From NCBI GenBank assembly GCA_963805045.1, contig CAWDTC010000012.1, forward strand, positions 64,211 to 128,210: a DNA stretch of 64,000 nt. The letters run 5' to 3'. Under the pieces are notes generated by a model that worked only from the letters and a program-made list of their open reading frames with translations, had not been told where the DNA came from and made no database searches. Positions 1-64,000 of this stretch are shown one piece after another. Both the position numbers and the translations under genes were made by a program. How positions within the stretch are numbered: position 1 is the stretch's first letter; every line of letters begins with the position of its first letter. The stretch comes from Candidatus Aminicenantes bacterium (GTDB lineage Bacteria > Acidobacteriota > Aminicenantia > Aminicenantales > Saccharicenantaceae).

Positions 1-208
1 CGCGAGGAGGAGGGCGGAGGCGATGCGTGTTCTCATGGTCCGTCCCACGGGACAACTATCTTACCAATACACCCTCCGCATTTGAAGCCCCCGCGGGCGG
101 CGCAGCGGCGGGCGAGACGGCGGCATCCTGGCCGCCCGGGCCCCGGCGGCAGGCGGGCGCGGTGGACCCGGGCCGGAGGGGGCGGTATAATGACGGCCGG
201 GAACGGTC

Positions 209-1618
209 ATGCTCGACGGACACGCGGGCCTCTACACCGACATGTACCAGCTGACCATGGCCGAGGCGTATTTCCGCGACGGGACGGCCGGGACCCCTGC
301 GATCTTCGACTACTTCTTCCGCACCCTCCCCTTCGGCGGCGGCTTCGTCGTCTACGCCGGCCTGGCCGACGCGCTGGAGCTCCTCGAGGCCTTCCGCTTC
401 GACGCCGGGGACCTGGATTACCTGCGGGGCCTGGGCTTCGCCCCGGACTTCCTCGACCAACTGGCGCGTTTCCGCTTCCGCGGCGCCGTCCATTCCGCCC
501 GGGAGGGCGAGGTCGTCTTCCCGGTCGAGCCCGTCCTCCGCGTCGAGGCCGCCCTCGTCGAGGCGCAGCTCGTCGAGACGGCCCTCCTCAACATCCTCAA
601 CTTCGAGAGCCTCATCGCGACCAAGGCGGCCCGCCTGCGGTTGGCCGCCGGGCCCCGGCTCCTGAGCGAGTTCGGGCTGCGGCGCTCGCACGGGCCCGGG
701 GGCGTGCTGGCCAGCCGCGCGGCCGTCGTCGGCGGATGCGACACGACGTCGGACGTCTACGCCGCCCGCCGCTACGGCCTCCGGCCGGCCGGGACGATGG
801 CCCATTCCTATATCGAGAGCCACGCGGACGAGCTCACCGCCTTCCGCCGCTTCGCCGAGGCCCGCCCCGAGGGCTGCATCTTCCTCGTCGACACCTACGA
901 CACCCTGCGGAGCGGCCTGCCGAACGCCATCCGGGCGGCCAAGGAGATGGAGGGGCGCGGCGGGCGGGCCTATGCCGTCCGGCTCGACAGCGGCGACCTC
1001 GCCTACCTGGCCAAGCAGGCCCGGCGGATGCTCGACGGAGCGGGGCTCGGCTACGTCAAGATCATGGCCTCGAACCTCCTCGACGAGCATGTCATCCGGA
1101 GCCTCCTCGCCCAGGGGGCGCCGATCGACCTCTTCGGCGTCGGGACGCGCCTGGCCACGGGCGCCCCGGACGGCGCCCTGGACGGCGTCTACAAGCTGGC
1201 CGAGTCCGGGGGGGAGCCGCGGCTGAAGGTCTCCGAGGCGCTGGCCAAGACGACCCTGCCGGGCCGCAAGGACGTCGTCCGCTGCTCCGACGCGGGCGGC
1301 GCCTTCGAGGCCGACGCCGTCGTGCTCGCGGACGAGCCCGAGGTCGCGCGCATGGTCCACCCGTTCGAGCCGGGGCAGTCCCTGCGGCTCGCGGACTTCG
1401 CGAAGGAGCGCCTGCACGTCAAGGTCATGGAGGACGGGCGGCGGCTGGACGGGCCGGAGCCGGTGGCGCGGATCGCGGCCTACGCGCAGAGCCGGCTCGC
1501 CGCCCTGCCCCCGGAGCACAAGCGGTTCGAGAACCCGCACGTTTACAAGGTCGGGCTAAGCGACCGGCTGGAGGCGCTGCGGGACGGGCTCGTCCGCCGT
1601 TTCCGCAAGGAGATCTGA
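209..1618 (+). CDS. pncB: nicotinate phosphoribosyltransferase
   Basis: Intact 469-aa ORF. The N-terminus (LYTDMYQLTMAEAYF) and the length are typical of NAPRTase. It ends 1 nt before the nicotinamidase gene, forming an NAD salvage pair. Confidence 0.9.
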   Translation: MLDGHAGLYTDMYQLTMAEAYFRDGTAGTPAIFDYFFRTLPFGGGFVVYAGLADALELLEAFRFDAGDLDYLRGLGFAPDFLDQLARFRFRGAVHSAREGEVVFPVEPVLRVEAALVEAQLVETALLNILNFESLIATKAARLRLAAGPRLLSEFGLRRSHGPGGVLASRAAVVGGCDTTSDVYAARRYGLRPAGTMAHSYIESHADELTAFRRFAEARPEGCIFLVDTYDTLRSGLPNAIRAAKEMEGRGGRAYAVRLDSGDLAYLAKQARRMLDGAGLGYVKIMASNLLDEHVIRSLLAQGAPIDLFGVGTRLATGAPDGALDGVYKLAESGGEPRLKVSEALAKTTLPGRKDVVRCSDAGGAFEADAVVLADEPEVARMVHPFEPGQSLRLADFAKERLHVKVMEDGRRLDGPEPVARIAAYAQSRLAALPPEHKRFENPHVYKVGLSDRLEALRDGLVRRFRKEI

Positions 1619-1619
1619 C

Positions 1620-2225
1620 ATGGACGCGCTCATCATCGTCGATATCCAGAACGACTTCCTGCCCGGGGGCGCGCTGGGCGTGCCGCGGGGCGACGAGGTC
1701 ATCCCGGTCGTCAACCGGCTCCAGGAGCGCTTCGGCCTCGTCGTCGCGACCCAGGACTGGCATCCGGCCGGGCACGCCAGCTTCGCCTCGAGCCATCCCG
1801 GGAAGAAAGTTTACGACGCCGTCACCATCGACGGGGTCGAGCAGATCCTCTGGCCGGACCACTGCGTCCAGGGAAGCCGGGGCGCCGAGCTGGCCAAGGC
1901 CTTCAGCACGAACCGGGTCGAGGCCGTCTTCCGCAAGGGGACGGACCCGGCGATCGACAGCTACAGCGCGTTCTACGACAACGTCCGGCGCAAGTCGACG
2001 GGGCTCGAGGGGTATCTCAAGTGGAAGCAGGTCGACCGGGTCTTCCTGGCCGGGCTGGCCGCGGACTTCTGCGTCAGCTACAGCATCATGGACGCCCTGG
2101 CCATGGGCTTCGGCGCCGTGCTCGTCAGGGACGCGACGCGGGCCATCAGCGAGGACGGCTTCCGGGCCGCGGAGAGGATCATCCGGGACCGCGGCGCGAC
2201 GGTCGTCCTCAGCTCCGACATCTAA
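1620..2225 (+). CDS. pncA: nicotinamidase/pyrazinamidase (isochorismatase fold)
   Basis: Intact 201-aa ORF with IIVDIQNDFLPGGALGV and ATQDWHP motifs. Tightly coupled to pncB. Confidence 0.9.
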   Translation: MDALIIVDIQNDFLPGGALGVPRGDEVIPVVNRLQERFGLVVATQDWHPAGHASFASSHPGKKVYDAVTIDGVEQILWPDHCVQGSRGAELAKAFSTNRVEAVFRKGTDPAIDSYSAFYDNVRRKSTGLEGYLKWKQVDRVFLAGLAADFCVSYSIMDALAMGFGAVLVRDATRAISEDGFRAAERIIRDRGATVVLSSDI

Positions 2226-2309
2226 GACGGGGTCAAATCTCATTCTGCCACTTCTGCTGAGTCTCGACGGTTCTCTGGAAGTGGCAGAATGAAGATTTGA
2301 CCCCGTCTT
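2224..2309. repeat. long hairpin element related to palindrome family 1; probable bidirectional terminator
   Basis: Arms AAGACGGGGTCAAATCTCATTCTGCCACTTC and GAAGTGGCAGAATGAAGATTTGACCCCGTCTT are near-perfect reverse complements. It sits between the convergent pncA and radical SAM genes. Its termini (AAGAnGGGGTCA) match the elements at 3999 and 17819. Confidence 0.7.
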
Positions 2310-2311
2310 GA

Positions 2312-3927
2312 TCATGCCGAGCCGGTCAGCAGCCGGCGCTGGGCCTTCTTCTCGGCGTAGGCGCGGGGGACGTAAACGCTCTCGCCGGTGATCGGGTCGA
2401 TCCCCGTATGAGTACATGCAGGTCGAGCGGGTCATCGGCGTCGGCGTGAAGATCTGGACGCCCTCGACCGGCTTCTCCCCGCCCCTCTCGAGCGTCCGGA
2501 GATACGCGGCCAGCTCCCTGGCCTCCTTTTCCCCGCTCCCGGGGTGGGCGACCATGAAGTAATATTTGAGATGCTGCGGCGCCGCCCACCGGCCTCTTCC
2601 CGCCCTCCTGTTCGCCTCGTCGAAGAGGCGGCGGAATTCCTCGAGCGACCGCTTCCCGCCGCCCTTCCCCATCAGCCGCAGGACGTTCGCCGAAACGTGC
2701 TCCGGGCGCGATCTTGAGCAGGCCCGAGATGTGGTGCTTGACGAGCTCCTCGATGTACTCCCGGCTCTCGACGGCCAGGTCGTAGCGGACGCCGCTCCGG
2801 ACGAAGACCTTCTTGACGCCGGGGACGCGGCGCGCCTTCCGCATCAGGGCGATGAGCCGCGCGTGGCTCGCGGTCGAGCCGGTGGCACGAGAGGCACGCG
2901 CCGTCCGGGCAGGGCGACGCGCAGTCCATGCCGTACATGTTGGCCGTCGGCCCGCCCAGGTCGTCGACGAAGCCCTTGAAGTCGGGATGTTGCGTCAGGC
3001 GCCGGATCTCGTCGAGGATGGAGTCCTCGCTCCGCGAGACGATGCGGTCGCCCTGGTGGAGGGAGAGGGCGCAGAAGGAGCAGCCGCCGATGCAGCCCCG
3101 GTGGGTGACGACCGAGAACTGCCCCATCTCGAGCTCGGGGTAGCCGTCGGGGATCGTCCGCGAGAACGGCAGGCCGTAGACCCAGTCGAGGTCGCGCGGC
3201 TTGTACTCCGGCGCGGGATACTGGACGACGAAGCGGTTGGCGTGTCCCTGGGCGAGGAGCCGCCGGTTGGAGAGGAGGCGCTGGGCCTCGCAGAAGAGGC
3301 CGGCGTCGCGCGCCGACGTCCTCGAACGACGGCATCGACCGTCGCCCCTGCCGGCGGCTCGCGCCCGCACGACGCACGTCCCCGGGATGCCGTCCAGGGC
3401 CTCGCCCTTGTCCAGCCGCTTGGCGATCTTCAGCGACCTGGATCTCGCCCGGCCCGTAGACGAGGATGTCCGCCCGCGTGTCGAGCAGGATCGAGCGCCG
3501 GACCGCGTCGTCCCAGTAATCGTAGTGGGCGAAGCGGCGGAGCGAGGCCTCGATCCCGCCGAGGACGATGGGGACGCCGCGGTGAAGCTGCCCGGAGCTG
3601 GTTGGCGTAGACGATGACGGCCCGGTCGGGCATCGCCGGACGTAGGGCGACGTTCCGGTCGCGGGCCCGCTCGCGCTTGAGCGGCGAGTAATTGACCAGC
3701 ATGCTGTCGATCGAGCCCGAGGTGACGCCGAAGAAGAGGCGCGGCCGGCCGAGCTTGAGGAAATCCGTCCTTCCCCTTCCAGTCGGGCGAGCCGATGACG
3801 CCGACGCGGTAGCCGCGGGCGTCGAGGACGCGGGCGATGACGCCCGGCCGGCGAGAGCGGGTGGTCGGCGTAGGGCTCGCCGGTGACGAGGATGACGTCG
3901 AAGCCGGAGCCGCTCGTCGGCGATCAT
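2312..3927 (-). CDS. YgiQ-family radical SAM protein (UPF0313), frameshifted as sequenced
   Basis: Fragments in three frames join into one protein: [54 protein letters not shown] (radical SAM Cys box), [10 protein letters not shown], and [16 protein letters not shown] followed by [24 protein letters not shown]. Confidence 0.8.
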
Positions 3928-3998
3928 GCCGCGTATTGTAGCACGCGTCCGGCGCCGAAATGGGCAGGAGCGCATGAAATCCCGACTGCTCGCCATCT

Positions 3999-4066
3999 TA
4001 AGAAGGGGGTCAGGTCTACTTTCTTACAGTTTTTCTGATAGAAAGTAGACCTGACCCCTTCTTTTA
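3999..4066. repeat. palindromic element, family 1 (GGGGTCAGGTCTACTTTC ... GAAAGTAGACCTGACCCC)
   Basis: Inverted arms of about 23 bp around a 17-nt loop. A near-identical copy lies at 17819-17884 with the loop in the opposite orientation. Confidence 0.8.
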
Positions 4067-5211
4067 TTCGGCAGGGTGCGACGCCGCGCTCGCCCGGCAC
4101 GGCGAAGAGCCCGAAGAGGGCGTTCGCCGCGAGCAGGGCCCCGGCGATATAGAAGGGGTACTGGAGCCCGTACCGGAAGCCGAGGGACGGGAAGACCAGG
4201 GCGCCGGCGATCTGGCCCGCCGGTCTGGATGGTCATGAGCAGCCCGGAGCTGCCGCCGATCGTCCGCTTCTCGAAGAGCCGCGAGATCGTGAGCAGCGAC
4301 GAGGGCGCCCATCAGCGCCGTCGCCGATCTCGTGGACGACGCGGAAGAGGAACGACAGCCGGACGTCGGCCCGGACCATCAGGACGAGCCCCGCGCCCGA
4401 GAGGGCCATGCCGAGGAGGAGGAGCCGGCGGTTGCGCGCCGGGTCGAACCGCAGGCGGCCGACGGCCAGCGAGGCCGAGGCCAGGCCGACGTAGGCCAGG
4501 GCCATGTAGAGCGCGCCCTGGAGGTCATTGAGGCCGAAGCGCGTCCGCAGGAAGGGCCCGTAGACCGTGCCCTCGACCCCCCAGTGGAGGGCCAGGACGA
4601 AGAGGAAGGCGGCGAAGGCCAGCGTCCGCTTCCGGAAGAAGCTCGAGCCGGTACTCGCGCATGGAGACGACGGAGAACCTCTCCCCGCCGAAGCCGCGGA
4701 GGGCCAGGGAGGCCAGCGGCATGAGCACGGCGAAGGCGACGGCGAGCGTCCGGAAGCCCGAGAGCAGCGTCACCAGCCCGCCGACGACGAAGCCGACCGG
4801 CGGCCCCGCGGCCAGCCAGAAGTTGTAGACGCCGTACTTGCGGTTGGGGTTCGGCTCCGTCTCGTCCTTGTAATAAAGGCTGTTGGCCGAGACGTCGAGG
4901 GCGTTGTTGGCGACGCCGAGGAGGAGGAAGACGAAGGCCATCAGCCCGGCGTTCCGGACGAAGCCGATGGCGAGGAAGACGAGGCCCTGGGCCAGCAGGG
5001 CGCCCAGGATGACCTTCTTCATCGACAGCCGGTCGTTCATCCAGCCCGTGGGGAAGGAGAAGACGATCGGGGCGAGGGAGAAGGCGGAGACGATGAGCCC
5101 GATCTCGAGGCCGCCGAAGCCGAGCTTCAGGAAATGCAGGGGGGCCAGGAAGAGGACGGTCGTCAGGGCGAGCTTGCGGAGGAAGTTGATGACGTGGACG
5201 CGGCGGATCAT
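4064..5211 (-). CDS. MFS transporter, frameshifted as sequenced
   Basis: The 228-aa N-terminal ORF (4525-5211) is hydrophobic and multi-helix. Further TM-like fragments follow at 4233-4505 and 4064-4240 in other frames. The 3-prime end is uncertain. Confidence 0.65.
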
Positions 5212-5235
5212 CGTTCGCGGGGGACATCATACCAT

Positions 5236-5262
5236 AAAAAAAGGGGCGGCCCGCCGCCCCCT
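5236..5262 (-). terminator. rho-independent terminator after the DUF4097 gene
   Basis: On the minus strand, a GGGGCGG/CCGCCCC stem is followed by a run of seven T, just downstream of the stop at 5329. Confidence 0.6.
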
Positions 5263-5328
5263 AAGACTCGATAGGCGGGCTCGACACTCTGTTCCTCAAA
5301 TGGACGAGGTATCGCGTCCCCGTGAAGG

Positions 5329-6301
5329 TCAGTACTTCTTGATCTCGACCGAGCCGCTGAAGCTCTTGGCCCGGATGCGCGCGCCGCCGCCGTTGACGGT
5401 GCCGTGGACCTCCTTCGGCGAGAGCTTGCCCATGACCTGGATCTGGAAATCGCTGTCGATCGTGCCGCTGAAGGTGCTCGGCCTCGAGGTCGAAGGCCGC
5501 GTTCGCCGGGATGCGCATGGTCGACGTCGCCGCTGTGCGCCGTGAGCTCGTAGTTGCCGCCGGCGAGGATCGTTCCCGTCGTAGGTGATGTTGCCGCTGA
5601 CGCTCTTGCCGGTGACGGTCTTGGCCTCGGAGACGTCCTTGAGCTCGATGTCGCCGCTGACCGACTCGGCCTCGACCGAGCCCTTGACCTTGGTCGCCTT
5701 GACGTCGCCCGAGACCGTCTTGAGGTAGGCGTCGCCCAGGATGTTCTCGACCGTCACGTTCCCGCTGACGAGGTTGACGTCGGCCCCGGCCGCGCCGCCG
5801 AGCTCGACGTCGCCGCTGACCGAGCCGAGGCGGGCCGCCCCGCCGATCGCCGCGACCTTGACGTCGCCGCTCACGGACTTCACCTCGAGGGAGGCCTTCT
5901 CGGGGATCCAGAGCTTGTAGTCGACGGACACGTTGACCGAGTTCCCGCCCCAGAAGCCGTGCCCCTCGGGGTACTTGGTCTCGATGCGCAGGGTCTCGCC
6001 GTCCCTCGTCACTTCGATCGGCACCAGGGCGGCGTTCTCCTTGGCCTTGTCCATGGACGAGGCCTCGGAGACCTTGAGGGCCTCGATCTTGACCTGGTCT
6101 TCCTTCCAGGCTCTGGATCTCGATGTCGCCGGAGACGTTGTTCAGGTAGACCTTGCCGTTCTTGGCCAGCGCCTCGGTCCGGGCGAACTTCTCCTCGTAT
6201 TTCTCGCGGCCCAGGGCCAGCCCGGCCGCCGCCGTCAGCAGGAAGGCCGCGGCCAGCGGAACGGCCAGCTTCCTCATCCTCTTCGTGTTCATCATGGTCA
6301 T
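5329..6301 (-). CDS. DUF4097-type repeat protein (LiaG-like, putative adhesin) with signal peptide, frameshifted
   Basis: Reiterated SGD(V/I)x(V/L) beta-strand repeats (VSGDVKV, VSGDVEL, VSGNVTV, VSGDIEL, FSGSVEI). The N-terminal signal MRKLAVPLAAAFLLTAAAG is in a second frame. Confidence 0.75.
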
Positions 6302-6329
6302 CCTCCTTCGTCGACTTCTCGTCGCGCTT

Positions 6330-7045
6330 TTATAAGCTCTTTCCCCGCGTCAACGCCCCCGGGTTCTTCCTGGAGAACTCCAGGGCCGTGTCGAGGAACG
6401 TCAGCTTGTCCATGTAGGCCGCGAGCAGGTAGTTCCTGGCCTCGAGGTCGTCCGGCTCCTTGCGGACGGCCTCCCGGCAGGCCTGGATCGTGGCGTCGAT
6501 GACGGCCAGGTTCCGCTCGAACATCTCGGCCGCCTGGGGGATCATGGCCCCCTTCTCCCGCGGCGAAGGCCTCGCCGAGCGACCGGATGGCTTTCCGGTA
6601 GTAGGCCTCGGCCTCGTCGAGCTTGGCCAGCGTGTACTTCTCGGAGTTCTTGGGGTAGCGTGCGGCGCCCCGGCCGCCGATCCGCAGCCCGAAATAAACG
6701 CCTGCGCCGACGAGGGCGAGGGCCAGCGCGGCGACGCGCCGGCGAGCTTCAGGCCCGGAACGCCGAGCCCGAAGGCCCATCGCCCGGGCACACGGACCGG
6801 GGCCGCGGGTTCGACGGCCGCCGCGCCCGACGCGATCCTCGCCTCGATCTTCCGCCAGACGGCGGCGTCCGGCTCGGGCGGTCTCGAGGTCCGCCGCGGC
6901 GTCCTTCATGCCGCGGAAATCCGCCAGGACCTCGCGGCAGGCCGGGGCACTTCGCGACGTGCCGCTCGAGCTCGGCGGCCCGCCGCGCGTCGAGCGTGCC
7001 GTCGACGTATTCGCTGATGGCTCTCTGGGCCTTGGCACACTTCAT
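6330..7045 (-). CDS. anti-sigma factor (zf-HC2 type), frameshifted
   Basis: N-terminus MKCAKAQRAISEYVDGTLDARRAAELERHVAKCP is typical of zf-HC2 anti-sigma factors. It lies 10 nt downstream of the ECF sigma gene. The C-terminal part is in another frame (6330-6791). Confidence 0.7.
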
Positions 7046-7055
7046 GGCCTTTCTC

Positions 7056-7742
7056 CTAAACGACCTTCCTGTCCTTGAGCGCGGCCCGCAGCTTCATCCG
7101 GGCCTTGAAGAGCTGGGACTTCGACGTCCCGGCCGAGCACTTCAGGAGCCGCGCGATCTCCTCGTGCTTGAAGCCCTGGACGTCGTGGAGGACGAAGACG
7201 CTGCGCAGCCCGGCCGGGAGTGTGCGGATGGCCGCCTCCAACGGGCCCTTGAGGTCCTTCTCCACCTTCTCCGCCCCGTCGTCGACGATCCGTTCCTCCA
7301 TGTCCGTCAGGGACACGTCCCGGCCGGCCTGGGCCTTTTTCTGCCGGAGGTGGCTGTAGCAAGTGTTGAGGGCGATCCGGTAGACCCAGCCCGGGAAGGT
7401 CTCCGGGTCGCGGACCTCGCGGAGGTGGGTGAAGACCTTGAGGAAGACGTCCTGGAGGAGGTCCTCGGCGGCCTCCCGGTTCGCGGTGTGGCGGTACTGG
7501 AGGCCGAAGACCGGCCGCTTGAACATCTCGTAGAGGGCTTCCATGGCCTCGAGGTCGCCGGCCCGGCCGCGCTCGATGAGCCGGGCCAGGAGGGCCTTGT
7601 CGGCCGTCCCCCAGACGGGCTGCCCGGCCTTGGCCCCGCTCATGAGCCCCGCCGCCCCCGGGATATCGTCCGTCCGGTCATGGACCCTATTATCCATGAT
7701 TTCCGCCAGGGCCGCCAGGCTCAGCTCAACGGTGTCGGGCAT
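7056..7742 (-). CDS. ECF-type RNA polymerase sigma factor (sigma-70 group 4)
   Basis: Region 2 (DLLQDVFLKVFTHL, FPGWVYRIALNTCYSHLR) and region 4 (RSVFVLHDVQGFKHEEIARLLKCSAGTSKSQLFKAR). ATG at 7742 within the longer listed ORF. Confidence 0.85.
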   Translation of the reverse strand: MPDTVELSLAALAEIMDNRVHDRTDDIPGAAGLMSGAKAGQPVWGTADKALLARLIERGRAGDLEAMEALYEMFKRPVFGLQYRHTANREAAEDLLQDVFLKVFTHLREVRDPETFPGWVYRIALNTCYSHLRQKKAQAGRDVSLTDMEERIVDDGAEKVEKDLKGPLEAAIRTLPAGLRSVFVLHDVQGFKHEEIARLLKCSAGTSKSQLFKARMKLRAALKDRKVV

Positions 7743-7792
7743 GTCCCTTCCATCCTCAACCGTATAGATGAGGACGGCGGGCAAAAGGTTGC

Positions 7793-8488
7793 TTATTTCG
7801 CCTTGAATCCGGCGGCGGTGTGGGCGCCGTCGCAGAAAGGCTTGTTCTTGGACAGGCCGCAGCGGCAGAGCGTCACCCGGTTCCGCCTCTCGTATTCGAC
7901 GCCCTCGGCGGATTCGATGGGGATGCCGCCCTTGACCCAGATGGGGCCGGCGGCGCCGCTCTTGGGTTCCTCGATGAGGCCGACGGCGGGCCCGCAGGCG
8001 AGCTCGATAGCCTTCCCGGTCTCCTTGTCCCAGGCGACGAGGCTGCCGGAGGGGCACTCGCACGCCTCCTCGACGGCCCTCTGCCGGGCCTCGGGGTCGT
8101 CCGAGCGCTCGGCGTAGCCCCAGGCCTCCTCGCCGCCGTGGCAGAAGCGCGCCGCGACGCAGAACTTCGCCGACCAGGTCAGGTCGACGCCCGGGCCGAC
8201 CGTCCGTTCCGCGTCGTCGAGATAGGCGCCGGGCCCGGCCGTCTCCGTGCCGTCGAAGCCGACCTCGAAATGGCTCCCGTCGCAATACGGCTTGTTCTTC
8301 GACGCGCCGCACCGGCATAGGGCGTAGGTCTCCTCGTCCGGGTAGGACGGGCCCTTTTGCCATTGCGCCGGCTCGCCGTCGCGGCCGACGACGATGTCGT
8401 CTTCGGCAAGGGGGACCTTGCCGCTGACAATATAAGGGCCGTTCTTCGTGACCTTGATGCGCGGGGCCTTTTTCGAGTCATCGGTCAT
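7793..8488 (-). CDS. CDGSH iron-sulfur domain protein (two CDGSH-type motifs)
   Basis: Intact 231-aa ORF with CRCGASKNKPYCDGSH and CRCGLSKNKPFCDGAH. Confidence 0.85.
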   Translation of the reverse strand: MTDDSKKAPRIKVTKNGPYIVSGKVPLAEDDIVVGRDGEPAQWQKGPSYPDEETYALCRCGASKNKPYCDGSHFEVGFDGTETAGPGAYLDDAERTVGPGVDLTWSAKFCVAARFCHGGEEAWGYAERSDDPEARQRAVEEACECPSGSLVAWDKETGKAIELACGPAVGLIEEPKSGAAGPIWVKGGIPIESAEGVEYERRNRVTLCRCGLSKNKPFCDGAHTAAGFKAK

Positions 8489-8516
8489 CGTCCCCTCCCC
8501 TTCTCGGCGGGCGCGC

Positions 8517-8786
8517 TCAGCCGACCCTGAAGCACCTCATTGACACCGAACGGTTCTGGAACCCCTCGTGGACGAATTCGAGCTCGTCCTCCTTTTCCTG
8601 GAGTCCCGCGGCAAAGATCATCGGCAGGTAATGGTCGAGGGTTGGCACGGACAGCGCCGTCGCCCGGCTCATGTTCTGGCAGTCCAGGAGCGCCTCGTGG
8701 TCTCGCGCCAGCCGCCGCGTGTAAGCGTTCTTCAGGATGATGTTCTCCGGCGAACCGTGACCGATGAACAGGACCGGAATTCTCAT
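8517..8786 (-). pseudogene. internally deleted remnant of an extradiol 4,5-DOPA dioxygenase (LigB/YgiD family)
   Basis: A 90-aa ORF joins a typical family N-terminus (MRIPVLFIGHGSPEN) directly to a typical C-terminus (PTLDHYLPMIFAAG...SVSMRCFRVG). About 170 aa of core is missing. Confidence 0.55.
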
Positions 8787-9372
8787 GGGGTGACCTGGCT
8801 CTTGAGCAGGACTTCGGCCGCAATCCGGATATGGACATCCTTGCCCACCAGCCATCCGCCGGTTTCCTTGTCCAGTTCGGCCAAGAGTCCGAAATCCCTG
8901 CGGCTGAGACGGGCCTTGGCCTGGAAAGCCGCCCGGACCTTCCCCCATTGATCTTCGATGATGCCCGTAAAGTCCGCAGCGAGCGATAACGGTCGCGTGA
9001 CCCCGCGCAGGGTGAGACGGCCGTCGACCGTGAACCCGCCTCCCGGTTCCGCGGTGACGCCGGTGCTCAGGAAGGTCATCTGGGGGAATCTTTCGACGTC
9101 GAAGAATCTCGGGCTGCGGAGGTCCTCATCCCGGTCTTTGTTGTGGGTGCTGATGCTGGCCGTATCGACGCTCACTTCGGCGGAGGATCGCAACGGGTCC
9201 TCCGCGATCCGGATATCCCTGAGATCGAATCGAAACGTCCCCTCACCTGACCGACGACGGCGTGCTGGACGCCGAACTCGACGAAGCTGTGAACCGGGTC
9301 GACAACGTACTCCCCGGCGGCGGGAACCAGCCATCCATTGAGGAACCGCGAGATGTTCGTCGCCTTGGCCAC
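8783..9372 (-). CDS. YceI family protein, one frameshift
   Basis: GTG start 5 nt after an AGGAGG. YVVDPVHSFVEFGVQH is in one frame and VDTASISTHNKDRDEDLRSPRFFDVERFPQMTF in another; both are typical YceI motifs. Confidence 0.8.
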
Positions 9373-9470
9373 TCGGACCTCCTGTTCAACCTGAACAGAC
9401 AATCGGGCGGCCGGGGCAAGAGCCGCCTCTCTCAGAGGGTTTCCGCCACGAGGGCAGGGTCTCTCCGGGC

Positions 9471-10067
9471 CTAGCCCCCGATACCCATCTGCTTCATGTA
9501 CGTGGAGCCGTCCCAGAACAGCCACTCCTCGATCATGACGCCCTTCTTCCAGTGGCCCAGCGTGCACATCGGCAGGTGGAACGCCTTGCCTGTGGGCTGG
9601 ATGAACTTGCCGTCCCCGAGGGGCATGGGCTTGTTGAAGGTCCCCTCCATGATCCCGGTGACACAGGTGAGATCGTCGTAGCCGAACTTGATCGGGTGGA
9701 CCTTGATCCGCGTGTCGGGCGCATAGACAAAGAGCGCCTTGAGGTCCTCGATGTGCCGCTCGATCCCGTTCGTGTGGTGCCCGTCCGGCCAGTTGACGAC
9801 GACATCCAGGGAGTGGCTCTCATGCAGCCGGACCCACTGCTGGTTGGTAAAGACAACGTAGTCCAGCGTGTCGAACGTGGCCAGGTTCTTGGCGACTGTG
9901 GCCCTCTCGTCGGCGTGTTTCTTGAGCTCCTTTTTCATCTCCTCGATCTTGTCCTCCATCGACGAGGCCCCGGGCTTGTTCTGGGCGCCCTGAGCGATGG
10001 GGGGAAGGGCCGACAGCGCCAAAACGGGCGCGGCGGCCAGCACGGACCTCCGTGAAAACAACTTCAT
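9471..10067 (-). CDS. secreted SnoaL-like ester cyclase / NTF2-fold protein
   Basis: MKLFSRRSVLAAAPVLALSALP is a Tat-like signal after a GGAGG. The C-terminal EEWLFWD pattern is typical of ester cyclases. Confidence 0.55.
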   Translation of the reverse strand: MKLFSRRSVLAAAPVLALSALPPIAQGAQNKPGASSMEDKIEEMKKELKKHADERATVAKNLATFDTLDYVVFTNQQWVRLHESHSLDVVVNWPDGHHTNGIERHIEDLKALFVYAPDTRIKVHPIKFGYDDLTCVTGIMEGTFNKPMPLGDGKFIQPTGKAFHLPMCTLGHWKKGVMIEEWLFWDGSTYMKQMGIGG

Positions 10068-10282
10068 CGTCCGACCTCCTTCTGACTGACTTCCGGGCAT
10101 TCCCCGTGGATGAACGCATGATATCGCCAGCATGCCGGGGCGTCAAGTTCACCGTGAAGAACGGCCAGAACGAAGCCCTCTCGATGCATTATCTCGAGTG
10201 ACGCGTCCGCGGAACGCGAGTTTCGAGCCTGGGGGCGGGCCGGATCTTCTCGAATTCACCCCCCGGCCAGGATGCTATCCCT

Positions 10283-11107
10283 TTATTTTAGTTCTCTTAT
10301 AGGTGACGGGGCGATATCCCAAAACAACTGAGCCGCCGCACAACGGCCCGTCATCGGATAGCGGGTAGAGCGTGAAAAGGAAATTCTAGCTATTCTCTTA
10401 GTCCACTCGTGCATCTTTTCGCCTTCGCCGGCGTACTGTTCTATTAATTGGCTATCCCGAATTTCCGCAGACGTCCGGAGTATATATGCAAACAAATCCG
10501 CGATTTGAGCTAGCAGAATGTGTTTTGAATCCGCGAAGAATGGTACATCAACAATTTGGTCAAGGGCAGTCTGGCCCTTTCCCCGATCATAGAAACTGTC
10601 TATCCACTTGGGCGGGTTATGGATGAGCTGGCTCAGACCAGCTTCTTCAGCAACCTCCCGATCAAAAATTAAAACGCTGTGACCTTTGGGCCTATCATCA
10701 CGCTGATGCTGCTTTTGGACTTGAAGAGTACAATGCATCGCAGCAATACACCAAGTTGACTTACACTCCTTGAGACGCTCGTCCTTACTCAACAATTCCT
10801 CATATTTGGCTTTGCTTATTCCGCTGAACACGCACTTATGCTTTCTTTTTTCGACCCAGCCAAGGATAGCCTCGATAATTTGTGCCCTCTTTGGGCCGTC
10901 CATACCGCGCCAAATACCGTTGCCTCTATAAAAATCACGGGAATGGAATTCGTCGACTTTTCGGCCAACCGTCCTCGAAAGGAGTTTTAGAAAATCAGCC
11001 CAGACGACTTTCGTTATATGCATCCTCTGCGCGTCTACTATGATGCCCGCCATTGTCAGATAGGGTTCGCTACCCATTCCGCTTTCGTCAAAATAACAGA
11101 ACTTCAT
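10283..11107 (-). CDS. DUF3800 domain protein
   Basis: Intact 274-aa ORF starting MKFCYFDESG, with a later FADSKHILLAQIADLFAY motif. It lies in a visibly AT-richer patch. Confidence 0.65.
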   Translation of the reverse strand: MKFCYFDESGMGSEPYLTMAGIIVDAQRMHITKVVWADFLKLLSRTVGRKVDEFHSRDFYRGNGIWRGMDGPKRAQIIEAILGWVEKRKHKCVFSGISKAKYEELLSKDERLKECKSTWCIAAMHCTLQVQKQHQRDDRPKGHSVLIFDREVAEEAGLSQLIHNPPKWIDSFYDRGKGQTALDQIVDVPFFADSKHILLAQIADLFAYILRTSAEIRDSQLIEQYAGEGEKMHEWTKRIARISFSRSTRYPMTGRCAAAQLFWDIAPSPIRELK

Positions 11108-11253
11108 GATTCCGCCCTTCTATTCGGCACATTAGCTCGCTCTTTTTGCCTTGATGTTAATTTGTGGTCGCCGATTCGTTTTGGGCCTCGTGAAGGGCTG
11201 CGCTTCTTATATCCGCCCTCTTTTGGTGGCAAGTTATTGCCACTCGCAAGTGA

Positions 11254-12663
11254 TCAGTTCGGCCCCCACTTCATGAGGACCGGCGGCACGAGGGCCAGGG
11301 CCGCGAAGAGGACCCAGAGGACTGAGGAGCGGCACCATCCACCTGGCCCACTTCTCCCACTTCAGCCCGGCCAGCCCCAGGACCCCCATGGTCACGCCCG
11401 AGGTGGGCAGGACGGGATTGATGTACTCCGCCAGCTGAAAAGCGAAGACAGCCGTCTGCCGCGTAATCCCCACCAGGTCGCCGAGCGGCGCCATGATGGG
11501 AATGGTCAGGGCGGCCTGGGCCGTCCCCGAGTGGACGAAGAAGTTGATGACGCACTGCGAGACGAACATGAGCTCGGCCGAGATGAGCGGGTGGAAGCGC
11601 GAGATGGCGCCGGCCAAGCCGGCCAGGATGGTGTCCAGGATCCGCCCGTCCTGGGCCACGATGAGGATGGCCCGGGCCGTGCCGATGATGAGGGCCGCGT
11701 TGACCATGTCCTTGGCCCCCTCGACGAACGACTTGCCGATCTCGTCGCCGGTGAGCTTGCCGACGATCCCGGAGAAGATGCCCATGGCCAGGAAGACGCC
11801 GCCGATCTCGAGGATGAACCAGTGGTATTTCAGGATGCCGAAGACCATGAAACCGAAGCCGGCGCCGAAGACGGCCATGACCCGCTTGTGGGCGGCCGTC
11901 AGCGGCAGCTTCTCGATGACCGGCCCGCCGACCTGGAGCTTCTTCCGCTTCTCCAGGTCCTCCTCGTAGGTGGGGCTGAGGGCCGGGTCCTTACGGATGC
12001 GGGCCGCATAGCGCATGACGACGGCGATGACGATGGACGTGCCGCCCGCCCAGATGATGAGCCTGTAGCCGAGCCCGGAATAGAGCGGCAGGCCGGCGAT
12101 GCCCTGGGCGATGCCCACGGTGAAGGGATTGAAGAACGCCCCGGCGAAGCCCGATGCCGCCCCCAGGAACGGCAGGGCGACGCCGACGATCGTGTCGTAG
12201 CCGAGCGACAGCGAGAGCGGGACGAAGATGAGGATGAAGGGCATGGTCTCCTCGCACATGCCCCAGATGGCGCCTCCCAGGGAGAAGATGATCATGGTCA
12301 CGGGAATGAAGAGGACCCGGAGGGTGGTGCTCTGCCCGAACTTCAGCGGACAGGTTGTGGATGACGGTCGAGACGGCCCCGGTCTTCTGGATGACGGAAA
12401 AGGCGCCGCCGCAGATGAAGACGATGATGATGATGGCCGCGGCGTCCACGAAGCCCTCTGGCCGGCGAGACGAACAGTCCGCCGAGCCCCTGCGGCCGGC
12501 TCGCGGTCCGCTCGTAGGACCCGGCCACGGGAATGGTCCGCCCGCCCTTCTCGATCCGCTTGTACTGGCCGCCCGGGATGATCCAGGTGGCCACCACGGT
12601 CAGGACGACCATGATGTAGATGAGGATGAGGGTGTGCGGGAGCTTCAGCTTCTTCAAGCTCAT
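11254..12663 (-). CDS. YfcC-family membrane transporter (DcuC/AbgT-like), frameshifted
   Basis: N-terminus MSLKKLKLPHTLILIYIMVVL. A large intact middle ORF (11234-12301) is very hydrophobic. The C-terminus VLWVLFAALALVPPVLMKWGPN is recovered in a third frame. Confidence 0.75.
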
Positions 12664-13542
12664 CGCGCCGAGACCTTTCCGGTGGCCGACATCATAGACG
12701 TCGCCGGGGAGGAGGACGTGGAGGGTCATGCCGTGCGCCCCGAGGCGACCCGTCGGCGATTTCGCGGTCTTGGCCCGGCGCGCGTCGAAGACGACGACCT
12801 GGTTCTCGCCGAGGACCTCGTAGCGGCCGTCGGGCCGGACGAGGACGGCCGTCGACTCGTCGATGCCCACGCCGACGAGCGTCGGGTTCTCGATGACCGT
12901 GGCGATGAGCCGGTTGAGGCGGCGGCGGGTGACGAAGTGCTGGTCGATGACGGCGGCCCTGACGAAGCCGAAGCCGCGCGTCCGGATGACGTCGTCGGCC
13001 CAGATGACCTCCCAGGTCCCTTCCTTGCCGTCGGTCCGCTTCTCGTCGCCGGTGATCATGACCTCGCTCATGACCGCGGCGCCGGCGCTCGTGCCGCCGA
13101 TGACGCAGCCCGCCTGGTACATTTCGAGCATCTTCTTGTGGATGGGCGTGTCGAGGAGGGCGGCCGTCAGGCGCGCCTGGTCGCCGCCGGCGAACCAGAT
13201 GCCGCCGGCGCCGGCGAGGATCTTCTCGCTCCCGGGCTTCATGGCCTCGTCATGGGTCAGCTGGTAATAGACGACGTCCTTCGTGCCGTTCGTCTTGAAC
13301 TCGGCCACGAGCTCGGGACCGACCTCCTGGGGGGAGCCGCTGGCCATGGTGAAGACGACGACCCGGCCCGTGCCGAAGCCGGAGGCCAGCTGGACGTAGC
13401 GCTTCATGAGCGGCGCGTCGCGCTCGCCGCCGCCGATGATGAAGAGATAGCCCTTGGGCCCGGCCTGGGCGGGGCTGGGAAGGGCGAGGATGAACGAGAT
13501 GGCAAACAAAAGGGCCAGGAACGGAGCGAGGGGTTTTTTCAC
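12660..13542 (-). CDS. cphE: cyanophycinase (peptidase S51) with signal peptide
   Basis: YLFIIGGGERD, GGIWFAGGDQARL and IGGTSAGAAVMS (serine nucleophile context). Signal KKPLAPFLALLFAISFILALPSPAQA. The stop is inferred as an ATGA overlap with the transporter start. Confidence 0.8.
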
Positions 13543-13897
13543 GTGGATCCTCCAGGACGGCCGGACGGTCATGAGCCCCTATCTTACCAGATTCCCGCCA
13601 GCGGAAATATCGAATAAAGAAGCGCACATTCGGGCTGCTCCCCCACGAGTCGCGCCTTAAAGAAGTGGAGAGCGCAGGGGTGCTTCCCGGAGGGAGGCAT
13701 GGGCAGGCCGAGCGGGCATGGACCCCGACCCGAGGTCGGGGGAGCGAGGCCTGTCCTTGAGCGGGTTGGAGTCGCCGGGGCCAACCCGCGTCCGAACGCA
13801 GGGAACACCCCGAGCTCGACCTCCTTGCGAACGCTCGGCTCGTTGACAGCCGCCAAGGGTTCTGTTAGACGTGGGTGAGGAGTCCTGGAGCCCGGTC

Positions 13898-14440
13898 ATG
13901 GACCGGATCTCACGCGAGCGCGACGAGCAGGCCGCGTTGATGTTCGCGCCGATCTCGGTTTCGCCCCCGGCACGCTGGCAGACCTCATCCGGAGGAGCTA
14001 CGCCGAGCTCGTCGAAAAATGGCCCGCCTATTGGACCGGCGAATCCGAGAAATGGGACGATTTCGACCGGCAGGCGTTCGCTCATTCCGACACGATCGGG
14101 AAGTGCGTCTTCGTCAGCCTTCTCGCTGGTGAGCCGGTCGGTCTGGCCTCCTACGACCCGCGCCAAACGCCCCGCTACGGCATCGTCGGCCAGAACTGCG
14201 TCCTGCCGGAGTTCCGCGGCCGGGGTTTTGGCCGCCTCCAGGTCCTTGAGGTACTAAGACGGCTCAGGGAAAGAGGAATCGGCACGGCCCGGGTGACGAC
14301 GAGCGAGCACCCGTTCTTCCTGCCCGCCAGGAAGATGTACGAGTCCGTTGGGATTCAAGGAGGTCCGGCGTTTCGCCGGCGGCCCTGATCCGGATCACGA
14401 ACTTATCGAGCTCGAGATGCCGCTCTCCCCTTTGCGATAA
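13898..14440 (+). CDS. GNAT family N-acetyltransferase, frameshifted at both ends
   Basis: The core VGQNCVLPEFRGRGFGRLQVLEVLRRLRERG is the acetyl-CoA binding motif. It is not in the ORF track because the frame lacks an in-frame start. The start coordinate is uncertain. Confidence 0.6.
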
Positions 14441-14492
14441 AAGGGGGATTTCCTTGTTGTCCGGCCAGTTTCGGGGGCCGCAGGAAGACAAA

Positions 14493-14530
14493 AGAGGGAC
14501 AGTCCCTCCCCGGAGGTGACTGTCCCTCTT
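14493..14530. repeat. palindromic element, family 3 (GGGACAGTCCC core); probable bidirectional terminator
   Basis: AGAGGGACAGTCCCTCCCCGGAGGTGACTGTCCCTCTT lies between the convergent GNAT and GH116 genes, followed by TTTTATTT. Confidence 0.7.
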
Positions 14531-14537
14531 TTATTTA

Positions 14538-17218
14538 CTACTGAATCTCGAGCGACAGCGGTTCGCCGGGCTTTACGGTGATGGGCACGGGCCAAAGGAC
14601 GTGGATGACGTTCCCTTCCCGCCTGAGCACCGGTTTCGTCACGGCGCTCCCGAGCGTGCCCTTGACCGCGAGGACCTTCCCTTTCGGCGGAACAGCGAGC
14701 CCGACGAAGCTGAAGTCCCTGAGCTTCACTTCGCCCGCCGCCACCTCGATCGTTAGCGAGGCCGCCTTGCCGCCGGTCATCTTCTGCGCGTACGTCCCCC
14801 AGCCCGAGCCCGTCGTCCACACCGTCCGGAAATCGTCTGCCCCGACTTTCGGGGAGAATCCCATCTTCATGTCCGGCCCGGAGTAGGAGAAGCCGCCGAG
14901 CGCCAGCAGCACGCCCCACGACGACATGGCCCGGGCGTAGTGGTGGCCGCACTCGACCTCGTCCCAGGGGTTGCGCCGCCGTCCGTCGTAGCGGTCGCGG
15001 GCGGCCTTGACCACCGTCAGCCCCTCCTCGACGAGCCCTTCATAGATGAGGTGCGAGGCGACGTGGTACTCGATCCCCGTCCAGACCTCGTCCGAGTAGG
15101 GGAACGGGAGCGGCGGCCGCCCTCCCTTGGGCCAGGAACAGACGAGAAGCCCCTTCTCGTCGCCCAGGGCATAGGTCCGCTGCGCGTTCGAGAAGTTCCG
15201 GAAATCGGGCTGGAAATTGTACTTGTAGATGGCGCCCAGGGCCGAGCGGATCCTGTCCTGCGGCAGGTAGCGGCCCAGTCCCGCGACCATGCCCAGCTCC
15301 TGGCCGAGGAGCTGGTCCGAGAGGCAGCCTTCGCCGTACTGGTACTTCTTTTCCATGACCTGGTCGTATTTCTGGACGTAGTACTCGCCGTTCCAGAGGA
15401 GCGCGTCGTAGTTCTTGCGCCCCTTGTCGTAGAGGGCCATGAAGTTCCGGGCCGCGGGCCAGTCGGCCACGGCGGCGGCCATGAGCGTCGCCGCCTGGAG
15501 CGCGCCGAGGTAGAAGCCGCCGATCATGCTGTTCGGCCCGAAGAACTCGATGTCGTACGTGTTGTGCTGCTCGCCCTCCATCAGCCCGTCCTTGTTCGCG
15601 TCCCACGACACGTTGGCGTATTCCATGGCCTTGCGGGCCTTGGGCCAGAGCTTCTGGAGCCAGGCCGTGTCGCCCGAGAGCTGCCAGTCGCGGTAGAGGC
15701 TGATGATCCGGCCCATCTGGCCGTCCGCGGCCGGCTTGAAGTCCCAGTAGACGCCGCTCCCGAGCGGGCAGGGACGTCCGGAAGACCATGGCGCCGTCGG
15801 GCTTGACGTTGTTCAGGAAGTCGGTCTCCCGCATGGACCGCTCGAGCGACGGGAAGAGGAAGGCCAGCGACTGCTCGTAGTTCCAGACGTGGGCGCAGTT
15901 GAGCGGGCAGCAGCCCGCCTGGTCGCCGCAGCCCTCGAAGCCGAAGAACTTCCCGCCCTCGAGCCAGAAGCAGGTCGTCGTGCGGATGATGGCGGCCTGG
16001 CTGGAGACCGCGTCGAGGACGTAGGGCGGCAGGGTCGAGGCGAAGAAGGCGTCGTGGAACCGGCGGCTCTCCTTCTCCAGGCGGTCGAGGTTCGCCTGGA
16101 GGTATTCGGCCGCCGCCCAGGCGTCGGCGAAGCGCTCGGCGTAGTGGTTCTTGAAGATCTTGCCGCGCTGCTCGGGGACGACGTCGAAATAGTTGAGGAA
16201 GTTCGGGAAGCTCCAGGACAGGATGAAGGGCAGGGTGACCTCGGCGCCGGGCTCGATCGTGGCCGTGAGCCCGAGCGTGCCGATGTCGGACTGCTTGTCG
16301 GGCGAGGGCGAGACCTCGGCCAGGTCCTTGAGCCGGCCGTCGGCCGCGAAATCGTCCCAGAAGATCTGGAGGTCGTCCCACCAGTCGCCCCGGACCCAGT
16401 GCGTGAGGTAGGTGATGTCGTTCCAGGGCGTGGCCAGGGCCATCGTGCCGAAGGCCGGGCTGCCGGGCTTGACCTTCTGCGAAGACATGGCCAGGCCGCG
16501 GAGGGCGGCCGTCCGCTTGAGCTCGTTGACGTTCTGGCCGAACTTGTCGTTGCCCAGGCCGCCGATCTGGCCCTCGCCGTCGTAGCCGATGGGGTTGAGG
16601 ACGGAGCCGGCGATGGTGATCTTGGCGGGCGACGAGCCGAGGTTCTTGACGCTTGAAGCGGATGACGACGGCCGGGATGCCCGAGTCCTCGGGCTCGAGC
16701 GGGATGAAGGGGTTGAAGGCCTCGAGGGTGACCGCGAGGGGGATCTGGCTGTCGGAGAGCTCGACCTCGGCGAACGGATATTCGCCCTTGAAGCGGGCCT
16801 TCTCCATCCGCGGCAGGCCGGGGACGTCCTCGCGGCGGAAGCCGAAGCCGGTCGTGAAGGGCGGCTCGAGCGGCCCTTCGAGGACGCGGACGCGCTTCGC
16901 TCCCGTCCTGCTCGACAGTAGAGGGCGAAGAACGTGAACGGCAGGTTGACGCCCTTGCCCGGGCCGGTTGAAGATCTCCCAGTCGCGGAGATTGCCGCGG
17001 CCGCCGAGCGAGACGGTCCCGGTGCCGATGCCGCCGAGCGGGAAGGCGACCTCCCTGAGGGAGGCGCCCTCGAAGACGCGCTGGGGCCCGAGGCCGAAGA
17101 GCTCGGCCCTGGGGAAGACCGAGGGGCCGGGCTTGGGTTCCTGCGCGGCGCCGGCGAGGGGCCAGAGCAGGAACGACAGGGCAAGCGTCAGGATCGAGGT
17201 GGCTGTTTTTTTCACCAT
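14538..17218 (-). CDS. GH116 glycoside hydrolase (GBA2-type beta-glucosidase/glucosylceramidase-like), secreted, frameshifted
   Basis: The N-terminal domain motif FPLGGIGTGTVSLGGRGNLRDWEIFNRP follows a signal peptide. The C-terminal catalytic region is intact in ORF 14538-15716. The middle part is in a third frame. Confidence 0.8.
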
Positions 17219-17331
17219 GGCGGGCCTCCCTTCGAAGTCAGGATCGGAAAGGCGGGCGATGCGGCAATGCGTAGGGGGATTATCGCACCGAACGGGGCTC
17301 CGCTGTCAATCCGCCTTTTTGCGGCGCCCGC

Positions 17332-17805
17332 TCAGCGGGACGGACGGCGGCGCCGGAGGAGCGCCTCGATCTTGCGTTCCATGTCCCCGTAGTGCGTGCC
17401 CTGCCAGAAGACGCGGCCGCAGCCGGGACAGAGGGCGAACGAGGAGGCGTGCTCGAGGACATAGGGGGTGACGAGGTTCCGGGCCCGCTCCCGGGAGAGC
17501 GGCTTGAGGGTGCGGTTGCACCCGATGCAGCGGGAATTCGGCCGGACCTCGTCCCAGAGCCCGAACTCGTCGAGGACCTGGACGAGCTGGTCTTCCCAAT
17601 TGTCGCTGGCGATAAAAAGGCGGTTCTCGCGCTTCCCCGTTTTCTCGATGAGCCCCGTGTCGCGGGTCAGGAGGATGCGGCCCTCGCGGCGGGCGAGCTC
17701 GACGAGGTCCCTGTCCTCGGCCTTGGAGAGATAGAGGACGTCGAAGCCGAGGATCTTGAGCCATTTGGCCAGCCGGCCGAGCATGCAGTCGGCGACGAAC
17801 GTCAT
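17332..17805 (-). CDS. Mut7-C RNase domain protein (PIN-like plus zinc ribbon)
   Basis: Intact 157-aa ORF with [23 protein letters not shown] at the N-terminus, and CIGCN plus CPGCGRVFWQGTHY at the C-terminus. Confidence 0.8.
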   Translation of the reverse strand: MTFVADCMLGRLAKWLKILGFDVLYLSKAEDRDLVELARREGRILLTRDTGLIEKTGKRENRLFIASDNWEDQLVQVLDEFGLWDEVRPNSRCIGCNRTLKPLSRERARNLVTPYVLEHASSFALCPGCGRVFWQGTHYGDMERKIEALLRRRRPSR

Positions 17806-17818
17806 GCCCCTCCGCCTT

Positions 17819-17884
17819 CTAAGAAGGGGTCAGGTCTACTTTCTACCAGTAAAACTGAAAGAAAGTAGACCTGACCCCTTCTTC
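17819..17884. repeat. palindromic element, family 1
   Basis: AAGAAGGGGTCAGGTCTACTTTC ... GAAAGTAGACCTGACCCCTTCTT; second copy of the element at 3999-4066. Confidence 0.8.
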
Positions 17885-17895
17885 GTCTATCGCGA

Positions 17896-18623
17896 TCATA
17901 GGCCCAGGAAACGGATGCCCAGCCCGGAGATGAAGATCACCAGGCCGGCCAGGGCGTGCGAATAGCGCTCGAGCCGCCCCAGCCGGACGAAGCTCGCGCC
18001 CCAGGAGGCGGCGGTGATGATGGTCAGCATGGCCGCGATCGTCATCAGAGCCGAAGGCCGCCGTAACGACCACGACGCCGGACGCGCTGTGGCGGGCCGC
18101 CGGGTACATGACGAGAGGGATCAGCGGCTCGCAGGGGCCGAAGACGAAGATCGTGAAGAGGACCCAGGGCGTGATGTTGACCTTCCCCTCGTCCTCGTGG
18201 ACATGGATGTGGTCCGCGTCGGCATGCGTGTGGACATGGTCGTGCGTCCCGTCGTGATCGGCGAAATGGAGGTGCGGGTGAGAATGGGGCTTGCTCTTCC
18301 AGGCCCGGCGCAGCCCCCAGACGAAATAGGCGAAGCCGAAGCCGATGAGGAGCCAGGCGGCGACGATCGCCCCGGGCCGACTCGACGCCCTCGAGCCTGG
18401 CCACGGCGATGCCGAGGGCGATGCCGAGGAAGCCCAGGACGACCGAGCTCCCGATATGCCCGAGCCCGGCCAGGAAGGAGACGAAGAGGGTCTTGCGGAG
18501 CGTCCAGTTGCGCGCCCGGCTGATGACGATGAAGGGAAGATAGTGGTCGGGGCCGATGACGGTATGGACGAGGCCGATCGAGGCCGCCGTGCCGGCCAGG
18601 AGCCAGATCTCGCGGTGGATCAT
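17896..18623 (-). CDS. RcnA/NicO-like nickel/cobalt transporter with His-rich loop, frameshifted
   Basis: N-terminal HTVIGPDH motif. The central loop is HPHLHFADHDGTHDHVHTHADADHIHVHEDEG. This is followed by FGPCEPLIPL and a C-terminal TM helix, in three frames. Confidence 0.55.
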
Positions 18624-18654
18624 CTCGTCTCCGCCCCGCCGCCGGGGAGAAAAA

Positions 18655-18730
18655 TGGTGGACGGTAGGAGACTCGAACTCCCGACCTCAGCGTTGCGAAC
18701 GCCGCGCTCTCCCAACTGAGCTAACCGCCC
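18655..18730 (-). tRNA. tRNA-Ala (anticodon CGC)
   Basis: A 76-nt cloverleaf folded by hand: acceptor GGGCGGT/ACCGTCC with the G3:U70 alanine identity pair, anticodon loop TTCGCAA, T-loop TTCGAGT, encoded CCA. Confidence 0.9.
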
Positions 18731-18861
18731 ACACCCGACCGCTTGAAAGCCGTCCCAATTTACCATGTTTCGCGGGATTTTTCCACGCCCGGCGCCGCGA
18801 CAGCCCACCCCCGTTGATTGGGAGGGCCGCTTTGCCCTAGAATGGGGCCACGGAGGGTCCC

Positions 18862-19192
18862 ATGGGCAAAGCGTTCCTGGTCATTCTCCTCGTCGCCATC
18901 GCCGCGTTCTTCATCTACAAGCAGACGCATCGTCCGCTTTCGGACGAGGAGCTCGCCGTCAAGGCGGTCGAGGAGACGCTTCGCCATGGCCGAGGCCAAG
19001 TTCATGGGCAACGCCGCGGGCGGCCTCGCCTCGGGGCTGGACTCGGCCGAGCAGGCCGTCGTCGACGTCCAGAAGGTCCGGCGCGAGCTCGACCGGCTCC
19101 GGCAGACCCTGACCGAAGACAAGGCCGTGGCCCGGGCGGAGGAGCTCGCGGCCAAGATCGACGAGTTCTGCCGGAAGAACGACATCAAGTGA
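18862..19192 (+). CDS. small N-terminally anchored hypothetical protein, one frameshift
   Basis: MGKAFLVILLVAIAAFFIY is a TM helix. A coiled-coil-like tail ending AAKIDEFCRKNDIK is in the neighbouring frame. Confidence 0.4.
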
Positions 19193-19246
19193 CGGGCCGG
19201 GCCCGGACCCCGTTTCGTTAACGTCGGCCGCGCGAGGAGGGACGGA

Positions 19247-20883
19247 GTGCAGCTCTTCGGAAAGTCGCTTCGCGCGGGACGTCGGTCCGTGCGGCTCGGG
19301 AGGAGCTCGCCTCGACATCGCCGTCGAAGCGATCCCCGGCGGCTTCGTCGTCCGCGGCACGGTCTCCGGGCGGCCCGGCCGGGTCGAAGTCCTCCGCCTG
19401 CCCGTGCCCCGGGCCTTCCTCATGAACAACTGGCAGTCCTGGGGGCCGACGCAGATGGCGACCCCGGCCGACGCTTTCCCCGAGCTCGAGGCGATCCACG
19501 CCCGGAACCCCTACGGCTTCTCGCCGCTTCTCGGCGAGCTCCTGGGCCGCGTCTGGAGCGATTATTTCATCGCCTGGGACGGCGCCGTCCTCGGCTTCCT
19601 GGCGTCGAGGATCGGCCATCCCTTCTTCCTCGTCGAAGGCGCCGAGCTCGTCGGATACATCGAGTACTTCGGGGCCGAGTTCGCGGACGCCGTGCCCCTC
19701 GAGCCGCTCGCTCGTCCTCCGCGGCGCCCCCGTCGAGGACCTCCTCGAGGCCTACGGCTCGCTCGTCAAGAAGGAGAACCGCGTCCGCATCAACTCCTGG
19801 AACCCTGTCGGCTGGTGCAGCTGGTACCATTATTTCGGCGCCCTCTCGTGGGACGACGTCGTCCGGAACGTCGAGGCGGCCCGCAAGCTCCGGCCGGGCC
19901 ATGCCCCTCGAGGTCTTCCAGGTCGACGACGGCTACGAGCACGACATCGGCGACTGGACCAGGGCCAAGCCGGGATATCCCGGCCCTCGACGGGCTGGCC
20001 GGGGCCATCACCAGGAACGGCTTCCGGGCCGGGATCTGGACGGCGCCCTTCAGCGCCGCCGAGACCTCCGACCTCTTCGCCGCCCACCCCGAGTGGATGG
20101 TGGCCGAGGCCGGCCGGCCCAAGTTCGCCCACCGGAGCTGGGACCGGAGGATCCACGCCCTCGACCTGACGCCGGCCCGCCGTCCAGGCCCATCTCTTCG
20201 AGCTCTTCTCGGGGCTGAAGAAGGCCGGCTTCGACTATTTCAAGGTCGATTTCCTGTTCGGCGCGGCCATGCCCGGGGAGCGCCTGAGGAACGTCACGCC
20301 CATCCAGGCCTACCGCCGGGGGCTCCGCGTCATCCGGAAGGCGGTCGGCGGGAGCTTCATCCTCGGCTGCGGCGCTCCGCTCCTGCCCTCGGCGGGCCTC
20401 GTCGACGGGATGCGCATCGGCGAGGACACCGCTCCCTATTGGAAAACGCGCCCCTCCGCCTTCGAGGGGCCGAACGCCTATTTCGCCCTGAAGAACGCCC
20501 TCCTCCGCCAGTTCATGCACCGCAGGCTGTGGCTGAACGACCCGGACTGCGTCCTCCTCCGGGACCGGGAGATCGAGCTCGGGCGGAGCGAGCGCGAGCT
20601 CTACGCCCTCGCCTGCGGCGCCCTCGACAACATGGTCGTGGACAGCGATAACCTGGCGCTTCTCGGGGAGGAGGCGCTGGCCCTCTTCCGGCGTGCCCTC
20701 TCCCTCCGCGGCGGGCGGAGCCGCGTCCTGGGGCTTCTCGGGGACGACGCGTATGTCATCGAGTCGCGGGGCGGGCCGGCGGGGGACATCGACATGGGGG
20801 TCAACCTATCGGACGGACCGAGGGAGGTCCGGGCGACGGTCATCGGCCCCCGCTCCGGGGCGCTCCTCCCTCCCGCCATATAG
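19247..20883 (+). CDS. GH36-type alpha-galactosidase (melibiase family), frameshifted
   Basis: GWCSWYHYF, FQVDDGYEHDIGDW, FRAGIWTAPF, DYFKVDFLF and LNDPDC motifs are spread over three frames. The C-terminal 204 aa are intact. Confidence 0.75.
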
Positions 20884-21055
20884 AGAGCCCCCTTAAGCTC
20901 TTAACTCACCTGGATGGTTCCCCTGAGGGCGAACCGTGTGTGCGGCAATACTCAGGTTAAGGCGAATCCCGGCGAAGTCAAGGCCCCCCGGCCGGATGTC
21001 AGATGATGTCAGTTGTTGTCAGTAGCGGCCGCGCGGCGACAAGGCGCCGTCAGGG

Positions 21056-22058
21056 TCAGGCGATGGTGACGCCGCGCTTGCCCTTGACGACCTCGCCGAT
21101 GACCCAAGCCTTCTGGCCGAGCCGGGCGAACTCGGAAACGGCCCGTTCCGCCTGAGCCTGGGACACGACCAGGACCATACCAATGCCCATGTTGAAGGTC
21201 CGGTACATCTCCCGCTCGGAGACCCGGCCGCGCGACTCGATCTTGCGGAAGATGGCCGGCACGGGCCAGGCGCCCTTTTCGACCCGCACCGCCAGCCCCT
21301 CAGGGATGACGCGGGGGATGTTGTCGTAGAAGCCGCCCCCGGTGATGTGGGCCATGGACTTGACCGGGACGTCCTTCAGGACCTCGAGGATCGTCGAGCA
21401 GTAGATCCGCGTCGGGCGGAGGAGCTCCCGCCCGACGTCGCCGCGGAGCTCCTTTTCCGTGAAGGCGGCCCGGGCGAGCGAGTAGCCGTTGCTGTGGAGG
21501 CCGGAGGAGGCCAGCCCGATGACGGCGTCCCCGGCCCGGCACGTCCGGCCGTCGATGATCTCGGGACCGGTCGACGAGGCCGACGCAGAAGCCGGCCAGG
21601 TCCCACTTGCCCGGGGCGTAGAGGCCCGGCAGCTCGGCCGTCTCGCCGCCGATGAGGGTGCAGCCGGCCTGGCGGCAGCCCCGGACGATGCCCTTGACGA
21701 TCTCGACGAGCATCCGGGGCCGGACGTCGCCGACGGCGATGTAGTCGAGGAAGAAGAGCGGCTCGGCGCCCAGGACGACGACGTCGTCGACGCACATGGC
21801 CACGAGGTCGATGCCCACGGTGTCGTACTTCCCGAGCGCCTCGGCGACGAGGAGCTTGGTGCCGACGCCGTCCGTCGAGGAGACGAGGACCGGCGCCTTC
21901 ATGCCGGCCGTCCTCGGCCGGAAGAGCCCGCTGAAGCCGCCGATCGTGCCCAGGACCTCGGGCCGCTCGGTCGACCGGACCAGGGGCTTGATCATCCGGA
22001 TGAAGCGGTCGGCCGCGTCGATCTTGACGCCGGCCTTGGCGTAGGTCAGTCGGGCCAT
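21056..22058 (-). CDS. purM: phosphoribosylformylglycinamidine cyclo-ligase (AIR synthetase), frameshifted
   Basis: [36 protein letters not shown] and [14 protein letters not shown], in two or three frames. Confidence 0.9.
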
Positions 22059-22167
22059 GCGTCTCGTTCTCCAGGGGAAATTCCCTTCCTTTATAGCACC
22101 CCCTCCCCGCCAAGTCAAACTCGCGGCGAGGGATGGGGCCGAATGGGAGGACCCCTCAGGCTCTTAG

Positions 22168-22338
22168 GGCGGCGCCGGGGCCGTCCGAAAGCCCCCGTTT
22201 GGAAGGGGACCCGGCGGGACTTTCGACGGGGGAACCGAGGGACAGGTTCCCGGGGCCGGGGGATAAGGACGGCCCTGGCGCCGTCATCCCCGAGGCCTTC
22301 GGCACGCGGACAGGACCCCTCCGACTTCGTCGAAAAGG
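22168..22338 (+). repeat. structured GC-rich repeat of about 170 bp, copy A
   Basis: Aligns by eye at roughly four-fifths identity to the reverse complement of 25934-26090. Shared blocks: CCGAAAGCCCCCGTTTGGA, GACGGGGGAACC, GGGACAGGTTCCCGGGGCCGGGGGATAAGG, GGACCCCTCCGAC. Confidence 0.75.
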
Positions 22339-22433
22339 TGTTTATGAGCGGGCGGATTCAGTGTAACCTTTTCCGCGGCAGGCGGTATTTACGGATGAAC
22401 GGCGGGAATCCCGAGCGAGAGAAGACCGGACGC

Positions 22434-22988
22434 ATGGCACCGACCGACAACGAGCTGATGGAACAGGTCAGGGACGGAAAGGTCGAGAAGCTCGCCGTCC
22501 TTTTCGAGAGGCACCAGACGATGCTCTTCAACTTCTTCCTCCGGCTGACCGGCAACCGGGCCGCGAGCGAGGACCTCGTCCAGGAGGTCTTCATCCGCAT
22601 CCTCAAGTACCGGGCCGGCTACCAGGGGGAGAGCCGGTTCGTCGTCTGGATGTACCAGATCGCCCGCAACGCCCACGTCGATTTCCTGCGCAAGCGCAGG
22701 CCCGAGGTCCCGCTCGACGAGCGCGTCGAGGCGACGCCGGGCCGGGAGCCGCTGCCCGAGGACCGCTTCGAGGCCGACCAGGAGGCCGCGCTCGTCCGCC
22801 GGGCCCTGGACCGGCTGCCCGAACGGAAGCGGGAGATCCTCCTCCTCTTCCGCTACCAGGACCTCAAGCTCCGGGAGATCGCGGAGCTTCTCGGCTGCCA
22901 GGTGGGGACGGTCAAGGTCCAGGTCCACCGGGCCCTCAAGGACCTCAGCCGGATCTACTTCGAACTCCAGGGAGGGAAGGCGTCATGA
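22434..22988 (+). CDS. ECF-type RNA polymerase sigma factor
   Basis: DLVQEVFIRILKY, FVVWMYQIARNAHVDFLRKR and ILLLFRYQDLKLREIAELLGCQVGTVKVQVHRA. The start could instead be the ATG at 22395. Confidence 0.85.
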   Translation: MAPTDNELMEQVRDGKVEKLAVLFERHQTMLFNFFLRLTGNRAASEDLVQEVFIRILKYRAGYQGESRFVVWMYQIARNAHVDFLRKRRPEVPLDERVEATPGREPLPEDRFEADQEAALVRRALDRLPERKREILLLFRYQDLKLREIAELLGCQVGTVKVQVHRALKDLSRIYFELQGGKAS

Positions 22989-23797
22989 GCTGCGAAACAT
23001 ATCCAGGAGAGATTCGCCGATTACCTGACCGGGGACCTCGACGAGGCCGCCCGGCGCGAGGTCCAGGACCACCTGGCCGCCTGCGCCGCGTGCCGGACGC
23101 GAGATCGAGGACCTGACGGCCGTCTGGGCCAAGCTCGGCGTCCTGCCGGTCGAACAGCCCTCGGGCGCCCTCCGCCCCCGCTTCTACGCCATGCTCGAGG
23201 ACTACAAGGCCCGGCTCGAGGGAAGCGGCGCGCCGGCCGGCCGGCGGCGGGCCTTCTCCGGCTGGAGAGAGTGGTTCAGCTTCCGGCGGCCGTCCTTCGC
23301 CGCCGCCTTCTCCGCCTTCCTCCTGATCGTCGGCGCCGGCGCCGGCTGGCTCGCCGGCGGCGCGGGCTCGGGGCGCGTCGCGACGCTCCAGCGGGAGGTC
23401 CAGGAGATGCGGCAGACGACGGCCCTCACCCTCCTCAGCCAGCCCTCGGCCTCGGACCGGCTCCAGGGCGTGAGCTACAGCGCCGCGGTCAAGAACCCCA
23501 ACGTCAAGACCCTGGCCGCCCTGGTCAACACGCTCAACACGGACTCCAACCCCAACGTCCGCCTGGCCGCGGTCGAGGCCCTCTACCTCTTCCGCAACCA
23601 GCCCGGCGTCAAGGACAGCCTCGTCGAATTCGCTCGCCGTCCAGGACTCGCCGCTCGTCCAGGTCGCGCTGATCGACCTGCTCGTCGAGATCCGCGAGCA
23701 GCGGGCGGCCGAGGCGCTCAAGGCCCTGGTCAAGAACGACAAGCTCAACCCCGACGTCAAGAAACTGGCGGAACAGGGGATCAAGCAGCTCATCTGA
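22985..23797 (+). CDS. anti-sigma factor (zf-HC2 N-terminus, TM helix, HEAT-like C-terminus), frameshifted
   Basis: ATGA overlap with the sigma gene. After correction it reads MSCETYQERFADYLTGDLDEAARREVQDHLAACAACR. TM helix AAAFSAFLLIVGAGAGWLAG. C-terminal NPNVRLAAVEAL and SPLVQVALIDLL repeats. Confidence 0.7.
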
Positions 23798-23805
23798 GGA
23801 ACATC

Positions 23806-24761
23806 ATGACGCATCAAGAGAACCGGAAGAAGAAGACAGGCGCGGAACCGTCCGGCGGCGCGGCGCACGGCCCGGGCCGGCGCCGTCCTCGCCCTCCTCC
23901 TGGGCGCCGCTTCTCTCTTTGCCGCCCAGGCCCCCGACCGCGACAGCCTCAGGGACTATCCCGTCCGGAAGACGGAGGAGATCCGCAAGACCCTGAAGTT
24001 CGCCGACGCCTCGAAGCCCGGCGAGGTCATCGTCGACAACGTCTTCGGCCCGATCACGGTCGAGGGGTACGTCGGGCGCGGACGTCCTCCTCGTCGCCCA
24101 CAGGACGATCTACGCCAAGACCGAGGACAAGGCCGCCCGGGCCGCGGAAGAGGTCACGCTCGACATCCAGGAAAAGGGCCGGACCGTGGACATCTACGTC
24201 GACGGGCCGTTCCGCGACCACGACCGGGACCGCGGCCGCCGCGGCTTCCATTCCTGGCGCAACCCCGGCTACGAGGTCCACTACGCCTTCGAGGTCAAGG
24301 TCCCCTTCAGGACCGACGTCGCCGTCTCGACCGTCACGGACGGGGACGTCGAGGTCCGGGGCGTCGAAGGCGAGTTCGACGTCCACAACGTCAACGGCAA
24401 GCTCCGGATGAGCGACGTCGCCGGGTCGGGCGACGCCGAGACCGTGAACGGCGAGCTCGTCGTCGGCTTCCGGAGCGCCCCGTCGGGAGCGTGCGCGCTC
24501 AAGACCATCAACGGCGACGTCGTCCTCACCCTGCCGGGCGGTGCCTCGGCCGACTTCCGGCTCAAGACCTGGAACGGCCAGGTCTATTCCGATTTCGACG
24601 TGACCCCGCTCCCGGGCCGGCCGCCGGTCCGCGAAAAGGGCCAGGGCAAGTTCGTCTACAAGAGCGACCGTTCGTTCGGCGTCCGGGCGGGCCGGGGCGG
24701 CCCCGAGATCTCGCTCGACACCATGAACGGCGACATCCTCATCAAGAAAAGGACCGCCTAG
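23806..24761 (+). CDS. DUF4097-type repeat protein, frameshifted
   Basis: The C-terminal 191 aa are intact, with TDGDVEV, VNGKLRM, VNGELVV, INGDVVL and MNGDILI repeats. The N-terminal signal region is in another frame. Confidence 0.75.
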
Positions 24762-24778
24762 CGGTCATGGAGGCAACC

Positions 24779-25873
24779 ATGAAAAAGACCATCGGACAAC
24801 TCATCGTCGCGGCAATGCTGGTCGCGGCCGCCGCGCCGGCCTTCGCCCAGCAGGCCCCGGCGCCAGCCCAGCCGGCGCAGAAGGCGCCCGAGAAACCCCC
24901 GCGCCCCAGCCGGCGCAGAAGCCCGCCGAGCCCGACCGGGCCGTCGTCCCGCTCAGCAACCCGGCCAAGCCGGCCAAGGTCGAGGCCTCGATCATGCGCG
25001 GCAGCATCACCGTCAGGGGCTACGAGGGCAAGGAGGTCATCGCCGAGGCCCGGATCAGGGAAAAGGCCGTCGGCGAGAAGGGGACGGGCTGGTTCGAGTA
25101 CGACCGGCAGGGCGCCGCGGCCGAGATGCTGTCGGAGCGCATGGCCGGCATGAAGTCGAAGATGAAAGACCAGGATAAGGCGCTCGCCGCGCAGGACAAG
25201 GCCCTGGCCATTCTCGCCGCCGAGCCCCAGGTCTTCGCCTTCGCCGGGCCGGCCCAGGAGAAGGAAAAGAAGGAGCGCAGCCACGAGGGCATGAGGCTCA
25301 TCACCGCCGCCCTGACCGGGCCTGACGGTCACCGAGGACGAGAACACCGTCACCGTGCAGACCGACTCCTGGAAGTACGCCGTCGACCTGACCATCCAGG
25401 TCCCCTATGCCTCCTCGCTCGAGCTGTCGTCGACGGCCGGCGGCAAGATCGTCGTGGAGAACGTCAACGGCGAGATCGAGATCAACGGCGGCAACGGCTC
25501 CGTCGCCCTGCGCAACGTCTCGGGGAACGCCGTCGTCCACACCATGAACGGCGACATCGAGGCCGTGCTGGCCAAGGTCGCCGCGGACAAGCCCCTCTCC
25601 TTCAGCAACATGAACGGCGACGTCGACATCACCCTGCCCGCCGACATCAAGGCCAACGTCAGGATGAAGTCCCAGATGGGCAACATCTACAGCGACTTCG
25701 ACATCGTCCTCAAGCCGACGGCCCAGAAGGTCGAGGCCTCCGACCTCAAGGGCGAGAAGGGCCAGTACCGGATCTCCTTCGACAAGGGCATCACCGGCAC
25801 CATCAACGGCGGCGGCCAGGAGATCACGCTGACCACGTTCAACGGCGACATCTTCATCCGCAAGCACAAGTAA
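24779..25873 (+). CDS. DUF4097-type repeat protein, frameshifted
   Basis: Signal MKKTIGQLIVAAMLVAAAAPAFA follows a GGAGG. The C-terminal 172 aa are intact, with VNGEIEI, VSGNAVV, MNGDIEA, MNGDVDI and FNGDIFI repeats. Confidence 0.75.
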
Positions 25874-25902
25874 GGGAAGACACCGGCATACCTCCAAACT
25901 CG

Positions 25903-25931
25903 AGGGCGGCCCGCCTGGGCCGCCCTTTTTT
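25903..25931 (+). terminator. rho-independent terminator
   Basis: A GGGCGGCCC/GGGCCGCCC stem followed by TTTTTT, 30 nt after the stop at 25873. Confidence 0.7.
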
Positions 25932-25933
25932 AT

Positions 25934-26090
25934 GAAAAGGTCGGAGGGGTCCCGTCCGTGTGCGTCCCGAGTCGCGGCGGCGCCGAGGTCACCCTTATCC
26001 CCCGGCCCCGGGAACCTGTCCCGGTTCCCCCGTCGCAGGGCCGACGGGCCCCCCTCCAAACGGGGGCTTTCGGGCGACCCCGGCACCGCC
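25934..26090 (-). repeat. structured GC-rich repeat, copy B (inverted relative to copy A)
   Basis: Its reverse complement aligns with 22168-22338; see copy A. Confidence 0.75.
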
Positions 26091-26220
26091 TTCAGGTGGG
26101 GACTGGCACCGGCCACCCCTCCGCCCTTTCTGATGGTCTTTAACCGCAGGTTGACAGGCCGCGGGGTCCGTATTACGCTCTTTTCACCGCGATCCCGAGA
26201 AGCCGACAGGAGGGAAGCCC

Positions 26221-27949
26221 ATGACCGCAAGAACGCCGGATCCTTTACGTCATCCTTATCCTCGCCGTGCTGGCGCCGGCCCTTCCGGCCGGGCGCCGCG
26301 GCCCCGCCCCGCAAGCGCCCGCCGACCTCGTCCTCGTGAACGGCAAGGTCGTCACCGTCGACGAGAAGATGCCCGAGGCGCGGGCCGTCGCCGTCCGCGG
26401 CGGCCGGATCGCCGCCGTCGGCTCGGAGAAGGACATCCGGCGCTTCATCGGCCCCGCGACCCAGGTCATCGACCTCAAGGGCGCCCTGGCCATCCCGGGG
26501 ATCATCGACAGCCACGGCCATTTCACGAGCCTCGGCGCGTCCAAGATGATCCTCGACCTGACGAAGGCCAGGAGCTGGGACGACATCGTGGCCATGGTCC
26601 GGCGAGGCGGCGGCGAAGGCCAAGCCCGGGGAGTGGATCCAGGGCCGCGGCTGGCACCAGGAGAAATGGGACAGGGCGCCGCAGCCGAACGTCGACGGCC
26701 TCCCCTATCACGACGCCCTGAGCCAGGCCGCGCCGGCGAACCCGGTCCTCCTCGAGCACGCCAGCGGCCACTCGAGCCTGGCCAACGCCAAGGCCATGGA
26801 GCTGTCGGGGATCACGGCCAAGACGCCCGACCCCGCGGGCGGCCAGATCCTCCGCGACGCCAAGGGCAACCCCATCGGCGCCTTCCTCGAGAACGCCCAG
26901 GGCCTCATCCGCGTCCGCGAGCCGAAGCTCACGCCCGAGGAGGCCGCGGCCCGGGAGCGCCGCGAGGTCGAACTCGCCGCCGCGGAGTGCCTGAAGCAGG
27001 GCGTGACGACCTTCCACGACGCGGACTCCTCCTTCCGCACGATCGACCTCTTCAGGAAGATGGCCGAGGAGGGGACGCTCGGCGTCCGGCTCTACGTCAT
27101 GATCGGCGAGACGAACCGCGCCCTGGCGGCCAGGGGCGCCGCCTACCGCATGATCGGCGCCGCCGATAACCACCTGACCGTCCGCGCCATCAAGCGCTTC
27201 ATGGACGGCGCCCTCGGCTCGCACGGCGCCTGGCTCCTCGAGCCCTACGCCGACCTGCCCGGTTCGACGGGCATGAACACGGACCCGCTCCCGGACATCA
27301 GCGAAACGGCAAAGTTCGCCATCGAGAACGGCTTCCAGCTGTGCATCCACGCCATCGGCGACCGGGCCAACCGGGAGGTCCTGAACATCTACGAGGAGGC
27401 GTTCAAGGCCCATCCCAGACAAGACGGACGTGCGCTGGCGCGTCGAGCACGCCCAGCACCTCGACCCGGCCGACATCCCGCGCTTCGGCCGGCTCGGCGT
27501 CATCGCCTCGATGCAGGCCGTCCACTGCACGTCGGACGGGCCGTGGGTGCCCAAGCGGATCGGCGCGAAGAGGGCCGAGGAGGGCGCCTACGTCTGGCGG
27601 AAGCTCATCGACTCCGGCGCCGTCATCGCCAACGGCACGGACGTGCCCGTCGAGCCCGTCGACCCGATGCCCGGCTTCTACGCCGCCGTGACGCGCAAGA
27701 CGAAGGACGGCACGGCCTTCTTCCCGGCGGAGAGGATGACGCAGGGCCGAGGCCCTCCGGGCCTACACCTTGAACGGCGCCTACGCCGCCTTCGAGGAGG
27801 GCCTCAAGGGGTCGCTCACGGCCGGAAAGCTCGCCGACATCACGGTCCTGTCGAAGGACATCATGACCTGCCCGGAGGAGGAGATCCGCTCGGCCGAGGT
27901 CCTCTACACGATCGTCGGCGGGAAGGTCCTGTACAAGAAGGGGAGCTGA
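26221..27949 (+). CDS. amidohydrolase-3 family metal-dependent hydrolase (YtcJ-like), secreted, frameshifted
   Basis: LVLVNGKVVTVD, LAIPGIIDSHGHF, GRGWHQEKW, LCIHAIGDRAN, RVEHAQH, SMQAVHCTSD and GTDVPVE are spread over several frames. Confidence 0.8.
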
Positions 27950-27978
27950 GCCCGGGGGGCGGACGTCGGGGCGCGGCT

Positions 27979-28209
27979 TCAGGTCTCGGCGACGCCGCCG
28001 AGCTTTTCCTCGACGCGGCGCAGCTCGTCCTGGGCTTCCTTGAGCAGGTTGTTCTTGAAGACCAGCGTGCCGATCTCTCCCGTATGGGTGATCGACTCCC
28101 TGAGCCGGTCGATCCGGGCCTGGAGGTCGGCTTCGCGCTTGCGGAGCTTCTCGATCTCCTCGCGTCTCGCGGCGTCGGTGTCCATCGGATGATCCATCTC
28201 GCGTCCCAT
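27979..28209 (-). CDS. small coiled-coil hypothetical protein
   Basis: Short ORF with a heptad-like EEIEKLRKREADLQARIDRLRE. No family recognised. Confidence 0.35.
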   Translation of the reverse strand: MGREMDHPMDTDAARREEIEKLRKREADLQARIDRLRESITHTGEIGTLVFKNNLLKEAQDELRRVEEKLGGVAET

Positions 28210-28350
28210 TCTACGGCGTTCCGTCCGCTCAATCAAGAAGCGGTCGGAGCGGATCCAGTCCGTGTACCGAAGTCCTCGGGGATGGCCTGTGGCTCTCCCC
28301 GACAGGACCCGTCCGGCAGGGAGCCGCCTATAACGAATGACCACCGGGGT

Positions 28351-31300
28351 TCAGCGCCCAGGGGCGAGCTTCACCGTCATGATCTCGAACGGCTTGAGTG
28401 CGACGTCCATGAAACCCGATTCCTTCGTCTCATGGGTCCCGGCGCTCCTGACAGTGAAACCGAAGAAGACATCGCTCGTGAGCCGGGCGGCGGTCGATCT
28501 CCCCGCGATCTCCCGGAGGCGAGCGACCGGCGTCCCGTCCGCATCGAGCCAGAGGGCCTGGACGATGACGTTCGGCTGGTCGACGGAAACGAAGGACTCG
28601 GCCTCCGTCGTGAACCGTCCCTTGTTCTTCGCCGGGAGCCAGGCCACGGCGAGGGGCGTGTGGACCTCCCAGCCGAAGCGGGAGGGCGCGACCCGGTCGG
28701 GCTCAACGGCCCCCGCGGCGGCCGGGCCGGGCGGCAGGCTCGTCAGAGAGTAGCGGAACTCGACCCGGCCTTCCTGGCTGGCCTTGAAGTTCGTCATCCA
28801 GTAGTTGTTCATGGCATAGGAGAAGACCCAGGCGTTCGCGAGGTCGAGCTTCGTCAGCCACTTGCCGGTGTTGATGTCGCCGAATTCGACGAGCGGCGCC
28901 TCGACCGGCGACCAGACGACCCGGGCGTCCTTCCCGGAGAATTCGACCCAGTGCTGGACGGTGTGCCAGTCGAGCGTCGTGCCCGGGAGCTGCTCCTTCC
29001 CGGGCGCCATGTCGGCGTCCGAGATCTCGAAGCGCACGTTCACGGGGACTGTCCCCGAAGGGGACTGTCCCCCCTTTGGCTTCGCCGACCTTGAACGGGA
29101 AGGCGAAGTAGACCGCTTCGGGGTCGAACGTCTCCTCCTTGTCGAGGATGTTGACCAGGTCGATGCGTTTGACGTCCTCGTAGAGGATGATGCGCTGCTC
29201 GAGCGGAGCGGCACATCTTCGGCGCGCTCCTCGACGACGAGGCTCCTGGCCACCGGTCCGTCCCATTCGGCCTTCACGGCGGTCGTCGCCTCCGGCGACC
29301 ACCGATGGAACGCCGCCCGCTTGGTCATGTCGTCGACGGCTTTACGGCCGCCCTCGGGCTGTTCGTAAATGTAGGTATTGAGCTTCCAGGGGCTCGACGG
29401 GTCGACGAGCTCGCGGCCCGTCTCCTTGTCGATGAGGCTCGAGATGCCGCCGGTCTTCGGGTCCACGGCCAGCCGGTAGAACCGGCTTTCGAGGACGGGA
29501 TGGCCGGCGTCGTTCGGCCTCGCCGTCTCCGCTTTGGGTTTCCGGGCGTCGCCCTCTCCCGGCCGGACCGAGAAGACGGCATAGCCCATCGCCGGGACGT
29601 CCTTCGCCACGAGCAGGATGGCGTCCTCGCCCGTGACCTGGAACTTGGCCTCGCCGCCCGTGCGCCGGTCGATGACGCGGAGCTTCCCCTTAGCCTCGCG
29701 CAGAGGCCCGGCCGGAAGCGCCACCCGCACGACGTCGGTCCGCGCCCAGGAGAGCGGGTTAAAAACGGCGAACTCGTAGTCGCTCTCGGCGCTGATCAGT
29801 CCGCGCCAAGCGCCTCCATGCCCCGCCGGAGGAGCGTCCGCGACGCCTCGTGCGCCTTGTAGGCGTAGGCCGACTTGACCGCCCACTGGCCGCGGGCCAG
29901 CTCCGACCCCGGGTCGTCGATGCTGTTCCACGCCCCCCAGGTGTGCTCGTCATAGAGCATCGACTGGTCCCAGGCCTCGCGCAGCGCCCCGGCCGGGAAG
30001 CGGAGGCTCTTTTCCCTGTCCGGTTCGAGCCGCGCCGCCAGGGCCGAGACCTTCTCGGCCGTGACGAGCTCGTTGTGGGCGACGCGGTTGAGCCCCGTCT
30101 CGTAGGCGGTCGAGGCGACGCCGTCGGTCCAGTAGTCCGGCCAGCCGAGCTTGTGGACCGGGAGTCCTCGGCCCGTAGTCCTTCTCCAGCTTCTCGAAGA
30201 ACTCGTGCAGGGTCGCCAGGCGGAGATGCGGCGAGGCGAACTTCTCGTTCCACTCCTTGACCCGGTCGGACAGGGCCCGGCCCGGCGGGCAGTTGTCCGT
30301 GACCCAGGCGCTGATGTTGAAGGCGATGATGTCGTAGGGATAATCGCCGCGCGTCTCGAGCTTGGCCAGGTACTCGCCGAGCTTGGGCGCGCTCCGGGCC
30401 AGGGGCTCGTGGAGCAGGAGCTCGTAGTTGGCGAAGAGGTAGTGCTCGCCGTTCCAGTGGAGGATCCGGCTGCCGTCGGGCGATTCCCACCAGAAGGGGT
30501 TGGGCCTGCGGAGCGGGGCGCGCGACCGCGTCTCGTTGATGCCCGTCGCGTAGTAGCGGATGCCGTTCTGGTTGAAGATCTGCGGCAGGGCCCAGTCGAA
30601 GCCGGTGACATCGTCGTTCATGGCCGCCCGGACCGGGAAGCCGTAGCGGCGGCCGAGGGCGCAGGGGTTCTCGACGGCCCGGATGATCTCCTCGTGGGCG
30701 AAGAGGTCGGAGCCGTTGACCTGGATCCCCGAGAGCTCGACCCGGCCGGCGCGGATGAGGTCGACGAGCTCCCGGAACTTGGCCTCGGGCCGCATGGCGC
30801 GGTAGTTGCTCGAGGGCCCAGGAGATCTCGATGTTCCAGCGGAACTTGGCGTCGTCGGGATAGCCGTCGGTCTGATGACAGTACTCGATGACCGAATCGA
30901 GGTACTCGAGATGGTTCTGGACGACGCGCGACTGGAGCTCCGTGTAGCCGATGTCGTTATGGGAGTGATGGAAGAGGTCGACCGTCCAGCGCCGGGCCGG
31001 GGCGAGCGTCAGCTCGACCGCGACGGTCCCGGACGGACCGGCCGCGCCCGCGGAGGCCGGCGCGGCGCCAGGCGCGAGAGCCAGACGGACCGGGGTCGGC
31101 CCGGCGACCTCGGGAATGAGGACCTCGAAGGCGTTGATGCCTGTCTTGAGGCGCAGGGACCGGAGGGCGGCGTCGAGGGCGACGGGCCGGCCCGCGACGG
31201 AGGCGCTCAACACGGCCGCGGCTTCGGCCCCCGGGTTCTCGACCGTGATATCGATGACGCGCTTGACCGCCGCGCCGTCCCTGACCAGAAGCGCCGTCGG

Positions 31301-31456
31301 CACGGCGGCGAGCTTGAGCCCGGCCGCGGGCGCCGCCGGAAGCACCGCGGGGACCAGGGCCGCTAAAACGACGCGCCATGCCCAGACCGCCGGATGTGTC
31401 CTTTCTTCGATCGGGCCATCGGTCCCTCCTCTTTCGTGCGCGAACTTCCCACCCAT
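28351..31456 (-). CDS. GH38-family glycoside hydrolase (alpha-mannosidase-like), secreted, multiply frameshifted
   Basis: DLFHHSHNDIGYTE is the metal/catalytic N-domain motif. The 281-aa middle fragment (29950-30795) is intact and the long C-terminal beta-rich part is in ORF 28351-29931. The start is uncertain. Confidence 0.7.
29044..29074. repeat. palindromic element, family 3, embedded in the GH38 coding region
   Basis: GGGGACTGTCCCCGAAGGGGACTGTCCCCCC. The reading frame of the gene changes exactly here. Confidence 0.7.
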
Positions 31457-31549
31457 TCTAAGGGCGGCGCCCCGCCAAGGCAAGATGTCCCGCGCGCCGG
31501 GCCGGGCCGGCTTGCCGGGCTGTCCGAGTTGTGCGATGATATGTTTTCG

Positions 31550-32321
31550 ATGAAAAAGACCCGTTCCCTCGCTGGCCCTCGTCCTCGCCGTCTGCGTTAT
31601 CGGCTGCGCCGCCGCGGAAGCGCAAAAGCAGAAGACCAAGGGCAAGGGTTCCGACAACGACCCCCAGTACCAGTACGAGAAGGGCGTCGTCGCCCTCAAT
31701 TACGGGCTGACGGACGAGGCCATCCGCTACGGCAACCTGGCCCTCTCCCTCGACCCCAACCACTACGGCGGGCACAGCCTGCTCGGGAACGCCTACTACA
31801 AGAAGGGCGACGTCGCCCGGGCCCTGCCCGAGTTCGAGAAGGCCGTGGCGCTCAAGCCGGACCTGCCCGAGGCCCATTTCAACTACGGCCTGGCCCTCTT
31901 CGACTCCGGCGAAATGGACAAGGCCGAGCCCGAATTCGCGAGGTCCGACGCCATCAGGGAGGACCCGGTCACGAGCTACTACCTGGGCCGCGTCCACTTC
32001 AACCAGCACAAGTTCGACCAGGCCCTCGGCGACGTCCAGAGGTCCATCGCCAAGAACCCGAAGTCGCCCGGCGCCTACAACCTCAAGGGGGTCATCCTCA
32101 ATCAGCTCAACCGCTTCGCGGAGGCGGCCGGGAGCTTCCAGGCGGGGCTCGTGCTCGCCCCGAACGACATCAACCTCCAGGTCAACCTCGGGATCGCCTA
32201 CATCAACAGCAACGAGCCGGCCAAGGCCAGGCCCGTTCTGGAGGCGGCGCTGCCCAGGATCACGGACCCGGCCCTCAAGGCCAGGATCGAGGAGTACCTG
32301 AAGTCGATCAAGACCCCTTGA
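31550..32321 (+). CDS. TPR-repeat lipoprotein, one frameshift near the N-terminus
   Basis: After correction it reads MKKTRSLALALVLAVCVIGC (lipobox). Several TPR units follow (LGNAYYKKGDVARALPEFEKAVALKPD and others). Confidence 0.75.
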
Positions 32322-32400
32322 CGGCCCTCTCCGGGACCGGCCGCGGCCGCATGAAACGTTCTCCCGTCTCGCGCGTCTTTCGGAGTGAGACGGAAATAAG

Positions 32401-33030
32401 ATGGACACCGTGATGGCCGGAGTCGGAGCCGCCGCCCGCCGGGAACCCCCGGCCCCGCCCCTGTCCCAGGAGGCCTTCGAGGCGCTCTTCGAAGCCCACC
32501 GGGACGCCGTCTTCCGCCTCGCCTGCGCCCTGACCAACAACGCCCGGGACGCGGAGGACCTCTTCCAGGAGACCTGGCTGAGGGCCGTGCGCGCCCGGCC
32601 GGCGGGGCCGCGGCCCGGCGGGGTGCGGGCCTGGCTCGCCGCCATCGCCGCCAACGCCCACCGGGACGGGCTAAGGCGAATGAGGGTCCGCCGGCTGTTC
32701 TTCCTCGAACGGGCCCGGACCATGGCGGACGCGTCGGCCGACGCGGACCCCGGCTGGGACGCGGGCCGCTACGCCGGCGGCGACGTCGGGGCGCGGGCGG
32801 ACCTGCGCCTCTGCCTCCGCCGCGCCCTGGCCGCGCTGCCCCCGCGCCAGCGCCGGGTCTTCGTCCTCAAGGACGTCGAGGGCTACAAGCACGAGGAGAT
32901 CGGCCGGATGCTCGGCCTGCCCGAGGCGACGGTCCGGACCCTCCTCCACCGGGCGACAAAGCGCCTGCAGAAGGACCTGGCCGCCTTCGGGCCGGCCGGG
33001 ACGCGGGCGCCGAAGGAGAATGAGCCATGA
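32401..33030 (+). CDS. ECF-type RNA polymerase sigma factor
   Basis: Intact 209-aa ORF with DLFQETWLRAV and RRVFVLKDVEGYKHEEIGRMLGLPEATVRTLLHRA. Confidence 0.85.
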   Translation: MDTVMAGVGAAARREPPAPPLSQEAFEALFEAHRDAVFRLACALTNNARDAEDLFQETWLRAVRARPAGPRPGGVRAWLAAIAANAHRDGLRRMRVRRLFFLERARTMADASADADPGWDAGRYAGGDVGARADLRLCLRRALAALPPRQRRVFVLKDVEGYKHEEIGRMLGLPEATVRTLLHRATKRLQKDLAAFGPAGTRAPKENEP

Positions 33031-33524
33031 CCTGTGGCAAGACGGAACGCCTGATCCTCGAGTCCGAGGACCGGCCCCTCGACGCCGCCGAGCGGCAGAG
33101 GCTCGACGGCCACCTCCGGGACTGCGCCCGCTGCCGGGCCTTCGCGGCCGGACGCCGAGCGCTGCGCGGGGCCCTGGCCGAGGTCCGATGGCCGGACGCC
33201 CCGCCGTCCGTGGGCGCGGGGACGCGGCGGCTGTGCCTGGAGGAGCTGGCGGGGGCCGGGGCGGAGAGGGGGCGGAGCGGGACGGGACGGGCGCGCGTGC
33301 CGGTCCCGGTCGCCGTCGCCGCCGTCCTTTTCGCGGTCCTCGCGGCCGTCTGGATCGCCGGCGTCCTGGCCGACCTCAAGCCCGGCGAGGCCATCCCCGC
33401 GATGGCCTGGCTGGCCGTCGCCGTCATCGCCCAGAACGTGCTCGCGCTCTTCCTGGCGCCGGTCGTCCTGGGCGCGGGCCGGCCGGACGGGGACGGAGAT
33501 CCCCGGTCCGCTCAACGTGTATAA
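33027..33524 (+). CDS. probable anti-sigma factor (zf-HC2-like, membrane anchored)
   Basis: ATGA overlap with the sigma gene. Contains LDGHLRDCARCRAF and two hydrophobic helices. Confidence 0.65.
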   Translation: MTCGKTERLILESEDRPLDAAERQRLDGHLRDCARCRAFAAGRRALRGALAEVRWPDAPPSVGAGTRRLCLEELAGAGAERGRSGTGRARVPVPVAVAAVLFAVLAAVWIAGVLADLKPGEAIPAMAWLAVAVIAQNVLALFLAPVVLGAGRPDGDGDPRSAQRV

Positions 33525-33534
33525 GGAGATTCCC

Positions 33535-34088
33535 ATGACCACGAACAACAACACCGCGACCTGGGTGCTGGTCATCCTCGTCGCGCTCTTGGCCCTGCTG
33601 GCCTTCCGTTCGATCTTCTTCGTCCTGCCGTTCGGTTTCATCCCCGGCGTCGCCCACGTCTTCCGGGACGCGGGGCACTCCATCAACGGCATCTTCAGCT
33701 TCTTCCCCCTCATGCTCCTGCCGCTGGGTCTCCTGGCCCTCTGGGTCTTCGTCTGCGTCTGGGTCTACCGCGACGCCGAGGGGCGGGGGATGAACGGCCT
33801 GCTCTGGGCCCTCCTCGTCTTCATCGGCCACATCATCGGGCTGATCATCTTCCTCATCGTCCGCAGCGAGCGGGCGGCGCGGCCCCAGGCCCAGGCGCCG
33901 CCGGCCGCCGCTGCGAGAAATGCCCGAGCTGCGGGACCGAGGTCCGGACGGGCTACACCTTCTGCCCGCACTGCGGCAAGCCGATGAAAGCGGTCTGTCC
34001 GAACTGCAAGAAGCCGGTCCAGGCCGAATGGAAGGTCTGCCCGCACTGCGGCGCGAGCCTCGGCCCCGGGCGGACCGAGCAGGCCTGA
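33535..34088 (+). CDS. membrane protein with C-terminal double zinc ribbon, one frameshift
   Basis: Three or four TM helices. After the shift it reads KCPSCGTEVRTGYTFCPHCGKPMKAVCPNCKKPVQAEWKVCPHCG. Confidence 0.6.
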
Positions 34089-34147
34089 GCGTGGACGCGG
34101 GTTCCGGAGGCCTTGCCTCGGCTACCTCCGGGTGGTAGCATTATTTC

Positions 34148-34370
34148 ATGGAGTGGGTCAGGGTCCGCAGCACTGCGGGTGTGCCGGAAGCGGAGATCCT
34201 CCAGAAAATGCTCGAAGTCCTTCGGCATCCCGGCGAGGCTCTCCTACGAGTCCTATGGCCGGGTTATGGGCTTCACGACGAACGGACTCGGCGCCGTTGA
34301 CATCCTGGTTCCCGCCGAAAGAGCCCAGGAAGCCCGCGAACTCCTCGAGGCACCTCCCGCCGAAAAGTGA
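34148..34370 (+). CDS. DUF2007-like small protein (putative signal-transducing fold), one frameshift
   Basis: MEWVRVRSTAGVPEAEILQKMLE is followed by FGIPARLSYESYGRVMGF...VDILVPAERAQEARELLE. Confidence 0.45.
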
Positions 34371-34389
34371 GGGCGGCTGCCGCCGGTCC

Positions 34390-34859
34390 TCAGGTGAAGA
34401 TGATCTGGCCGCCGGCCGAGATCTCGTAGAACTTGCCGACGTTGATGACGGCCTCGACCTGGGGGCAGAAGTCCTCTTTCTTCAGCTTGAACATGTCGAC
34501 CGTCGCCTTGCAGCCGTAGAGCTTGGCGCCGGCGTCGTGGATCATCTCGATGAACTCGGGCACGGGCGGGATGTCGAGCTTGTCCATCGTCTTCATCATC
34601 ATCGCACGTGGCCATGGCCGAGAACCCCGGCAGGATCGCCCAGGAGCGACGGCATGTGCATGCCGGGGTTGCCGACCGTGGCGATCTTGATCTTCGCCAT
34701 CCGCTTCTTGACGATGGCGTCGAGGCCGAAGAAGGTGAAGAAGAGGTTGGCCTCGATGCCCTCCATGCGGGCGCCGTTGGCCATGATCAGCCCGGGGTAG
34801 ACGCCGTCCAGGCCGCCCTTCGAGATGACGATCGAAACCTTCTTGATCTTCTCGTCCAT
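34390..34859 (-). CDS. DsrE/DsrF-like (COG2210-type) sulfur-relay protein, one frameshift
   Basis: MDEKIKKVSIVISKGGLDGVYPGLIMANGARMEGIEANLFFTFFGLD, plus a C-terminal KLYGCKATVDMF...ISAGGQIIFT. A GGAGGGG RBS precedes the ATG. Confidence 0.7.
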
Positions 34860-34869
34860 GGTCCCCTCC

Positions 34870-35187
34870 TGAGACGCAGCCCTCGGGCTTCTTCAGGCCG
34901 GCGATCTTGGCCGCCTTCTTGGCCGGCCCGCCGGGGAAGAGCTCGTAGAGCTCCTTGGTGGCGACGACGCCCGTCTTGTTGATGCGGCGGATCGACGGCG
35001 CCTGGCCGGTCTCCTTGAACTCCTTCTGCATGTACTCGATGACCTTCCAGTGCGCGGGGAGGAGCTCGGCGATCCCCTCCTCCCGGGCGATGGCCGCGGC
35101 GATCTCGCGCGTCCACTGGGCCGGGTCGGTCATGAACCCTTCGGCGTCGACCTCGACGGTGGCGTTCCCGTATTGTTTCTGGGGCAT
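34870..35187 (-). CDS. DsrC/TusE-family protein ending PEGCV; no in-frame stop as sequenced
   Basis: MPQKQYGNATVEVDAEGFMTDPAQWTREIAAAIAREEGI...LFPGGPAKKAAKIAGLKKPEGCV. The next codon is TCA where a stop is expected. Confidence 0.8.
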
Positions 35188-35246
35188 TTTTCCCTCCTTA
35201 TCGGTCTTTTCCGTCGCCCGTGGGCGCCCGGCGCGCGCCGGCTTCT

Positions 35247-36492
35247 TCAGGCGTCCTTCGGGCGCCTCTTCCCCGCCATCTTCATCCGGGCCGGGACGAA
35301 CGGGATCGGCCGGCCCTCTGAGCAGCAGGTTCCAGTACATCCAGCGGAAGGCGAGCTTCCCCAGGTGGTTGACCCGGCTCGGCTGCAGGAGCGGCATCGG
35401 CCCGACGACGGGGAAGGGGAAGCGGCCCGGCAGGGGCTCGGTCTCGTAGTTGAAGTCGATCAGGATGGCCTTGCGGCGCCCGGTCTCGACGAAGCAGTTG
35501 GCGTGGCCGTCGAAGGACGGCTCGAGCGGCTTGCCCTCGATGGCCCGGAGGATGTTCTCCGCCAGCCCCTCGGACTGGAAGTGGGCCACGGAGCCCGCCT
35601 TGGAGGCCGGCACGTTCGAGGCGTCGCCGATGACGAAGATGTTCTCGTGCTTGAGCGACCGGAGGGTCGCCGGGTCGGTCGGGACGAAGCGGAGCTCGTC
35701 GCCGAGGCCCGAGCGCTCGATCATCTCGGCGCCCATGTTCGTCGGAACGGTCACGAGGAGGTCGTAGGGGACCTCGCGGCCGTCGTAGGAGACGAGCTTG
35801 CGGGAGGCGGCGTCGACGCGCTCGGCGGCAAAATCGGCCTCGACCCGGATCCCCCGCTCCTCGAGGAGGGCGCCCAGGGCCTTCGAGGCGACCGGCTTGG
35901 TGAAGGCGCCGGACAGGGGCGTCACGAAGACGAGCTCGATCGCCTCGCGCCGGTGGTGGCGGCGCAGGCACCAGTCGCAGAAGAAGGCGAACTCGAGCGG
36001 GGCGACCGGGCACTTGATGGGCATCTCGTTGACGTGGACGACGAGGCGGCCGCCGGGGAAGGCCTTGAGCTTCGCGGCCAGGGCCGTGGCGCCGTCGGCC
36101 GTGTAGAAATCGAAGATCGTGTCCCGCCAGCCGTCGAGCATGCCCGGCGTTTCCGAGGGCGCGATCTCGGCCCCCGTGGCCACGAGGAGCAGGTCGTACG
36201 GGACGCGCCGGCCGTCGGCGAGGAGGACGGCGTTCGCGGCCGGGTCGACCCGCTCGATGCCGGCGACGACGAACTCGACCCCTCGCGGCAGGAACTTCGA
36301 CTTCTTCTTGAGGACGTCCTCCGTCGTGTAGAACCGAAGGGGATGAACAGGAAGCCGGGCTGGTAGTAGTGGTCGTCGTCCTTGTCGATGACGGTGATCG
36401 ACCAGTCGCGACGGTCCAGGCGCCGGTCGGAGGAGGTTGGCCATGATCGTGCCGCCCGTGCCGGCCCCGAGGATGACGAGCTTCCTAGCCAA
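35247..36492 (-). CDS. FAD-dependent pyridine nucleotide-disulfide oxidoreductase of the sulfide:quinone reductase type, frameshifted
   Basis: KLVILGAGTGGT (Rossmann), DHYYQPGFLFIPFG, VHVNEMPIKCPVAPLEF and IFVIGDASNVPASKAGSVAHFQ. The TTG start overlaps the stop of the glycosyltransferase gene. Confidence 0.75.
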
Positions 36493-37591
36493 GCTTGACC
36501 CCCTTGCGCGAGGCCAGCCGCTCGTAGAGGGCGATCGTCCGGCGGGCCATGGCCTCGGCCGAGTACCTGTCCCGGACGGCCTCCTGCCCGCGCTGGGCCA
36601 GCCGGGCGGCCAGGGCGCGGTCGAGATAGAGCTTGAGGACGGCCTCGGCCAGGGCCCTCGCGTCGCGGGGCGGGACACGGATGCCCGTTTCGCGGTGGAC
36701 GAGGACCTCCGGCACCCCGCCGGCCTCGGCGGCCACGACCGGCACCCGGCAGGCCATGGCGTCGAGCAGGCCGCCGCCGAAGCCGACGAGAGGCGAAGTC
36801 GTGACGAAGACGTCGAGCGAGGCCAGGACCTGCGGCAGGTGGTCGCGGAAGCCGAGGTAGAAGGAGAGGTCGTCGCCGTGGACGTCGTGGCCCTTCTTGT
36901 CCGGCTCGAGGCGCAGCGCGCCCTCGCCCAGGACGACGACGCGCGCCTTCGGGGCGTGCTCGACGATCGTCCGGGAGGCGGCGACGAGGTCCTGGTATTG
37001 CCGCGGCTCCTCGAGCCCGGTCACGACTCCGACCAGGAAGTCGTCGGCGGCGAAGCCGAATTCCCGGCGGAGGAAATCGCGGGAGGCGGGGTTCTCGTAG
37101 ACCGAGAAATCGATGCCCGACGGGATGACCTCGACGGCCGCGGCCGGGAGCCCGCCGCGGACGAGGACGTCCCTGAGCCCTTCGGAGCCGGCGATGACGG
37201 CGTCGATGCCCTTCATGCGGACGGCCGCCGGCCGGCCGGAGGCGTCGGGCTGCCGCGACAGGACGCGGAGCGGGACCTCGGCCCGGGCGGCCGCGGGCGC
37301 GCCCACGGCGGCGCCGGCCGCGTCCTCGAAATGGGCGAGGACGCAGCCCTCGCGCCGCATCCGCCCCGCCAGCCGCAGCGCCCCGAAGAAGCTCCGCCCG
37401 CCCGGCAGGTCGAAGGGCAGGACGGGCAGGCCCTCGGCGGCGGCGTTCTTGTGGAGCGGGCTCTCCGGCGCGACGACGAGGCGGGAGGCGAATCCCTGCT
37501 TCCGAAGCTCCCGGGCGAGGGCGAGGGCCTGGCGCTCCGCGCCGCCCCACTCCCGGCCGCCGTCAACCAGGAAAAGGCTCAATGTGCTCAC
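36485..37591 (-). CDS. glycosyltransferase family 4 (GT-B, GT1 clan)
   Basis: Intact 368-aa ORF with GGAERQALALAREL and FGGGLLDAMACRVPVVAAEAGGVPEVLVHRETG (E-x7-E region). Confidence 0.85.
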   Translation of the reverse strand: MSTLSLFLVDGGREWGGAERQALALARELRKQGFASRLVVAPESPLHKNAAAEGLPVLPFDLPGGRSFFGALRLAGRMRREGCVLAHFEDAAGAAVGAPAAARAEVPLRVLSRQPDASGRPAAVRMKGIDAVIAGSEGLRDVLVRGGLPAAAVEVIPSGIDFSVYENPASRDFLRREFGFAADDFLVGVVTGLEEPRQYQDLVAASRTIVEHAPKARVVVLGEGALRLEPDKKGHDVHGDDLSFYLGFRDHLPQVLASLDVFVTTSPLVGFGGGLLDAMACRVPVVAAEAGGVPEVLVHRETGIRVPPRDARALAEAVLKLYLDRALAARLAQRGQEAVRDRYSAEAMARRTIALYERLASRKGVKLG

Positions 37592-38337
37592 CTTTCTTCC
37601 AGATCGAGCGGAGCTTGGCCGAGCGCAGGAAAGCGCCGTAGCCGTCGAGGACGGAGATGACGAGCCCCGGGAAGCCGTCGAGGCAGCCGAGCTTGAGGAG
37701 GTAGGTCCTCAGGCACCGGAGCGTCGGCCGGGCGACGAGGCCGGCCAGCCGGGCCTTCCTGCCCTCGGCGTAGAGCCGCTGGGCCTCCAGGCCGGAGACC
37801 TCTGTTGACCCGGGCCGCGTGCTCGCCGATCGTGGCGAAGGGGAAGCGGTGGAGCGGGGACCCGAGCCGCTCGACCGGGCCGTCGAGGACGAGGCGCGTT
37901 TCGAGCGCGTCCCCCTCCCAACGGCCGCGGTCCCTCCGGAAGAGGCGCACGGGACGGTCCGGCGCCCAGCCCGAATGGCGGACCCACCGCCCGAGGTAGC
38001 TCGTCCGGCGGGGCACGGAGAAGCCGGCGCATTCCGGCTCCCGGCGGCGGAGCTTCAGGAGCTCGTCGCGGAGCTCCGGCGACAGGCGCTCGTCGGCCTC
38101 CAGGGCCAGGACCCAGGGGAACGAGGCCAGGCCGGCGGCGTGGTTCTTCTGGGCGGCGGGGTCGCCCGCGGCGCGCTCGTGGACGCGGGGCGTGTACTTG
38201 CGGGCGAGCTTCGCCGTGCCGTCGGCGCTCCCGCCGTCGAGGACGACGACTTCCGAGACGACCCCCTCGAGGCTCCGGAGGGCCGGTTCGAGCCGCTTCT
38301 CGTCGTTGAGGGTGACGATGACCGCCGAGATGTCCAC
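37563..38337 (-). CDS. glycosyltransferase family 2, frameshift near the C-terminus
   Basis: ISAVIVTLNDEKRLEPALRSL, VVLDGGSADGT and LALEADERL (DxD-like). Confidence 0.8.
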
Positions 38338-38391
38338 GCGGTCATCTTAGCACAGCGAAAAAAAGCAAGGCAAGAAAAAGAGAGACGAAGA

Positions 38392-38420
38392 GGGGACACG
38401 TACCTCCGGTACATGTCCCC
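38392..38420. repeat. palindromic element, family 2 (GGGGACAyGTACC ... GGTACrTGTCCCC)
   Basis: GGGGACACGTACCTCCGGTACATGTCCCC lies between the GT2 start and the TolC stop, followed by ...CCCGATTTA. Confidence 0.8.
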
Positions 38421-38433
38421 GTCTACTCCCGAT

Positions 38434-39994
38434 TTACTTAATATAATCCGTCAGGGTGATGTTCCGCGTCTCGAGCGTCGTGCCCGTGACCTTGGCGATG
38501 TTGGCCAGGGCGATGTTGTAGGTCACGAGGGCGCTCAGCTCGGCCGACCGCGCCGTGGCCAGCTGGTCCTGGTAGGTCAGGACGAAGTAGTTCGTCGAGA
38601 GGCCGACGTTGAGCTTCTTCGTCTCGGCCTCGAGCTGCTTTTCGGCCAGCTCGCGGGCGACCCGGTAGGCGTCGACGCTCTTGGCCGCCGTTTCCAGGGT
38701 CAGCACGGCGTCGCTGACCTCGAGGGCGACCTGCTGCTCCTGGTATCTTGAGCCGGGCCTGGGTCTGCTCGAGGTCGAGCTTGGCGTAGGCGTAGTTCGA
38801 CCGGCCGACGACGTCGCCGAAGGGGATGGTCAGGGTCAGGCCGACCGTCCAGTTGTTGTAGAGGAACTTGAAGGCGTCCCTGAAGGCCTGGCTGGCCTTG
38901 CCCGGGATCGTCCCGACGATGACGCCCGAGAACGGGTCGTTGTTCTCGTAAAGGATCTGGTCGCCCGAGATGCCGGGGCTCGACTTGACGACGTTGAGGT
39001 CGAGCTTCGGCAGGAGCTGGTTGCGGGCGACGGTGAAGTTGACCTTCTTCGTCTCGATGCCGAACTTCGTCGCGTCGAGGTCCGGCCGCCGGGCCATGGC
39101 CTTCGTCAGGGCCTCCTCGTACGTGATCTTGTAGGGCTTGAGCTCGGGCTTGTCGGCCGGCACGAGCGCCGACCCCTTGGCCGCCGGGTCGGCGTCCAGG
39201 TTGAGGAGGGCGGCCAGCTGGTCGCGGCTGCGCCTGACCTGGGCCTCGGCCTGGAGGATGTCCGCCTCGCGCCGGGCGACCGTCGTCTCGGCGTTGAGGA
39301 CCTCGATCGGCGCCTTCTGCCCGACCTCGACCTCCTTCTTCGTCTTCGTCAGGAGGTCGCGGCCGAGGTCGAGCGACTGCTGGAGGGCCTTGAGGTTCTC
39401 GTTCGCGTAGACGAGGTTCCAGTAGGCCTGCTCGACGTTATAGACGGTCGTGATGAGCGTCGTCTTGAAGTTGCTCCGGGAGACGTCGAGCGAGTTCTGG
39501 GCGACGACGATCGACTTGCGGCTGACCGTCCAGCCGAAGTTCCGGAGGAGCGGCTGGGTCAGGCTGAAGCTCAGGTTGCTCTGGTAGGACGGGTTGTAGT
39601 TCTGGAAGAGCTGGTTGACCTTCTGGTAGTTGTAGTTCAGGCCGACGGAGAGGCTCCCGCCGAGCGGGATCTGCTGGGTGATCGTCAGCGGGGAGTAGGC
39701 AGTCCGCTGGACGTAATTTCCGGAGTTCTGGAGGGCCCAGGTCGCCGGCTGCTCGTAGCGCTCCTCCTGGAGGCCGAGCTGGAACGTCGGCATGTACATC
39801 TCCTTGGCCAGGGAGACCTGCGCCCGGGAGATCTCGGGGCCGATGACCTCGGCCGCCACGTTGAGGTTGCCCTTGAGGGCCCTGACGATGGCGTCCTCGA
39901 GCGTCAGGGACATCTCCTTCTTCTCCTGTCCGAAGGAGAAGGCGCCGCACACGGCCAGGGCGATGAGGGTCGCACAGAGCATCCGCTTCTTCAT
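38434..39994 (-). CDS. TolC-family outer membrane efflux protein, one frameshift near the C-terminus
   Basis: Signal MKKRMLCATLIALAVCGAFSFG. LTLEDAIVRALKGNLN start and two OEP repeats. The C-terminal 90 aa are in ORF 38434-38706. Confidence 0.85.
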
Positions 39995-40107
39995 ATCGTC
40001 CTCCATTCAAGGCTTCTCGGAAGAGTGCCCGGTATCCCAGGATCCGCCGGACGGCGCAAAACCACCGTCCCTTATATATACGTTCCGGCCGGCCTTTCGT
40101 TCCGTTC

Positions 40108-41516
40108 TCACGCGGGCCACCGGATGCTGAGATGGATCATCTTGTTGAAGAGCGTCTTGCGGCTGATGCCGAGGATGCGGGCGGCCCGCGTCCGGTTGCC
40201 GCCCGTCTGGCGCAGGGCGTCGAGGATGAGGCCCTTCTCCGCCTCCCCGGCGACGCCCTGCACGGCGTCGCGCAGGGCCTGCGGCGTCCGGACCGGCGGA
40301 GCGGCCGCGCCGCCGGCCTCCGCGGGCGGGGCCGCGGCCGGCGCCCGCAGCCGCAGGGGCAGGTCGCGCTCGTCGAGCCGGCCGCCCTCGGACATGACCA
40401 TGGCCTCGTAGACGACGTTCTCGAGCTCGCGGACGTTGCCCGGCCAGGCGTAGGCGGCGAGCCGGTCCAGCGCCGCCGGAGTGACGCCCTGGACGTCCTT
40501 GCCGAGCTCGGGCGCGAATTTCCGGACGAAGTGCTCGACGAGGAGCGGCATGTCCTCCGGCCGCTCCCGGAGCGGCGGCAGCTCGATCGACAGCACGGCC
40601 AGCCGGAAGTAGAGGTCCTCGCGGAAGCCGCCCTTGCCGGACCTCGGCCTCGAGGTCCTTGTTCGTGGCGGCGATGACCCGGACGTCGACCGGGATGGTC
40701 TTCGTCCCGCCGACCTTGATGATCTCCCGCTCGCCGAGGGCCCGGAGGAGCTTGACCTGGGCGTCCTGCGAGAGCTCGCCGACCTCGTCGAGGAAGATCG
40801 TCCCCTTCTGGGCCAGCTCGAACGTCGCCCGTCTTCTCCGTCCGGGCGTCGGTGAAGGCGCCCTTGACGTGGCCGAAGAACTCGCTCTCGATGAGGTCGC
40901 GGGGGATGGCGCCGCAGTTGACGACGACGAACGGGCCGTCCCGCCGCGGGCTGGCGAAGTGGATGGCCCGGGCGACGAGCTCCTTGCCCGTGCCGCTCTC
41001 GCCGGTGATGAGGACCGTCCCGTCGACCCGGGCGATCTTCTCCATGAGCTGGAAGACGGAGTTCATCCGGCCGCTCGTGCCGACGATGTTCGAGAAGCGG
41101 TAGCGCGAGTGGAGCTCCGAGCGGAGCGTCTCGACCTCCGTCCGCAGCCGCTGGACCTCGAGGAGCCGCGCGACGACGAGGAGCATCTCCTCGTTGTCGA
41201 CGGGCTTCTCCAGGTAGGCGTAGGCGCCGAGCTTGGTCGCCTCGACCGCGCTGCGGATCGTGCCGTAGGCGGTGATGATGATGACGCCCGGCCGCCGGGC
41301 CGCGCCTCCTTCAGCCGGGCCAGGACGTCGAGCCCGGGCATGTCGGGGAGGCTCATGTCGAGGAGGACGACGTCGGGCCCGAAGGCGCCGGGCCGCTTCG
41401 ACCCCGGCCGTCCCGGTCTCGGCCGTCCGGACCTCGTAGCCGTGGTCCTCGAGGAGGAGGGAGAAGATGTCGCGGATGCTCTTCTCGTCGTCGATGATGA
41501 GGATCCTGGGCTTCAT
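40108..41516 (-). CDS. sigma-54-dependent response regulator (NtrC family: receiver, AAA+, HTH), frameshifted
   Basis: Receiver [19 protein letters not shown]+ domain with [19 protein letters not shown] and [13 protein letters not shown] (GAFTGA-type loop). [13 protein letters not shown]-terminal Fis-type [21 protein letters not shown]. Confidence 0.85.
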
Positions 41517-41532
41517 GGGCGCGCTCCGTCTC

Positions 41533-42786
41533 TCATCCCGCGGGCAGGGTGACGAGGACCGTCGTCCCCTCGCCGGGCTTGCTCCGGACCTCGATCTCCC
41601 CGCCGTGCGACTTGACGATGCTGTAGCAGATCGAGAGGCCCAGCCCCGTCCCGCCCTTCTTCGTCGTGAAGAACGGGTCGAAGATCCTGTCCATGTTCTC
41701 CTCGGGGATGCCCTCGCCCGTGTCGGCGACGCGGACGAGGACTCTGGCCGCCGCCCGGCGAGACGACCTCGACCCGGAGCCTGCCGCCGCCCTCCATGGC
41801 CTGGATGGCGTTGAGGAAGATGTTGAGGAAGAGCTGCTTGACCTGGGACTTGTCGCCGTTGAGGAGGACCGGCGCCGGCCGGGAACGTCGTCTCGACCTC
41901 GACGCGCGGCGGCGCGGGCCTGGAAGGAGATGAGGGCCAGGCTCTCCTCGAGCGTCACGACGAGGTCGTGACTGCTCCTTCTTGATCTCGGACGGCCGGG
42001 AGAAGGAGAGCAGCGCGGCCAGGATCTCGTCGATGCGGTCGGTCTCCTGGAGGGCGACGTCGAGGAGCTTCTTCTCCGTCTCCTGCCGGCACTTGCTCTC
42101 CAGGTACTGGAGGGAGGACTTGATGGCCGTCAGGGGGTTCCGGATCTCGTGGGCGGCGCCGGCGGCGAGCTCGCCGATCGTCGCCAGCCGGTCGGCCCGC
42201 GATCATCCGGCGGAAGCGCTCCCGCTGCTCCTTGTAGAGGAGGGCGTTTTCCAGGGCGATGCCGGCCTGGGGGGTCAGGGACTCGATGAAGGCCGAGCTC
42301 GTGCTTCGGTGAACCTCTCCGCCGTCCCTCTTCGGCCCGGACGCAGAGGATGCCGATGAGCCGGTTCATGGAGAGGAGCGGGTAGCAGAGCTCGAAGCCG
42401 AAGGCCCGGAAGACGTCCTTCTCCCGGTCCTCGAGATAGTCGAAGACGCCGGGCTGGGCGCGGACGTCGAGGAAGGTCTTGTTGATCTTGAGCCACTTGG
42501 CCAGGCGGTCGTGGGGCGAGAAGGCGACGTGCCTGAGGAGGGCGTCGTCGAGGCCCAGGCAGGCGGAGAGGCGGAACTGGGCCAGGTCGTTGTCGTAGAC
42601 GAAGAAGGCCAGCCGGTCGACGGGCACCGACTCCTTGACCGTGCCCAGGAAGTTGAGGGCGACCTGGTCGTAGTCCTCGATGAGGTTGAGGCTCTCGGCG
42701 AACTCCCGGAAGATGAGCCGCGTCTCGCCCTCGGCGACCTTGCCGCGCGGCGAGGCGGTGGTGGAAGGACGGAAGAGCGCGCTCAT
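41533..42786 (-). CDS. cytoplasmic sensor histidine kinase (GAF-like N-domain, HisKA, HATPase_c), frameshifted
   Basis: [12 protein letters not shown] is the H-box. The ATPase end reads [32 protein letters not shown]. No TM helix was seen. It lies 16 nt upstream of the response regulator. Confidence 0.8.
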
Positions 42787-43010
42787 CTTTTCAGGCCTTT
42801 TCCGGGCGGAGAGGAAAGCCTCGCGCAACAGGATACAGCAAACCGGGGGAATTGTAAAAGGCGGAGGCTTGGGTAATTCGGGTAGCGCATTTCCCATAGT
42901 TGGGTAAGTCCAGTAACACCTGCGCGCATCTTTTTCCCGGTACGCCCGACCTCGGGCCGCCCTCGAGCTCCCATACTGCAATATTCGGGCCGAATTCCGA
43001 TAAGCAGAGC

Positions 43011-43050
43011 AAGAGGGACAGTCCCCTCCCGGGGGGACAGTCCCTACTCT
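43011..43050. repeat. palindromic element, family 3
   Basis: AAGAGGGACAGTCCCCTCCCGGGGGGACAGTCCCTACTCTT lies in the divergent intergenic region, about 80-110 bp upstream of the sigma-54 promoter. Confidence 0.7.
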
Positions 43051-43125
43051 TCCCAACGGATCGGGCAGGCCGAAAGCGGCTGTCCCCTCCACTCCCGTCA
43101 ACTAATTTTACAGGCGGCCGGCGGT

Positions 43126-43141
43126 TGGCACCGGACTTGCA
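43126..43141 (+). promoter_or_regulatory. sigma-54 (RpoN) -24/-12 promoter
   Basis: TGGCAC-CGGAC-TTGCA matches the TGGCAC-N5-TTGCW consensus exactly. It is 34 nt upstream of the ATG at 43175 (RBS GGAGG) and divergent from the NtrC-type activator operon. Confidence 0.75.
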
Positions 43142-43174
43142 GAAACGGAGGTTGACACGAGTGGAGGAACATCC

Positions 43175-44669
43175 ATGAAGATGCTGAAGATCGTCGCCAT
43201 CGCCCTGACCGTCCTCGTCCTGGCCTGGATCCTCGCGGCCCAGACCGTGCCCCAGGAGTCCCAGAGCATGAAGATCCTCAAGCTCAAGAGCGCCCAGCTC
43301 GCGCTCGAGCTGAGCAAGGCCGATTACGAAAGGTACCTCAAGCTCAAGGAGGACGGCCTGGCCTCTGAGGCCGACTTCGCGCAGCGGCAGACCGCCTACC
43401 TCCAGGCCCAGGTCGCCTACCAGCAGGCCTTCATCAGCTTCATGGGCAGCGAGGCCCGCATCTCGGTCGCCAGCGCGGTCAAGGTCCAGGACCGGAGCGG
43501 AAAGAAGTTCGTCACCGTCACGCTCCGCTACTCCTCGAAGGAGCTCAAGGAGCTGGCCAACCTCAAGATCAGCGCCGAGGACCTCTTCCCGCTCGACTTC
43601 ATGAAGGAGCTCAAGGACGTCTACGTCTCGCTCCTCTCGGAGGGCAAGATCATCTCCGACCCGTACGAAAGGGTCGTCAAGACGCTGCCCATCGAGTCGG
43701 AGCGCGAGGTCACCTTCCAGCTCCTCAAGGACGTCGAGAACCTCGAGGTCAGCGTCTCCTACTCGGGCAAGGAGGAGAAGACCTCCGTCTTCCTCCAGAA
43801 GGGCGTCAGCGCCAACATCGTCACCGTCAACTCGGCCCAGTTCTCGCAGGAGGCCGACCTCGAGGCCACGGCGACCTTCGACCTGTCGCTCGAGAAGTTC
43901 AGCGGCGAGGCCAACGTCTTCAAGCTCGAGGTGGCCAACCTGCCCCAGCAGATCACCTACGAGTTCTCCGACCCGACGACCCAGGCCCGCCTGTCGCAGA
44001 TCAAGTTCAGCGAGGGCGTGACGAGCCTCAAGCTCCAGCTCAAGCTCTACCTGCCGAAGAACCCGGACACGCAGGTCGTCCTCGACAAGCCGCTCGAGTT
44101 CTACGTCCTGGCCATGGACAACGACCAGACGGAGAAGCTCCGGGCGATCGAAAAGGCCAAGCCGGGCGCGGCCATCGAGGCCAAGGACATCGACGCCATC
44201 AAGGCCGGCTCGGCCCGGCTCGAGCTCATCCCGCGCGGCGTGCCCAAGGTCGAGGTCCAGGCCGTCAACCTCTACCACGAGATCAAGGTCGGCGAGACGG
44301 TCAGCATGGACGTCACCATCAAGAACACGGGGACGCGGAAGCTCAACAATATCAGGGTCTTCTGCGACCTGCCGCTCAACTGGCGGGTCGAGATCAAGCC
44401 CGACCTCATCGCCTCGCTCGGGCAGGACAAGGACGAGGTCGTCAACATCAAGTTCATCCCGCCGACGGACGTCTCGGTCGGCGACTACGAGCCCAAGATC
44501 CGGACGGATTCGGCGGCGGAGAACCGCAAGGTCGAGTCCGAGGACAAGATCGTCCGCATCCACATCACCTCGAAGACGAACGTCCTCGGCATCACGGTCC
44601 TCATCCTGCTCCTCGTCGGGCTGCTGGTCGGGCATCGTCGTCTTCGGCATCAAGCTGACCCGGAGATAG
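43175..44669 (+). CDS. membrane-anchored protein: adaptor-like alpha-hairpin plus NEW3/CARDB-like domain plus C-terminal TM anchor (COG1470-like); frameshift near the end
   Basis: N-terminal signal/anchor. LALELSKADYERYLKLKEDGLASEADFAQRQTAYLQAQVAYQQA resembles the coiled-coil hairpin of an efflux adaptor. VSMDVTIKNTGTRKLNNIRVFCDLPLNWRVEIKPD...VSVGDYEPKI matches the NEW3 pattern. The tail TM reads LGITVLILLLVGLLVG. Confidence 0.6.
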
Positions 44670-44677
44670 AGAAGAAT

Positions 44678-44715
44678 GGGGACATGTACCGAGGCGTGCC
44701 GAGGTACGTGTCCCC
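44678..44715. repeat. palindromic element, family 2
   Basis: GGGGACATGTACCGAGGCGTGCCGAGGTACGTGTCCCC lies between the first gene and permease 1. Confidence 0.8.
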
Positions 44716-44737
44716 TCTTGATAAAGGTAAGGTGACG

Positions 44738-46224
44738 ATGTTCGCCACGATCTTCAAGAAAGAGCTCCTGGACCAGATCCTCAGCCCCAAGTTCCTCATC
44801 GTCTCGCTCCTCTGCCTGGTCCTCATCCCGGCCAGCCTGCTCCTGAATTACTCGAGTTACCAGAGCGTCTTCCACGAATTCGACGCCTCCCAGAAGGAGG
44901 CCGCCTCGTCGACGACCATCTACAGGCGGCCGAGCGCCCTCTCGACGTTCGGCATCGGGCTCGAGAGCGTCCTGCCCGGCAAGGTCGCCTTCAGCAAGTA
45001 CGAGACGGACGCCAAGGGCCTCCAGGCCCAGAACGAGGTCCTGAGCCAGATCAACGGCAAGCTCGACTTCGTCGTCATCGTGAGCTTCCTGCTCGGCCTC
45101 TTCGCCATCCTCTACGCCGGGACGATGGCCAGCGGAGAGAAGGAGGCCGGGACCCTCAAGCTCGTCCTCTCGAACCCCGCCCGGCGGAGCACCGTGATCG
45201 GGGCCAAGTTCCTGGGCGGGTTCAGCGTGCTCATGATCCCCTTTGCCGTCAGCACGCTCATCGGCGTCCTGCTCCTCCTCTTCGAGGGGTTCCCGCTCTT
45301 CGCCGCCGGCAACCTGGGCCGGGTCCTGTCCCTCCTTCTCCTCTCCATGCTCTATCTCGCCGCCCTTTTCTCCCTGGGCCTGCTCGTCTCGACCCTGACC
45401 CACCGGACGAGCCTGGCGCTCCTGGCGAGCTTCTTCGTCTGGATCTTCCTGACCTTCGTCATCCCGAAGACGAGCGAGCCTTTGGCCGGCCTCATCCGCC
45501 GCATCCCGAGCGAGGAGGTCATGAAGGCCAACCGGACCCAGGTCCGTAACCAGATCGAGAAGGAGAAGGGCAAGGCCCTGGCGCCCCTGATGGAGAAATA
45601 CCTGCCCAACAGCGGACAGGGCAAATGGGACTGGGACGCCTACACGAAGGCCCGCGGGCCGGTGGCCAAAGAGTTTCGAGGAGCGGCTCGACCAGACCCT
45701 CCAGAAGTTCGACGCCGAATACGAGCAGAAGAAGAGCGCCCGGCGGGCCCTGAGCCTCAACATCGCCCGGCTGTCGCCGGCCTCGTCCTATACGCAGGCG
45801 GCGCTGAATTTCTGCCACACGGGGATCGCCGACCTCGAGAACTTCTCGAGGAGTCTCAAGGCCCACTACATCCTGCTCTACCAGGCCGTTTTCAGGTATT
45901 CGTTCCAGGACACGTTCACGTCCGAGGACGGCCATACCAACCGGTCCATGGGCGGGAGTTCGTCGCCGGAGGGCAAGAACGAGATCCCGAAGTTCCGCTA
46001 CCAGTTCCCGGCCTTCGAGGACACGCTGAAAAGCACGGCGCCGGACATCATCCTGCTCGTCCTCTTCAATTTGTCTTTTCGCCGCGGCTTATTATTCGTT
46101 CATCAGATACGACGTGCGCTAGGCGCTGAAGAGCACGGCGCCGGATATCATCCTGCTCGTTCTCTTCAACCTCGTTTTCTTCGCGGCGGCTTATTATTCG
46201 TTTATTAGATACGACGTGCGCTGA
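44738..46224 (+). CDS. ABC-2-type permease paralog 1 of 8, frameshifted; duplicated 3-prime end
   Basis: MFATIFKKELLDQILSPKF and ASGEKEAGTLKLVLSNP, with five or more further TM helices. LSPASSYTQAA and IPKFRYQFP. The proper C-terminus FIRYDVR is found only in the second copy of the terminal duplication. Confidence 0.7.
46024..46224 (+). repeat. tandem direct duplication (period 100 bp) of the 3-prime coding end of permease 1
   Basis: 46024-46122 and 46124-46224 align base for base with scattered substitutions and a 2-nt indel. Both end ...AGATACGACGTGCGCT(A/G)A. Confidence 0.85.
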
Positions 46225-46272
46225 GTCCGATAATGTACATACATTTGTACATATAGATTGGGGTGATACAGC

Positions 46273-47880
46273 TTGATCCGGACCATCGTCAAGCGCGAGT
46301 TCCTAGACAACCTCCTGTCCTTCAAGTTCATTGCGTGCGTCCTGGTCGCCATCGTCGTATCCCTGACGAGCACGGCGATTCTCACCCGCGATTATCAGGA
46401 CCGGCTGAGGAACTACGACAAGGGGTCGCCGCCGCTAAAGAAACTCTGACTAAAGTCCCCGTCTACTCCGCCCTTAAGGTCAAGCTGTTCCGGAAGCCTA
46501 CCCCCCTGAGCATTTTTGTGGCCGGGATCGAAAGAAAAGCTGGGAGCTACACCGAGATCCCGACGATGGAGATGGATATCCCCGTGTCGCTCAAGGGAGG
46601 TACTGCGAAGAACGAGTTCGCGGCGGTCTTTTCCATCTTCGACTTCTCCTCCGTCATCGTGATCATTTTCACGATCCTGGCCATCTTCCTATCCTACGAT
46701 GCGATTTCGGGAGAAAAGGAGGACGGGCTGCTTTCCCTGACCCTCTCGAATTCGGCGCCGCGCTCCAAGATCCTCCTCGGCAAGTACTTGGGAGCGCTGG
46801 CGTCCGTCGCGGTGCCCGTGGCATTATGCTTCATTCTCGGGACACTCTACGTCCTTTTCTCGAAGAACGTCGAAACGAACAGCCGATTCTTCATGTCCAT
46901 GGGATTGATCTTCTTCGCCGCCCTGCTTTATCTCTCCTGCATCTTGCTTCTGGGCCTCCTCGTTTCCTCCCGGACGAGGACCTCCTTTTCCAGCCTGCTG
47001 CTCCTTCTGGGCTTCTATATCGTCTTTTGCTTTCTTATTCCCCAGGCCGTCAAGAGCTATTCGGCCAATGCCATTGCCCGGCAGACGAGAAATGTCGAAA
47101 CCAATATCGAAAACCTGACCAATGAATGGGACAAAAAGCGCGGCGAGGTCCTGCACAAAGTCTCGTTTAAAAAGCAGTGGATCATCCCTCGCGACGCTTA
47201 TGATATGGAGCGTTACGGTGGGTATCATCCTCAATCGGATCAGCTCGCCGGAAGCCATAGAAAACCAGAATTTGACGACGTCCCTCATGATTCCGATGGA
47301 AAGGGAATACGCTCAGCGATTGTACGATTTGAAATTCAAGGATATTGCGGCCGAAGAGGGCATCCGCAACGAGGTGCATCAGTATTTAGCGTTCATCCCT
47401 TCGGCGAACTTCGGCCGTGTCGCAGGATTAATGGCCGACACGGCCGAGGATTCGGTAAGCCGTTACCTCCACGGTATCGCGGCGTACTGGAACCAATTCA
47501 TGCGTTACTTGGACGGGAAGGATGCCTTTGGTCTGAGGTTCGCATATCCGGGCCCGGATGAGCAGACTCCCTACGAGAGGGACATGGTCAAGAAGATTTC
47601 CGATGATTTCTCGAGGCTCGATAGGGATAAGGCCGTGACCTGGACCGGCCATTATGCCTTCTATCAGGGGAAGTTCTTACAGGAGGCTGTGAAGTATAGG
47701 CCCACGCTGAGTTTTCTCAACTTGGACGACCTGCCGGCGTTCGCCGCCCCTGAGCTCGGCCTAGCCGAGAGACTGCGTGGCACTTTGCTGAACGTCTTCA
47801 TCTTGGTCTTCGAGAATTTGTTGTTCTTCATCTTAGCCTATTTTTCTTTCTCCCGCTATGACCCGAGAAGGACCGATTAA
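46273..47880 (+). CDS. ABC-2-type permease paralog 2 of 8 (lower GC), frameshifted
   Basis: A TTG start gives (M)IRTIVKREFLDNLLSFKF. ISGEKEDGLLSLTLSNS and IPSANFGRVA. The C-terminus is FSRYDPRRTD. Confidence 0.65.
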
Positions 47881-47881
47881 G

Positions 47882-49324
47882 ATGCTTAAGGGCCTGCTGG
47901 GACGACAATTGAGCGAGGATATCCTCACCGCGAGGTTCTTTGTCAGCCTGGCCCTAATCCTGGGGGCGGTCTGCGCCTTTTCCTTAGTGTTTGCCGATCA
48001 GTATCATAGGTCCCAGGCCACCTATGCTGCGGCCGTGGCCAAGAACGATCGCGACCTTCAGCAATTCGCGACGTCGCCCGCGGGAAACCTGGGCTCTTCC
48101 ATGCAGACCTTTCTATTAAGGCCTAGACCTGAGTTATTCATTTCAGAAGGCGGCGAAAGCACGATGCCGCAGGGGCTCCTTTATGAGCCATACAATTACT
48201 CCCTGCAATTGTTGAGCCCGAAGGAGGAAGCCTTCGGCGCCCAGAACTACAGGTCCATCAGCAAGCGCGAAAGTCTCACCGATGTCCTGACGTATTCCCC
48301 CGACCTGATGTTCATCGTTCAAGTCCTGCTGAGCTTCTTCGCCCTGATCCTGGCCTATGGTGCCGTGACCGGCGAAAAAGAGAAGGGGACGTTAGGTCTC
48401 ATCTATTCCAACTCGATAAAACGGGGGCCTTTAATCCTGGCTAAGTATCTCAGCGCCCTCCTGACGGTCGGCATCTCTCTTTTTCTCGGCCTCATTTTAA
48501 GCCTTATCCTTCTCCACGTGTTGTCCGGAGCTCCGCTTTCTTCGTCCTTGATCTTCAGTTTTTTGCTCTTCCTCGTGGTTTCCCTCATCTATCTCTCCGT
48601 CTTCGTTCTCTTGGGGATTGCATGCTCGGTTCTCAGCCATAGGAGCAAAAACAGCCTGGTCCTTTGTCTTTTGGCCTGGGTCTTATTAGTGATTGTCTTC
48701 CCAAGATCAACAGGGATGCTCTTGACGCTCAAGCGCTTTGACGTGCCCACGGGAGAGGAAATCAACCAGTTGGCACAAAAGGCCTCTTATGAAACGGAGG
48801 ACCGGTTAGAAAAGCAGTTGCCACCTGAGTGGTCTCGCTTGGATTTTTCGAAGTATCGCCACAACGAGCTATTCCTAAAGCTACTATTCGCCTATGACAA
48901 GGCTCGTCAAGATGTCTTGGATTACTACCTGCGGAAGAAGCTCTCGGCCATCGAGGCCTCCAGGAAGATCAATTTCCTCTCTCCAGCGTCGCTTTTCGAG
49001 TACTCGGCGTCCTCGGTTTCGGGGACGGGGTTGGTCCATTTCGAGAACCTCTGGATGCAGTCCCAACGCTATGGTGATAGTTTCTTGTCATTTGTCAGGG
49101 ACGAGAGGAGCGTGCTTGAAAAAGGCGCCTTTTTTTATTTGGATAGCGACACGATCTCCGACAAGCCGCTCGACTTCAACGCCATCCCCAAGTTCGAGGA
49201 CCGGCTTCCCCCGGCTGCTGGCCGTCTCAAGGACGCACTTCCCTACCTTGGCCTCTTGGTTTTTTACAATCTCTTTCTTTTCGCTTTCGTCTTCTACAAA
49301 TTCCAAAGCTATGATGTTCGGTGA
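47882..49324 (+). CDS. ABC-2-type permease paralog 3 of 8 (lower GC), intact
   Basis: MLKGLLGRQLSEDILTARF, VTGEKEKGTLGLIYSNS, LSPASLFEYSA and IPKFEDRLP. It ends FQSYDVR. Confidence 0.75.
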   Translation: MLKGLLGRQLSEDILTARFFVSLALILGAVCAFSLVFADQYHRSQATYAAAVAKNDRDLQQFATSPAGNLGSSMQTFLLRPRPELFISEGGESTMPQGLLYEPYNYSLQLLSPKEEAFGAQNYRSISKRESLTDVLTYSPDLMFIVQVLLSFFALILAYGAVTGEKEKGTLGLIYSNSIKRGPLILAKYLSALLTVGISLFLGLILSLILLHVLSGAPLSSSLIFSFLLFLVVSLIYLSVFVLLGIACSVLSHRSKNSLVLCLLAWVLLVIVFPRSTGMLLTLKRFDVPTGEEINQLAQKASYETEDRLEKQLPPEWSRLDFSKYRHNELFLKLLFAYDKARQDVLDYYLRKKLSAIEASRKINFLSPASLFEYSASSVSGTGLVHFENLWMQSQRYGDSFLSFVRDERSVLEKGAFFYLDSDTISDKPLDFNAIPKFEDRLPPAAGRLKDALPYLGLLVFYNLFLFAFVFYKFQSYDVR

Positions 49325-49365
49325 AAAACGAATGTGCTTGCGTTTAAGGATAAATAAAAAAACCT

Positions 49366-49392
49366 GGGACACGTACCAGGGTACATGTCCCC
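49366..49392. repeat. palindromic element, family 2
   Basis: GGGACACGTACCAGGGTACATGTCCCC lies between permease 3 and the ATPase gene. Confidence 0.8.
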
Positions 49393-49412
49393 ATTAAGAG
49401 AGAGGAGGCCAC

Positions 49413-50156
49413 ATGGCAAAACCACAACCCATCCTGAAGACCGAGGACCTGTCCAAACGGTACGAGGACGGCGTCCTGGCGGTAGACCACCTGAACCTGA
49501 ACATCTACCCGGGTGAAGTCTACTGCCTGCTCGGGGCGAACGGCGCGGGGAAGACGACGACGATCAACCTCTTCCTCAACTTCATCCCGCCGACGACCGG
49601 GACCTGCTACGTCAACGGCATCGACGTCACCAAGGACCCGCTCGAGGCCAAGAAGTACGTCTCCTTCGTCTCGGAGAACGTCATGCTCTACGGGAACTTC
49701 ACGGCCCGCCAGAACCTCGACTTCTTCGCCAAACTCGGCGGCAAGACGGCCCTCGCGAAGAACGACTACTACCAGGTCATGCGCCGGGTCTCGCTCCAGG
49801 AGAAGGCCTTCGAGCAGCGGGTCAAGAACTTCTCGAAAGGCATGCGGCAGAAGCTCGGCATCTCGATCGCCGTGATCAAGGACGCGCCGGGGATCCTGCT
49901 CGACGAGCCGACCTCGGGCCTCGACCCCAAGGCGGCCGAGGAGTTCCTGGAGATCCTGGGCGAGCTCAAGAAGGAAGGCAAGGCCATCCTGATGTCGACC
50001 CACGACATCTTCCGGGCGAAAGAGATCGGCGACCGGGTCGGGATCATGAAGGAAGGGCGCCTGGTCATGGAGCGGACGCGCGAGGAGCTCCAGTACGAGG
50101 ACCTGGTCAAGATCTACATCGACTACATGAAGTCCGAGCCGCTGACGCTCCAATAA
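49413..50156 (+). CDS. ABC transporter ATP-binding protein (ABC-2/CcmA-type), intact
   Basis: Walker A GANGAGKTTT, signature FSKGMRQKL, Walker B ILLDEPTSGLD, H-loop STHD. Confidence 0.9.
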   Translation: MAKPQPILKTEDLSKRYEDGVLAVDHLNLNIYPGEVYCLLGANGAGKTTTINLFLNFIPPTTGTCYVNGIDVTKDPLEAKKYVSFVSENVMLYGNFTARQNLDFFAKLGGKTALAKNDYYQVMRRVSLQEKAFEQRVKNFSKGMRQKLGISIAVIKDAPGILLDEPTSGLDPKAAEEFLEILGELKKEGKAILMSTHDIFRAKEIGDRVGIMKEGRLVMERTREELQYEDLVKIYIDYMKSEPLTLQ

Positions 50157-50223
50157 GCGCCAGGGGACATCGCAGGCCCGTCTCCAATGCGGGGCCGGCT
50201 CGGCCAGCCCGGAGACGATCGCC

Positions 50224-51666
50224 ATGCTGAAAACAATCATCAAGAAAGAAGTGCTGGAGACCGTCTTCAGCTACCGTTTCCCGCTCTTCGCCGTCATCTG
50301 CCTCCTCCTCATCCCGCTCGGGATGACCGTCAACCACGCGAACTACGCCAAGCGCGTCCGGGACTACAGCGAGCAGGTCCGGCTCGCCGACGAGGCGGCC
50401 TCGGCCATCAAGATCCAGGACGTCATGGCCGGGACCGTGGCCATCAAGGGGTTCCGCCGCCCCGCCCCGCTCTCCGTCTTCACCCAGGGCTTCGAGAGCA
50501 CGCTCCCCCGCTATTACGAGTTCACCCAGGACGGTTTCAAGCCGGGCGAGTCGGCGAGCGACGACGAATCGATCCTCTCGGTCCAGGGCAAGGTCGATTT
50601 CGTCTTCCTCGTCCAGATGGTCATCAGCCTCATCGCCCTGCTCTTCGCATCCGACATGATCTCGGGCGAAAAGGAGTCGGGGACGCTGCGGGCCATGCTG
50701 GCCAACAGCCTGCCGCGCGACACGCTCCTCGCCGGCAAGATCGGCGGCGGCTATCTCGCGCTGTGGGTCCCGTTCCTCGTCGCCTTCCTGGCCGGGGCCG
50801 TCGTCCTCATGCTCGCTGCCTTCCCGCTCTTCGCCGGAGGGACGGCCGGCCGCGTCCTCCTCATCTTCCTGGTCACGTCCCTCTTCGTCCTGACGTATTT
50901 CACGATCGGCATCGCCGTCTCGACGAGCACGGCCAAGGCCCGGACCTCGCTCGTCGCGATCCTCATCATCTGGGCCGCCTTCCAGCTCATCATCCCCAAG
51001 CTCGGGGACATGGCGGCGCGCCTCATCCACCCGGTCCGGACGGAGACCGAGGTCTCGCTCCAGAAGTCGCTCCTCGTCCGCTCGCTCGACATGGACCAGG
51101 CCAAGGAGCTCGGCCGCCAGTACGACCTCATCTTCGGCGCGGCCCCCAAGGGCGCCGCGGACGACGAGAAGTCGCCGGAAAGGAAGAAGTGGGACCCGCT
51201 CCGCGACGACATCCAGCGGCAGGCCCGGGAGAAGAAGAGCCAGCAGCTCGCGGCCATCGACGAGACGTACGCCCAGGAGAGGCGGCGCCAGCTCGACCTC
51301 GCCGTCGACCTCTCGCTCGTCTCGCCGAGCGCGGCCTTCGCACGGCTCCTCGCCGACGTCTGCGGCACGGGCGAGCTCGAGCGGGCCAAGTACCTCGAGG
51401 CCGTCCGGGCCCACCAGAAGGCCCTCGACAACGAGCTCTTCAGCAAGGTCAAGCGGATCCTCATGATCCACGAGGGCGGGGGCATGTCGATGTCGTTCTC
51501 GGCCATGCCGGTGGACGCATCGAAGCTGCCGAAGTTCACGATCACGCCGGCGACGATGGCGGAGGCATTCAAGGCGAACGTGCGGAGCCTCCTCTCGCTC
51601 CTCTTCTGGCTCGTGGCGCCCTTCGCCTTCGCCTACGCCAGGTTCATCAAGTACGACGTGAGGTGA
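50224..51666 (+). CDS. ABC-2-type permease paralog 4 of 8, intact
   Basis: MLKTIIKKEVLETVFSYRF, ISGEKESGTLRAMLANS, VSPSAAFARLL and LPKFTITPA. It ends FIKYDVR. Confidence 0.75.
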   Translation: MLKTIIKKEVLETVFSYRFPLFAVICLLLIPLGMTVNHANYAKRVRDYSEQVRLADEAASAIKIQDVMAGTVAIKGFRRPAPLSVFTQGFESTLPRYYEFTQDGFKPGESASDDESILSVQGKVDFVFLVQMVISLIALLFASDMISGEKESGTLRAMLANSLPRDTLLAGKIGGGYLALWVPFLVAFLAGAVVLMLAAFPLFAGGTAGRVLLIFLVTSLFVLTYFTIGIAVSTSTAKARTSLVAILIIWAAFQLIIPKLGDMAARLIHPVRTETEVSLQKSLLVRSLDMDQAKELGRQYDLIFGAAPKGAADDEKSPERKKWDPLRDDIQRQAREKKSQQLAAIDETYAQERRRQLDLAVDLSLVSPSAAFARLLADVCGTGELERAKYLEAVRAHQKALDNELFSKVKRILMIHEGGGMSMSFSAMPVDASKLPKFTITPATMAEAFKANVRSLLSLLFWLVAPFAFAYARFIKYDVR

Positions 51667-51684
51667 AAGAGGAGGCGCCGCGCC

Positions 51685-53022
51685 ATGCTAAAAACGATCA
51701 TCAAGCGCGAGATCCTCGAATACCTGAAATCGGCCAGGTTCCTGATCGGCCTCGGCATCACCCTGGCCCTGGCGGCCGGCAGCACGGTCCTCAACGTCCA
51801 GGATTATAAGGGGCGCCTGCAGGACTACCAGTCCGCCCTGCAGGAACTGAAGAGCGACCGTTTCTACATCCGCCTTTACCGCCAGCCCCAGGTCCTCAGC
51901 ACCCTCATCCAGGGCAAGGACCGCAAGCTCGGCAACAGCATCATGTTCACCTACCTGCGGCCTCCCGGCCACGACCTCGGGCTACATGGGCGAGGGACGG
52001 AGCCAGCCCCAGCGCCTCGTCTCCGGCTTCGCGGCCGTCGATTTCGCTTTCATCGTCCGGGTCGTGCTCAGCCTGCTCGTCGTCTTCATCGCCTACAACG
52101 CCGTGGCCGAGGAGAAGGCCTCGGGGACCCTGAAGCTGACCCTGGCCAACCGGGTGCCTCGGGACCAGCTCCTGCTCGGCAAGTTCCTGGGCGGCTGGTT
52201 CGTCATCATGGGCTCGCTCGCCGTCTCCGCCCTCGTCTCCCTGATCATCGTCCTCTCCCATTCCTTCATCGCCTTCGCCGCCGGCGAATGGACCCGCCTC
52301 CTCGCCTTCATCGGGCTCTCCGCCGTCTACCTCACGGTCTTCTACGCGGTCAGCCTGTTCGTATCGGTCCTGGTCGACAGACCCTCCATCTCCCTGATGA
52401 TCCTGCTCCAGGCCTGGGTCTTTCTGATCGTCATTTATCCCAACCTGGGCGTCATCGCCGCGGAGAACCTGACCAGGCTCCCGTCCCAGGAGCAACTCGC
52501 CCAGCAGAAGAACGCGGCCTTCCAGCCCTACGCGGCGGAGCAGAAGAAGACCCAGGAGGCGTTCATCCAAGCCGTCCGCACGGGAGGGGGGATCTCAAAG
52601 GAGCTCGGCGTGCGCAACGTCGAGATCTGGGCCAAGCGGGCCGAACTCGACCACCAGGTCGATGAGGAATACGGCCGGAAGCTCACCGCCCAGACGAACC
52701 TCGCCCGAGCCATCTCACCCTCTCGCCGGCCGTCCTCTTCGACCAGGCCGCCGAGCGGCTCGGCCGCACGGGGATGGCCGAGTACGAGCGCTTCATGCGG
52801 GAGGTCTACCGCTGCTGGCAGCAGGACGTCGAGCGGTCGAAGCTCATGTATACGGACCGCGAAGCTTACAAGAAGGCGCCGCCCCTCGATTTCCGCGTCC
52901 CGGTCGAATCAACCTCCGAGGCCTTCGCCGCGACCTGGCTCGACTGGTTCCTCCTCGCTTTCTTCGGGCTGGCCCTTTTTGCCCTGGCCTATACGGCCTT
53001 CCTGAGAAAGGACGTGAGGTGA
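51685..53022 (+). CDS. ABC-2-type permease paralog 5 of 8, frameshifted
   Basis: MLKTIIKREILEYLKSARF and VAEEKASGTLKLTLANR. After a shift, LSPAVLFDQAA. It ends FLRKDVR. Confidence 0.7.
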
Positions 53023-53026
53023 GGCC

Positions 53027-54428
53027 ATGAGAACGATCATCCGGAAAGGAGCTCCTGGATCACCTGAGAAGCGTCCAGTTCGCCGTCCTCCTCGCGGCGA
53101 GCGTTCTCCTGTTCGCCGCGAACGGGCTCGTCTTCGTCCAGCAATACACCCGGCTCAACGCCGAGTACCGTCTCCATGTCGCGCAGGAGGAGCAGCACCC
53201 CAGCACGGTCGGGACCTCGCTCTACAGGTCCCCGAACCCCCTCCTGTTCATGGCCGAAGGGGGAGAGAAATCGGTCCCGCAGGGATACGGGCTGAGCCCC
53301 AAGCTGACCCTCTCGCCTTTCCCCGCCGGGACCACGAATTTCAAAATGCCGGACATCCCGGAGCTTGATTGGGCCTTCATCGTCAAGATCGTTTTCAGCC
53401 TGTACGTGATCCTCCTCGGGTTCGAGGCCGTGTCGGGCGAGAAGGAGCGCGGCACGCTCCGGCTGGTGCTGTCCAATCCGGTCGGCCGGTTGAGACTGCT
53501 GACGGGGAAGTATCTCGCAGTCATGGCGAGCGCCGCCATCCCTCTCGCCGCCGGCCTCCTCATCAGCGTCATCGTCATCGGCATCTTCCTCCCGGGCGTG
53601 ATGGGCGCCCAGAACGTGGTGCGCATCGTCTTCTTCTTCGTCCTCGCCCTGGCCTACCTGTCCCTGTTCGCGTTCATGAGCCTTCTCCTGTCCTCGCTCA
53701 TCCCCCGTTCCTCGCTCGTCCTCCTCGTTCTCCTGGCTTTCTGGATCTTCTCCGCGTTCTTCATCCCCGACACGTCGAGCATCATCGCCCAGAGATTCTC
53801 GAAGGTCCCGAGCGAGTACGCGATGGCCAAGCTCCTCGGGCCGACCATGCAGAAGCGAGGTCTTAAGCCGGATCGCGGTCATCGGAGACGGATCCAGAAA
53901 GGCGAGCTCAAGACCGAAAAGGACGTTCTGGAGGAGTCCGACCGCGCCTTCGAAGAGGGCCAGGACAGCGTCCGCAAGCTCTATGACGACTATGAAAATG
54001 CCATGCGGGAGCGCGCCGATCTAGCCCAGCGGATCTCGCGCGCCTCGCCGGCGGCCCTTTTCCAGTACGCCGCCGAGGCCGTCTCCGGGACCGGGCCGAA
54101 CGCGGAGTCCCGGTTCCTCAGGGACGTCAGGAACTATTCCAGGACCTACGATGACTATATCCTCAAGAAGGTGGGGAAGGTCGTCGGCACGTCGCCCTGG
54201 AGCTTCTCGACCGGGGCGACGCTCAACGGCAAGTACATCAACCTCCAATCGCCCTTTCCCCAGGAATACTCGGGGGACAAATCGGATTTCCCGAAATTCT
54301 CGGAGAGCCGGCCGTCGCTCGTCGACGGCCTTCACGACGGCCTGTGGGACATCGCCGGCCTGCTCGTCTGGAACATTCTGCTGGCCGGGCTGGCGTTTTC
54401 GGCCTTCTTGAGGACGGACGTGAGGTGA
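53027..54428 (+). CDS. ABC-2-type permease paralog 6 of 8, one frameshift at codon 8
   Basis: After correction it reads MRTIIRKELLDHLRSVQF. VSGEKERGTLRLVLSNP, ASPAALFQYAA and FPKFSESRP. It ends FLRTDVR. Confidence 0.75.
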
Positions 54429-54433
54429 AATAT

Positions 54434-54462
54434 GGGGACATGTACCTAGGGTACGTGTCCCC
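54434..54462. repeat. palindromic element, family 2
   Basis: GGGGACATGTACCTAGGGTACGTGTCCCC followed by GATTTAGGAGG, between permeases 6 and 7. Confidence 0.8.
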
Positions 54463-54479
54463 GATTTAGGAGGAGGCCC

Positions 54480-55733
54480 ATGACCTGGACCATCGCCCGC
54501 AAGGAGATCGCCTCGAACCTCCTGAGCTATAAGTTCTTCGTCGTCCTCCTCCTCATCGTCCTCCTCGTCGCCACGAGCCTGTTCATCATGCACCGCGACT
54601 TCAAGAGCCGCATGGCCGATTACCAGGTCAACCGGCCCAAGCCCGGCGATCCGATGGCGCTCGTCGCCCCCACCCCCTTGTCGATCTTCGCCAAGGGCCT
54701 CGACGACGCCATGACCCGCTCCTTCGAGGTCGCGGTCATCGGCATCACCGTCCGGGCCGGGCAGGCCTCGGGCAACATCATCTATTCCTTCTTCCCCGCG
54801 CCCGACTTCCTCTACGTCGTCCGGGTCGTCCTCTCGCTCGTCGCCCTCCTCTTCGGCTTCGACCAGGTCAGCCGCGAGCGCGAGCAGGGGACGCTGAAGC
54901 TCCTCCTGGGAAGCTCGATCTCCCGGGCCAAGGTCCTCGCCGGCAAGTGGATCGGGAACTTCCTGAGCCTGGCCGTTCCGTTCCTCCTGGTGACGCTGAT
55001 CGGCCTCCGCCCTCCTCTCGCTCGACCCGGACGTCCATTTCTCGGCCGGCGAGCTCGGGCGCCTCGCCCTGATCCTGGGCCTCTCCCTGCTCTACCTGGG
55101 GTTCTTCCTCAGCCTGGGGATTCTCGTCTCGACGCTGACAAAACGGGCCGCGACCTCCGTCGTCGTCCTCCTCTTTCTCTGGGCGCTCTTCGTCTTTGTC
55201 ATCCCGAACCTCGGCACGCTCGTGGCCCGGCAGTTCGTCGCCGTCCCCTCGGTCCGGGCCCTGTCCGAAAAGCAGGAGCAGGCGTGGACGCGGGAGGTCC
55301 TCCTCGGCATCAGCAAGGGCGGGAACTGGGCAGACCACATGCGGACGCTGAGCGCCGAGGACGACCGGATGGCGCAGGACTACCGCTTGAAGTTCGAGCG
55401 GCTGGTCCGGCTCTCCCGGAACATCAACCGTGTTTCGCCCGCGGCCAGCTTCCTTGACGCGGCGAGCGAGATCGCCGGCACGGGCATCGGCGAGGAGACA
55501 CGCCTCAAAGGGGACGTCGTCCGCTACAAGGACTCGATCATCGACCGAATGATCGCCGACGTCGACGCCAGGAAGCGGGACGCGCAGTACCCGGCCTTCA
55601 CCTACAAGCCGCGGCCGCTGGCCGAGATCTTCGCCGCCGGGCGCCCTCTTCGACACGGCCTGGCTCGCCTTTTTCAACATCCTGGCCGTTCGCCCTGGCC
55701 TACGTTGCTTTCGTCCGCTACGACGTGAGGTGA
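54480..55733 (+). CDS. ABC-2-type permease paralog 7 of 8, frameshifted
   Basis: MTWTIARKEIASNLLSYKF, VSREREQGTLKLLLGSS, VSPAASFLDAA and YPAFTYKPRP. After correction it ends FVRYDVR. Confidence 0.7.
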
Positions 55734-55737
55734 GGCC

Positions 55738-57170
55738 ATGATGAAGACGCTCATCACCAAGGAGGTCCGGGCCAACTTCCTGTCCTTCCGGTTCCTGGCG
55801 AGCTTCGTCATCCTCTTCGTCGTCGTCGCCGTCACGGCCCTCGTCCTGGCCGGCGACTACACGCGGAAGCTCGACGAGTATTCCCAGCGCCAGGCCGAGC
55901 TCGAGCGATACCTCCGGAGCTACGCCCATTTCAACCGGATCGGCAACATCGTGACGCCGACGCAGCCGCCCATCCCCTTCCAGGCCCTCGTCCGGGGCCT
56001 GACGGCCGACGTCAACATGGAGGGCTTCGACGACGACCCCCTGCCGGTCATGTTCCCGCTCATCGACCTCGTCTTCATCGTCACCATCCTCATCAGCCTC
56101 ATCGCCCTGATCCTCTCCTACGACGCCGTCTGCGGCGAGAAGGAGGACGGGACGCTGAAGCTGATGCTCTCGAACGGCCTGCGCGCGGTCGAAGATCGTC
56201 CTGGCCAAGCTCGCCGGCGGCGTCGCTGACCCTGGCCGCGCCGTTCCTCGTTTCGCTCGCGACGGGCATGCTCATCATCCTCCTCCACCCGCGGGTCAGC
56301 TGGACGGGCGCGGATTGGGGCGCTCTCGGGCTCATCGTCGCCGGGGCGCTGCTCTACATCGCCGTCTTCTATCTCATCGGCATCTTCATCTCGTCAGCCC
56401 ACAGGTCGAGCGCCTCGTCGATCATGACCTCGCTCTTCGTCTGGGTCCTTCTCGTCCTGGTCGTGCCCAACCTCAGCCCTTACGTTGCTTCGTTCCTCTC
56501 GCCGGCGCCGTCGCGGATCAAGGTCGCACGGGAGGTGCAGCGTCTGACGGACACCGACCGGGACGACTCGGGGAGAAGCTCATGGACCAATACCGGGGCG
56601 AGGTCCTCAAGCAGTACCCGGTTCTTGCCGAGCGGCTGACGGAGAACGAGGTCAAGGCCAGGGTCGCCGCGGACCCCGAATACCGAAAGGCCTACGAGGC
56701 CATGCGGGCGGCCGTCGAGAGGGCTTGGGAGGAGGCCAACCTGACTCCAGAGCGCCAAGGCCGACGCCCTGAACGAGGACCTCAGCCGCAAGGAGACGGC
56801 CCAGACGGGCCTGGCCCGGTCGATCTCCATGGCCTCGCCGCTCGCCGATTTCAGCTATCTCGCGACAGACCTGTCTTCGACCGGGACGGAGAACATGGCC
56901 CACTTCGGGCGGATCGGCGCGGCCTGGGACCAGGCCTTCTTCCGGGAATACCAGCCGAAGAAGATGGCTGAATTGAAGGCGAAAGACCCGACGGCGGACC
57001 TGTGGAATACGGCCATCGACATGACCGATGCCCCGCGGTTCCGCTACGTCGAAGAAGGGCTAGGCGGTCGTGTCAAGGCGGCGCTCCCGCCATTCGCAGT
57101 GCTTCTCGGCTATTGCGTCGTCTTGTTCGCGGCGGCCTACGTCGCCTTCATCCGCTACGACGCCCGCTGA
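55738..57170 (+). CDS. ABC-2-type permease paralog 8 of 8, frameshifted
   Basis: MMKTLITKEVRANFLSFRF, VCGEKEDGTLKLMLSNG, ASPLADFSYLA and APRFRYVEE. It ends FIRYDAR. Confidence 0.7.
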
Positions 57171-57178
57171 CCAATTAA

Positions 57179-58564
57179 TCAGTGCCGCCTCCGGCGCTCC
57201 TCCACGATCCGCTCGTACTCCAGCGGGTGGAGCGTCCGGAGCTCCCGCCCGGTGATCTTTCCGTCGAGCCAGGTCATGCTCATGGGGAAGTCCTCGGGGT
57301 TGAGGTGGACGTTGTACATGTGCCAGATGATGACGGCCAGGAAGGCGAGCAGCGCCTCGTAGCTGTGGACGACGATGAAGATGTTGTGGACCCAGAGGGG
57401 GAAGAGCCGCAGGGAGAGGTCGACGCGCCACATGAAAAAGCCGCTCACGATCATGACCGCCGAGCCCCAGCCGACGGCCCAGTATTCGAACTTCTCGACG
57501 AAATTGTAGCGGTCGTAGCGGGGCGCCGCCTCGAACAGCCAGTAGGGATGCCCGGCGAAGAACTTCTTCCCGATGCCCAGCCGCCGGGCGAGCCGCGTGA
57601 CGCCGAGGTTGTGGAAAAGCTGCTCGAAGGCGTCGCGGAAATCCCTCGTGCGCGGGACCATGGCCCTGAAATTCGCCCGCCCCCGCGCCGTGAAGATGGT
57701 GTATGCCGCATTCCAGACGAGATTCAGGACGAGGACGACGGCCACGACCCTGTGCAGGACGCCCCGCACGCCCGAGCCCTGCCCGCCCGGCAGGAGCCAC
57801 GCGAGGGGCTTGAACCCGGAGAGGAAGAGGGGCAGGCCGGTAGCCATGAGGGTGAAGAGGGTCAGGATGAGGAGCCCGTGCTGGACGCGCTCCGAAACGC
57901 CCATCCGGACGAAGACCGCGTCGTCCCCCGGGACGTCCGGGCCGCAGACGCGGCCGCCCGCGGCCCTTCTCCGGACCGCCCGGCCGAAGAGGTCGGCGGC
58001 GATGAACAGCAGGAAGGCGCCGACGATGACGGCGATGACGACGCCGTAGACCGACCGGACGACGAGCGGAGCCCGGCCCGCGACCCCGGCCGCCCCTTCC
58101 GGCCGGCTGTGAACCCTCCCCTGGGCGAAGTGTGCCGTCGCGCCGGGGTGGCATCGGCCGCAGGTCCGCGGCAGGTTGGCCGGGAAGGTCGGCGAGGCGG
58201 GGTCCGACGCGCCGAGGACGTCGTGGGTCCCGTGGCAGTCCTTGCACGCGACCGGCGGGCCGCTCCTCCCCGCGGCCGTCCCGCCGTGGACGCCCGCCGT
58301 GTACATCCGGGTCTCCCGGCCGTGGCAGGCGGCGCAATTCACGGCGGCGAGCTTTTCGGGATGGGGGAATTCCCTGAGCGCCTTGAGGTCGGCGTGGCAG
58401 TCGACGCACCCGACCCCCGCCCGCCCGTGGACCGAGGCCAGGAGCGCCGGCCCCTGGTCGGCGTGGCAGGCCAGACACTCGGTGTCCCGCGCCACGGCCC
58501 CGGCTGCGGCCGCGGTCTTCGTCTGGGCCGGGGCGAACGCGAAGCTCAGCGACAGAAGGAACAA
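57179..58564 (-). CDS. fusion of a pentahaem c-type cytochrome domain to a membrane dihaem cytochrome b domain (FdnI/HydC-like; CbcL-like quinol oxidoreductase)
   Basis: Five CxxCH motifs (CLACH, CVDCH, CAACH, CKDCH, CGRCH) are followed by four or five TM helices with conserved His (VQHGLLIL, VLHRVV, IVVHSYEALLAFLAVIIWHMYNVH). The start is uncertain, because the signal-like sequence continues upstream of the TTG. Confidence 0.75.
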   Translation of the reverse strand: MFLLSLSFAFAPAQTKTAAAAGAVARDTECLACHADQGPALLASVHGRAGVGCVDCHADLKALREFPHPEKLAAVNCAACHGRETRMYTAGVHGGTAAGRSGPPVACKDCHGTHDVLGASDPASPTFPANLPRTCGRCHPGATAHFAQGRVHSRPEGAAGVAGRAPLVVRSVYGVVIAVIVGAFLLFIAADLFGRAVRRRAAGGRVCGPDVPGDDAVFVRMGVSERVQHGLLILTLFTLMATGLPLFLSGFKPLAWLLPGGQGSGVRGVLHRVVAVVLVLNLVWNAAYTIFTARGRANFRAMVPRTRDFRDAFEQLFHNLGVTRLARRLGIGKKFFAGHPYWLFEAAPRYDRYNFVEKFEYWAVGWGSAVMIVSGFFMWRVDLSLRLFPLWVHNIFIVVHSYEALLAFLAVIIWHMYNVHLNPEDFPMSMTWLDGKITGRELRTLHPLEYERIVEERRRRH

Positions 58565-58658
58565 GACGGCGGAGACAAGGATGAGGGCGCCGAGGGCGGG
58601 CGCGGCGCGCCCCGCAGGTCCACGCTTCGCGGTCCGGGTGTCCGGGCTCGTCGGTCGA

Positions 58659-59177
58659 TCAGCCTTTCGGGATGGGGTGCTTGATCTTCGCCCAGCCGGC
58701 GTCGGTGTCGAAGACCTTGCCGTGGTCGGTCACGTGGCACCTCTGGCAGCCCGCCTTCAGCTTCTCGGGGGTGCCGTAGAGGACGAGCCCGCTCTTGACG
58801 GCGGCGTCCTTGTCCTTCATGACGGCGAGCTTCCGGTATTCGCTCCCGGGCCCGTGGCAGGCCTCGCAGCCGACGCCCTCGGCCTTGAGGTCAGGGGCCT
58901 TGGCGGCGAGAGGGGCGTGGCAGGCGAGGCAGGACGGGCTCTCGGCGGCGGGCGTCGTCAGGCCGGACTGCTTGGCGAGCTCGGCGGCCGCGGCCGTCCC
59001 CAGCGTCTCGAAGGACTTGGCGTGGGCGCTCGCCTCCCAGATCGGGAATTGCCGTCCCTGCGTCTCCGTCCTGTGACAGATCTGGCACTTCTGGGCGCCG
59101 ACGTAGCTGAACTCCTGGGTCAGGGCCGCCGAGGCGACGACGGCGGCGAGGGCGATGACGAAGAGCGTTTTCTTCAT
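58659..59177 (-). CDS. periplasmic tetrahaem cytochrome c (cytochrome c554-like family)
   Basis: Intact 172-aa ORF with a signal peptide and CQICH, CLACH, CEACH and CQRCH. Confidence 0.8.
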   Translation of the reverse strand: MKKTLFVIALAAVVASAALTQEFSYVGAQKCQICHRTETQGRQFPIWEASAHAKSFETLGTAAAAELAKQSGLTTPAAESPSCLACHAPLAAKAPDLKAEGVGCEACHGPGSEYRKLAVMKDKDAAVKSGLVLYGTPEKLKAGCQRCHVTDHGKVFDTDAGWAKIKHPIPKG

Positions 59178-59334
59178 GGCCTCTCCTCTTCCGCGACCGG
59201 CGTTCCATTGTAAGGAAACCGCCGGAACCTTGTCAAACCGGGCGGCGCCGTTGTCAACGCAAAGTGGAAATGTCCTGTTCTTAGCAACGCGAAAACTCCC
59301 GGCTTCATGGGACGTCCCTGGCGTCCGGCGCGCC

Positions 59335-60400
59335 TCAGGACGAGCGCGGATAGGCGTCGAGGTCGAGGTCTAAGCGTGAGGTCGGGCCGGCGGGCGAACT
59401 TCCGCAGGGCCACGGCCCCGACCATGGCCGCGTTGTCCGTGCAGAGCTTGGGCGACGGGACGAAGGCCGCGAGGTCCGCCTGCCGCGCGAAATCCAGGAA
59501 GCGCGTCCGCAGCCGCGCGTTCCGGGCAACGCCGCCGCAGAGAACGAGCGAGCGGGGCCGGCTCTCGTCGACGGCCCGGCGGACGTGGTCGAGGAGCGAG
59601 CGCGCCACGGTCTCCTCGAAGCTCGCCAGGAAATCCGCGAGCGCCGGACTGTCCTTGGCGATGCCGCTCTCCCGGACGTGCCTCAGGGCGGCGGTCTTGA
59701 GCCCGCTGAAACTGAAATCGAGGCTCCGGTCCTTCGTCCGCGGCACGGCGAAGGGGAACCTCGTCGCGTCGCCGTCGCGGGCCAGTTGTTCGATGACCGG
59801 GCCGCCCGGGTAGCCGAGGCCGAGGAACTTGGCGATCTTGTCCAGCGCCTCCCCGGCCGCGTCGTCTCGGGTCCGGCCCAGGCGCCGGTAGGAGAGCGGC
59901 TCCTCCATGAAATAGAGCGAGGTGTGGCCGCCGGAGACGAGGAGCCCGAGCACGGGGAAGGGGATCTCGGGGTGCTCGAGGAAGGCCGCCTCGAGGTGGG
60001 CCTCGAGATGGTCGACGCCGACGAGGGGCTTGCGGAAATAATAGGCGAGCCCCTTGGCGAAGGAAAGCCCGACGAGGAGCGAGCCGATGAGGCCGGGGCC
60101 CTGGGTCACGGCGAAGAGCCCGATGTCGTCGGCCCGGACCTCCGCCCGCGCCAGGCTCTCCCCGACCACCGCGGCGATCGTCTTGATGTGCTGCCGCGAG
60201 GCGAGCTCGGGGACGACGCCGCCGTAGGGGGCGTGGATCTCGTCCTGCGAGAGGACGATATTGCTCAGGACCTCGGGTGCCGCTAAATTCGGGGGACACG
60301 GACCTTCGGTACATGTCCCCGGGCCGACGGGGAGCTGTCCGGAGCGGAGAACGGCCGCCGACGTCTCGTCACACGAAGTTTCAATGGCCAGCACGAACAT
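59335..60400 (-). CDS. tsaD: tRNA N6-adenosine threonylcarbamoyltransferase, C-terminal frameshift and an N-terminal in-frame insertion
   Basis: IETSCDETSAAV, YGGVVPELASRQH, GPGLIGSLLVG, VSGGHTSL, DDAAGEALDK, GYPGGP and CTDNAAM. The correct C-terminus LDLDLDAYPRSS is in ORF 59335-59529. Confidence 0.9.
60291..60320. repeat. palindromic element, family 2, inside the tsaD coding sequence
   Basis: GGGGGACACGGACCTTCGGTACATGTCCCC with the flanking AAATTCG (GAATTTA on the gene strand). Same core and flank as the intergenic copies. Confidence 0.8.
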
Positions 60401-60454
60401 CGCGGTCCGCCCGCGCCCTATGATATCAGAAAAGGGCCCGCTTGGCGTCGGGCC

Positions 60455-61475
60455 TCAGGGCCCGAATGAAAACGGCGGGCGGAAGAGGCCGCGCTCGGTG
60501 ATGATGCCGGCGATGTATCGCGCCGGAGTCACGTCGAAGGCGGGATTGCGGACCTCGACATCCGGGAGCGTGATGAGCCGTCCGCCGGCCTCGCGGACCT
60601 CCTCCGGCTTGCGCTCCTCGATCGGGATCCGGCTCCCGTCGGCGATCGTCGCGTCGACCGTCGTCATGGGCGCCGCGACGTAGAACGGGACGCCGTTCTC
60701 CTTGGCCAGCACGGCCACCGAATAGGTGCCGATCTTGTTCGCCGTGTCGCCGTTGCGGGCGATGCGGTCCGCGCCGACGATGACGACCGAGATCGCACCC
60801 TGATGCATGAGCCAGCCCGCCATGTCGTCCGTAATGAGCGACGACCGGGATGCCGTCCCGCGCGAGCTCCCAGACCGTCAGCCGCGCGCCCTGGAGGAAG
60901 GGCCGCGTCTCGTCGGCGAAGACCCGGACCTTCTTCCCCTGCTCGACCGCGGCCCGGACGACGCCGAGGGCCGTCCCGTACGCGGCCGTCGCCAGCGCCC
61001 CCGCATTGCAGTGGGTCAGGACCGTGGCTCCGTCCGGGATGACGTCGCGGCCGTGGATGCCGATCGTCCGGTTCGTCTCCGCATCCTCGCGCTCGATCGT
61101 CTTGGCCTCCTCGAGGAGCGCCCTCTTCATCGCCCGCAGGCCGGCGCCGCGGTTCGCTTCGTAGGCCGCCCGCATCCGCTCCAGCGCCCAGAAGAGGTTC
61201 CGGGCCGTCGGCCGCGTCCGCTCGAGCCTCCGGTAGACGCGCTCGAAATCGGCCTCGAGCGAGCGGGCCGTCTCGGCGCGCATGGTCATGACGCCGAGGA
61301 CGAGCCCGTAGGCCGCGGCGATGCCGATCGCCGGCGCCCCGCGGATGACCATCTTCTCGATGGCCTGGGCGACCTGGATGTAGGTCCGGCAGCGGACGTA
61401 GATCTCCTGGGCCGGGAGTTTCCTCTGGTCGATCATGATCACGGATTGGCCGCGCCAGGCGATCGTCGGCAGCAT
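60455..61475 (-). CDS. mtnA: S-methyl-5-thioribose-1-phosphate isomerase, one frameshift
   Basis: [67 protein letters not shown] and AFDVTPA. Confidence 0.85.
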
Positions 61476-61488
61476 CGTCGACTCCGCG

Positions 61489-62356
61489 CTACTCCGTCTT
61501 CCAGCCCGGGGTCCGGGCGTCCTTCCAGCCCCACTTCTTCGCCCAGGCGGCGTGGGCCGTTTCGAAGGCCGCCCGCTCGGCCGCGTCCGACGAGGCCGCC
61601 AGCTTGTCGTAGCAGAAGACGACCTGGTTGTCGTTGTCGCGGAGGACCTTCTCCGAGGGCAGGCCCAGCTCGCGGGCCATGACCGCTTCCTCGTAGCCGC
61701 GCCGGAAGCCGCCGCGGTGGCCCTCGGCCTGGGCGTGGAGATAGTGGTAATAGCCGCAGGCGAAATCCGCCGCCTCGAGCCGCTCGATCGTCCGCACCAG
61801 GTCCGCGAGGGCGCGGGCACGCTCCGCGTCCGCGAGGGCCAGTGCCCGGGCCAGCGTCAGGTCGGCGTAGCGCTCGGCCGCGGCCAGCCGGACCGGCTTG
61901 AAGGAGGATTTCCCGAGCAGGTTCTCGTAGGCGCGAAGCGACGGCTCGCGGAAGCCGATCTCCTCGAACGAGACGGGCGAGGCCGAGGAGCGAGAGGTCC
62001 GAGGCCCAGGCCTCGCCCTCGCCGAACCCCAGGCCCGCCGCCTTGACGAAGCTCGTCTCGGCCTCACGCCAGAGCTCCAGGTTCGCTTCGGCCATGCCCT
62101 TGAGCATGAAGGCCTGGGCCGAAGGGTTCTTCGCCGCCTCGAGCGAGGCCTCGGCCAGGGCGCGCTTGTAGGCGGCCACGGCCTGGTCGGTCCGGTATTG
62201 CTGCGAAAGCTCCTGGGCCTCGGCGTAGGCCGCCTTGGCGTTCCGGAGGTGGGTCAGGCAGGCCGCGGAGAGGAGGAGGGTCAGGGCCGCCGCGACGGCC
62301 GCGAGGCCGGGCCCGCCCCGCCGCCGTGCCCCATGCGTCCCCGCGCCCGTCATCAT
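61489..62356 (-). CDS. hypothetical lipoprotein (TPR-like helical), one frameshift
   Basis: LTLLLSAAC is a lipobox-like signal. The body is helical and Ala-rich. The C-terminal 190 aa are in ORF 61489-62067. Confidence 0.45.
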
Positions 62357-62946
62357 CCGCCCTGCGCGCCCTTCGCCGCCTTCTTCTTCACGGCCCGGAT
62401 GACCGCCTTCTCGACGTCCTCGTCCGAAAGGAGATGGATGCCGAGGGCGGCCAGCTCGGCGCCGAGGTTCTCCAGGGCCGCCCAGAAGCGGGCGTCCGCT
62501 GCGGCCGGACGGATGTCGTCCCGGGCCTTGGCCGCCCTTGCCGCGAACTCGGCGGCGATCTTCCGGTAGTCGCCGGCGGCGAGCTCCTTCTTGAAGAGGG
62601 CCTTGAGGAAGGCGTCCTCGAGCCCGCGGACGGGATAGAGGGCGGGGAACGCGGCCCGCAGGGCCTTCATGTCGCGCGAGGCCAGCTCGGCGGCATAGAC
62701 CTTGCGCAGCGCTTCGTCGGCCGAGAAGAAGTGGAGGATGAACTCGTCCGGCTTGGTCAGGACGGCCTCCGGGTCGAGCCAGACCTGCCAGGCCAGGATC
62801 CGCTCGCGGTAGTCGAAGACGCGGCGCACGGCCCAGACGCAGGCCGAATAGAGGATGGGGAAATAGAGGGTCGTCTGGAGCGGCAGGAACTCGTCGAGGA
62901 TCTCGACCCCGCGGGCCAGGGCGCTCTCGATGTCCTTCTTGCTCAT
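62353..62946 (-). CDS. hypothetical protein
   Basis: Intact 197-aa ORF whose stop forms an ATGA overlap with the downstream gene. No family recognised. Confidence 0.5.
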   Translation of the reverse strand: MSKKDIESALARGVEILDEFLPLQTTLYFPILYSACVWAVRRVFDYRERILAWQVWLDPEAVLTKPDEFILHFFSADEALRKVYAAELASRDMKALRAAFPALYPVRGLEDAFLKALFKKELAAGDYRKIAAEFAARAAKARDDIRPAAADARFWAALENLGAELAALGIHLLSDEDVEKAVIRAVKKKAAKGAQGG

Positions 62947-63064
62947 GGTCCCCTCAAAGGCAGCCTCCCTCCAATTATCACAAACTCCCGGGAAAGGGAA
63001 GTCTGGAAATTGACTATTCCGCCGGCCACGCTTATATTGGGCTCAAGCCAGCAGGGGGGAGCCG

Positions 63065-64000
63065 ATGGACACAGGAAATGCAAAGATCCTCGTTGTCGGA
63101 GCCGGTGCCATCGGGGGCATCACGGCGGGCTTTCTGTCGAAGGCCGGCCGGAATGTCGGGGTCGTCGACAAGAATCCGGAGCATCGTCGGCCGGATCCGG
63201 TCAGAGGGGCTGCATGTCTTCGGCGTGAGAGGCGAATACCGCGCTTTGCTTCCCGCCTACGCGGGGGTCGAAGAGGTCCCGGATAAGATCGATTTCGTCC
63301 TCCTGGCGACCAAGGCGACGACCCTGCCCGGAGTCGCGGAGGGCCTGAAACCTATCCTGCACGAAGGGTCACGGGTCGTCTCGCTCCAGAACGGGATCTG
63401 CGAGGAGACAATAGCCCGCGTCCTCGGCGAGGACTCGACCGTGGGCTGCGTCGTCGGCTTGGGAGGGACCATGCACGCGCCCGCAGAGGTGGAGATGACG
63501 GCGAAGGGCGATTTCATCATCGGCCGCCTGGACGGGCGGATCGACGATGGGCTCTGCGCCGTTCAGGAGATCCTGACGAACGTTCAGCCGACGGTCATTT
63601 CCACCAACATCATGGGCCACCTCTACGCCAAGCTCGTCATCAACTCCTGCATCACGACGCTCGGAGCCGTGAGCGGACTTTACCTCGGCAAGATGCTGGC
63701 CTCGAGGAAAGTCCGCGTGATCTTTATCGGCATCATCCGGGAGGCCATGGCCGTCGCCGGCGCCATGGGTCTCAAGGTCGAAAGGGTGGCGCACCTGGAC
63801 TTCAACTCGTTCCTCGCCGGCCGCGGTCTCTTGGGGAACCTAAAACGGCATATCCTGATCCGTCTCATCGGGGTCAAGTATCGTCGACTCAAGTCATCCA
63901 GCCTGCAGTCCCTCGAACGCGGCGAGAGGACCGAGATCGACTACTTCAACGGTTATATCAGCAGGAAGGGCCGGGAGTTCGGCGTCCCGACGCCACTCAA
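63065..64000 (+). CDS. panE: 2-dehydropantoate 2-reductase (ketopantoate reductase, ApbA/PanE family), one frameshift, 3-prime partial at window end
   Basis: KILVVGAGAIGG is the Rossmann motif. After a shift: LLATKATTL, VSLQNGI and SSLQSLERGERTEIDYFNGYI. Confidence 0.75.

Follow-up and report, generated by a model that had tools for sequence, protein, structure and literature searches.

The Aminicenantes locus studied here, which lies in a 64-kb window (the whole stretch of DNA that was analysed), may encode an inducible ABC-2 exporter that works through TolC, with alternative permease dimers served by a single ATPase and a single adaptor/TolC duct, a reading that we consider about evenly poised between right and wrong. 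Pfam scans and ORF review recovered every gene class where the sequence-only reading had placed it (Table 1). On the minus strand, a TolC-family channel, an NtrC-type activator and a GAF histidine kinase lie opposite a plus-strand string of 10 genes, which runs from a NEW3 protein through permeases P1–P3 and one ABC ATPase to P4–P8. The 8:1 permease-to-ATPase ratio is real: all eight permeases match ABC2_membrane_2 (PF12679), there is one ATPase in 64 kb, and the window holds no further ATPase, permease, adaptor or TolC besides the locus genes. The corrected plus-strand junctions are, in order, 68, 48, 1 (P2–P3), 88, 67, 18, 4 (P5–P6), 51 and 4 (P7–P8) nt, so the earlier description of most junctions as 1–20 nt fits four of the nine and fails for the other five. 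A REP-like hairpin recurs in the spacers, with 26 matches at ≤2 mismatches versus 6.8 ± 2.4 in shuffles, and the copy at 54435 forms a 37-nt insertion when compared with the orthologous locus L013. The literature searched contained no description of a system of this composition, in agreement with what had been surmised.

Table 1. Features of the locus, in window coordinates.
Feature	Position	Strand	Remarks
REP-like hairpin, further copies	38393-38419, 49366-49391, 54435-54461		
TolC-family outer-membrane factor, ~523 aa	38434..40006	-	one assembly frameshift ~38745 (versus orthologs)
NtrC-type sigma-54 activator/response regulator	40108..41516	-	frameshifts ~40636, ~40824 (versus orthologs)
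Soluble GAF-HisKA-HATPase histidine kinase	41533..42786	-	at least 7 single-base insertions in window copy
GGGTAA repeat block with TTCCCA-N4-TGGGTA dyad	42867..42916	.	largely invariant in five-locus alignment
Candidate second sigma-54 promoter, cGGCCC-N5-TTGCA (minus-strand reading)	42977..42994	-	inferred
Palindrome GGGACAGTCCC, two copies	43015..43044	.	between divergent promoters
Sigma-54 promoter TGGCACCGGACTTGCA, TTGGCAC-N5-TTGCA	43125..43141	+	match also counted from 43126
NEW3/Ig-stalk periplasmic adaptor (putative), ~497 aa	43175..44669	+	one-base insertion at 44633
REP-like hairpin, 13-bp stem, GGGGACAYGTACC..GGTACRTGTCCCC	44679..44714	.	adaptor-P1 spacer
P1	44738..46224	+	frameshifts ~45674, ~46074; ABC2_membrane_2 + DUF3526; last ~100 nt tandemly duplicated, first stop 46121; 88% identical to L013 P1
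P2, long class, TTG start	46273..47880	+	frameshifts ~46425, ~47223; ABC2_membrane_2; 88% identical to L009 P2; GC3 low
P3, intact	47882..49324	+	ABC2_membrane_2 E 6e-25; alternative ATG 47858; 6 TM; GEKEKGTL motif
Single ABC ATPase, 247 aa, intact	49413..50156	+	
P4, 480 aa, intact	50224..51666	+	ABC2_membrane_2 E 1e-32 + DUF3526
P5	51685..53022	+	frameshifts ~51958, ~52717
P6	53027..54428	+	insertion ~53045 just past start; ABC2_membrane_2 E 3e-29, DUF3526 E 1e-9
P7, short class, core pair member	54480..55733	+	frameshifts ~55010, ~55640, ~55686
P8, core pair member	55738..57170	+	indels ~56183, 56224, 56567, 56746

The unusual ratio is a lineage-specific expansion. The locus is conserved in metagenome-assembled Aminicenantes genomes, where the permeases number between 3 and at least 11, and in outgroup lineages (L020, L023 and L024 among them) this cassette has just the canonical two, which contradicts the earlier view that the ratio falls outside the standard architecture. 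The permeases of L024 are orthologs of P7 (47% identity) and P8 (43%). Minimal loci hold three permeases, P4, P7 and P8, the universality of P4 being partly a search effect as related loci were retrieved with a P4 query. The members of P2/P3, P5/P6, P9/P10 and P11/P12 are always co-present or co-absent, junctions are mostly ≤4 nt within pairs and mostly 16–107 nt between modules, and P2/P3 and P11/P12 represent one pair duplicated as a unit. The paralog tree is a neighbour-joining tree of sequences 25–30% identical, and its deep nodes are unreliable. Because the extra permeases were gained or lost as adjacent pairs and one pair was duplicated as a pair, heteromeric permeases sharing one motor, whose assembly we presume, are the favoured of the two interpretations offered by the sequence-only reading. 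Pair adjacency is not absolute, since the P11/P12 module is inserted between P7 and P8 in three loci (L003, L004 and L008), and the minimal three-permease set would fit strict pairs only if P4 homodimerises or competes for a partner. Since close relatives have anywhere between 2 and at least 11 permeases, the membrane parts look like swappable modules.

The indels in the window are assembly errors, not pseudogenes. Against two orthologous loci, about 25 single-base indels, mostly insertions, were located between 38.4 and 57.2 kb, and they affect TolC, the activator, the kinase, the NEW3 gene, P1, P2, P5, P6, P7 and P8. They are attributed to assembly because frame switches are equally dense in the remainder of the 64-kb window and the orthologs in short-read genomes are all intact. 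With nine of the 13 raw-window genes out of frame somewhere, the paralogs could be taken for redundant or decaying tandem duplicates, their frameshifts marking pseudogenes and a single pair remaining functional. This is scarcely credible, as the regulators and TolC carry indels too and the paralogs, which the sequence-only reading had allowed might mostly prove inactivated, have those intact counterparts and dN/dS values of 0.11–0.33 for every one of them, indicating purifying selection. Moreover, orthologs are 60–90% identical while paralogs are 25–30% identical, so the duplications are old and maintained. A 984-aa NEW3/permease ORF at 43175–46129 was rejected as the product of a frameshift caused by a C inserted at 44633; the true NEW3 stop is TAG at 44667–44669, directly after the C-terminal residues GIVVFGIKLTRR, and P1 starts at 44738.

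A consensus sigma-54 promoter does precede the plus-strand genes, as had been claimed. It is a perfect match and the sole exact one in 64 kb (0 of 100 shuffles match), lies 34 nt 5′ of the ATG at 43175 with a ribosome-binding site, GGAGGAA, at 43163, and is invariant in five aligned loci. An exact match accompanies the kinase/activator pair in seven of seven loci and is found in none of the six where TolC abuts the NEW3 gene without the pair. The window copy of the activator matches Response_reg and the first half of Sigma54_activat in Pfam, and an intact ortholog has all NtrC-type domains (Response_reg, Sigma54_activat at 2e-68, AAA_lid_14 and HTH_8), with Walker A GESGTGKE and a GAFTDA loop. 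For the kinase, the window copy matches HATPase_c; the intact ortholog shows GAF_3, HisKA and HATPase_c with the H-box HEIRNP, and has no predicted TM or hydrophobic segment. A candidate second promoter, with two consensus mismatches, may serve the kinase-activator(-TolC) operon, its -24 GG and -12 TTGCA being invariant in all five aligned loci. The GGGTAA block is a candidate activator binding site, and L015 has a comparable GGGTAA pair between its divergent promoters. The GGGACAGTCCC palindromes are the alternative candidate; a GGAC-N(0-2)-GTCC palindrome occupies the equivalent spot in L006, L007, L013 and L017.

The NEW3 protein looks like a previously undescribed kind of periplasmic adaptor, judging from sequence profiles and structure models. 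It consists, in order, of a signal peptide, an MFP-type alpha-hairpin (R53-L57-S64), beta-sandwich domains, an NPCBM_assoc/NEW3 domain (residues 371–439 in Pfam) and a C-terminal TM anchor. The AF2 model predicts hairpin helices at 30–59 and 65–90 (pLDDT 74–85) followed by beta domains, although the model as a whole is mediocre (pLDDT 65, pTM 0.33) and a fold search with it returned generic Ig-like tandems only. R53, L57 and S64 are invariant among close relatives. Among 110 representatives of 50%-identity clusters, R is conserved in 56%, L in 89% and S/T in 81%, and the RxxxLxxxxxxS motif occurs in 58 of the 110 sequences versus 17.5 ± 4.3 after shuffling; the arginine is not retained in the most distant lineages (L020, L021, L023 and L025). 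This RLS motif was defined experimentally as the TolC-binding tip (PMC3391258). When the hairpin profile was run against the PDB, the 16 best matches were all periplasmic adaptors with the RLS region aligned (E from 1.6e-4), including the hairpins of MacA, AcrA, MexA, MexJ, EmrA and TriAB. The label "adaptor-like" is thus borne out for the hairpin and not for the remainder, where Pfam scans and the fold search revealed no other adaptor domain.

The TolC channel appears strongly tied to the NEW3 cassette. It matches Pfam OEP, with E 7e-32 for the window copy and 3e-46 for the intact L013 ortholog, and has a signal-peptide-like N-terminus without a lipobox. In each related locus covering the region, TolC adjoins the NEW3 gene in either orientation; a 4-nt overlap between them occurs in four loci from two phyla (L015, L019, L020 and L023). 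L021 and L022 are among the outgroup loci without an adjacent TolC or ATPase.

The ATPase (ABC_tran E 4e-26, DrrA/GldA/NodI-like) has complete motifs: Walker A GANGAGKT, signature FSKGM, Walker B ILLDE and the H-loop. All 14 permease orthogroups have six TM segments and a (G/R/E)E(K/R)ExGTL motif after TM2, and the paralogs share a C-terminal (F/Y)xRYDVR tail. A DUF3526 match was counted on five permeases, those named being P1, P4, P5, P6 and a P1 ortholog. NosY is the best PDB match both by sequence (hmmsearch E 2.4e-9) and by fold (Foldseek, target-normalised TM-score 0.69–0.78), and the AF2 model of P4 reached pLDDT 77 and pTM 0.71. About 200 residues of each permease lie in the periplasm, among them helices of 31 and 47 residues. 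The periplasmic loops are where paralogs diverge most (18–20% identity versus 33–36% in the TM core), yet they are 67–75% conserved within orthogroups.

Several known systems share parts of this architecture. As in MacAB-TolC and systems with MacA, AcrA, MexA, EmrA or HlyD adaptors, an ABC transporter, an adaptor and a TolC-family channel are co-encoded, and the hairpin carries the RxxxLxxxxxxS TolC-tip motif of MacAB-TolC-type adaptors (PMC3391258). In contrast to MacA-type adaptors, the NEW3 adaptor is without lipoyl, beta-barrel and membrane-proximal domains, and unlike in MacAB-TolC, each ATPase gene of the Aminicenantes loci is accompanied by 3 to at least 11 permease genes. MacB has a four-helix fold, whereas the locus permeases are NosY-like with six helices. 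E. coli YbhGFSR is an ABC-2 tripartite system with two different permeases, a canonical HlyD-type adaptor and an outer-membrane factor. Both it and H. pylori HP1486-HP1489 differ from the locus in their HlyD-type adaptor, a different ABC-2 Pfam family and a set of two permeases only, and we know of no sigma-54 two-component switch that is part of them. Their two-permease form resembles that of L020, L023 and L024, HP1486-HP1489 reportedly comprising two ABC-2 permeases, an adaptor and an outer-membrane factor (PMC9570263). The locus is also like NosDFY(L) of nitrous-oxide reductase maturation, in which NosY belongs to PF12679 and an accessory periplasmic protein sits on the permease dimer. However, NosY is a homodimer of ~270-aa subunits, whereas the locus permeases have 415–546 aa with a DUF3526 helical insertion of 127–233 residues; NosD is a beta-helix and the locus accessory protein an Ig/NEW3 stalk; and no nos genes lie near the locus, TolC being present instead. 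GldAFG of Bacteroidota gliding resembles the locus in its ATPase, COG1277-type permease and large end-anchored periplasmic protein, but has one permease gene, no TolC and other regulation. NCBIfam matches were weak both for GldF (E 4e-5 to 1e-4) and for GldA (7e-41), all far under curated cut-offs, and Pfam scans of the NEW3 protein gave no GldG-family match. Group II ECF transporters and MsmX/MsiK provide one ATPase to several alternative membrane modules. MceG of mycobacteria is reported to be likewise shared by alternative membrane modules (PMC13492129). Such shared-motor systems are importers whose modules are genome-scattered or of other folds, whereas here up to a dozen exporter-type permeases lie in one putative operon with the motor.

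A possible though unlikely alternative is that the ATPase drives a mechanotransducer in the manner of NosDFY or LolCDE, moving the DUF3526 domains and the NEW3 stalk without transporting a substrate across the membrane. The cargo would be located in the periplasm or the outer leaflet (for instance a lipid, lipoprotein, polymer or cofactor), to be extracted, passed on or assembled by these movements, and it may then exit by TolC; different permease pairs would handle different cargoes. NosY, the nearest solved relative, comes from a machine of this type with a mounted periplasmic accessory protein; the large periplasmic parts of the permeases hold the paralog-specific signal, and the accessory protein has an inner-membrane anchor and is made mostly of Ig-like, binding-type domains. 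Against this, TolC adjacency and the RLS hairpin indicate a continuous exit duct in efflux-pump style, and no conserved cargo gene was found beside the locus, which is flanked by a GT2 glycosyltransferase, cytochromes and TsaD. The mechanotransducer and the exporter differ solely in the substrate path.

The 8:1 ratio would be only apparent if several extra permeases worked with ATPases encoded elsewhere, or had ATPase-free roles in immunity, sensing or scaffolding. Immediately downstream in L015 is another ATPase gene, 66% identical; L021 and L022 have two permeases and a NEW3 gene with no ATPase nearby; and in L015 and L026, P11/P12 belong to the operon of the regulators and not to that of the transporter. 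We nevertheless regard this as quite unlikely, given the one ATPase of the 64-kb window, the retention of the ATPase-coupling motif and (F/Y)xRYDVR tail by all paralogs, and the arrangement of the genes as one tightly packed string after a promoter that is the sole exact sigma-54 match. It is highly unlikely that all permeases join one hetero-oligomeric platform under a TolC/adaptor funnel, e.g., three heterodimers beneath a trimeric channel. TolC channels are trimers and adaptors usually hexamers, L006 and L013 have exactly six permeases, and all paralogs are kept under selection, yet close relatives differ in permease number, between 2 and at least 11, with the other parts unchanged, and known transporters of NosY-like fold act as dimers. 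Since each permease has its own ATPase-coupling motif, a large complex would also need as many ATPase subunits as permeases. Of the larger envelope-spanning machine envisaged earlier, the use of TolC gains support from gene adjacency, whereas nothing indicates that all permeases share one large machine.

For the exporter with alternative dimers, which would span the envelope, we infer permease pairing, co-transcription, physical TolC contact and the direction of transport. The soluble GAF kinase would phosphorylate the NtrC-type activator, which would fire the sigma-54 promoter of the transporter operon and probably also the divergent promoter of its own operon, TolC included. The nucleotide-binding protein would act as a dimer beneath NosY-like, six-helix permeases, each predicted to bear a large periplasmic helical domain (DUF3526). 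With its C-terminal helix in the inner membrane, the adaptor would extend its Ig-like/NEW3 stalk so that the distal N-terminal hairpin docks onto TolC through the RxxxLxxxxxxS motif. The working membrane unit may be a permease dimer, ancestrally P7+P8; P4, P1 and the pairs P5/P6, P2/P3, P9/P10 and P11/P12 would be further additions in this Aminicenantes clade, most likely forming alternative dimers that alternate on the same ATPase and adaptor/TolC duct. The substrate might be toxic or amphipathic compounds or envelope material. If this reading is true, each dimer would bring a distinct periplasmic domain, and with it a distinct substrate range or partner.

The locus pairs a TolC-family channel and a kinase/activator pair on the minus strand with ten plus-strand genes, and Pfam and NCBIfam scans of the ORF pieces assign these ten to a NEW3-domain protein, eight ABC2_membrane_2 permeases (P1–P8 in gene order) and one ABC ATPase of DrrA/GldA-like type. 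The sequence-only reading had proposed the same ten genes with eight permeases, and this count stands; its further statement that most junctions span 1–20 nt holds only in part, as four of nine lie within 20 nt after correction of the gene limits. Several of the eight permeases also match DUF3526 (Pfam). Nothing else in the 64-kb window belongs to these ATPase, permease, adaptor, TolC or activator families, the window ATPase has no exact match in the contig index, and an Rfam scan of 38–57.6 kb returned no known RNAs.

Features of the locus and its surroundings (positions in the window unless a related locus is named)
Feature	Position	Strand	Remark
TolC/OEP protein	38434-40006	-	Pfam and NCBIfam scans of ORF pieces
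Response regulator with sigma-54 interaction domain	40108-41516	-	Pfam and NCBIfam scans
Histidine kinase	41533-42786	-	Pfam and NCBIfam scans
GGGTAA repeat/dyad block	42867-42916		Conserved in intergenic alignment
Block TGCAAtAaTCgGGCCG	42977-42994		Largely invariant in intergenic alignment
GGAC-N-GTCC palindromes	43015-43044		Conserved in intergenic alignment
Sigma-54 promoter TGGCACCGGACTTGCA (TGGCAC-N5-TTGCA)	43126-43141		
Examples of the permease C-terminal tail	46100-46121, 53002-53022, 55713-55733, 57150-57170		
Tandem copy of the P1 3' end	46030-46230		
P2-P3 pair	46273-49324		
REP-like palindrome GGGGACAYGTACC-(loop)-GGTACRTGTCCCC	38393-38419, 44679-44714, 49366-49391, 54435-54461, 60293-60319; L004 18357		13-bp stem
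Flanks conserved with L013	37588-38337, 57179-60400	-	
Frame-switch examples outside the locus	2379-3786, 23068-25873, 26237-27949, 34390-37600		
Local G+C dip	10001-12000		0.57 versus ~0.68 elsewhere

The frameshifts in the window are assembly errors rather than signs of gene decay. Six-frame ORFs and a third-position GC plot of this window (~68% G+C) reveal many frame changes within expected single genes, and alignment to L013, an intact orthologous locus, and to the related loci L006 and L009 finds ~25 indels of one base from 38.4 to 57.2 kb, most of which are insertions. At least seven fall in the kinase gene; the others are spread over TolC, the activator, the NEW3 gene, P1, P2, P5, P6, P7 and P8. 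In the remainder of the window, neighbouring coding segments on the same strand change frame just as often, which argues against decay of this locus in particular, and the pattern throughout fits an error-prone assembly biased to insertions. True inactivation of the paralogs, an outcome the sequence-only reading had allowed for, is thus not what we find, since L013 carries clean ORFs for all components. An ORF of 984 aa read as a fused adaptor-permease was rejected because an extra C at 44633 joins the NEW3 gene to P1; a stop follows ...GIVVFGIKLTRR in every relative spanning the end of the NEW3 gene, and also in the window once the frame is corrected.

The last ~100 nt of P1 occur twice in tandem (...FAAAYYSFIRYDVR and its stop appear twice) and are single-copy in L013 and L009; the duplication is either an assembly artefact or a scar where the P2-P3 module joins. 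Outside the locus, a 762-aa ORF at 34390-36678 combines Pyr_redox_2, DsrC and DsrE-like domains and is probably several genes fused by indels. The conserved flanks comprise a family-2 glycosyltransferase gene upstream of TolC and, downstream, TsaD, multihaem cytochromes c and a cytochrome b561-like gene whose Pfam match comes from its L013 ortholog; no obvious functional tie between these genes and the transporter was found.

The permeases are NosY-like membrane subunits whose paralogs diverge most in their predicted periplasmic loops. Pieces of all eight match PF12679 (ABC2_membrane_2) at 36–114 bits against a cut-off of 27.2 bits, and intact P1 of L013 reaches 118 bits. Hydropathy gives ~6 TM segments in 12 orthogroup representatives, in line with the AF2 model of P4 (pLDDT 77, pTM 0.71), in which an N-terminal amphipathic helix precedes six TM helices, a small beta-containing loop follows TM1, and a large helical insertion (residues 274–427, with helices of 31 and 47 residues) stands before TM6. 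Both loops would be periplasmic if the N-in topology that we infer for the model is correct. NosY is the sole significant sequence relative in the PDB (E 2.4e-9), and its chains fill the top 11 Foldseek places with TM-scores, normalised to the target, of 0.45–0.78. Between paralogs the periplasmic loops are the most divergent parts (18–20% identity versus 33–36% in the TM core); inside an orthogroup the loops (67–75%) match the core in conservation, and the length of the second loop lies between 127 and 233 residues. Directly behind TM2, all orthogroups retain the motif (G/R/E)E(K/R)ExGTL, whose place in the model suggests contact with the ATPase. A strict A/B split of this coupling motif into canonical and degenerate pair members was dropped, as all paralogs conserve it and the first residue alone varies. 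Nearly every paralog shares a cytoplasmic C-terminus that reads (F/Y)x(R/K)YD(V/A)R up to the stop, with P5 (RKDVR) and P2 (RYDPR plus three further residues) as exceptions; this tail is possibly a second ATPase contact.

Permease number varies among related loci by gain and loss of modules. A scan of one genome per species with P4 as query yielded 19 loci, all from metagenome-assembled genomes, 17 of which bear the label Aminicenantes or Aminicenantales; the remaining two carry Acidobacteriota or "uncultured Eubacteriales" instead. Compared by tblastn and ORF maps, these loci combine one ATPase and a TolC with 3 to at least 11 permeases: three in L010, L014, L016 and L019, five in L004 and L015, six in L006 and L013, seven in L003 and L026, eight in the window, ten in L007 and L017, and at least eleven in L008, which is incomplete at both ends. 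The constant parts are TolC adjoining the NEW3 gene, one ATPase, P4, P7 and P8, with the universality of P4 partly an effect of its use as the query. The variable parts are P1, the occasional singletons Px, Py and Pz, and the pairs P5/P6, P2/P3, P9/P10 and P11/P12 (P9–P12 and the singletons being orthogroups of related loci), and members of these pairs were never seen singly in any locus. Junctions within pairs are mostly ≤4 nt or overlapping; those between modules mostly measure 16–107 nt.

All copies are under purifying selection, with dN/dS of 0.11–0.33 for every paralog and values in the same range for the ATPase and the regulators; orthologs share 60–90% identity and paralogs 25–30%. In the neighbour-joining tree P2 groups with P11, P3 with P12, P1 with P4, and P9 with P10, and the first two groupings imply that P2/P3 and P11/P12 arose by duplication as a pair. 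The tree does not give a clean two-clade split of the paralogs, and its deep nodes are untrustworthy. A model of strict heterodimers made by adjacent genes is too simple, because the minimal form has three permeases and because in some genomes P11/P12 separates P7 from P8. A P4 homodimer is conceivable, as is competition of P4 for partners. The P2-P3 pair differs in composition from its neighbours (G+C 0.52–0.55 and GC3 0.50–0.68, versus a neighbouring GC3 of 0.88–0.98), and its low G+C holds in every genome with the pair (L007, L008 and L009), pointing to either lateral acquisition or different codon selection. GC3 peaks in the core genes and takes intermediate values in the accessory pairs.

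Outgroup loci carry two permeases, so the cassette ancestrally had the canonical two and was expanded in the Aminicenantes clade. A NEW3-protein profile recovers 598 clusters at 50% identity (E ≤0.001), most of them full length (~480–550 aa), with named members in Candidatus Handelsmanbacteria and Gemmatimonadota. The nearest outgroup, L024, has a GAF kinase, the NEW3 gene, the ATPase and exactly two permeases, orthologs of P7 (47% identity) and P8 (43%). L020 and L023, from a lineage with cluster members labelled Gemmatimonadota, encode two permeases of ~520 and ~485 aa followed by a NEW3 gene that overlaps the OEP gene by 4 nt; in L020 the ATPase comes after the OEP gene, a dCache kinase is encoded upstream together with a sigma-54 activator, and the locus has three sigma-54 promoters. 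L021 and L022, from a lineage with a member labelled Handelsmanbacteria, combine an ECF sigma factor, two permeases and the NEW3 gene.

Four paralogous secreted proteins of 270–305 aa without a Pfam match (L020 3648-6857 and 14783-15595) surround the transporter genes, three of them preceded by near-identical sigma-54 promoters (TGG[CT]ACGATAGTTGCA) at 3583, 5874 and 14718; they might be cargo or partners under shared regulation. Behind them lie two tail-anchored coiled-coil paralogs of 106 and 147 aa. Neither the secreted nor the coiled-coil paralogs have a homolog in the Aminicenantes loci, and the secreted four have none in the window either. In L025 (1394-5543, minus strand) the NEW3 gene stands alone beside an ECF sigma/anti-sigma pair, and the other strand encodes a separate small ABC-2 permease of 275 aa together with an ATPase and a canonical MFP, possibly an intermediate or an unrelated neighbour.

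The NEW3 protein probably works like an adaptor through a hairpin module that it shares with periplasmic adaptors. It starts with a cleavable signal-peptide-like segment (...LAA|Q) and ends in a TM helix and a short basic tail, and the NEW3 domain is the sole domain detected by Pfam. Its AF2 model is mediocre (pLDDT 65, pTM 0.33); the confident part is a two-helix hairpin (residues 30–59 and 65–90, pLDDT 74–85), followed by several beta-sandwich domains. The hairpin tip reads R53-x3-L57-x6-S64, and RxxxLxxxxxxS (RLS/RLT) is the TolC-binding tip of adaptors (PMC3391258). These three residues are invariant in 29 close relatives and among the most conserved hairpin positions in 110 cluster representatives at 50% identity (R 56%, L 89%, S/T 81%), where the motif occurs in 58 of 110 sequences versus 17.5 ± 4.3 after shuffling. 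A hairpin profile (71 positions, 46 diverse members) searched against 177,635 PDB sequences gave periplasmic adaptors as its 16 best matches, with alignments spanning the RLS region, and the adaptor hairpins retrieved have E-values from 1.6e-4 to 0.1; TriAB (1.6e-4), 4l8j (4.2e-4), MacA (6e-4), MexJ, AcrA, EmrA, a MexC-like protein and a putative MacA lead, and MexA and ZneB appear lower down. As the C-terminus would be anchored in the inner membrane, the protein would present its N-terminal hairpin at the far end of the stalk, where TolC docking belongs.

The likeness to known adaptors is confined to this hairpin. No lipoyl (BSH) or HlyD-type Pfam match was obtained at E ≤0.1, and the hairpin comes directly after the signal peptide; beta-barrel and membrane-proximal domains likewise gave no Pfam match, a result weaker than a clean negative given the low-confidence model. 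The full-length profile found no relative among PDB sequences, and Foldseek returned only generic Ig-like tandems (integrins, ciliary proteins; TM-score normalised to the query ~0.2), which are uninformative on adaptor function. Since the lipoyl, beta-barrel and membrane-proximal domains are undetected, the NEW3 protein is better described as adaptor-like by a shared module than as a member of the adaptor family. Its presumed partner is a divergent OMF, whose OEP (PF02321) repeats exceed the gathering score (111 bits in two stretches in the window; 158 bits in three stretches in L013); the frameshifted window copy misses the curated NCBIfam subfamily cut-offs of type_I_sec_TolC (74 versus 225 bits) and NodT (65 versus 210 bits).

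Domain content and a -24/-12 promoter point to NtrC-type sigma-54 regulation of the putative operon, with predicted dependence on RpoN and the activator. The consensus sigma-54 promoter that the sequence-only reading had placed ahead of the ten genes is an exact match, 34 nt upstream of the first ATG and before a GGAGGAA ribosome-binding site, that is unique within the 64 kb and arose in 0 of 100 shuffles. Exact TGGCA[CT]-N5-TTGC is present in all seven loci with the kinase/activator pair (window, L006, L007, L013, L015, L017 and L019) and absent in all six where TolC abuts the NEW3 gene without that pair; L015 has two divergent sigma-54 sites. In the intergenic alignment, neither the -24/-12 elements nor the ribosome-binding site varies. 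Read on the minus strand, the TGCAAtAaTCgGGCCG block resembles a weaker candidate sigma-54 promoter (GG-N10-GC kept) facing the kinase gene, and the GGGTAA block or the GGAC-N-GTCC palindromes are candidate activator binding sites. The L013 activator has Response_reg (2e-29), Sigma54_activat (2e-68), lid and HTH_8 (8e-14) domains and a GAFTDA loop; the window copy is broken by two indels. The intact kinase comprises GAF, HisKA (HEIRNP) and HATPase_c and has no hydrophobic segment, suggesting that it senses something cytoplasmic.

REP-like elements might divide the predicted operon mRNA into segments of different stability. They occur in intergenic spacers only, in both orientations, and four of the five window copies lie within the locus. 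One each follows TolC and the NEW3 gene, a third precedes the ATPase, and the fourth (54435) separates P6 from P7 and is a 37-nt insertion relative to L013. A terminator scan stayed at chance level (17 found versus 14.2 expected), its one strong hairpin being a REP-like repeat.

We tentatively propose, giving it a little less than an even chance, that a single ATPase dimer and a single adaptor/TolC duct serve, in turn, up to six or more alternative dimers of NosY-like permeases whose genes share one sigma-54 operon, as an exporter counterpart of modular ECF-type transporters. The link to TolC would be a previously undescribed adaptor class (Ig/NEW3 stalk, C-terminal anchor and RLS hairpin tip) widespread in Aminicenantes and in lineages labelled Gemmatimonadota and Handelsmanbacteria. 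The nearest known systems include MacAB-TolC tripartite ABC pumps and YbhGFSR-type ABC-2 pumps, the latter with two permeases and a canonical adaptor, and NosDFY offers the closest fold to the permeases. Motor sharing is a concept known for importers (ECF, Mce, MsmX). Tripartite efflux pumps are usually described as a single transporter combined with one canonical membrane-fusion protein and one TolC. What is new here is how the adaptor is built and that exporter-type membrane subunits have multiplied around one ATPase in one operon. Literature searches on DUF3526/PF12679, NEW3 with ABC, Aminicenantes ABC-2/TolC, and multi-permease or shared-ATPase exporters found no description of such a system.

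The case is real, conserved and unusual and makes a testable structural claim, yet it is wholly inference-based. Sequence and model comparisons show the gene content, the promoter, its conservation, the gain and loss of permease modules, selection, and the similarities in fold and motif; operon structure, the make-up of the dimers, a shared ATPase, contact with TolC, and the direction and nature of transport are predictions. The adaptor appears to keep the TolC-docking hairpin with the rest replaced by an Ig/NEW3 stalk and a C-terminal anchor; if confirmed, the RLS hairpin would be a portable docking module, and efflux systems of uncultured phyla could be sought more widely. The family comprises ~600 clusters at 50% identity. 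The two-permease version in the lineage labelled Gemmatimonadota may provide a route to a culturable host. Multiplied up to at least 11-fold around a single motor, the membrane subunit offers a natural test of how ABC transporters select their membrane partners, and of whether an exchange of membrane domains can broaden the substrate range.

Follow-up and report, generated by a model that had tools for sequence, protein, structure and literature searches.

What eight ABC-2 permease genes and a single ATPase gene might do together is the question raised by positions 44738 to 57170 (+ strand) of the window, i.e., the whole 64-kb stretch of DNA analyzed here. The region contains eight tandem paralogous permease genes, P1 to P8, at the coordinates as first read, and, between P3 and P4, a gene for an ABC ATPase (49413 to 50156, + strand; 247 aa; PF00005, 92.7 bits) that the original prediction did not mention. 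No other ABC ATPase gene was found in the window, which leaves it as the sole candidate to serve all eight permeases; it is 96% identical to its orthologues.

P1 (44738 to 46122; 460 aa after two frame corrections) and P4 (50224 to 51666; 480 aa, intact) belong to clade I, P4 representing the group that is most widespread in relatives among the eight. P2 (46273 to 47880; 534 aa, TTG start, two frame corrections) and P3 (47882 to 49324; 480 aa, intact) are the first and second members of a low-GC pair. P5 (51685 to 53022; 444 aa, two frame corrections) and P6 (53027 to 54428; 465 aa, three) are the A-like and B-like members of another, and P7 (54480 to 55733; 416 aa, three) and P8 (55738 to 57170; 475 aa, four) the A-type and B-type members of a third, all on the + strand. 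P1 is followed by a tandem second copy of its last ~100 nt, stop codon included (46124 to 46224, + strand). The two blocks, 93% identical and 100 to 102 nt apart, were missed by Tandem Repeats Finder and detected by another repeat search; the duplication was not found in the related loci L001 and L003. Within the spacer 3′ of P1 there is also a TGTACATA-N4-TGTACATA motif (46234 to 46253, strand unassigned) for which zero occurrences are expected by chance, with similar motifs 3′ of P1 in L001 and L003.

That the eight products share one architecture, as originally predicted from the translations, was borne out by their alignment (pairwise identity, 20 to 32%), in which all the motifs listed at the time are present: an N-terminal TIxK(K/R)E, common to P1 to P8; (S/C/T)GEKExGTL, degenerate in P5 (AEEKASGTL) and P7 (SREREQGTL); SP(A/S)xxF followed by TG, and P(K/A/R)F; and the C-terminal tail (R/K/S)(Y/K/T)D(V/A/P)R. 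Among 143 relatives drawn from many phyla, conservation of the motif columns is 90% or higher, far above chance. The N-terminal motif and GEKExGTL are nevertheless not distinctive, as NosY has an N-terminal amphipathic motif, WNIARKELSDGL, and, after TM2, a G-E-x-E-x-G-T-L motif, AYDAIVGEDEGGTL, at the equivalent places. The long insert and the YDVR tail, in contrast, are indeed foreign to NosY: one NosY, encoded in a nosDFYL operon, has 276 aa and a TM5-TM6 loop of ~55 aa and ends in ...LLFRRRAT; the permeases here have 416 to 534 aa and a TM5-TM6 gap of 137 to 247 aa by hydropathy. Insert and tail are subfamily traits, conserved across many phyla.

All eight proteins pass the PF12679 (ABC2_membrane_2) profile, with scores of 88 to 122 bits against a gathering cutoff of 27.2 (P1, 109.5; P2, 90.3; P3, 88.6; P4, 113.9; P5, 89.4; P6, 102.8; P7, 108.4; P8, 121.6). 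With PF12040 (DUF3526; cutoff, 25 bits), P4 (28.2) and P6 (39.7) pass, P1 (24.5) and P5 (24.7) fall just below, and P2, P3, P7, and P8 give no match; in P4 and P6 the match spans the second hairpin helix of the insert and the SPxxxF region. The GldF equivalog TIGR03518 scores only 22 to 24 bits (22.5 to 23.9) against a cutoff of 288.5. The possibility, admitted in the original prediction, that this is a well-described Pfam family of known stoichiometry and function therefore holds by half: the proteins are members of PF12679, but neither that entry nor PF12040 has a function or stoichiometry attached, and a literature search on DUF3526, on PF12679/PF12040, and on the NEW3 domain with an ABC transporter found nothing relevant and no DUF3526 paper.

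The AlphaFold2 model of P4, computed from an input alignment of database matches, has a pLDDT of 80.7, a pTM of 0.72, six TM helices, and hairpin helices at residues 274 to 304 and 318 to 364. Its top Foldseek matches were chains of NosY, the permease of NosDFY(L), an ABC machine for copper delivery (PDB 7o0y and related entries), with TM-scores of 0.72 to 0.75 normalized to NosY, and the family profile matched NosY with an E value of 1.6e-16. The NosY-like six-TM fold was tested by structure for P4 only, the hydropathy of the other seven being consistent with it. As modeled, the permeases are type-V (NosY-like) ABC-2 membrane subunits. The helix count first proposed (one, then about five, then one) accordingly becomes six TM helices in all, TM1 and another four of them on the N-terminal side of the insert. 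The insert itself had been called cytoplasmic or periplasmic; predicted topology favors the latter and not the former, since five TM helices precede the insert in a six-TM fold with both termini cytoplasmic, so that the long helical TM5-TM6 insert should face the periplasm. A correspondence between SPxxxF and the LNPADVY of NosY is plausible by eye but remains conjecture, hhalign having aligned only TM2 to TM5. A search with the insert only against 1.84 billion cluster representatives returned 81 matches. Where the protein had sufficient length for an assessment (~400 aa or more), the match fell almost always at about residues 265 to 450. Single-sequence searches cannot keep up with the rapid divergence of the insert, and the number of matches is hence no estimate of family size.

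Immediately upstream of P1 lies a gene for a membrane protein with a NEW3/NPCBM_assoc domain (43175 to 44700, + strand; PF10633, E value 5.5e-11), its 3′ end frameshifted such that the ORF continues into P1. The protein has TM helices at its N and C termini, with a helical hairpin followed by beta domains in between, and the PF10633 domain was matched by 28 of 28 homologues scanned. The AlphaFold2 model of a 96%-identical orthologue is poor overall (pLDDT, 60) but has a confident helical hairpin at residues 30 to 59 and 65 to 90 and a TM helix at each end. Residues 27 to 85 give weak matches to the hairpin region of CzcB/RND_mfp membrane-fusion models, while no match to HlyD/MFP Pfam families or to ABC_transp_aux (GldG) was obtained with the protein or its 28 homologues. 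Hypothetical proteins annotated as "NEW3 domain-containing" occur frequently in uncultured bacteria of soil and sediment.

Upstream of the NEW3 gene, and divergently oriented, are genes for a TolC-like outer-membrane efflux protein (OEP; 38437 to 39994, − strand, with one frameshift near 38748), which is 75 to 84% identical to an L001 gene whose product carries PF02321 (OEP); a sigma-54-dependent response regulator (40114 to 41516, − strand, with Response_reg, Sigma54_activat, and HTH_8 domains and two frameshifts); and a GAF-HisKA-HATPase histidine kinase (41536 to 42786, − strand, at least two frameshifts). A sigma-54 activator gene thus lies adjacent, and the sole exact match to the sigma-54 promoter consensus in the 64-kb window, TGGCACCGGACTTGC (43126 to 43140, + strand), precedes the start of the NEW3 gene by 35 nt. 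About 15 related loci likewise carry this motif a short distance 5′ of their NEW3 or OEP gene, ~10 of them as an exact match and the others with one mismatch. GGGTAA/GGTAAC repeats read from the sequence at 42870 to 42917 (+ strand), also present in L001 and L003, are a candidate enhancer-binding site for the regulator.

In other Aminicenantes, every paralog is represented by positional orthologues, with ~70 to 96% identity (P1 is 94 to 96% identical to P1 of L003) versus 20 to 32% between paralogs. Synteny thus supports the earlier view that the paralogs are old and not a recent amplification. The claim that the array as such is old needs qualifying, since its composition differs by whole pairs between close relatives; in addition, the P2/P3 pair has an atypical, foreign-looking GC3. 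L001 lacks P2/P3; L001, L003, and L004 have between P6 and P7 an X/Y pair that is missing from the window; and several Aminicenantes loci have P4-P7-P8 only. Spacers measure 1 to 4 nt within pairs versus 18 to 150 nt between pairs, and at junctions of 30 nt or less an alpha/beta HMM contrast, applied to loci outside its training set, scored 29 as A followed by B versus 3 as B followed by A. The permease genes are, in sum, gained and lost as tightly spaced pairs. A clean deep split of the permeases into A and B types was not found, X and Y being mutually closest and P1, P4, X, and Y forming a loose cluster in the group-to-group distance and hhalign matrix; the pairing is therefore based on gene order, spacer length, and presence or absence in relatives, together with the alpha/beta HMM contrast, which is weaker.

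In a set of 50 loci, each 15 kb or longer and together spanning many phyla, a NEW3 homologue was found in 33, an ATPase in 39, and a kinase in 23; an OEP gene within 10 kb was present in 16, all 16 of which also had NEW3. A TolC-like OEP, a GAF kinase and sigma-54 regulator, a sigma-54 promoter, NEW3, the ATPase, and 1 to 10 permeases (two being the commonest number) therefore constitute a conserved cluster. It is widespread, occurring in Acidobacteriota, the FCB group, Gemmatimonadota, Planctomycetota, and candidate phyla. Sharing of one ATPase is not universal, because a second ATPase gene lies inside the permease array of L053 and beside a separate permease gene or pair in L011, L015, L050, and L052. 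No conserved cargo or accessory gene was found in the arrays of other phyla; the gap ORFs there are mutually unrelated or lineage specific and include sugar-nucleotide enzymes and a coiled-coil protein seen solely in the two sampled Poribacteria loci.

Known systems resemble this cluster in part. NosY, too, has one separate ATPase and cooperates with a partner in the periplasm, but it is a single-copy homodimer, and nosD, nosL, and nosZ are absent here, with NEW3, the OEP, and the sigma-54 two-component system in their stead. MacAB-TolC and YbhGFSR also bring together an ABC ATPase, permeases that extend into the periplasm, a hairpin periplasmic protein, and a TolC-family OEP. Their permeases, however, are of the FtsX type (MacB) or ABC2_membrane_3 (YbhR/S, with the large loop between TM1 and TM2) rather than NosY-like; the candidate adaptor here is without HlyD-family domains and has instead an Ig-like NEW3 domain and a second TM anchor; and, unlike in these systems, one ATPase gene can be accompanied by as many as ten permease genes. 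The gliding-motility system GldA/GldF/GldG pairs an ABC-2 permease with one ATPase, as here, and includes an accessory periplasmic protein with a TM anchor at either terminus, but GldF differs in that TIGR03518 is far below its cutoff in our permeases, and the NEW3 protein has no GldG-type ABC_transp_aux match.

Taken together, these observations suggest, at a probability of about one half, that the permeases form alternative dimers, all of which use the same ATPase, the same adaptor, and the same outer-membrane channel. The NEW3 gene, the single ATPase gene, and the eight permease genes would form one sigma-54-driven operon, with the genes for the OEP and the cognate kinase and regulator divergent and upstream. 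Going by gene order only, P2/P3, P5/P6, and P7/P8 would be heterodimers, while P1 and P4 would pair together or each with itself. The same ATPase dimer would power every permease dimer, and the permeases' own hairpins plus that of NEW3 would couple each dimer to the TolC-like channel, with substrates expelled or handed over across the envelope and the fast-diverging periplasmic inserts setting substrate or partner specificity. More tentatively, the cluster may represent a new class of envelope-spanning ABC machine, in which the periplasmic coiled-coil hairpins of NosY-like permease dimers and a doubly anchored NEW3 adaptor dock a TolC-like channel and one ATPase, shared by exchangeable modules, combinatorially serves up to ten of them, some horizontally acquired, thereby diversifying specificity.

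Rather than exporting substrates, the permeases could act as mechanotransducers, as in NosDFY, GldAFG, LolCDE, and FtsEX, ATP hydrolysis moving the periplasmic hairpins and so driving a periplasmic or outer-membrane partner. The partner would here be the NEW3 protein, and separate permease pairs would attend to separate clients. The closest solved relative of the permeases, NosY, acts together with NosD in the periplasm instead of pumping a solute across the membrane, the model of the NEW3 protein has a membrane anchor at each end, a topology shared by GldG, and NEW3 homologues accompany the permeases in more loci than the OEP does (33 versus 16 of the 50). The presence of an OEP gene in the window cluster and in those 16 loci, however, points to passage across the outer membrane, and no NosD, NosL, or GldG family matches were found on the called genes of the window cluster or of orthologous clusters. 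We consider such a mechanism possible but somewhat doubtful.

All the permeases might alternatively surround the ATPase in one large hetero-oligomeric complex, for which eight genes on one strand behind the window's only exact sigma-54 consensus, with a single ATPase gene, could be invoked. This is improbable, as permease copy number ranges so widely among relatives, close relatives have dropped whole pairs with the remaining genes intact, which fits dispensable modules better, and known ABC transporters have two TMDs per two NBDs.

Finally, of the eight permease genes, P3 and P4 alone have an intact reading frame in the window. The other six, P1, P2, P5, P6, P7, and P8, contain 1- to 2-nt frameshifts, with 19 frame corrections in total over 12.4 kb. 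The original prediction made no reference to frameshifts, and with six of eight genes affected its motifs had been read across frames. Judged from the sequences, these are probably sequence errors and not signs of pseudogenes, because the flanking OEP, regulator, and kinase genes are interrupted at a similar density and none of the orthologues in L001, L003, and L004 is interrupted. Protein identity to the intact orthologues also stays high 3′ of each shift (94% in P1 after the first), and the related MAG loci L006, L015, L037, and L050 are likewise fragmented. That the array is decaying, the frameshifts being real, most copies pseudogenes, and P3 and P4 the only functional ones, would account for the six interrupted genes but is very improbable given this evidence.

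NosY-type ABC-2 transporters are mostly known as single homodimers with one dedicated job. The family described here is a subfamily with a long, predicted periplasmic hairpin, an OEP and adaptor-like protein, and up to ten permease genes per ATPase, the gene pairs behaving as plug-in modules. A sigma-54 promoter beside its cognate two-component system offers a clear regulatory handle and makes induction experiments feasible. If the model of alternative dimers sharing one ATPase is true, the array would be a compact way to widen the specificity of one efflux or handover machine, and a function would be given to DUF3526 and to many "NEW3 domain-containing" hypothetical proteins.

Search of the 64-kb window with the family profile recovered exactly eight permease genes, all on the plus strand: P1 (44738-46122), P2 (46273-47880), P3 (47882-49324), P4 (50224-51666), P5 (51685-53022), P6 (53027-54428), P7 (54480-55733), and P8 (55738-57170). 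The cluster has one ABC ATPase gene, between P3 and P4 (49413-50156, plus strand), and the ATPase protein used as a query detected no second such gene in the 64 kb. The array is preceded by the gene for a NEW3/NPCBM_assoc-domain membrane protein (NEW3; 43175 to about 44700, plus strand) and, just upstream on the minus strand, by those for a TolC-like outer-membrane efflux protein (OEP; 38437-39994), a sigma-54 regulator (40114-41516), and a GAF kinase (about 41536-42786). Top protein matches of the window genes were MAG proteins labelled Candidatus Aminicenantes or Aminicenantales. Convergent with the array, at 57179-59177 on the minus strand, lies a cytochrome b gene (Ni_hydr_CYTB-like), next to or fused with multihaem cytochrome c genes, and there is also a small cytochrome bearing several CxxCH motifs; these neighbours recur in the related database loci L003 and L004 and probably bear no relation to the transporter.

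Only P3 and P4 are uninterrupted in the window. Frameshift-tolerant protein-to-DNA alignment, with the intact orthologue of each gene as reference, introduced 19 corrections of 1 to 2 nt each in P1, P2, P5, P6, P7, and P8. The OEP, sigma-54 regulator, and kinase genes were interrupted at a similar density, i.e., one 1- to 2-nt indel approximately every 650 to 700 nt in the genes of the region checked (38437-57170, array plus these flanking genes). Since the flanking genes are similarly broken, identity to the orthologous proteins remains high past each shift (94% for P1 beyond the first), every orthologue in L001, L003, and L004 has a full-length called ORF, and comparable fragmentation is seen in several related MAG loci, the indels in the array are most likely errors in the sequence or assembly. 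Their density suggests an error-prone assembly, so that any ORF-based reading of the window requires frame correction.

The permeases are NosY-like ABC-2 proteins with a large insert between TM5 and TM6. All eight matched PF12679 (ABC2_membrane_2) at 88 to 122 bits, against a cut-off of 27.2. A DUF3526 (PF12040) match fell within the insert, over the cut-off in P4 and P6 and slightly under it in P1 and P5, with no match in P2, P3, P7, or P8. None approached an NCBIfam equivalog (GldF, 22 to 24 bits versus a 288.5-bit cut-off). The sole solved sequence relative was NosY (E = 0.013 with P4 as query, 1.6e-16 with the family profile), which has the N-terminal motif (as WNIARKELSDGL) and the post-TM2 motif (as AYDAIVGEDEGGTL) in common with the permeases. 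The AF2 model of P4 (pLDDT 80.7, pTM 0.72) predicts an N-terminal amphipathic helix (residues 2-15), TM1 as one helix running from residue 18 to 60, a loop 1 with a small beta-sheet whose strands lie between 74 and 107, TM2 (126-152), a short helix after the GEKESGTL motif (154-160), and TM3 (165-197), TM4 (207-235), and TM5 (239-268). There follow a long helical hairpin (274-304 and 318-364), a helix (368-380) bearing the SPSAAF motif (366-372), a further helix (384-404), a beta-hairpin (409-427), and TM6 (453-476). Hydropathy of all eight proteins is consistent with this 1+4+1 arrangement, the last two helices being separated by 137 to 247 aa. Foldseek searches with the P4 model returned NosY chains as top matches (TM-score 0.72 to 0.75, normalised to NosY) and no structure matching the insert. 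Because five TM helices precede the insert and the N-terminal interface helix would be cytoplasmic, as it is in NosY, a periplasmic location of the insert is predicted. A bona fide NosY, taken from a nosDFYL operon, differs in having only 276 aa and a C-terminus reading LLFRRRAT; the original suspicion that NosY lacks the insert and the C-terminal (YDVR) tail is thus borne out, and both are features of the subfamily.

The corrected proteins are 416 to 534 aa long and 20 to 32% identical pairwise, and each of the shared features originally listed is visible in their alignment. Among 143 relatives from many phyla, E9, P80, G89, D125, E149, E151, G153, T154, L155, R165, K172, S233, W250, P258, S367, P368, F474, and D478 were at least 90% conserved, with a consensus C-terminus of FLRYDVR. 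Because these are the same columns as the motifs in P1 to P8, the motifs are, on the evidence of the alignments, real and strongly conserved, yet traits of the family and not specific to the window array.

For every paralog, related Aminicenantes loci contain a positional orthologue, as had been proposed for checking, at distances of 0.04 to 0.5, versus >1.4 between paralogs on the same scale. Orthologues are better conserved in the N-terminal half than in the insert half (92.6% versus 70% for P8). With the ATPase gene as a landmark, the window has P1 to P3 before it and P4 to P8 after it; L003 has P1 to P3, then P4 to P6, an extra permease pair X and Y, P7, and P8 (ten permeases); and L001 has P1 alone, then P4 to P6, X, Y, P7, and P8. 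Several other loci carry P4, P7, and P8 only, and in L010 P1 comes immediately after P4. Genomes differ from one another by entire adjacent pairs (P2/P3, X/Y, and P5/P6), and the window spacers are 1 to 4 nt within pairs versus 18 to 150 nt between them. HMMs trained on the first (A) and second (B) genes of two-gene loci from other phyla classed P1, P2, P4, P5 (weakly), and P7 as A and P3, P6 (weakly), and P8 as B. In loci outside the training set, junctions of ≤30 nt were A to B in 29 cases and B to A in 3. The pattern is imperfect: in group-to-group comparison, X is closest to Y and vice versa, and P1, P4, X, and Y group together loosely.

In the window, L003, and L004 alike, the P2/P3 pair (window 46273-49324; L003/L004 6095-9129) has a GC3 of 0.61 to 0.69 versus roughly 0.8 to 0.96 in other genes, and a GC of 0.53 to 0.54 versus 0.62 to 0.66 in the remaining operon genes. 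This low GC3 in three genomes, together with the absence of the pair from L001, fits a later acquisition, possibly by horizontal transfer. GC is about 63 to 73% over most of the window, and a second low-GC stretch lies at 10001-12000 (0.568 versus about 0.68 for the window). At the P1/P2 junction, the terminal ~100 nt of P1, including the stop codon, are duplicated in tandem (46024-46224, 93% identity), the second copy being in frame beyond the first stop; the P1 3' end is single copy in L001 and L003, and the duplication could be a recombination scar or an assembly artefact. The spacer directly after P1 carries an AT-rich TGTACATA-N4-TGTACATA motif (46234-46253; none expected by chance), with similar motifs at the same place in L003 (about 5965-5990) and L001 (about 9080-9105); the motif may bind a regulator or act as an internal control element.

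Linkage of the permeases to NEW3, OEP, and a sigma-54 two-component system is conserved. In 78 loci drawn from Aminicenantes, other Acidobacteriota, Ignavibacteriota, Bacteroidota, Rhodothermales, Gemmatimonadota, Latescibacterota, Poribacteria, Planctomycetota, Zixibacteria, and further groups, the cluster that recurs comprises a kinase and response regulator (often divergent), often OEP, NEW3, the ATPase, and 1 to 10 permeases. Among the 50 loci spanning 15 kb or more, a sample biased by selection on P4 similarity, NEW3 was present in 33, the ATPase in 39, the kinase in 23, and OEP in 16, always with NEW3 (16/16); two permeases were commonest, and 14 loci had five or more. L053 (11515-12255 and 15054-15794) has a second ATPase gene within its permease array, and L011, L015, L050, and L052 have an additional one beside a separate permease gene or pair, so that sharing of one ATPase is not universal in the family. 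In the Poribacteria loci L038 (6156-7334, 9147-10028) and L041 (10643-11698, 13195-14067), the two sampled, genes for secreted coiled-coil proteins that are paralogous to one another and match no Pfam family (about 290 to 390 aa as stop-to-stop ORFs) lie between permease genes; the window has no counterpart.

The sole exact TGGCAC-N5-TTGC match in the window (43126-43140) lies 35 nt 5' of the NEW3 start, and the motif stands just upstream of NEW3 or OEP in about 15 related loci (about 10 exact, the rest with one mismatch). Upstream of the sigma-54 promoter, GGGTAA/GGTAAC repeats (42870-42917), kept in L001 and L003, could be the enhancer site used by the neighbouring sigma-54 activator. The palindrome GGGACAGTCCC also stands twice upstream of this promoter (43015-43044); it is missing from L001, and L003 has only a relative with two mismatches.

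We give a probability of about one-half to a model in which the permeases would pair as alternative dimers, of which three would be A-B heterodimers and the rest would involve P1 and P4. All would use a common ATPase dimer, NEW3 protein, and OEP and so make up a family of machines that span the envelope for export or handover, with specificity set by the variable periplasmic inserts. In the main rival, a tentative one, the system would be a mechanotransducer of the NosDFY or Gld kind that works on or through the NEW3 protein, and classical efflux would play no part. All 28 NEW3 homologues scanned matched PF10633 and none an HlyD-type family, and residues 27-85 weakly matched CzcB and RND membrane-fusion models over their hairpin region. 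The AF2 model of a 96%-identical NEW3 orthologue, poor overall (pLDDT 60), predicts TM helices at the N-terminus (2-22) and the C-terminus (470-496) and, between them, beta-rich domains and a helical hairpin modelled with confidence (30-59 and 65-90; pLDDT about 78 to 88), which is about as long as the permease's shorter hairpin helix. Assembly of the permeases into a single giant complex is unlikely; permeases are gained and lost pairwise. Less likely still is that the array, its frames broken by probable errors, is decaying into pseudogenes.

Existing annotation is generic (ABC-2 or "multi-copper enzyme maturation" permease), and we found no publication on DUF3526, the cluster, or multi-paralog arrays of this family. 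The family itself is catalogued (PF12679, DUF3526), and what is new here is best described as an ABC-2 transporter whose periplasmic insert, partners, and gene dosage are all unusual; its biology is both plausible and widespread.

Follow-up and report, generated by a model that had tools for sequence, protein, structure and literature searches.

A REP palindrome in frame in tsaD of a Candidatus Aminicenantes bacterium, at a site of variable occupancy among relatives

The 64-kb stretch of DNA analyzed here (the window), whose nearest genome records are Candidatus Aminicenantes MAGs, harbors a tsaD gene with an additional segment near its 5' end, and this segment contains a palindrome. In general, tsaD is an essential and near-universal gene. 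An earlier note on the sequence had proposed that a palindromic repeat was inserted in frame and is tolerated as a surface loop. The features concerned are the following.

59335..60400, minus strand, tsaD CDS (tRNA t6A37 threonylcarbamoyltransferase; Pfam PF00814), with the ATG at 60400
60275..60337 (63 nt), minus strand, extra tsaD segment, codons 22-42, translated as QLPVGPGTCTEGPCPPNLAAP, with the limits given in the earlier note
60292..60320 (29 nt), minus strand, family-2 REP hairpin within the tsaD frame; mRNA-strand sequence GGGGACAUGUACC-GAA-GGUCCGUGUCCCC, encoding GTCTEGPCP

The predicted product matches the Pfam TsaD family PF00814 with E=6.7e-91 and solved TsaD chains in the PDB at 1e-71 to 1e-75. 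Its metal-binding His-His-Asp residues (H131, H135 and D322) are invariant in an alignment of 90 homologous sequences. Codons 22-42 are free of stops and read exactly as the earlier note had given them. A gap of 20 residues opens precisely at the insert in the HMMER alignment to T. maritima TsaD. The segment from SCDET to HxxYGG (HxxYGGVVPE) comprises 22 aa in 62 of 71 TsaD genes from other phyla and likewise in distant Aminicenantes TsaD, but 42 aa in the window. In the nearest orthologs with an empty site (L208, L001 and L002) it comprises 27 aa. The excess had been put at 63 nt in the earlier note; against the nearest empty orthologs it amounts to 45 nt. The existence of such empty-site orthologs, together with the match of the inserted DNA to a dispersed repeat family, supports the in-frame insertion of a palindromic repeat. 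A segment of equal length in relatives without the element would have spoken against it; their segment is shorter.

Family 2 is represented by five near-identical copies in the 64-kb window, four of which are intergenic, and dinucleotide-preserving shuffles yielded a mean of only 0.00-0.01 matches. The copies outside tsaD are listed here.

38392..38420, minus strand, intergenic family-2 REP just downstream of the stop boundary (38438) of a long minus-strand ORF; fold of -30.3 kcal/mol, z=-4.3
44678..44715, plus strand, intergenic family-2 REP with a longer loop, between two plus-strand genes
49365..49392, minus strand, family-2 REP about 20 nt upstream of an ABC-transporter ATPase gene
54434..54462, plus strand, intergenic family-2 REP flanked by two ABC-2 permease genes; GATTTAGGAGG and an ATG come next

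The palindrome in tsaD had been described as complete. A family-2 palindrome is indeed present at this position, but its stem is decayed, as it contains one internal mismatch in addition to the conserved G.U wobble of the family. The centroid energy of its hairpin is -19.4 kcal/mol, compared to -25 to -31 kcal/mol for three intact intergenic copies of the window. The 66 nt surrounding the tsaD copy fold no better than shuffled sequences (z=-0.7); for the three intact intergenic copies z-values of -4 to -6 were obtained. An Rfam scan of the whole window returned tRNA-Ala alone and no known RNA family over the hairpin. An ORF of 1008 codons that runs through the copy at 44678 was considered as another in-frame case and rejected, as its GC3 pattern indicates that the frame shifts upstream and that a stop precedes the element by 10 nt.

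Exact family-2 matches occur in at least 120 metagenome contigs, and the family statistics were drawn from these contigs, the other fetched loci and the window. The unit has a length of 29 nt and consists of a 13-bp stem and a 3-nt loop, the latter length being found in 111 of 133 copies. In 139 of 146 copies the same stem position is asymmetric and reads T.G on one strand, C.A on the opposite one. Along the T.G strand, the flanks of 133 oriented copies are moderately T-rich on the 3' side (35-52% T at +2 to +7) and moderately A-rich on the 5' side. No conserved tetranucleotide corresponding to a GTAG/CGTC tag appeared in this flank profile. The GAATTTA sequence that had been regarded as the flank of the palindrome does not qualify as a family feature either, since the 3' flank is simply T-rich across the 133 copies. 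The 13-bp stems lack stop codons in all six frames, as can be read directly from the sequence, and a crude test flagged about 8% of the family-2 copies inside long ORFs.

An HMM search detected no RAYT or Y1_Tnp gene within the 64-kb window, so the association with such a transposase rests on related contigs. Clustering of all ORFs from 120 contigs to find a recurrent gene family beside the REPs returned housekeeping orthologs only. The first Y1 transposases that were found (L124 and L004) were rejected as partners of family 2, as they are flanked by a different repeat (GGGGTCA..., family 1 of the window). With an HMM derived from two Y1 transposases that a motif search had yielded, a third, partial gene was detected in L093, which is directly followed by two copies of the family-2 palindrome. 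Its full-length homologs (P0121, P0122 and P0124) comprise about 203 aa and belong to Y1_Tnp (PF01797). One of them, P0124, is named 'transposase [Candidatus Aminicenantes bacterium]' at NCBI, and two more distant matches of the same search (P0177 and P0229) carry the JGI name REP-associated tyrosine transposase. Four contexts of the Y1 gene were observed (L093, L211, L212-214 and L215-216), each flanked by the family-2 palindrome. The palindromes beside the gene form clusters, with opposite orientations on the two sides. On the upstream side, the nearest copies are in T.G orientation and located 18-39 nt before the ATG. On the downstream side, C.A copies begin at a distance of 6-10 nt from the stop in L093, L211 and L212-214, and the nearest copy in L215-216 follows at 624 nt. 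A Y1 gene flanked by inverted palindromes represents the layout of a REPtron, which identifies the family-2 palindrome, as judged from its sequence context, as a REP with a cognate RAYT-type gene.

The element is not confined to tsaD among coding sequences. The same REP is located in frame in a GH38 alpha-mannosidase, of which four orthologs (L118, L128, L175 and L215) carry it at corresponding positions, in the linker of MutL (L197), in a ROK kinase (L145) and, as three copies in a row, in a Wzy-domain membrane protein (L144). All three reading frames are used among these in-frame copies.

Occupancy of the tsaD site was compared in 120 protein clusters of relatives with 71-93% identity and in the window, 121 in total. 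The SCDET-HxxYGG segment varies from 24 to 73 aa in this set. The site is about empty (at most 30 aa) in 25 cases, contains clear palindrome peptides in 48 and is longer without a clear palindrome peptide in 47, many of which are visibly degenerate, such as GTYPEGTCPP and GTHTSICPP. Extra sequence is present in about 80% of the close-relative clusters. Two reading frames of the REP occur at the site, GTCT/GTRT.GTCP (frame a) and GHVP.VHVP (frame b). Frame a is the more common one, with 34 of the 48 clear cases, including three that also carry a frame-b copy. Doublets were found in P0040, P0057, P0107 and P0111, and orthologous sites are observed in the empty, filled and multiply filled state. 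In other genomes the position is taken by a second hairpin family (GGGGACTGTCCC twice; family B), which is also found between genes; in L085, for example, it encodes the peptide GDCPRSGTVPL. L209 possesses a perfect copy of the family-2 palindrome, and L082 harbors a degraded copy in tsaD with no other copies in 21 kb. On the coding strand of tsaD the element is oriented as T.G in the window, L081 and L209, and both copies of L206 are oriented as C.A. In L085 and L206, further copies are located just upstream of tsaD.

Between lineages, the REP stems in tsaD resemble each other more closely than their host genes do. L209 and L206 share 77% gene identity, but once one is flipped, their stems match exactly (P about 0.001). 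Fitch parsimony on a neighbor-joining tree required 20 changes between the empty and the occupied state, compared to 23 with shuffled tips; as this tree is weakly resolved, a high turnover at the site is only suggested. Differences in orientation and frame were considered as decisive proof of independent insertions and rejected in this role, as either orientation is found among the GH38 orthologs with position and frame unchanged. Orientation is indecisive because inversion of a palindrome in situ flips mismatch and loop at unchanged length.

The position of the insert in the protein was assessed with an AlphaFold2 model built from 90 sequences. Its mean pLDDT is 88, but values are about 51-56 over residues 21-40 and below 50 for residues 24-29. 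At this low local confidence, the model places the insert (residues 20-42) between a strand at residues 12-19 and a strand at residues 43-51, at the turn from strand 2 to strand 3, and draws a small beta-hairpin at residues 29-34. The turn is located at the distal end of the strand that continues into alpha1. In the cryo-EM structure of T. maritima TsaBD with tRNA, contacts to the tRNA are made by helix alpha7, the beta8-alpha5 loop and the alpha1-alpha2 'lever arm' (Ser31-His50) of TsaD and by TsaB through its C-terminal helix (PMC13276492). The beta2-beta3 turn is absent from these published contact elements. Topology and low pLDDT speak for, but do not prove, a placement of the insert in a surface loop that is remote from the active site. 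The mapping to a low-confidence loop between two predicted strands agrees with the earlier suggestion of a tolerated loop.

It is very likely that a RAYT-associated REP resides in the tsaD frame and is tolerated as a loop where the protein has a permissive turn, and that this site was kept occupied and remodelled through the history of the clade. Most likely, the insert is tolerated as a passenger rather than serving as a functional module. The segment is a copy of a REP family of Aminicenantes genomes that is presumably mobilized by the RAYT-type Y1 tyrosine transposase. We infer that a copy landed or was renewed in TsaD at the turn that joins strands 2 and 3 of its N-terminal ASKHA subdomain. 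There it would be translated as a probably disordered, presumably neutral surface loop of 15-20 residues (GTCTEGPCPP). tsaD stays open because the stems are stop-free in six frames and the insertion adds a whole number of codons. The turnover model further implies that the site would have been occupied throughout the diversification of the clade, while copies were repeatedly duplicated, replaced by another family, flipped in situ, degraded and lost. Such a history would have made the length of this loop hypervariable (24-73 aa) within an enzyme that is strongly conserved elsewhere.

Two observations exceed what a purely neutral old passenger predicts. Stems that are better conserved than the gene require recent re-insertion, homogenization or selection, and an occupancy of about 80% at one site in the clade is above the expectation for random insertion. 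These observations are compatible with active renewal at the site or with a role of the hairpin in cis, and together these two are given a low probability. The TsaD turn, like the fixed positions in GH38, might be an actively renewed 'landing pad' for REPs, or the hairpin might be selected as a cis regulator of tsaD; that the copy is in either way more than a passive passenger is unlikely. In the case of a landing pad, RAYT or hairpin-driven recombination would re-seed, duplicate, flip and delete copies at one coordinate. The DNA hairpin would thereby be kept fresher than the surrounding essential gene, while the protein loop would be hypervariable.

A cis role taken alone appears improbable. 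The hairpin would in this case be retained as a nucleic acid that tunes tsaD by transcription attenuation, slower translation or RNase processing, and the peptide would be a by-product. This would be in line with the conservation of the stems across lineages and the frequent occupancy among related clusters. The conserved G.U wobble, which the window, L081 and L209 have on the mRNA strand, and the additional copies just upstream of tsaD in L085 and L206 could be explained in the same way, and the sense-strand flanks of the family, T-rich on the 3' side and moderately A-rich on the 5' side, resemble those of terminators. However, the terminator scan around tsaD called no intrinsic terminator at the copy, whose tail is CGAAUUUAG, and the region lacks folding beyond that of shuffled sequences. 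L206 carries both copies reversed, with C.A on the mRNA strand, and the stem of L082 is degraded. Moreover, 25 of the 121 relatives lack the insert, 47 have longer segments without a clear palindrome peptide, other genomes fill the site with a different repeat family, and the same element occurs inside unrelated genes.

It is very improbable that the encoded peptide itself is a functional addition, be it by metal binding or redox sensing through the C-x4-C of GTCTEGTCPP or as a new interaction surface, because relatives carry unrelated peptides at the site (GHVPEVHVP, GDCPRSGTVPL) or none. The predominance of frame a (34 of 48 clear cases) and the recurrence of the two cysteines are compatible with a function, but a T-to-P change already alters the motif in the window copy and the same peptides are found in unrelated proteins. 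The small beta-hairpin at residues 29-34 would also be in line with a function, but it is drawn where the model has low confidence (pLDDT about 51-56).

The quality of the assembly was assessed by comparison to the syntenic relative L082, in which the genes are intact. The reading frame of the window changes inside several genes, roughly once per 1-1.5 kb, including tsaD at 59371 and mtnA near 60838. Comparison with L081 revealed an extra A at 59371 near the C-terminus of TsaD, and removal of this single base restores the frame to the conserved C-terminus ...DLDLDAYPRSS and its stop. As the affected neighboring housekeeping and transporter genes are intact in the relative, these frameshifts fit an error-prone assembly better than gene decay. 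The error rate also renders single-base details of the window's tsaD copy uncertain. Misassembly of the insert itself, a possibility raised in the earlier note, is excluded because independent contigs carry it. L081, whose k141 name suggests a short-read assembly, contains GGGGACATGTACCGAAGGCACGTGTCCCC at the same place in an intact tsaD gene of 356 aa; the two TsaD proteins are 93% identical and the gene region shares 92.7% nucleotide identity. Thus, despite the many single-base frameshifts relative to intact syntenic genes, an assembly artefact or a dead pseudogene is hardly credible for an insert that is in frame, leaves the catalytic residues of TsaD intact and recurs with an intact protein in independent assemblies and many other relatives, all the more as the frameshifts equally hit neighboring genes that are intact in L082.

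The resemblance to the palindromic elements of Rickettsia that had been pointed out applies to behavior and not to anatomy. The Rickettsia palindromic elements (RPEs), work on which is associated with Ogata et al. in 2000 and 2002, are reportedly inserted in frame in protein-coding genes, including housekeeping genes, keep the ORF open and encode a peptide that is presumably located at the surface. RPE-1 elements have a length of about 100-150 bp and are not known to have an associated transposase. Like these, the family-2 element leaves the genes of TsaD, GH38, MutL, ROK and Wzy proteins open. Unlike these, it is a REP with a core of 29 nt and a whole insert of 45-60 nt, shorter than RPE-1, and it has a cognate RAYT-type transposase. 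The hosts differ as well, being a reduced intracellular genome in Rickettsia and a high-GC, uncultured MAG lineage here.

A parallel is also provided by the GTAG/CGTC-tagged REPs, stem-loops of 20-40 nt with G.T pairs in their stems that are mostly extragenic and near the 3' ends of ORFs (Di Nocera et al. 2013, PMC3733652). Intragenic members are known from Opitutus terrae, Thauera and Rickettsia conorii, where some are located inside known genes as singles, dimers or clusters and encode 20-80 extra residues, and the repeats are linked to Y1 transposase genes flanked by the same repeats (PMC3733652). Family 2 shares the short stem-loop, the mostly extragenic location with some intragenic copies and the link to a Y1 gene. 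It differs in the missing GTAG/CGTC tag, in its host phylum (Aminicenantes) and host genes, and in the occupation of one site across a whole clade with a copy number from 0 to about 3. Synonyms of tsaD, mannosidase and MutL are absent from the supplements of PMC3733652, and a full-text search returned no literature linking Aminicenantes with such repeats. In the REPIN/RAYT system of Pseudomonas and E. coli, a Y1 gene is flanked by inverted REPs, the elements are described as extragenic and the mobile unit as a REP doublet (Bertels and Rainey; PMC3116915, PMC3337134). Family 2 corresponds to this system in the inverted flanking of the Y1 gene and in the conservation of the repeat family across related genomes, but differs from the extragenic doublets by single hairpins and tandem arrays inside coding sequence. 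The tsaD case joins a known class of in-frame REP and RPE insertions, and its distinctive trait is the persistent, variable occupancy of one site.

In-frame palindromic repeats in genes have been known chiefly from Rickettsia and from a few bacteria rich in REPs, and Aminicenantes are added here as a candidate phylum, with a REP family that lacks the usual tag but has a clear RAYT partner, and with an essential, near-universal enzyme as host. As more than 100 related TsaD clusters present the loop in empty, filled, doubled, replaced and decayed form, they constitute a ready-made series for two questions, namely how a REP persists and turns over at a single site and how much added sequence a conserved enzyme tolerates. 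Elements of this kind inflate and diversify the protein sequences of MAGs and may be mistaken for lineage-specific domains or assembly errors. If renewal at the site or a cis role were true, the clade would offer a natural system to measure REP turnover and its effect on protein evolution.

Family B, which replaces the family-2 REP in tsaD of some relatives, is also represented in the window.

29044..29072, minus strand, family-B hairpin, GGGGACAGTCCCC TTC GGGGACAGTCCCC on the minus strand, inside a minus-strand coding region
43015..43044, strand not given, family-B copy; a long plus-strand ORF (boundary 43106) begins about 60 nt downstream

The reading frame changes across the copy at 29044-29072, probably by a homopolymer error in a run of C, and tblastn against all fetched loci found no orthologs of its host gene. 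The copy at 43015..43044 is probably intergenic.

The segment of TsaD between the SCDET and HxxYGG motifs comprises 27 amino acids at the empty sites of the near clade (related contigs L001, L002 and L208), five more than the 22 found elsewhere. In L002 the additional DNA is GGGACCGGGGTCGGGAC. These five extra residues may be the footprint of an earlier insertion that was later lost. In L085 and the related protein clusters P0026, P0053 and P0057 the site is occupied by family B, a second hairpin family consisting of two 13-mers, GGGGACAGTCCCC, each palindromic in itself. Within the window this family is represented as follows:

29044-29072, minus strand: family B hairpin inside a coding region

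The reading frame shifts across this hairpin. The host coding region had no match in Pfam; its sequence may represent the C-terminal part of an alpha-mannosidase.

Additional copies of the family-2 REP palindrome were located in related contigs:

L085:9858-9903, L206:9907-9935 and L206:11226-11266: copies around tsaD
L212:10200-10551 and L213:10200-10535: intergenic arrays of family-2 variants

The copies in L085 and L206 lie 65-140 nt 5' of the tsaD start and, in one case, 3' of its stop, and thus the entire neighbourhood of the gene is REP-rich in some genomes. The two arrays contain five or six variants at a spacing of about 59 nt (one match listed for L212 merges two variants), and L115 harbors half-palindromes in a tandem array with an open reading frame that spells CVSPFLQTLR five times. 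Evidently, REP clusters can expand locally. In four orthologous GH38 alpha-mannosidase genes (L118, L128, L175, L215) the family-2 REP occupies two or three shared positions, but its orientation differs between orthologs (GHVPEVHVP versus GHVPPVRVP). Judged from these sequences, this suggests that the palindromes invert in situ while the reading frame remains unchanged.

A further palindrome family, family 1 (AAGAAGGGGTCAGGTCTACTTTC ... GAAAGTAGACCTGACCCCTTCTT), and a longer Y1_Tnp element were located at these positions:

window 4006-4058 and 17821-17883: family 1 palindromes
window near 2240-2304: partial family 1 copy
L124:113-1215 and L004:1560-2640: Y1_Tnp gene of about 330 amino acids with flanking terminal inverted repeats

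The window palindromes are similar to the terminal inverted repeats bounding the transposase gene, and they look like a miniature, transposase-less form of this element. In L004 the transposase is positioned directly 5' of mtnA-tsaD.

Many window genes are broken by single-base frameshifts, namely the tsaD C-terminus, mtnA, several ABC-2 permeases and one hypothetical gene:

59371, ~60838, 61975, ~51990, ~52715, ~55050 and ~56200: single-base frameshifts

The same genes are unbroken in L082, a syntenic relative. The frequency of about one frameshift per 1-1.5 kb suggests an error-prone, possibly long-read, assembly rather than pseudogenes.

Two other features were noted in the window:

~48300-57170: paralogous genes for ABC-2 type permeases in tandem, located after an ABC ATPase gene
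59207-59236, minus strand: sigma-70-like promoter match (TTGACA, 18 nt, TACAAT; 11/12)

The permease array was detected as direct repeats spaced 1.3-1.4 kb (family D1); it is syntenic in L082, which has five paralogues, and in L206. The strong promoter match falls within the tsaD ORF as extended by the frameshift, about 100 nt beyond the corrected tsaD stop (59335). The gene downstream encodes a multihaem cytochrome c, and its ATG (59177) follows the match by about 30 nt.
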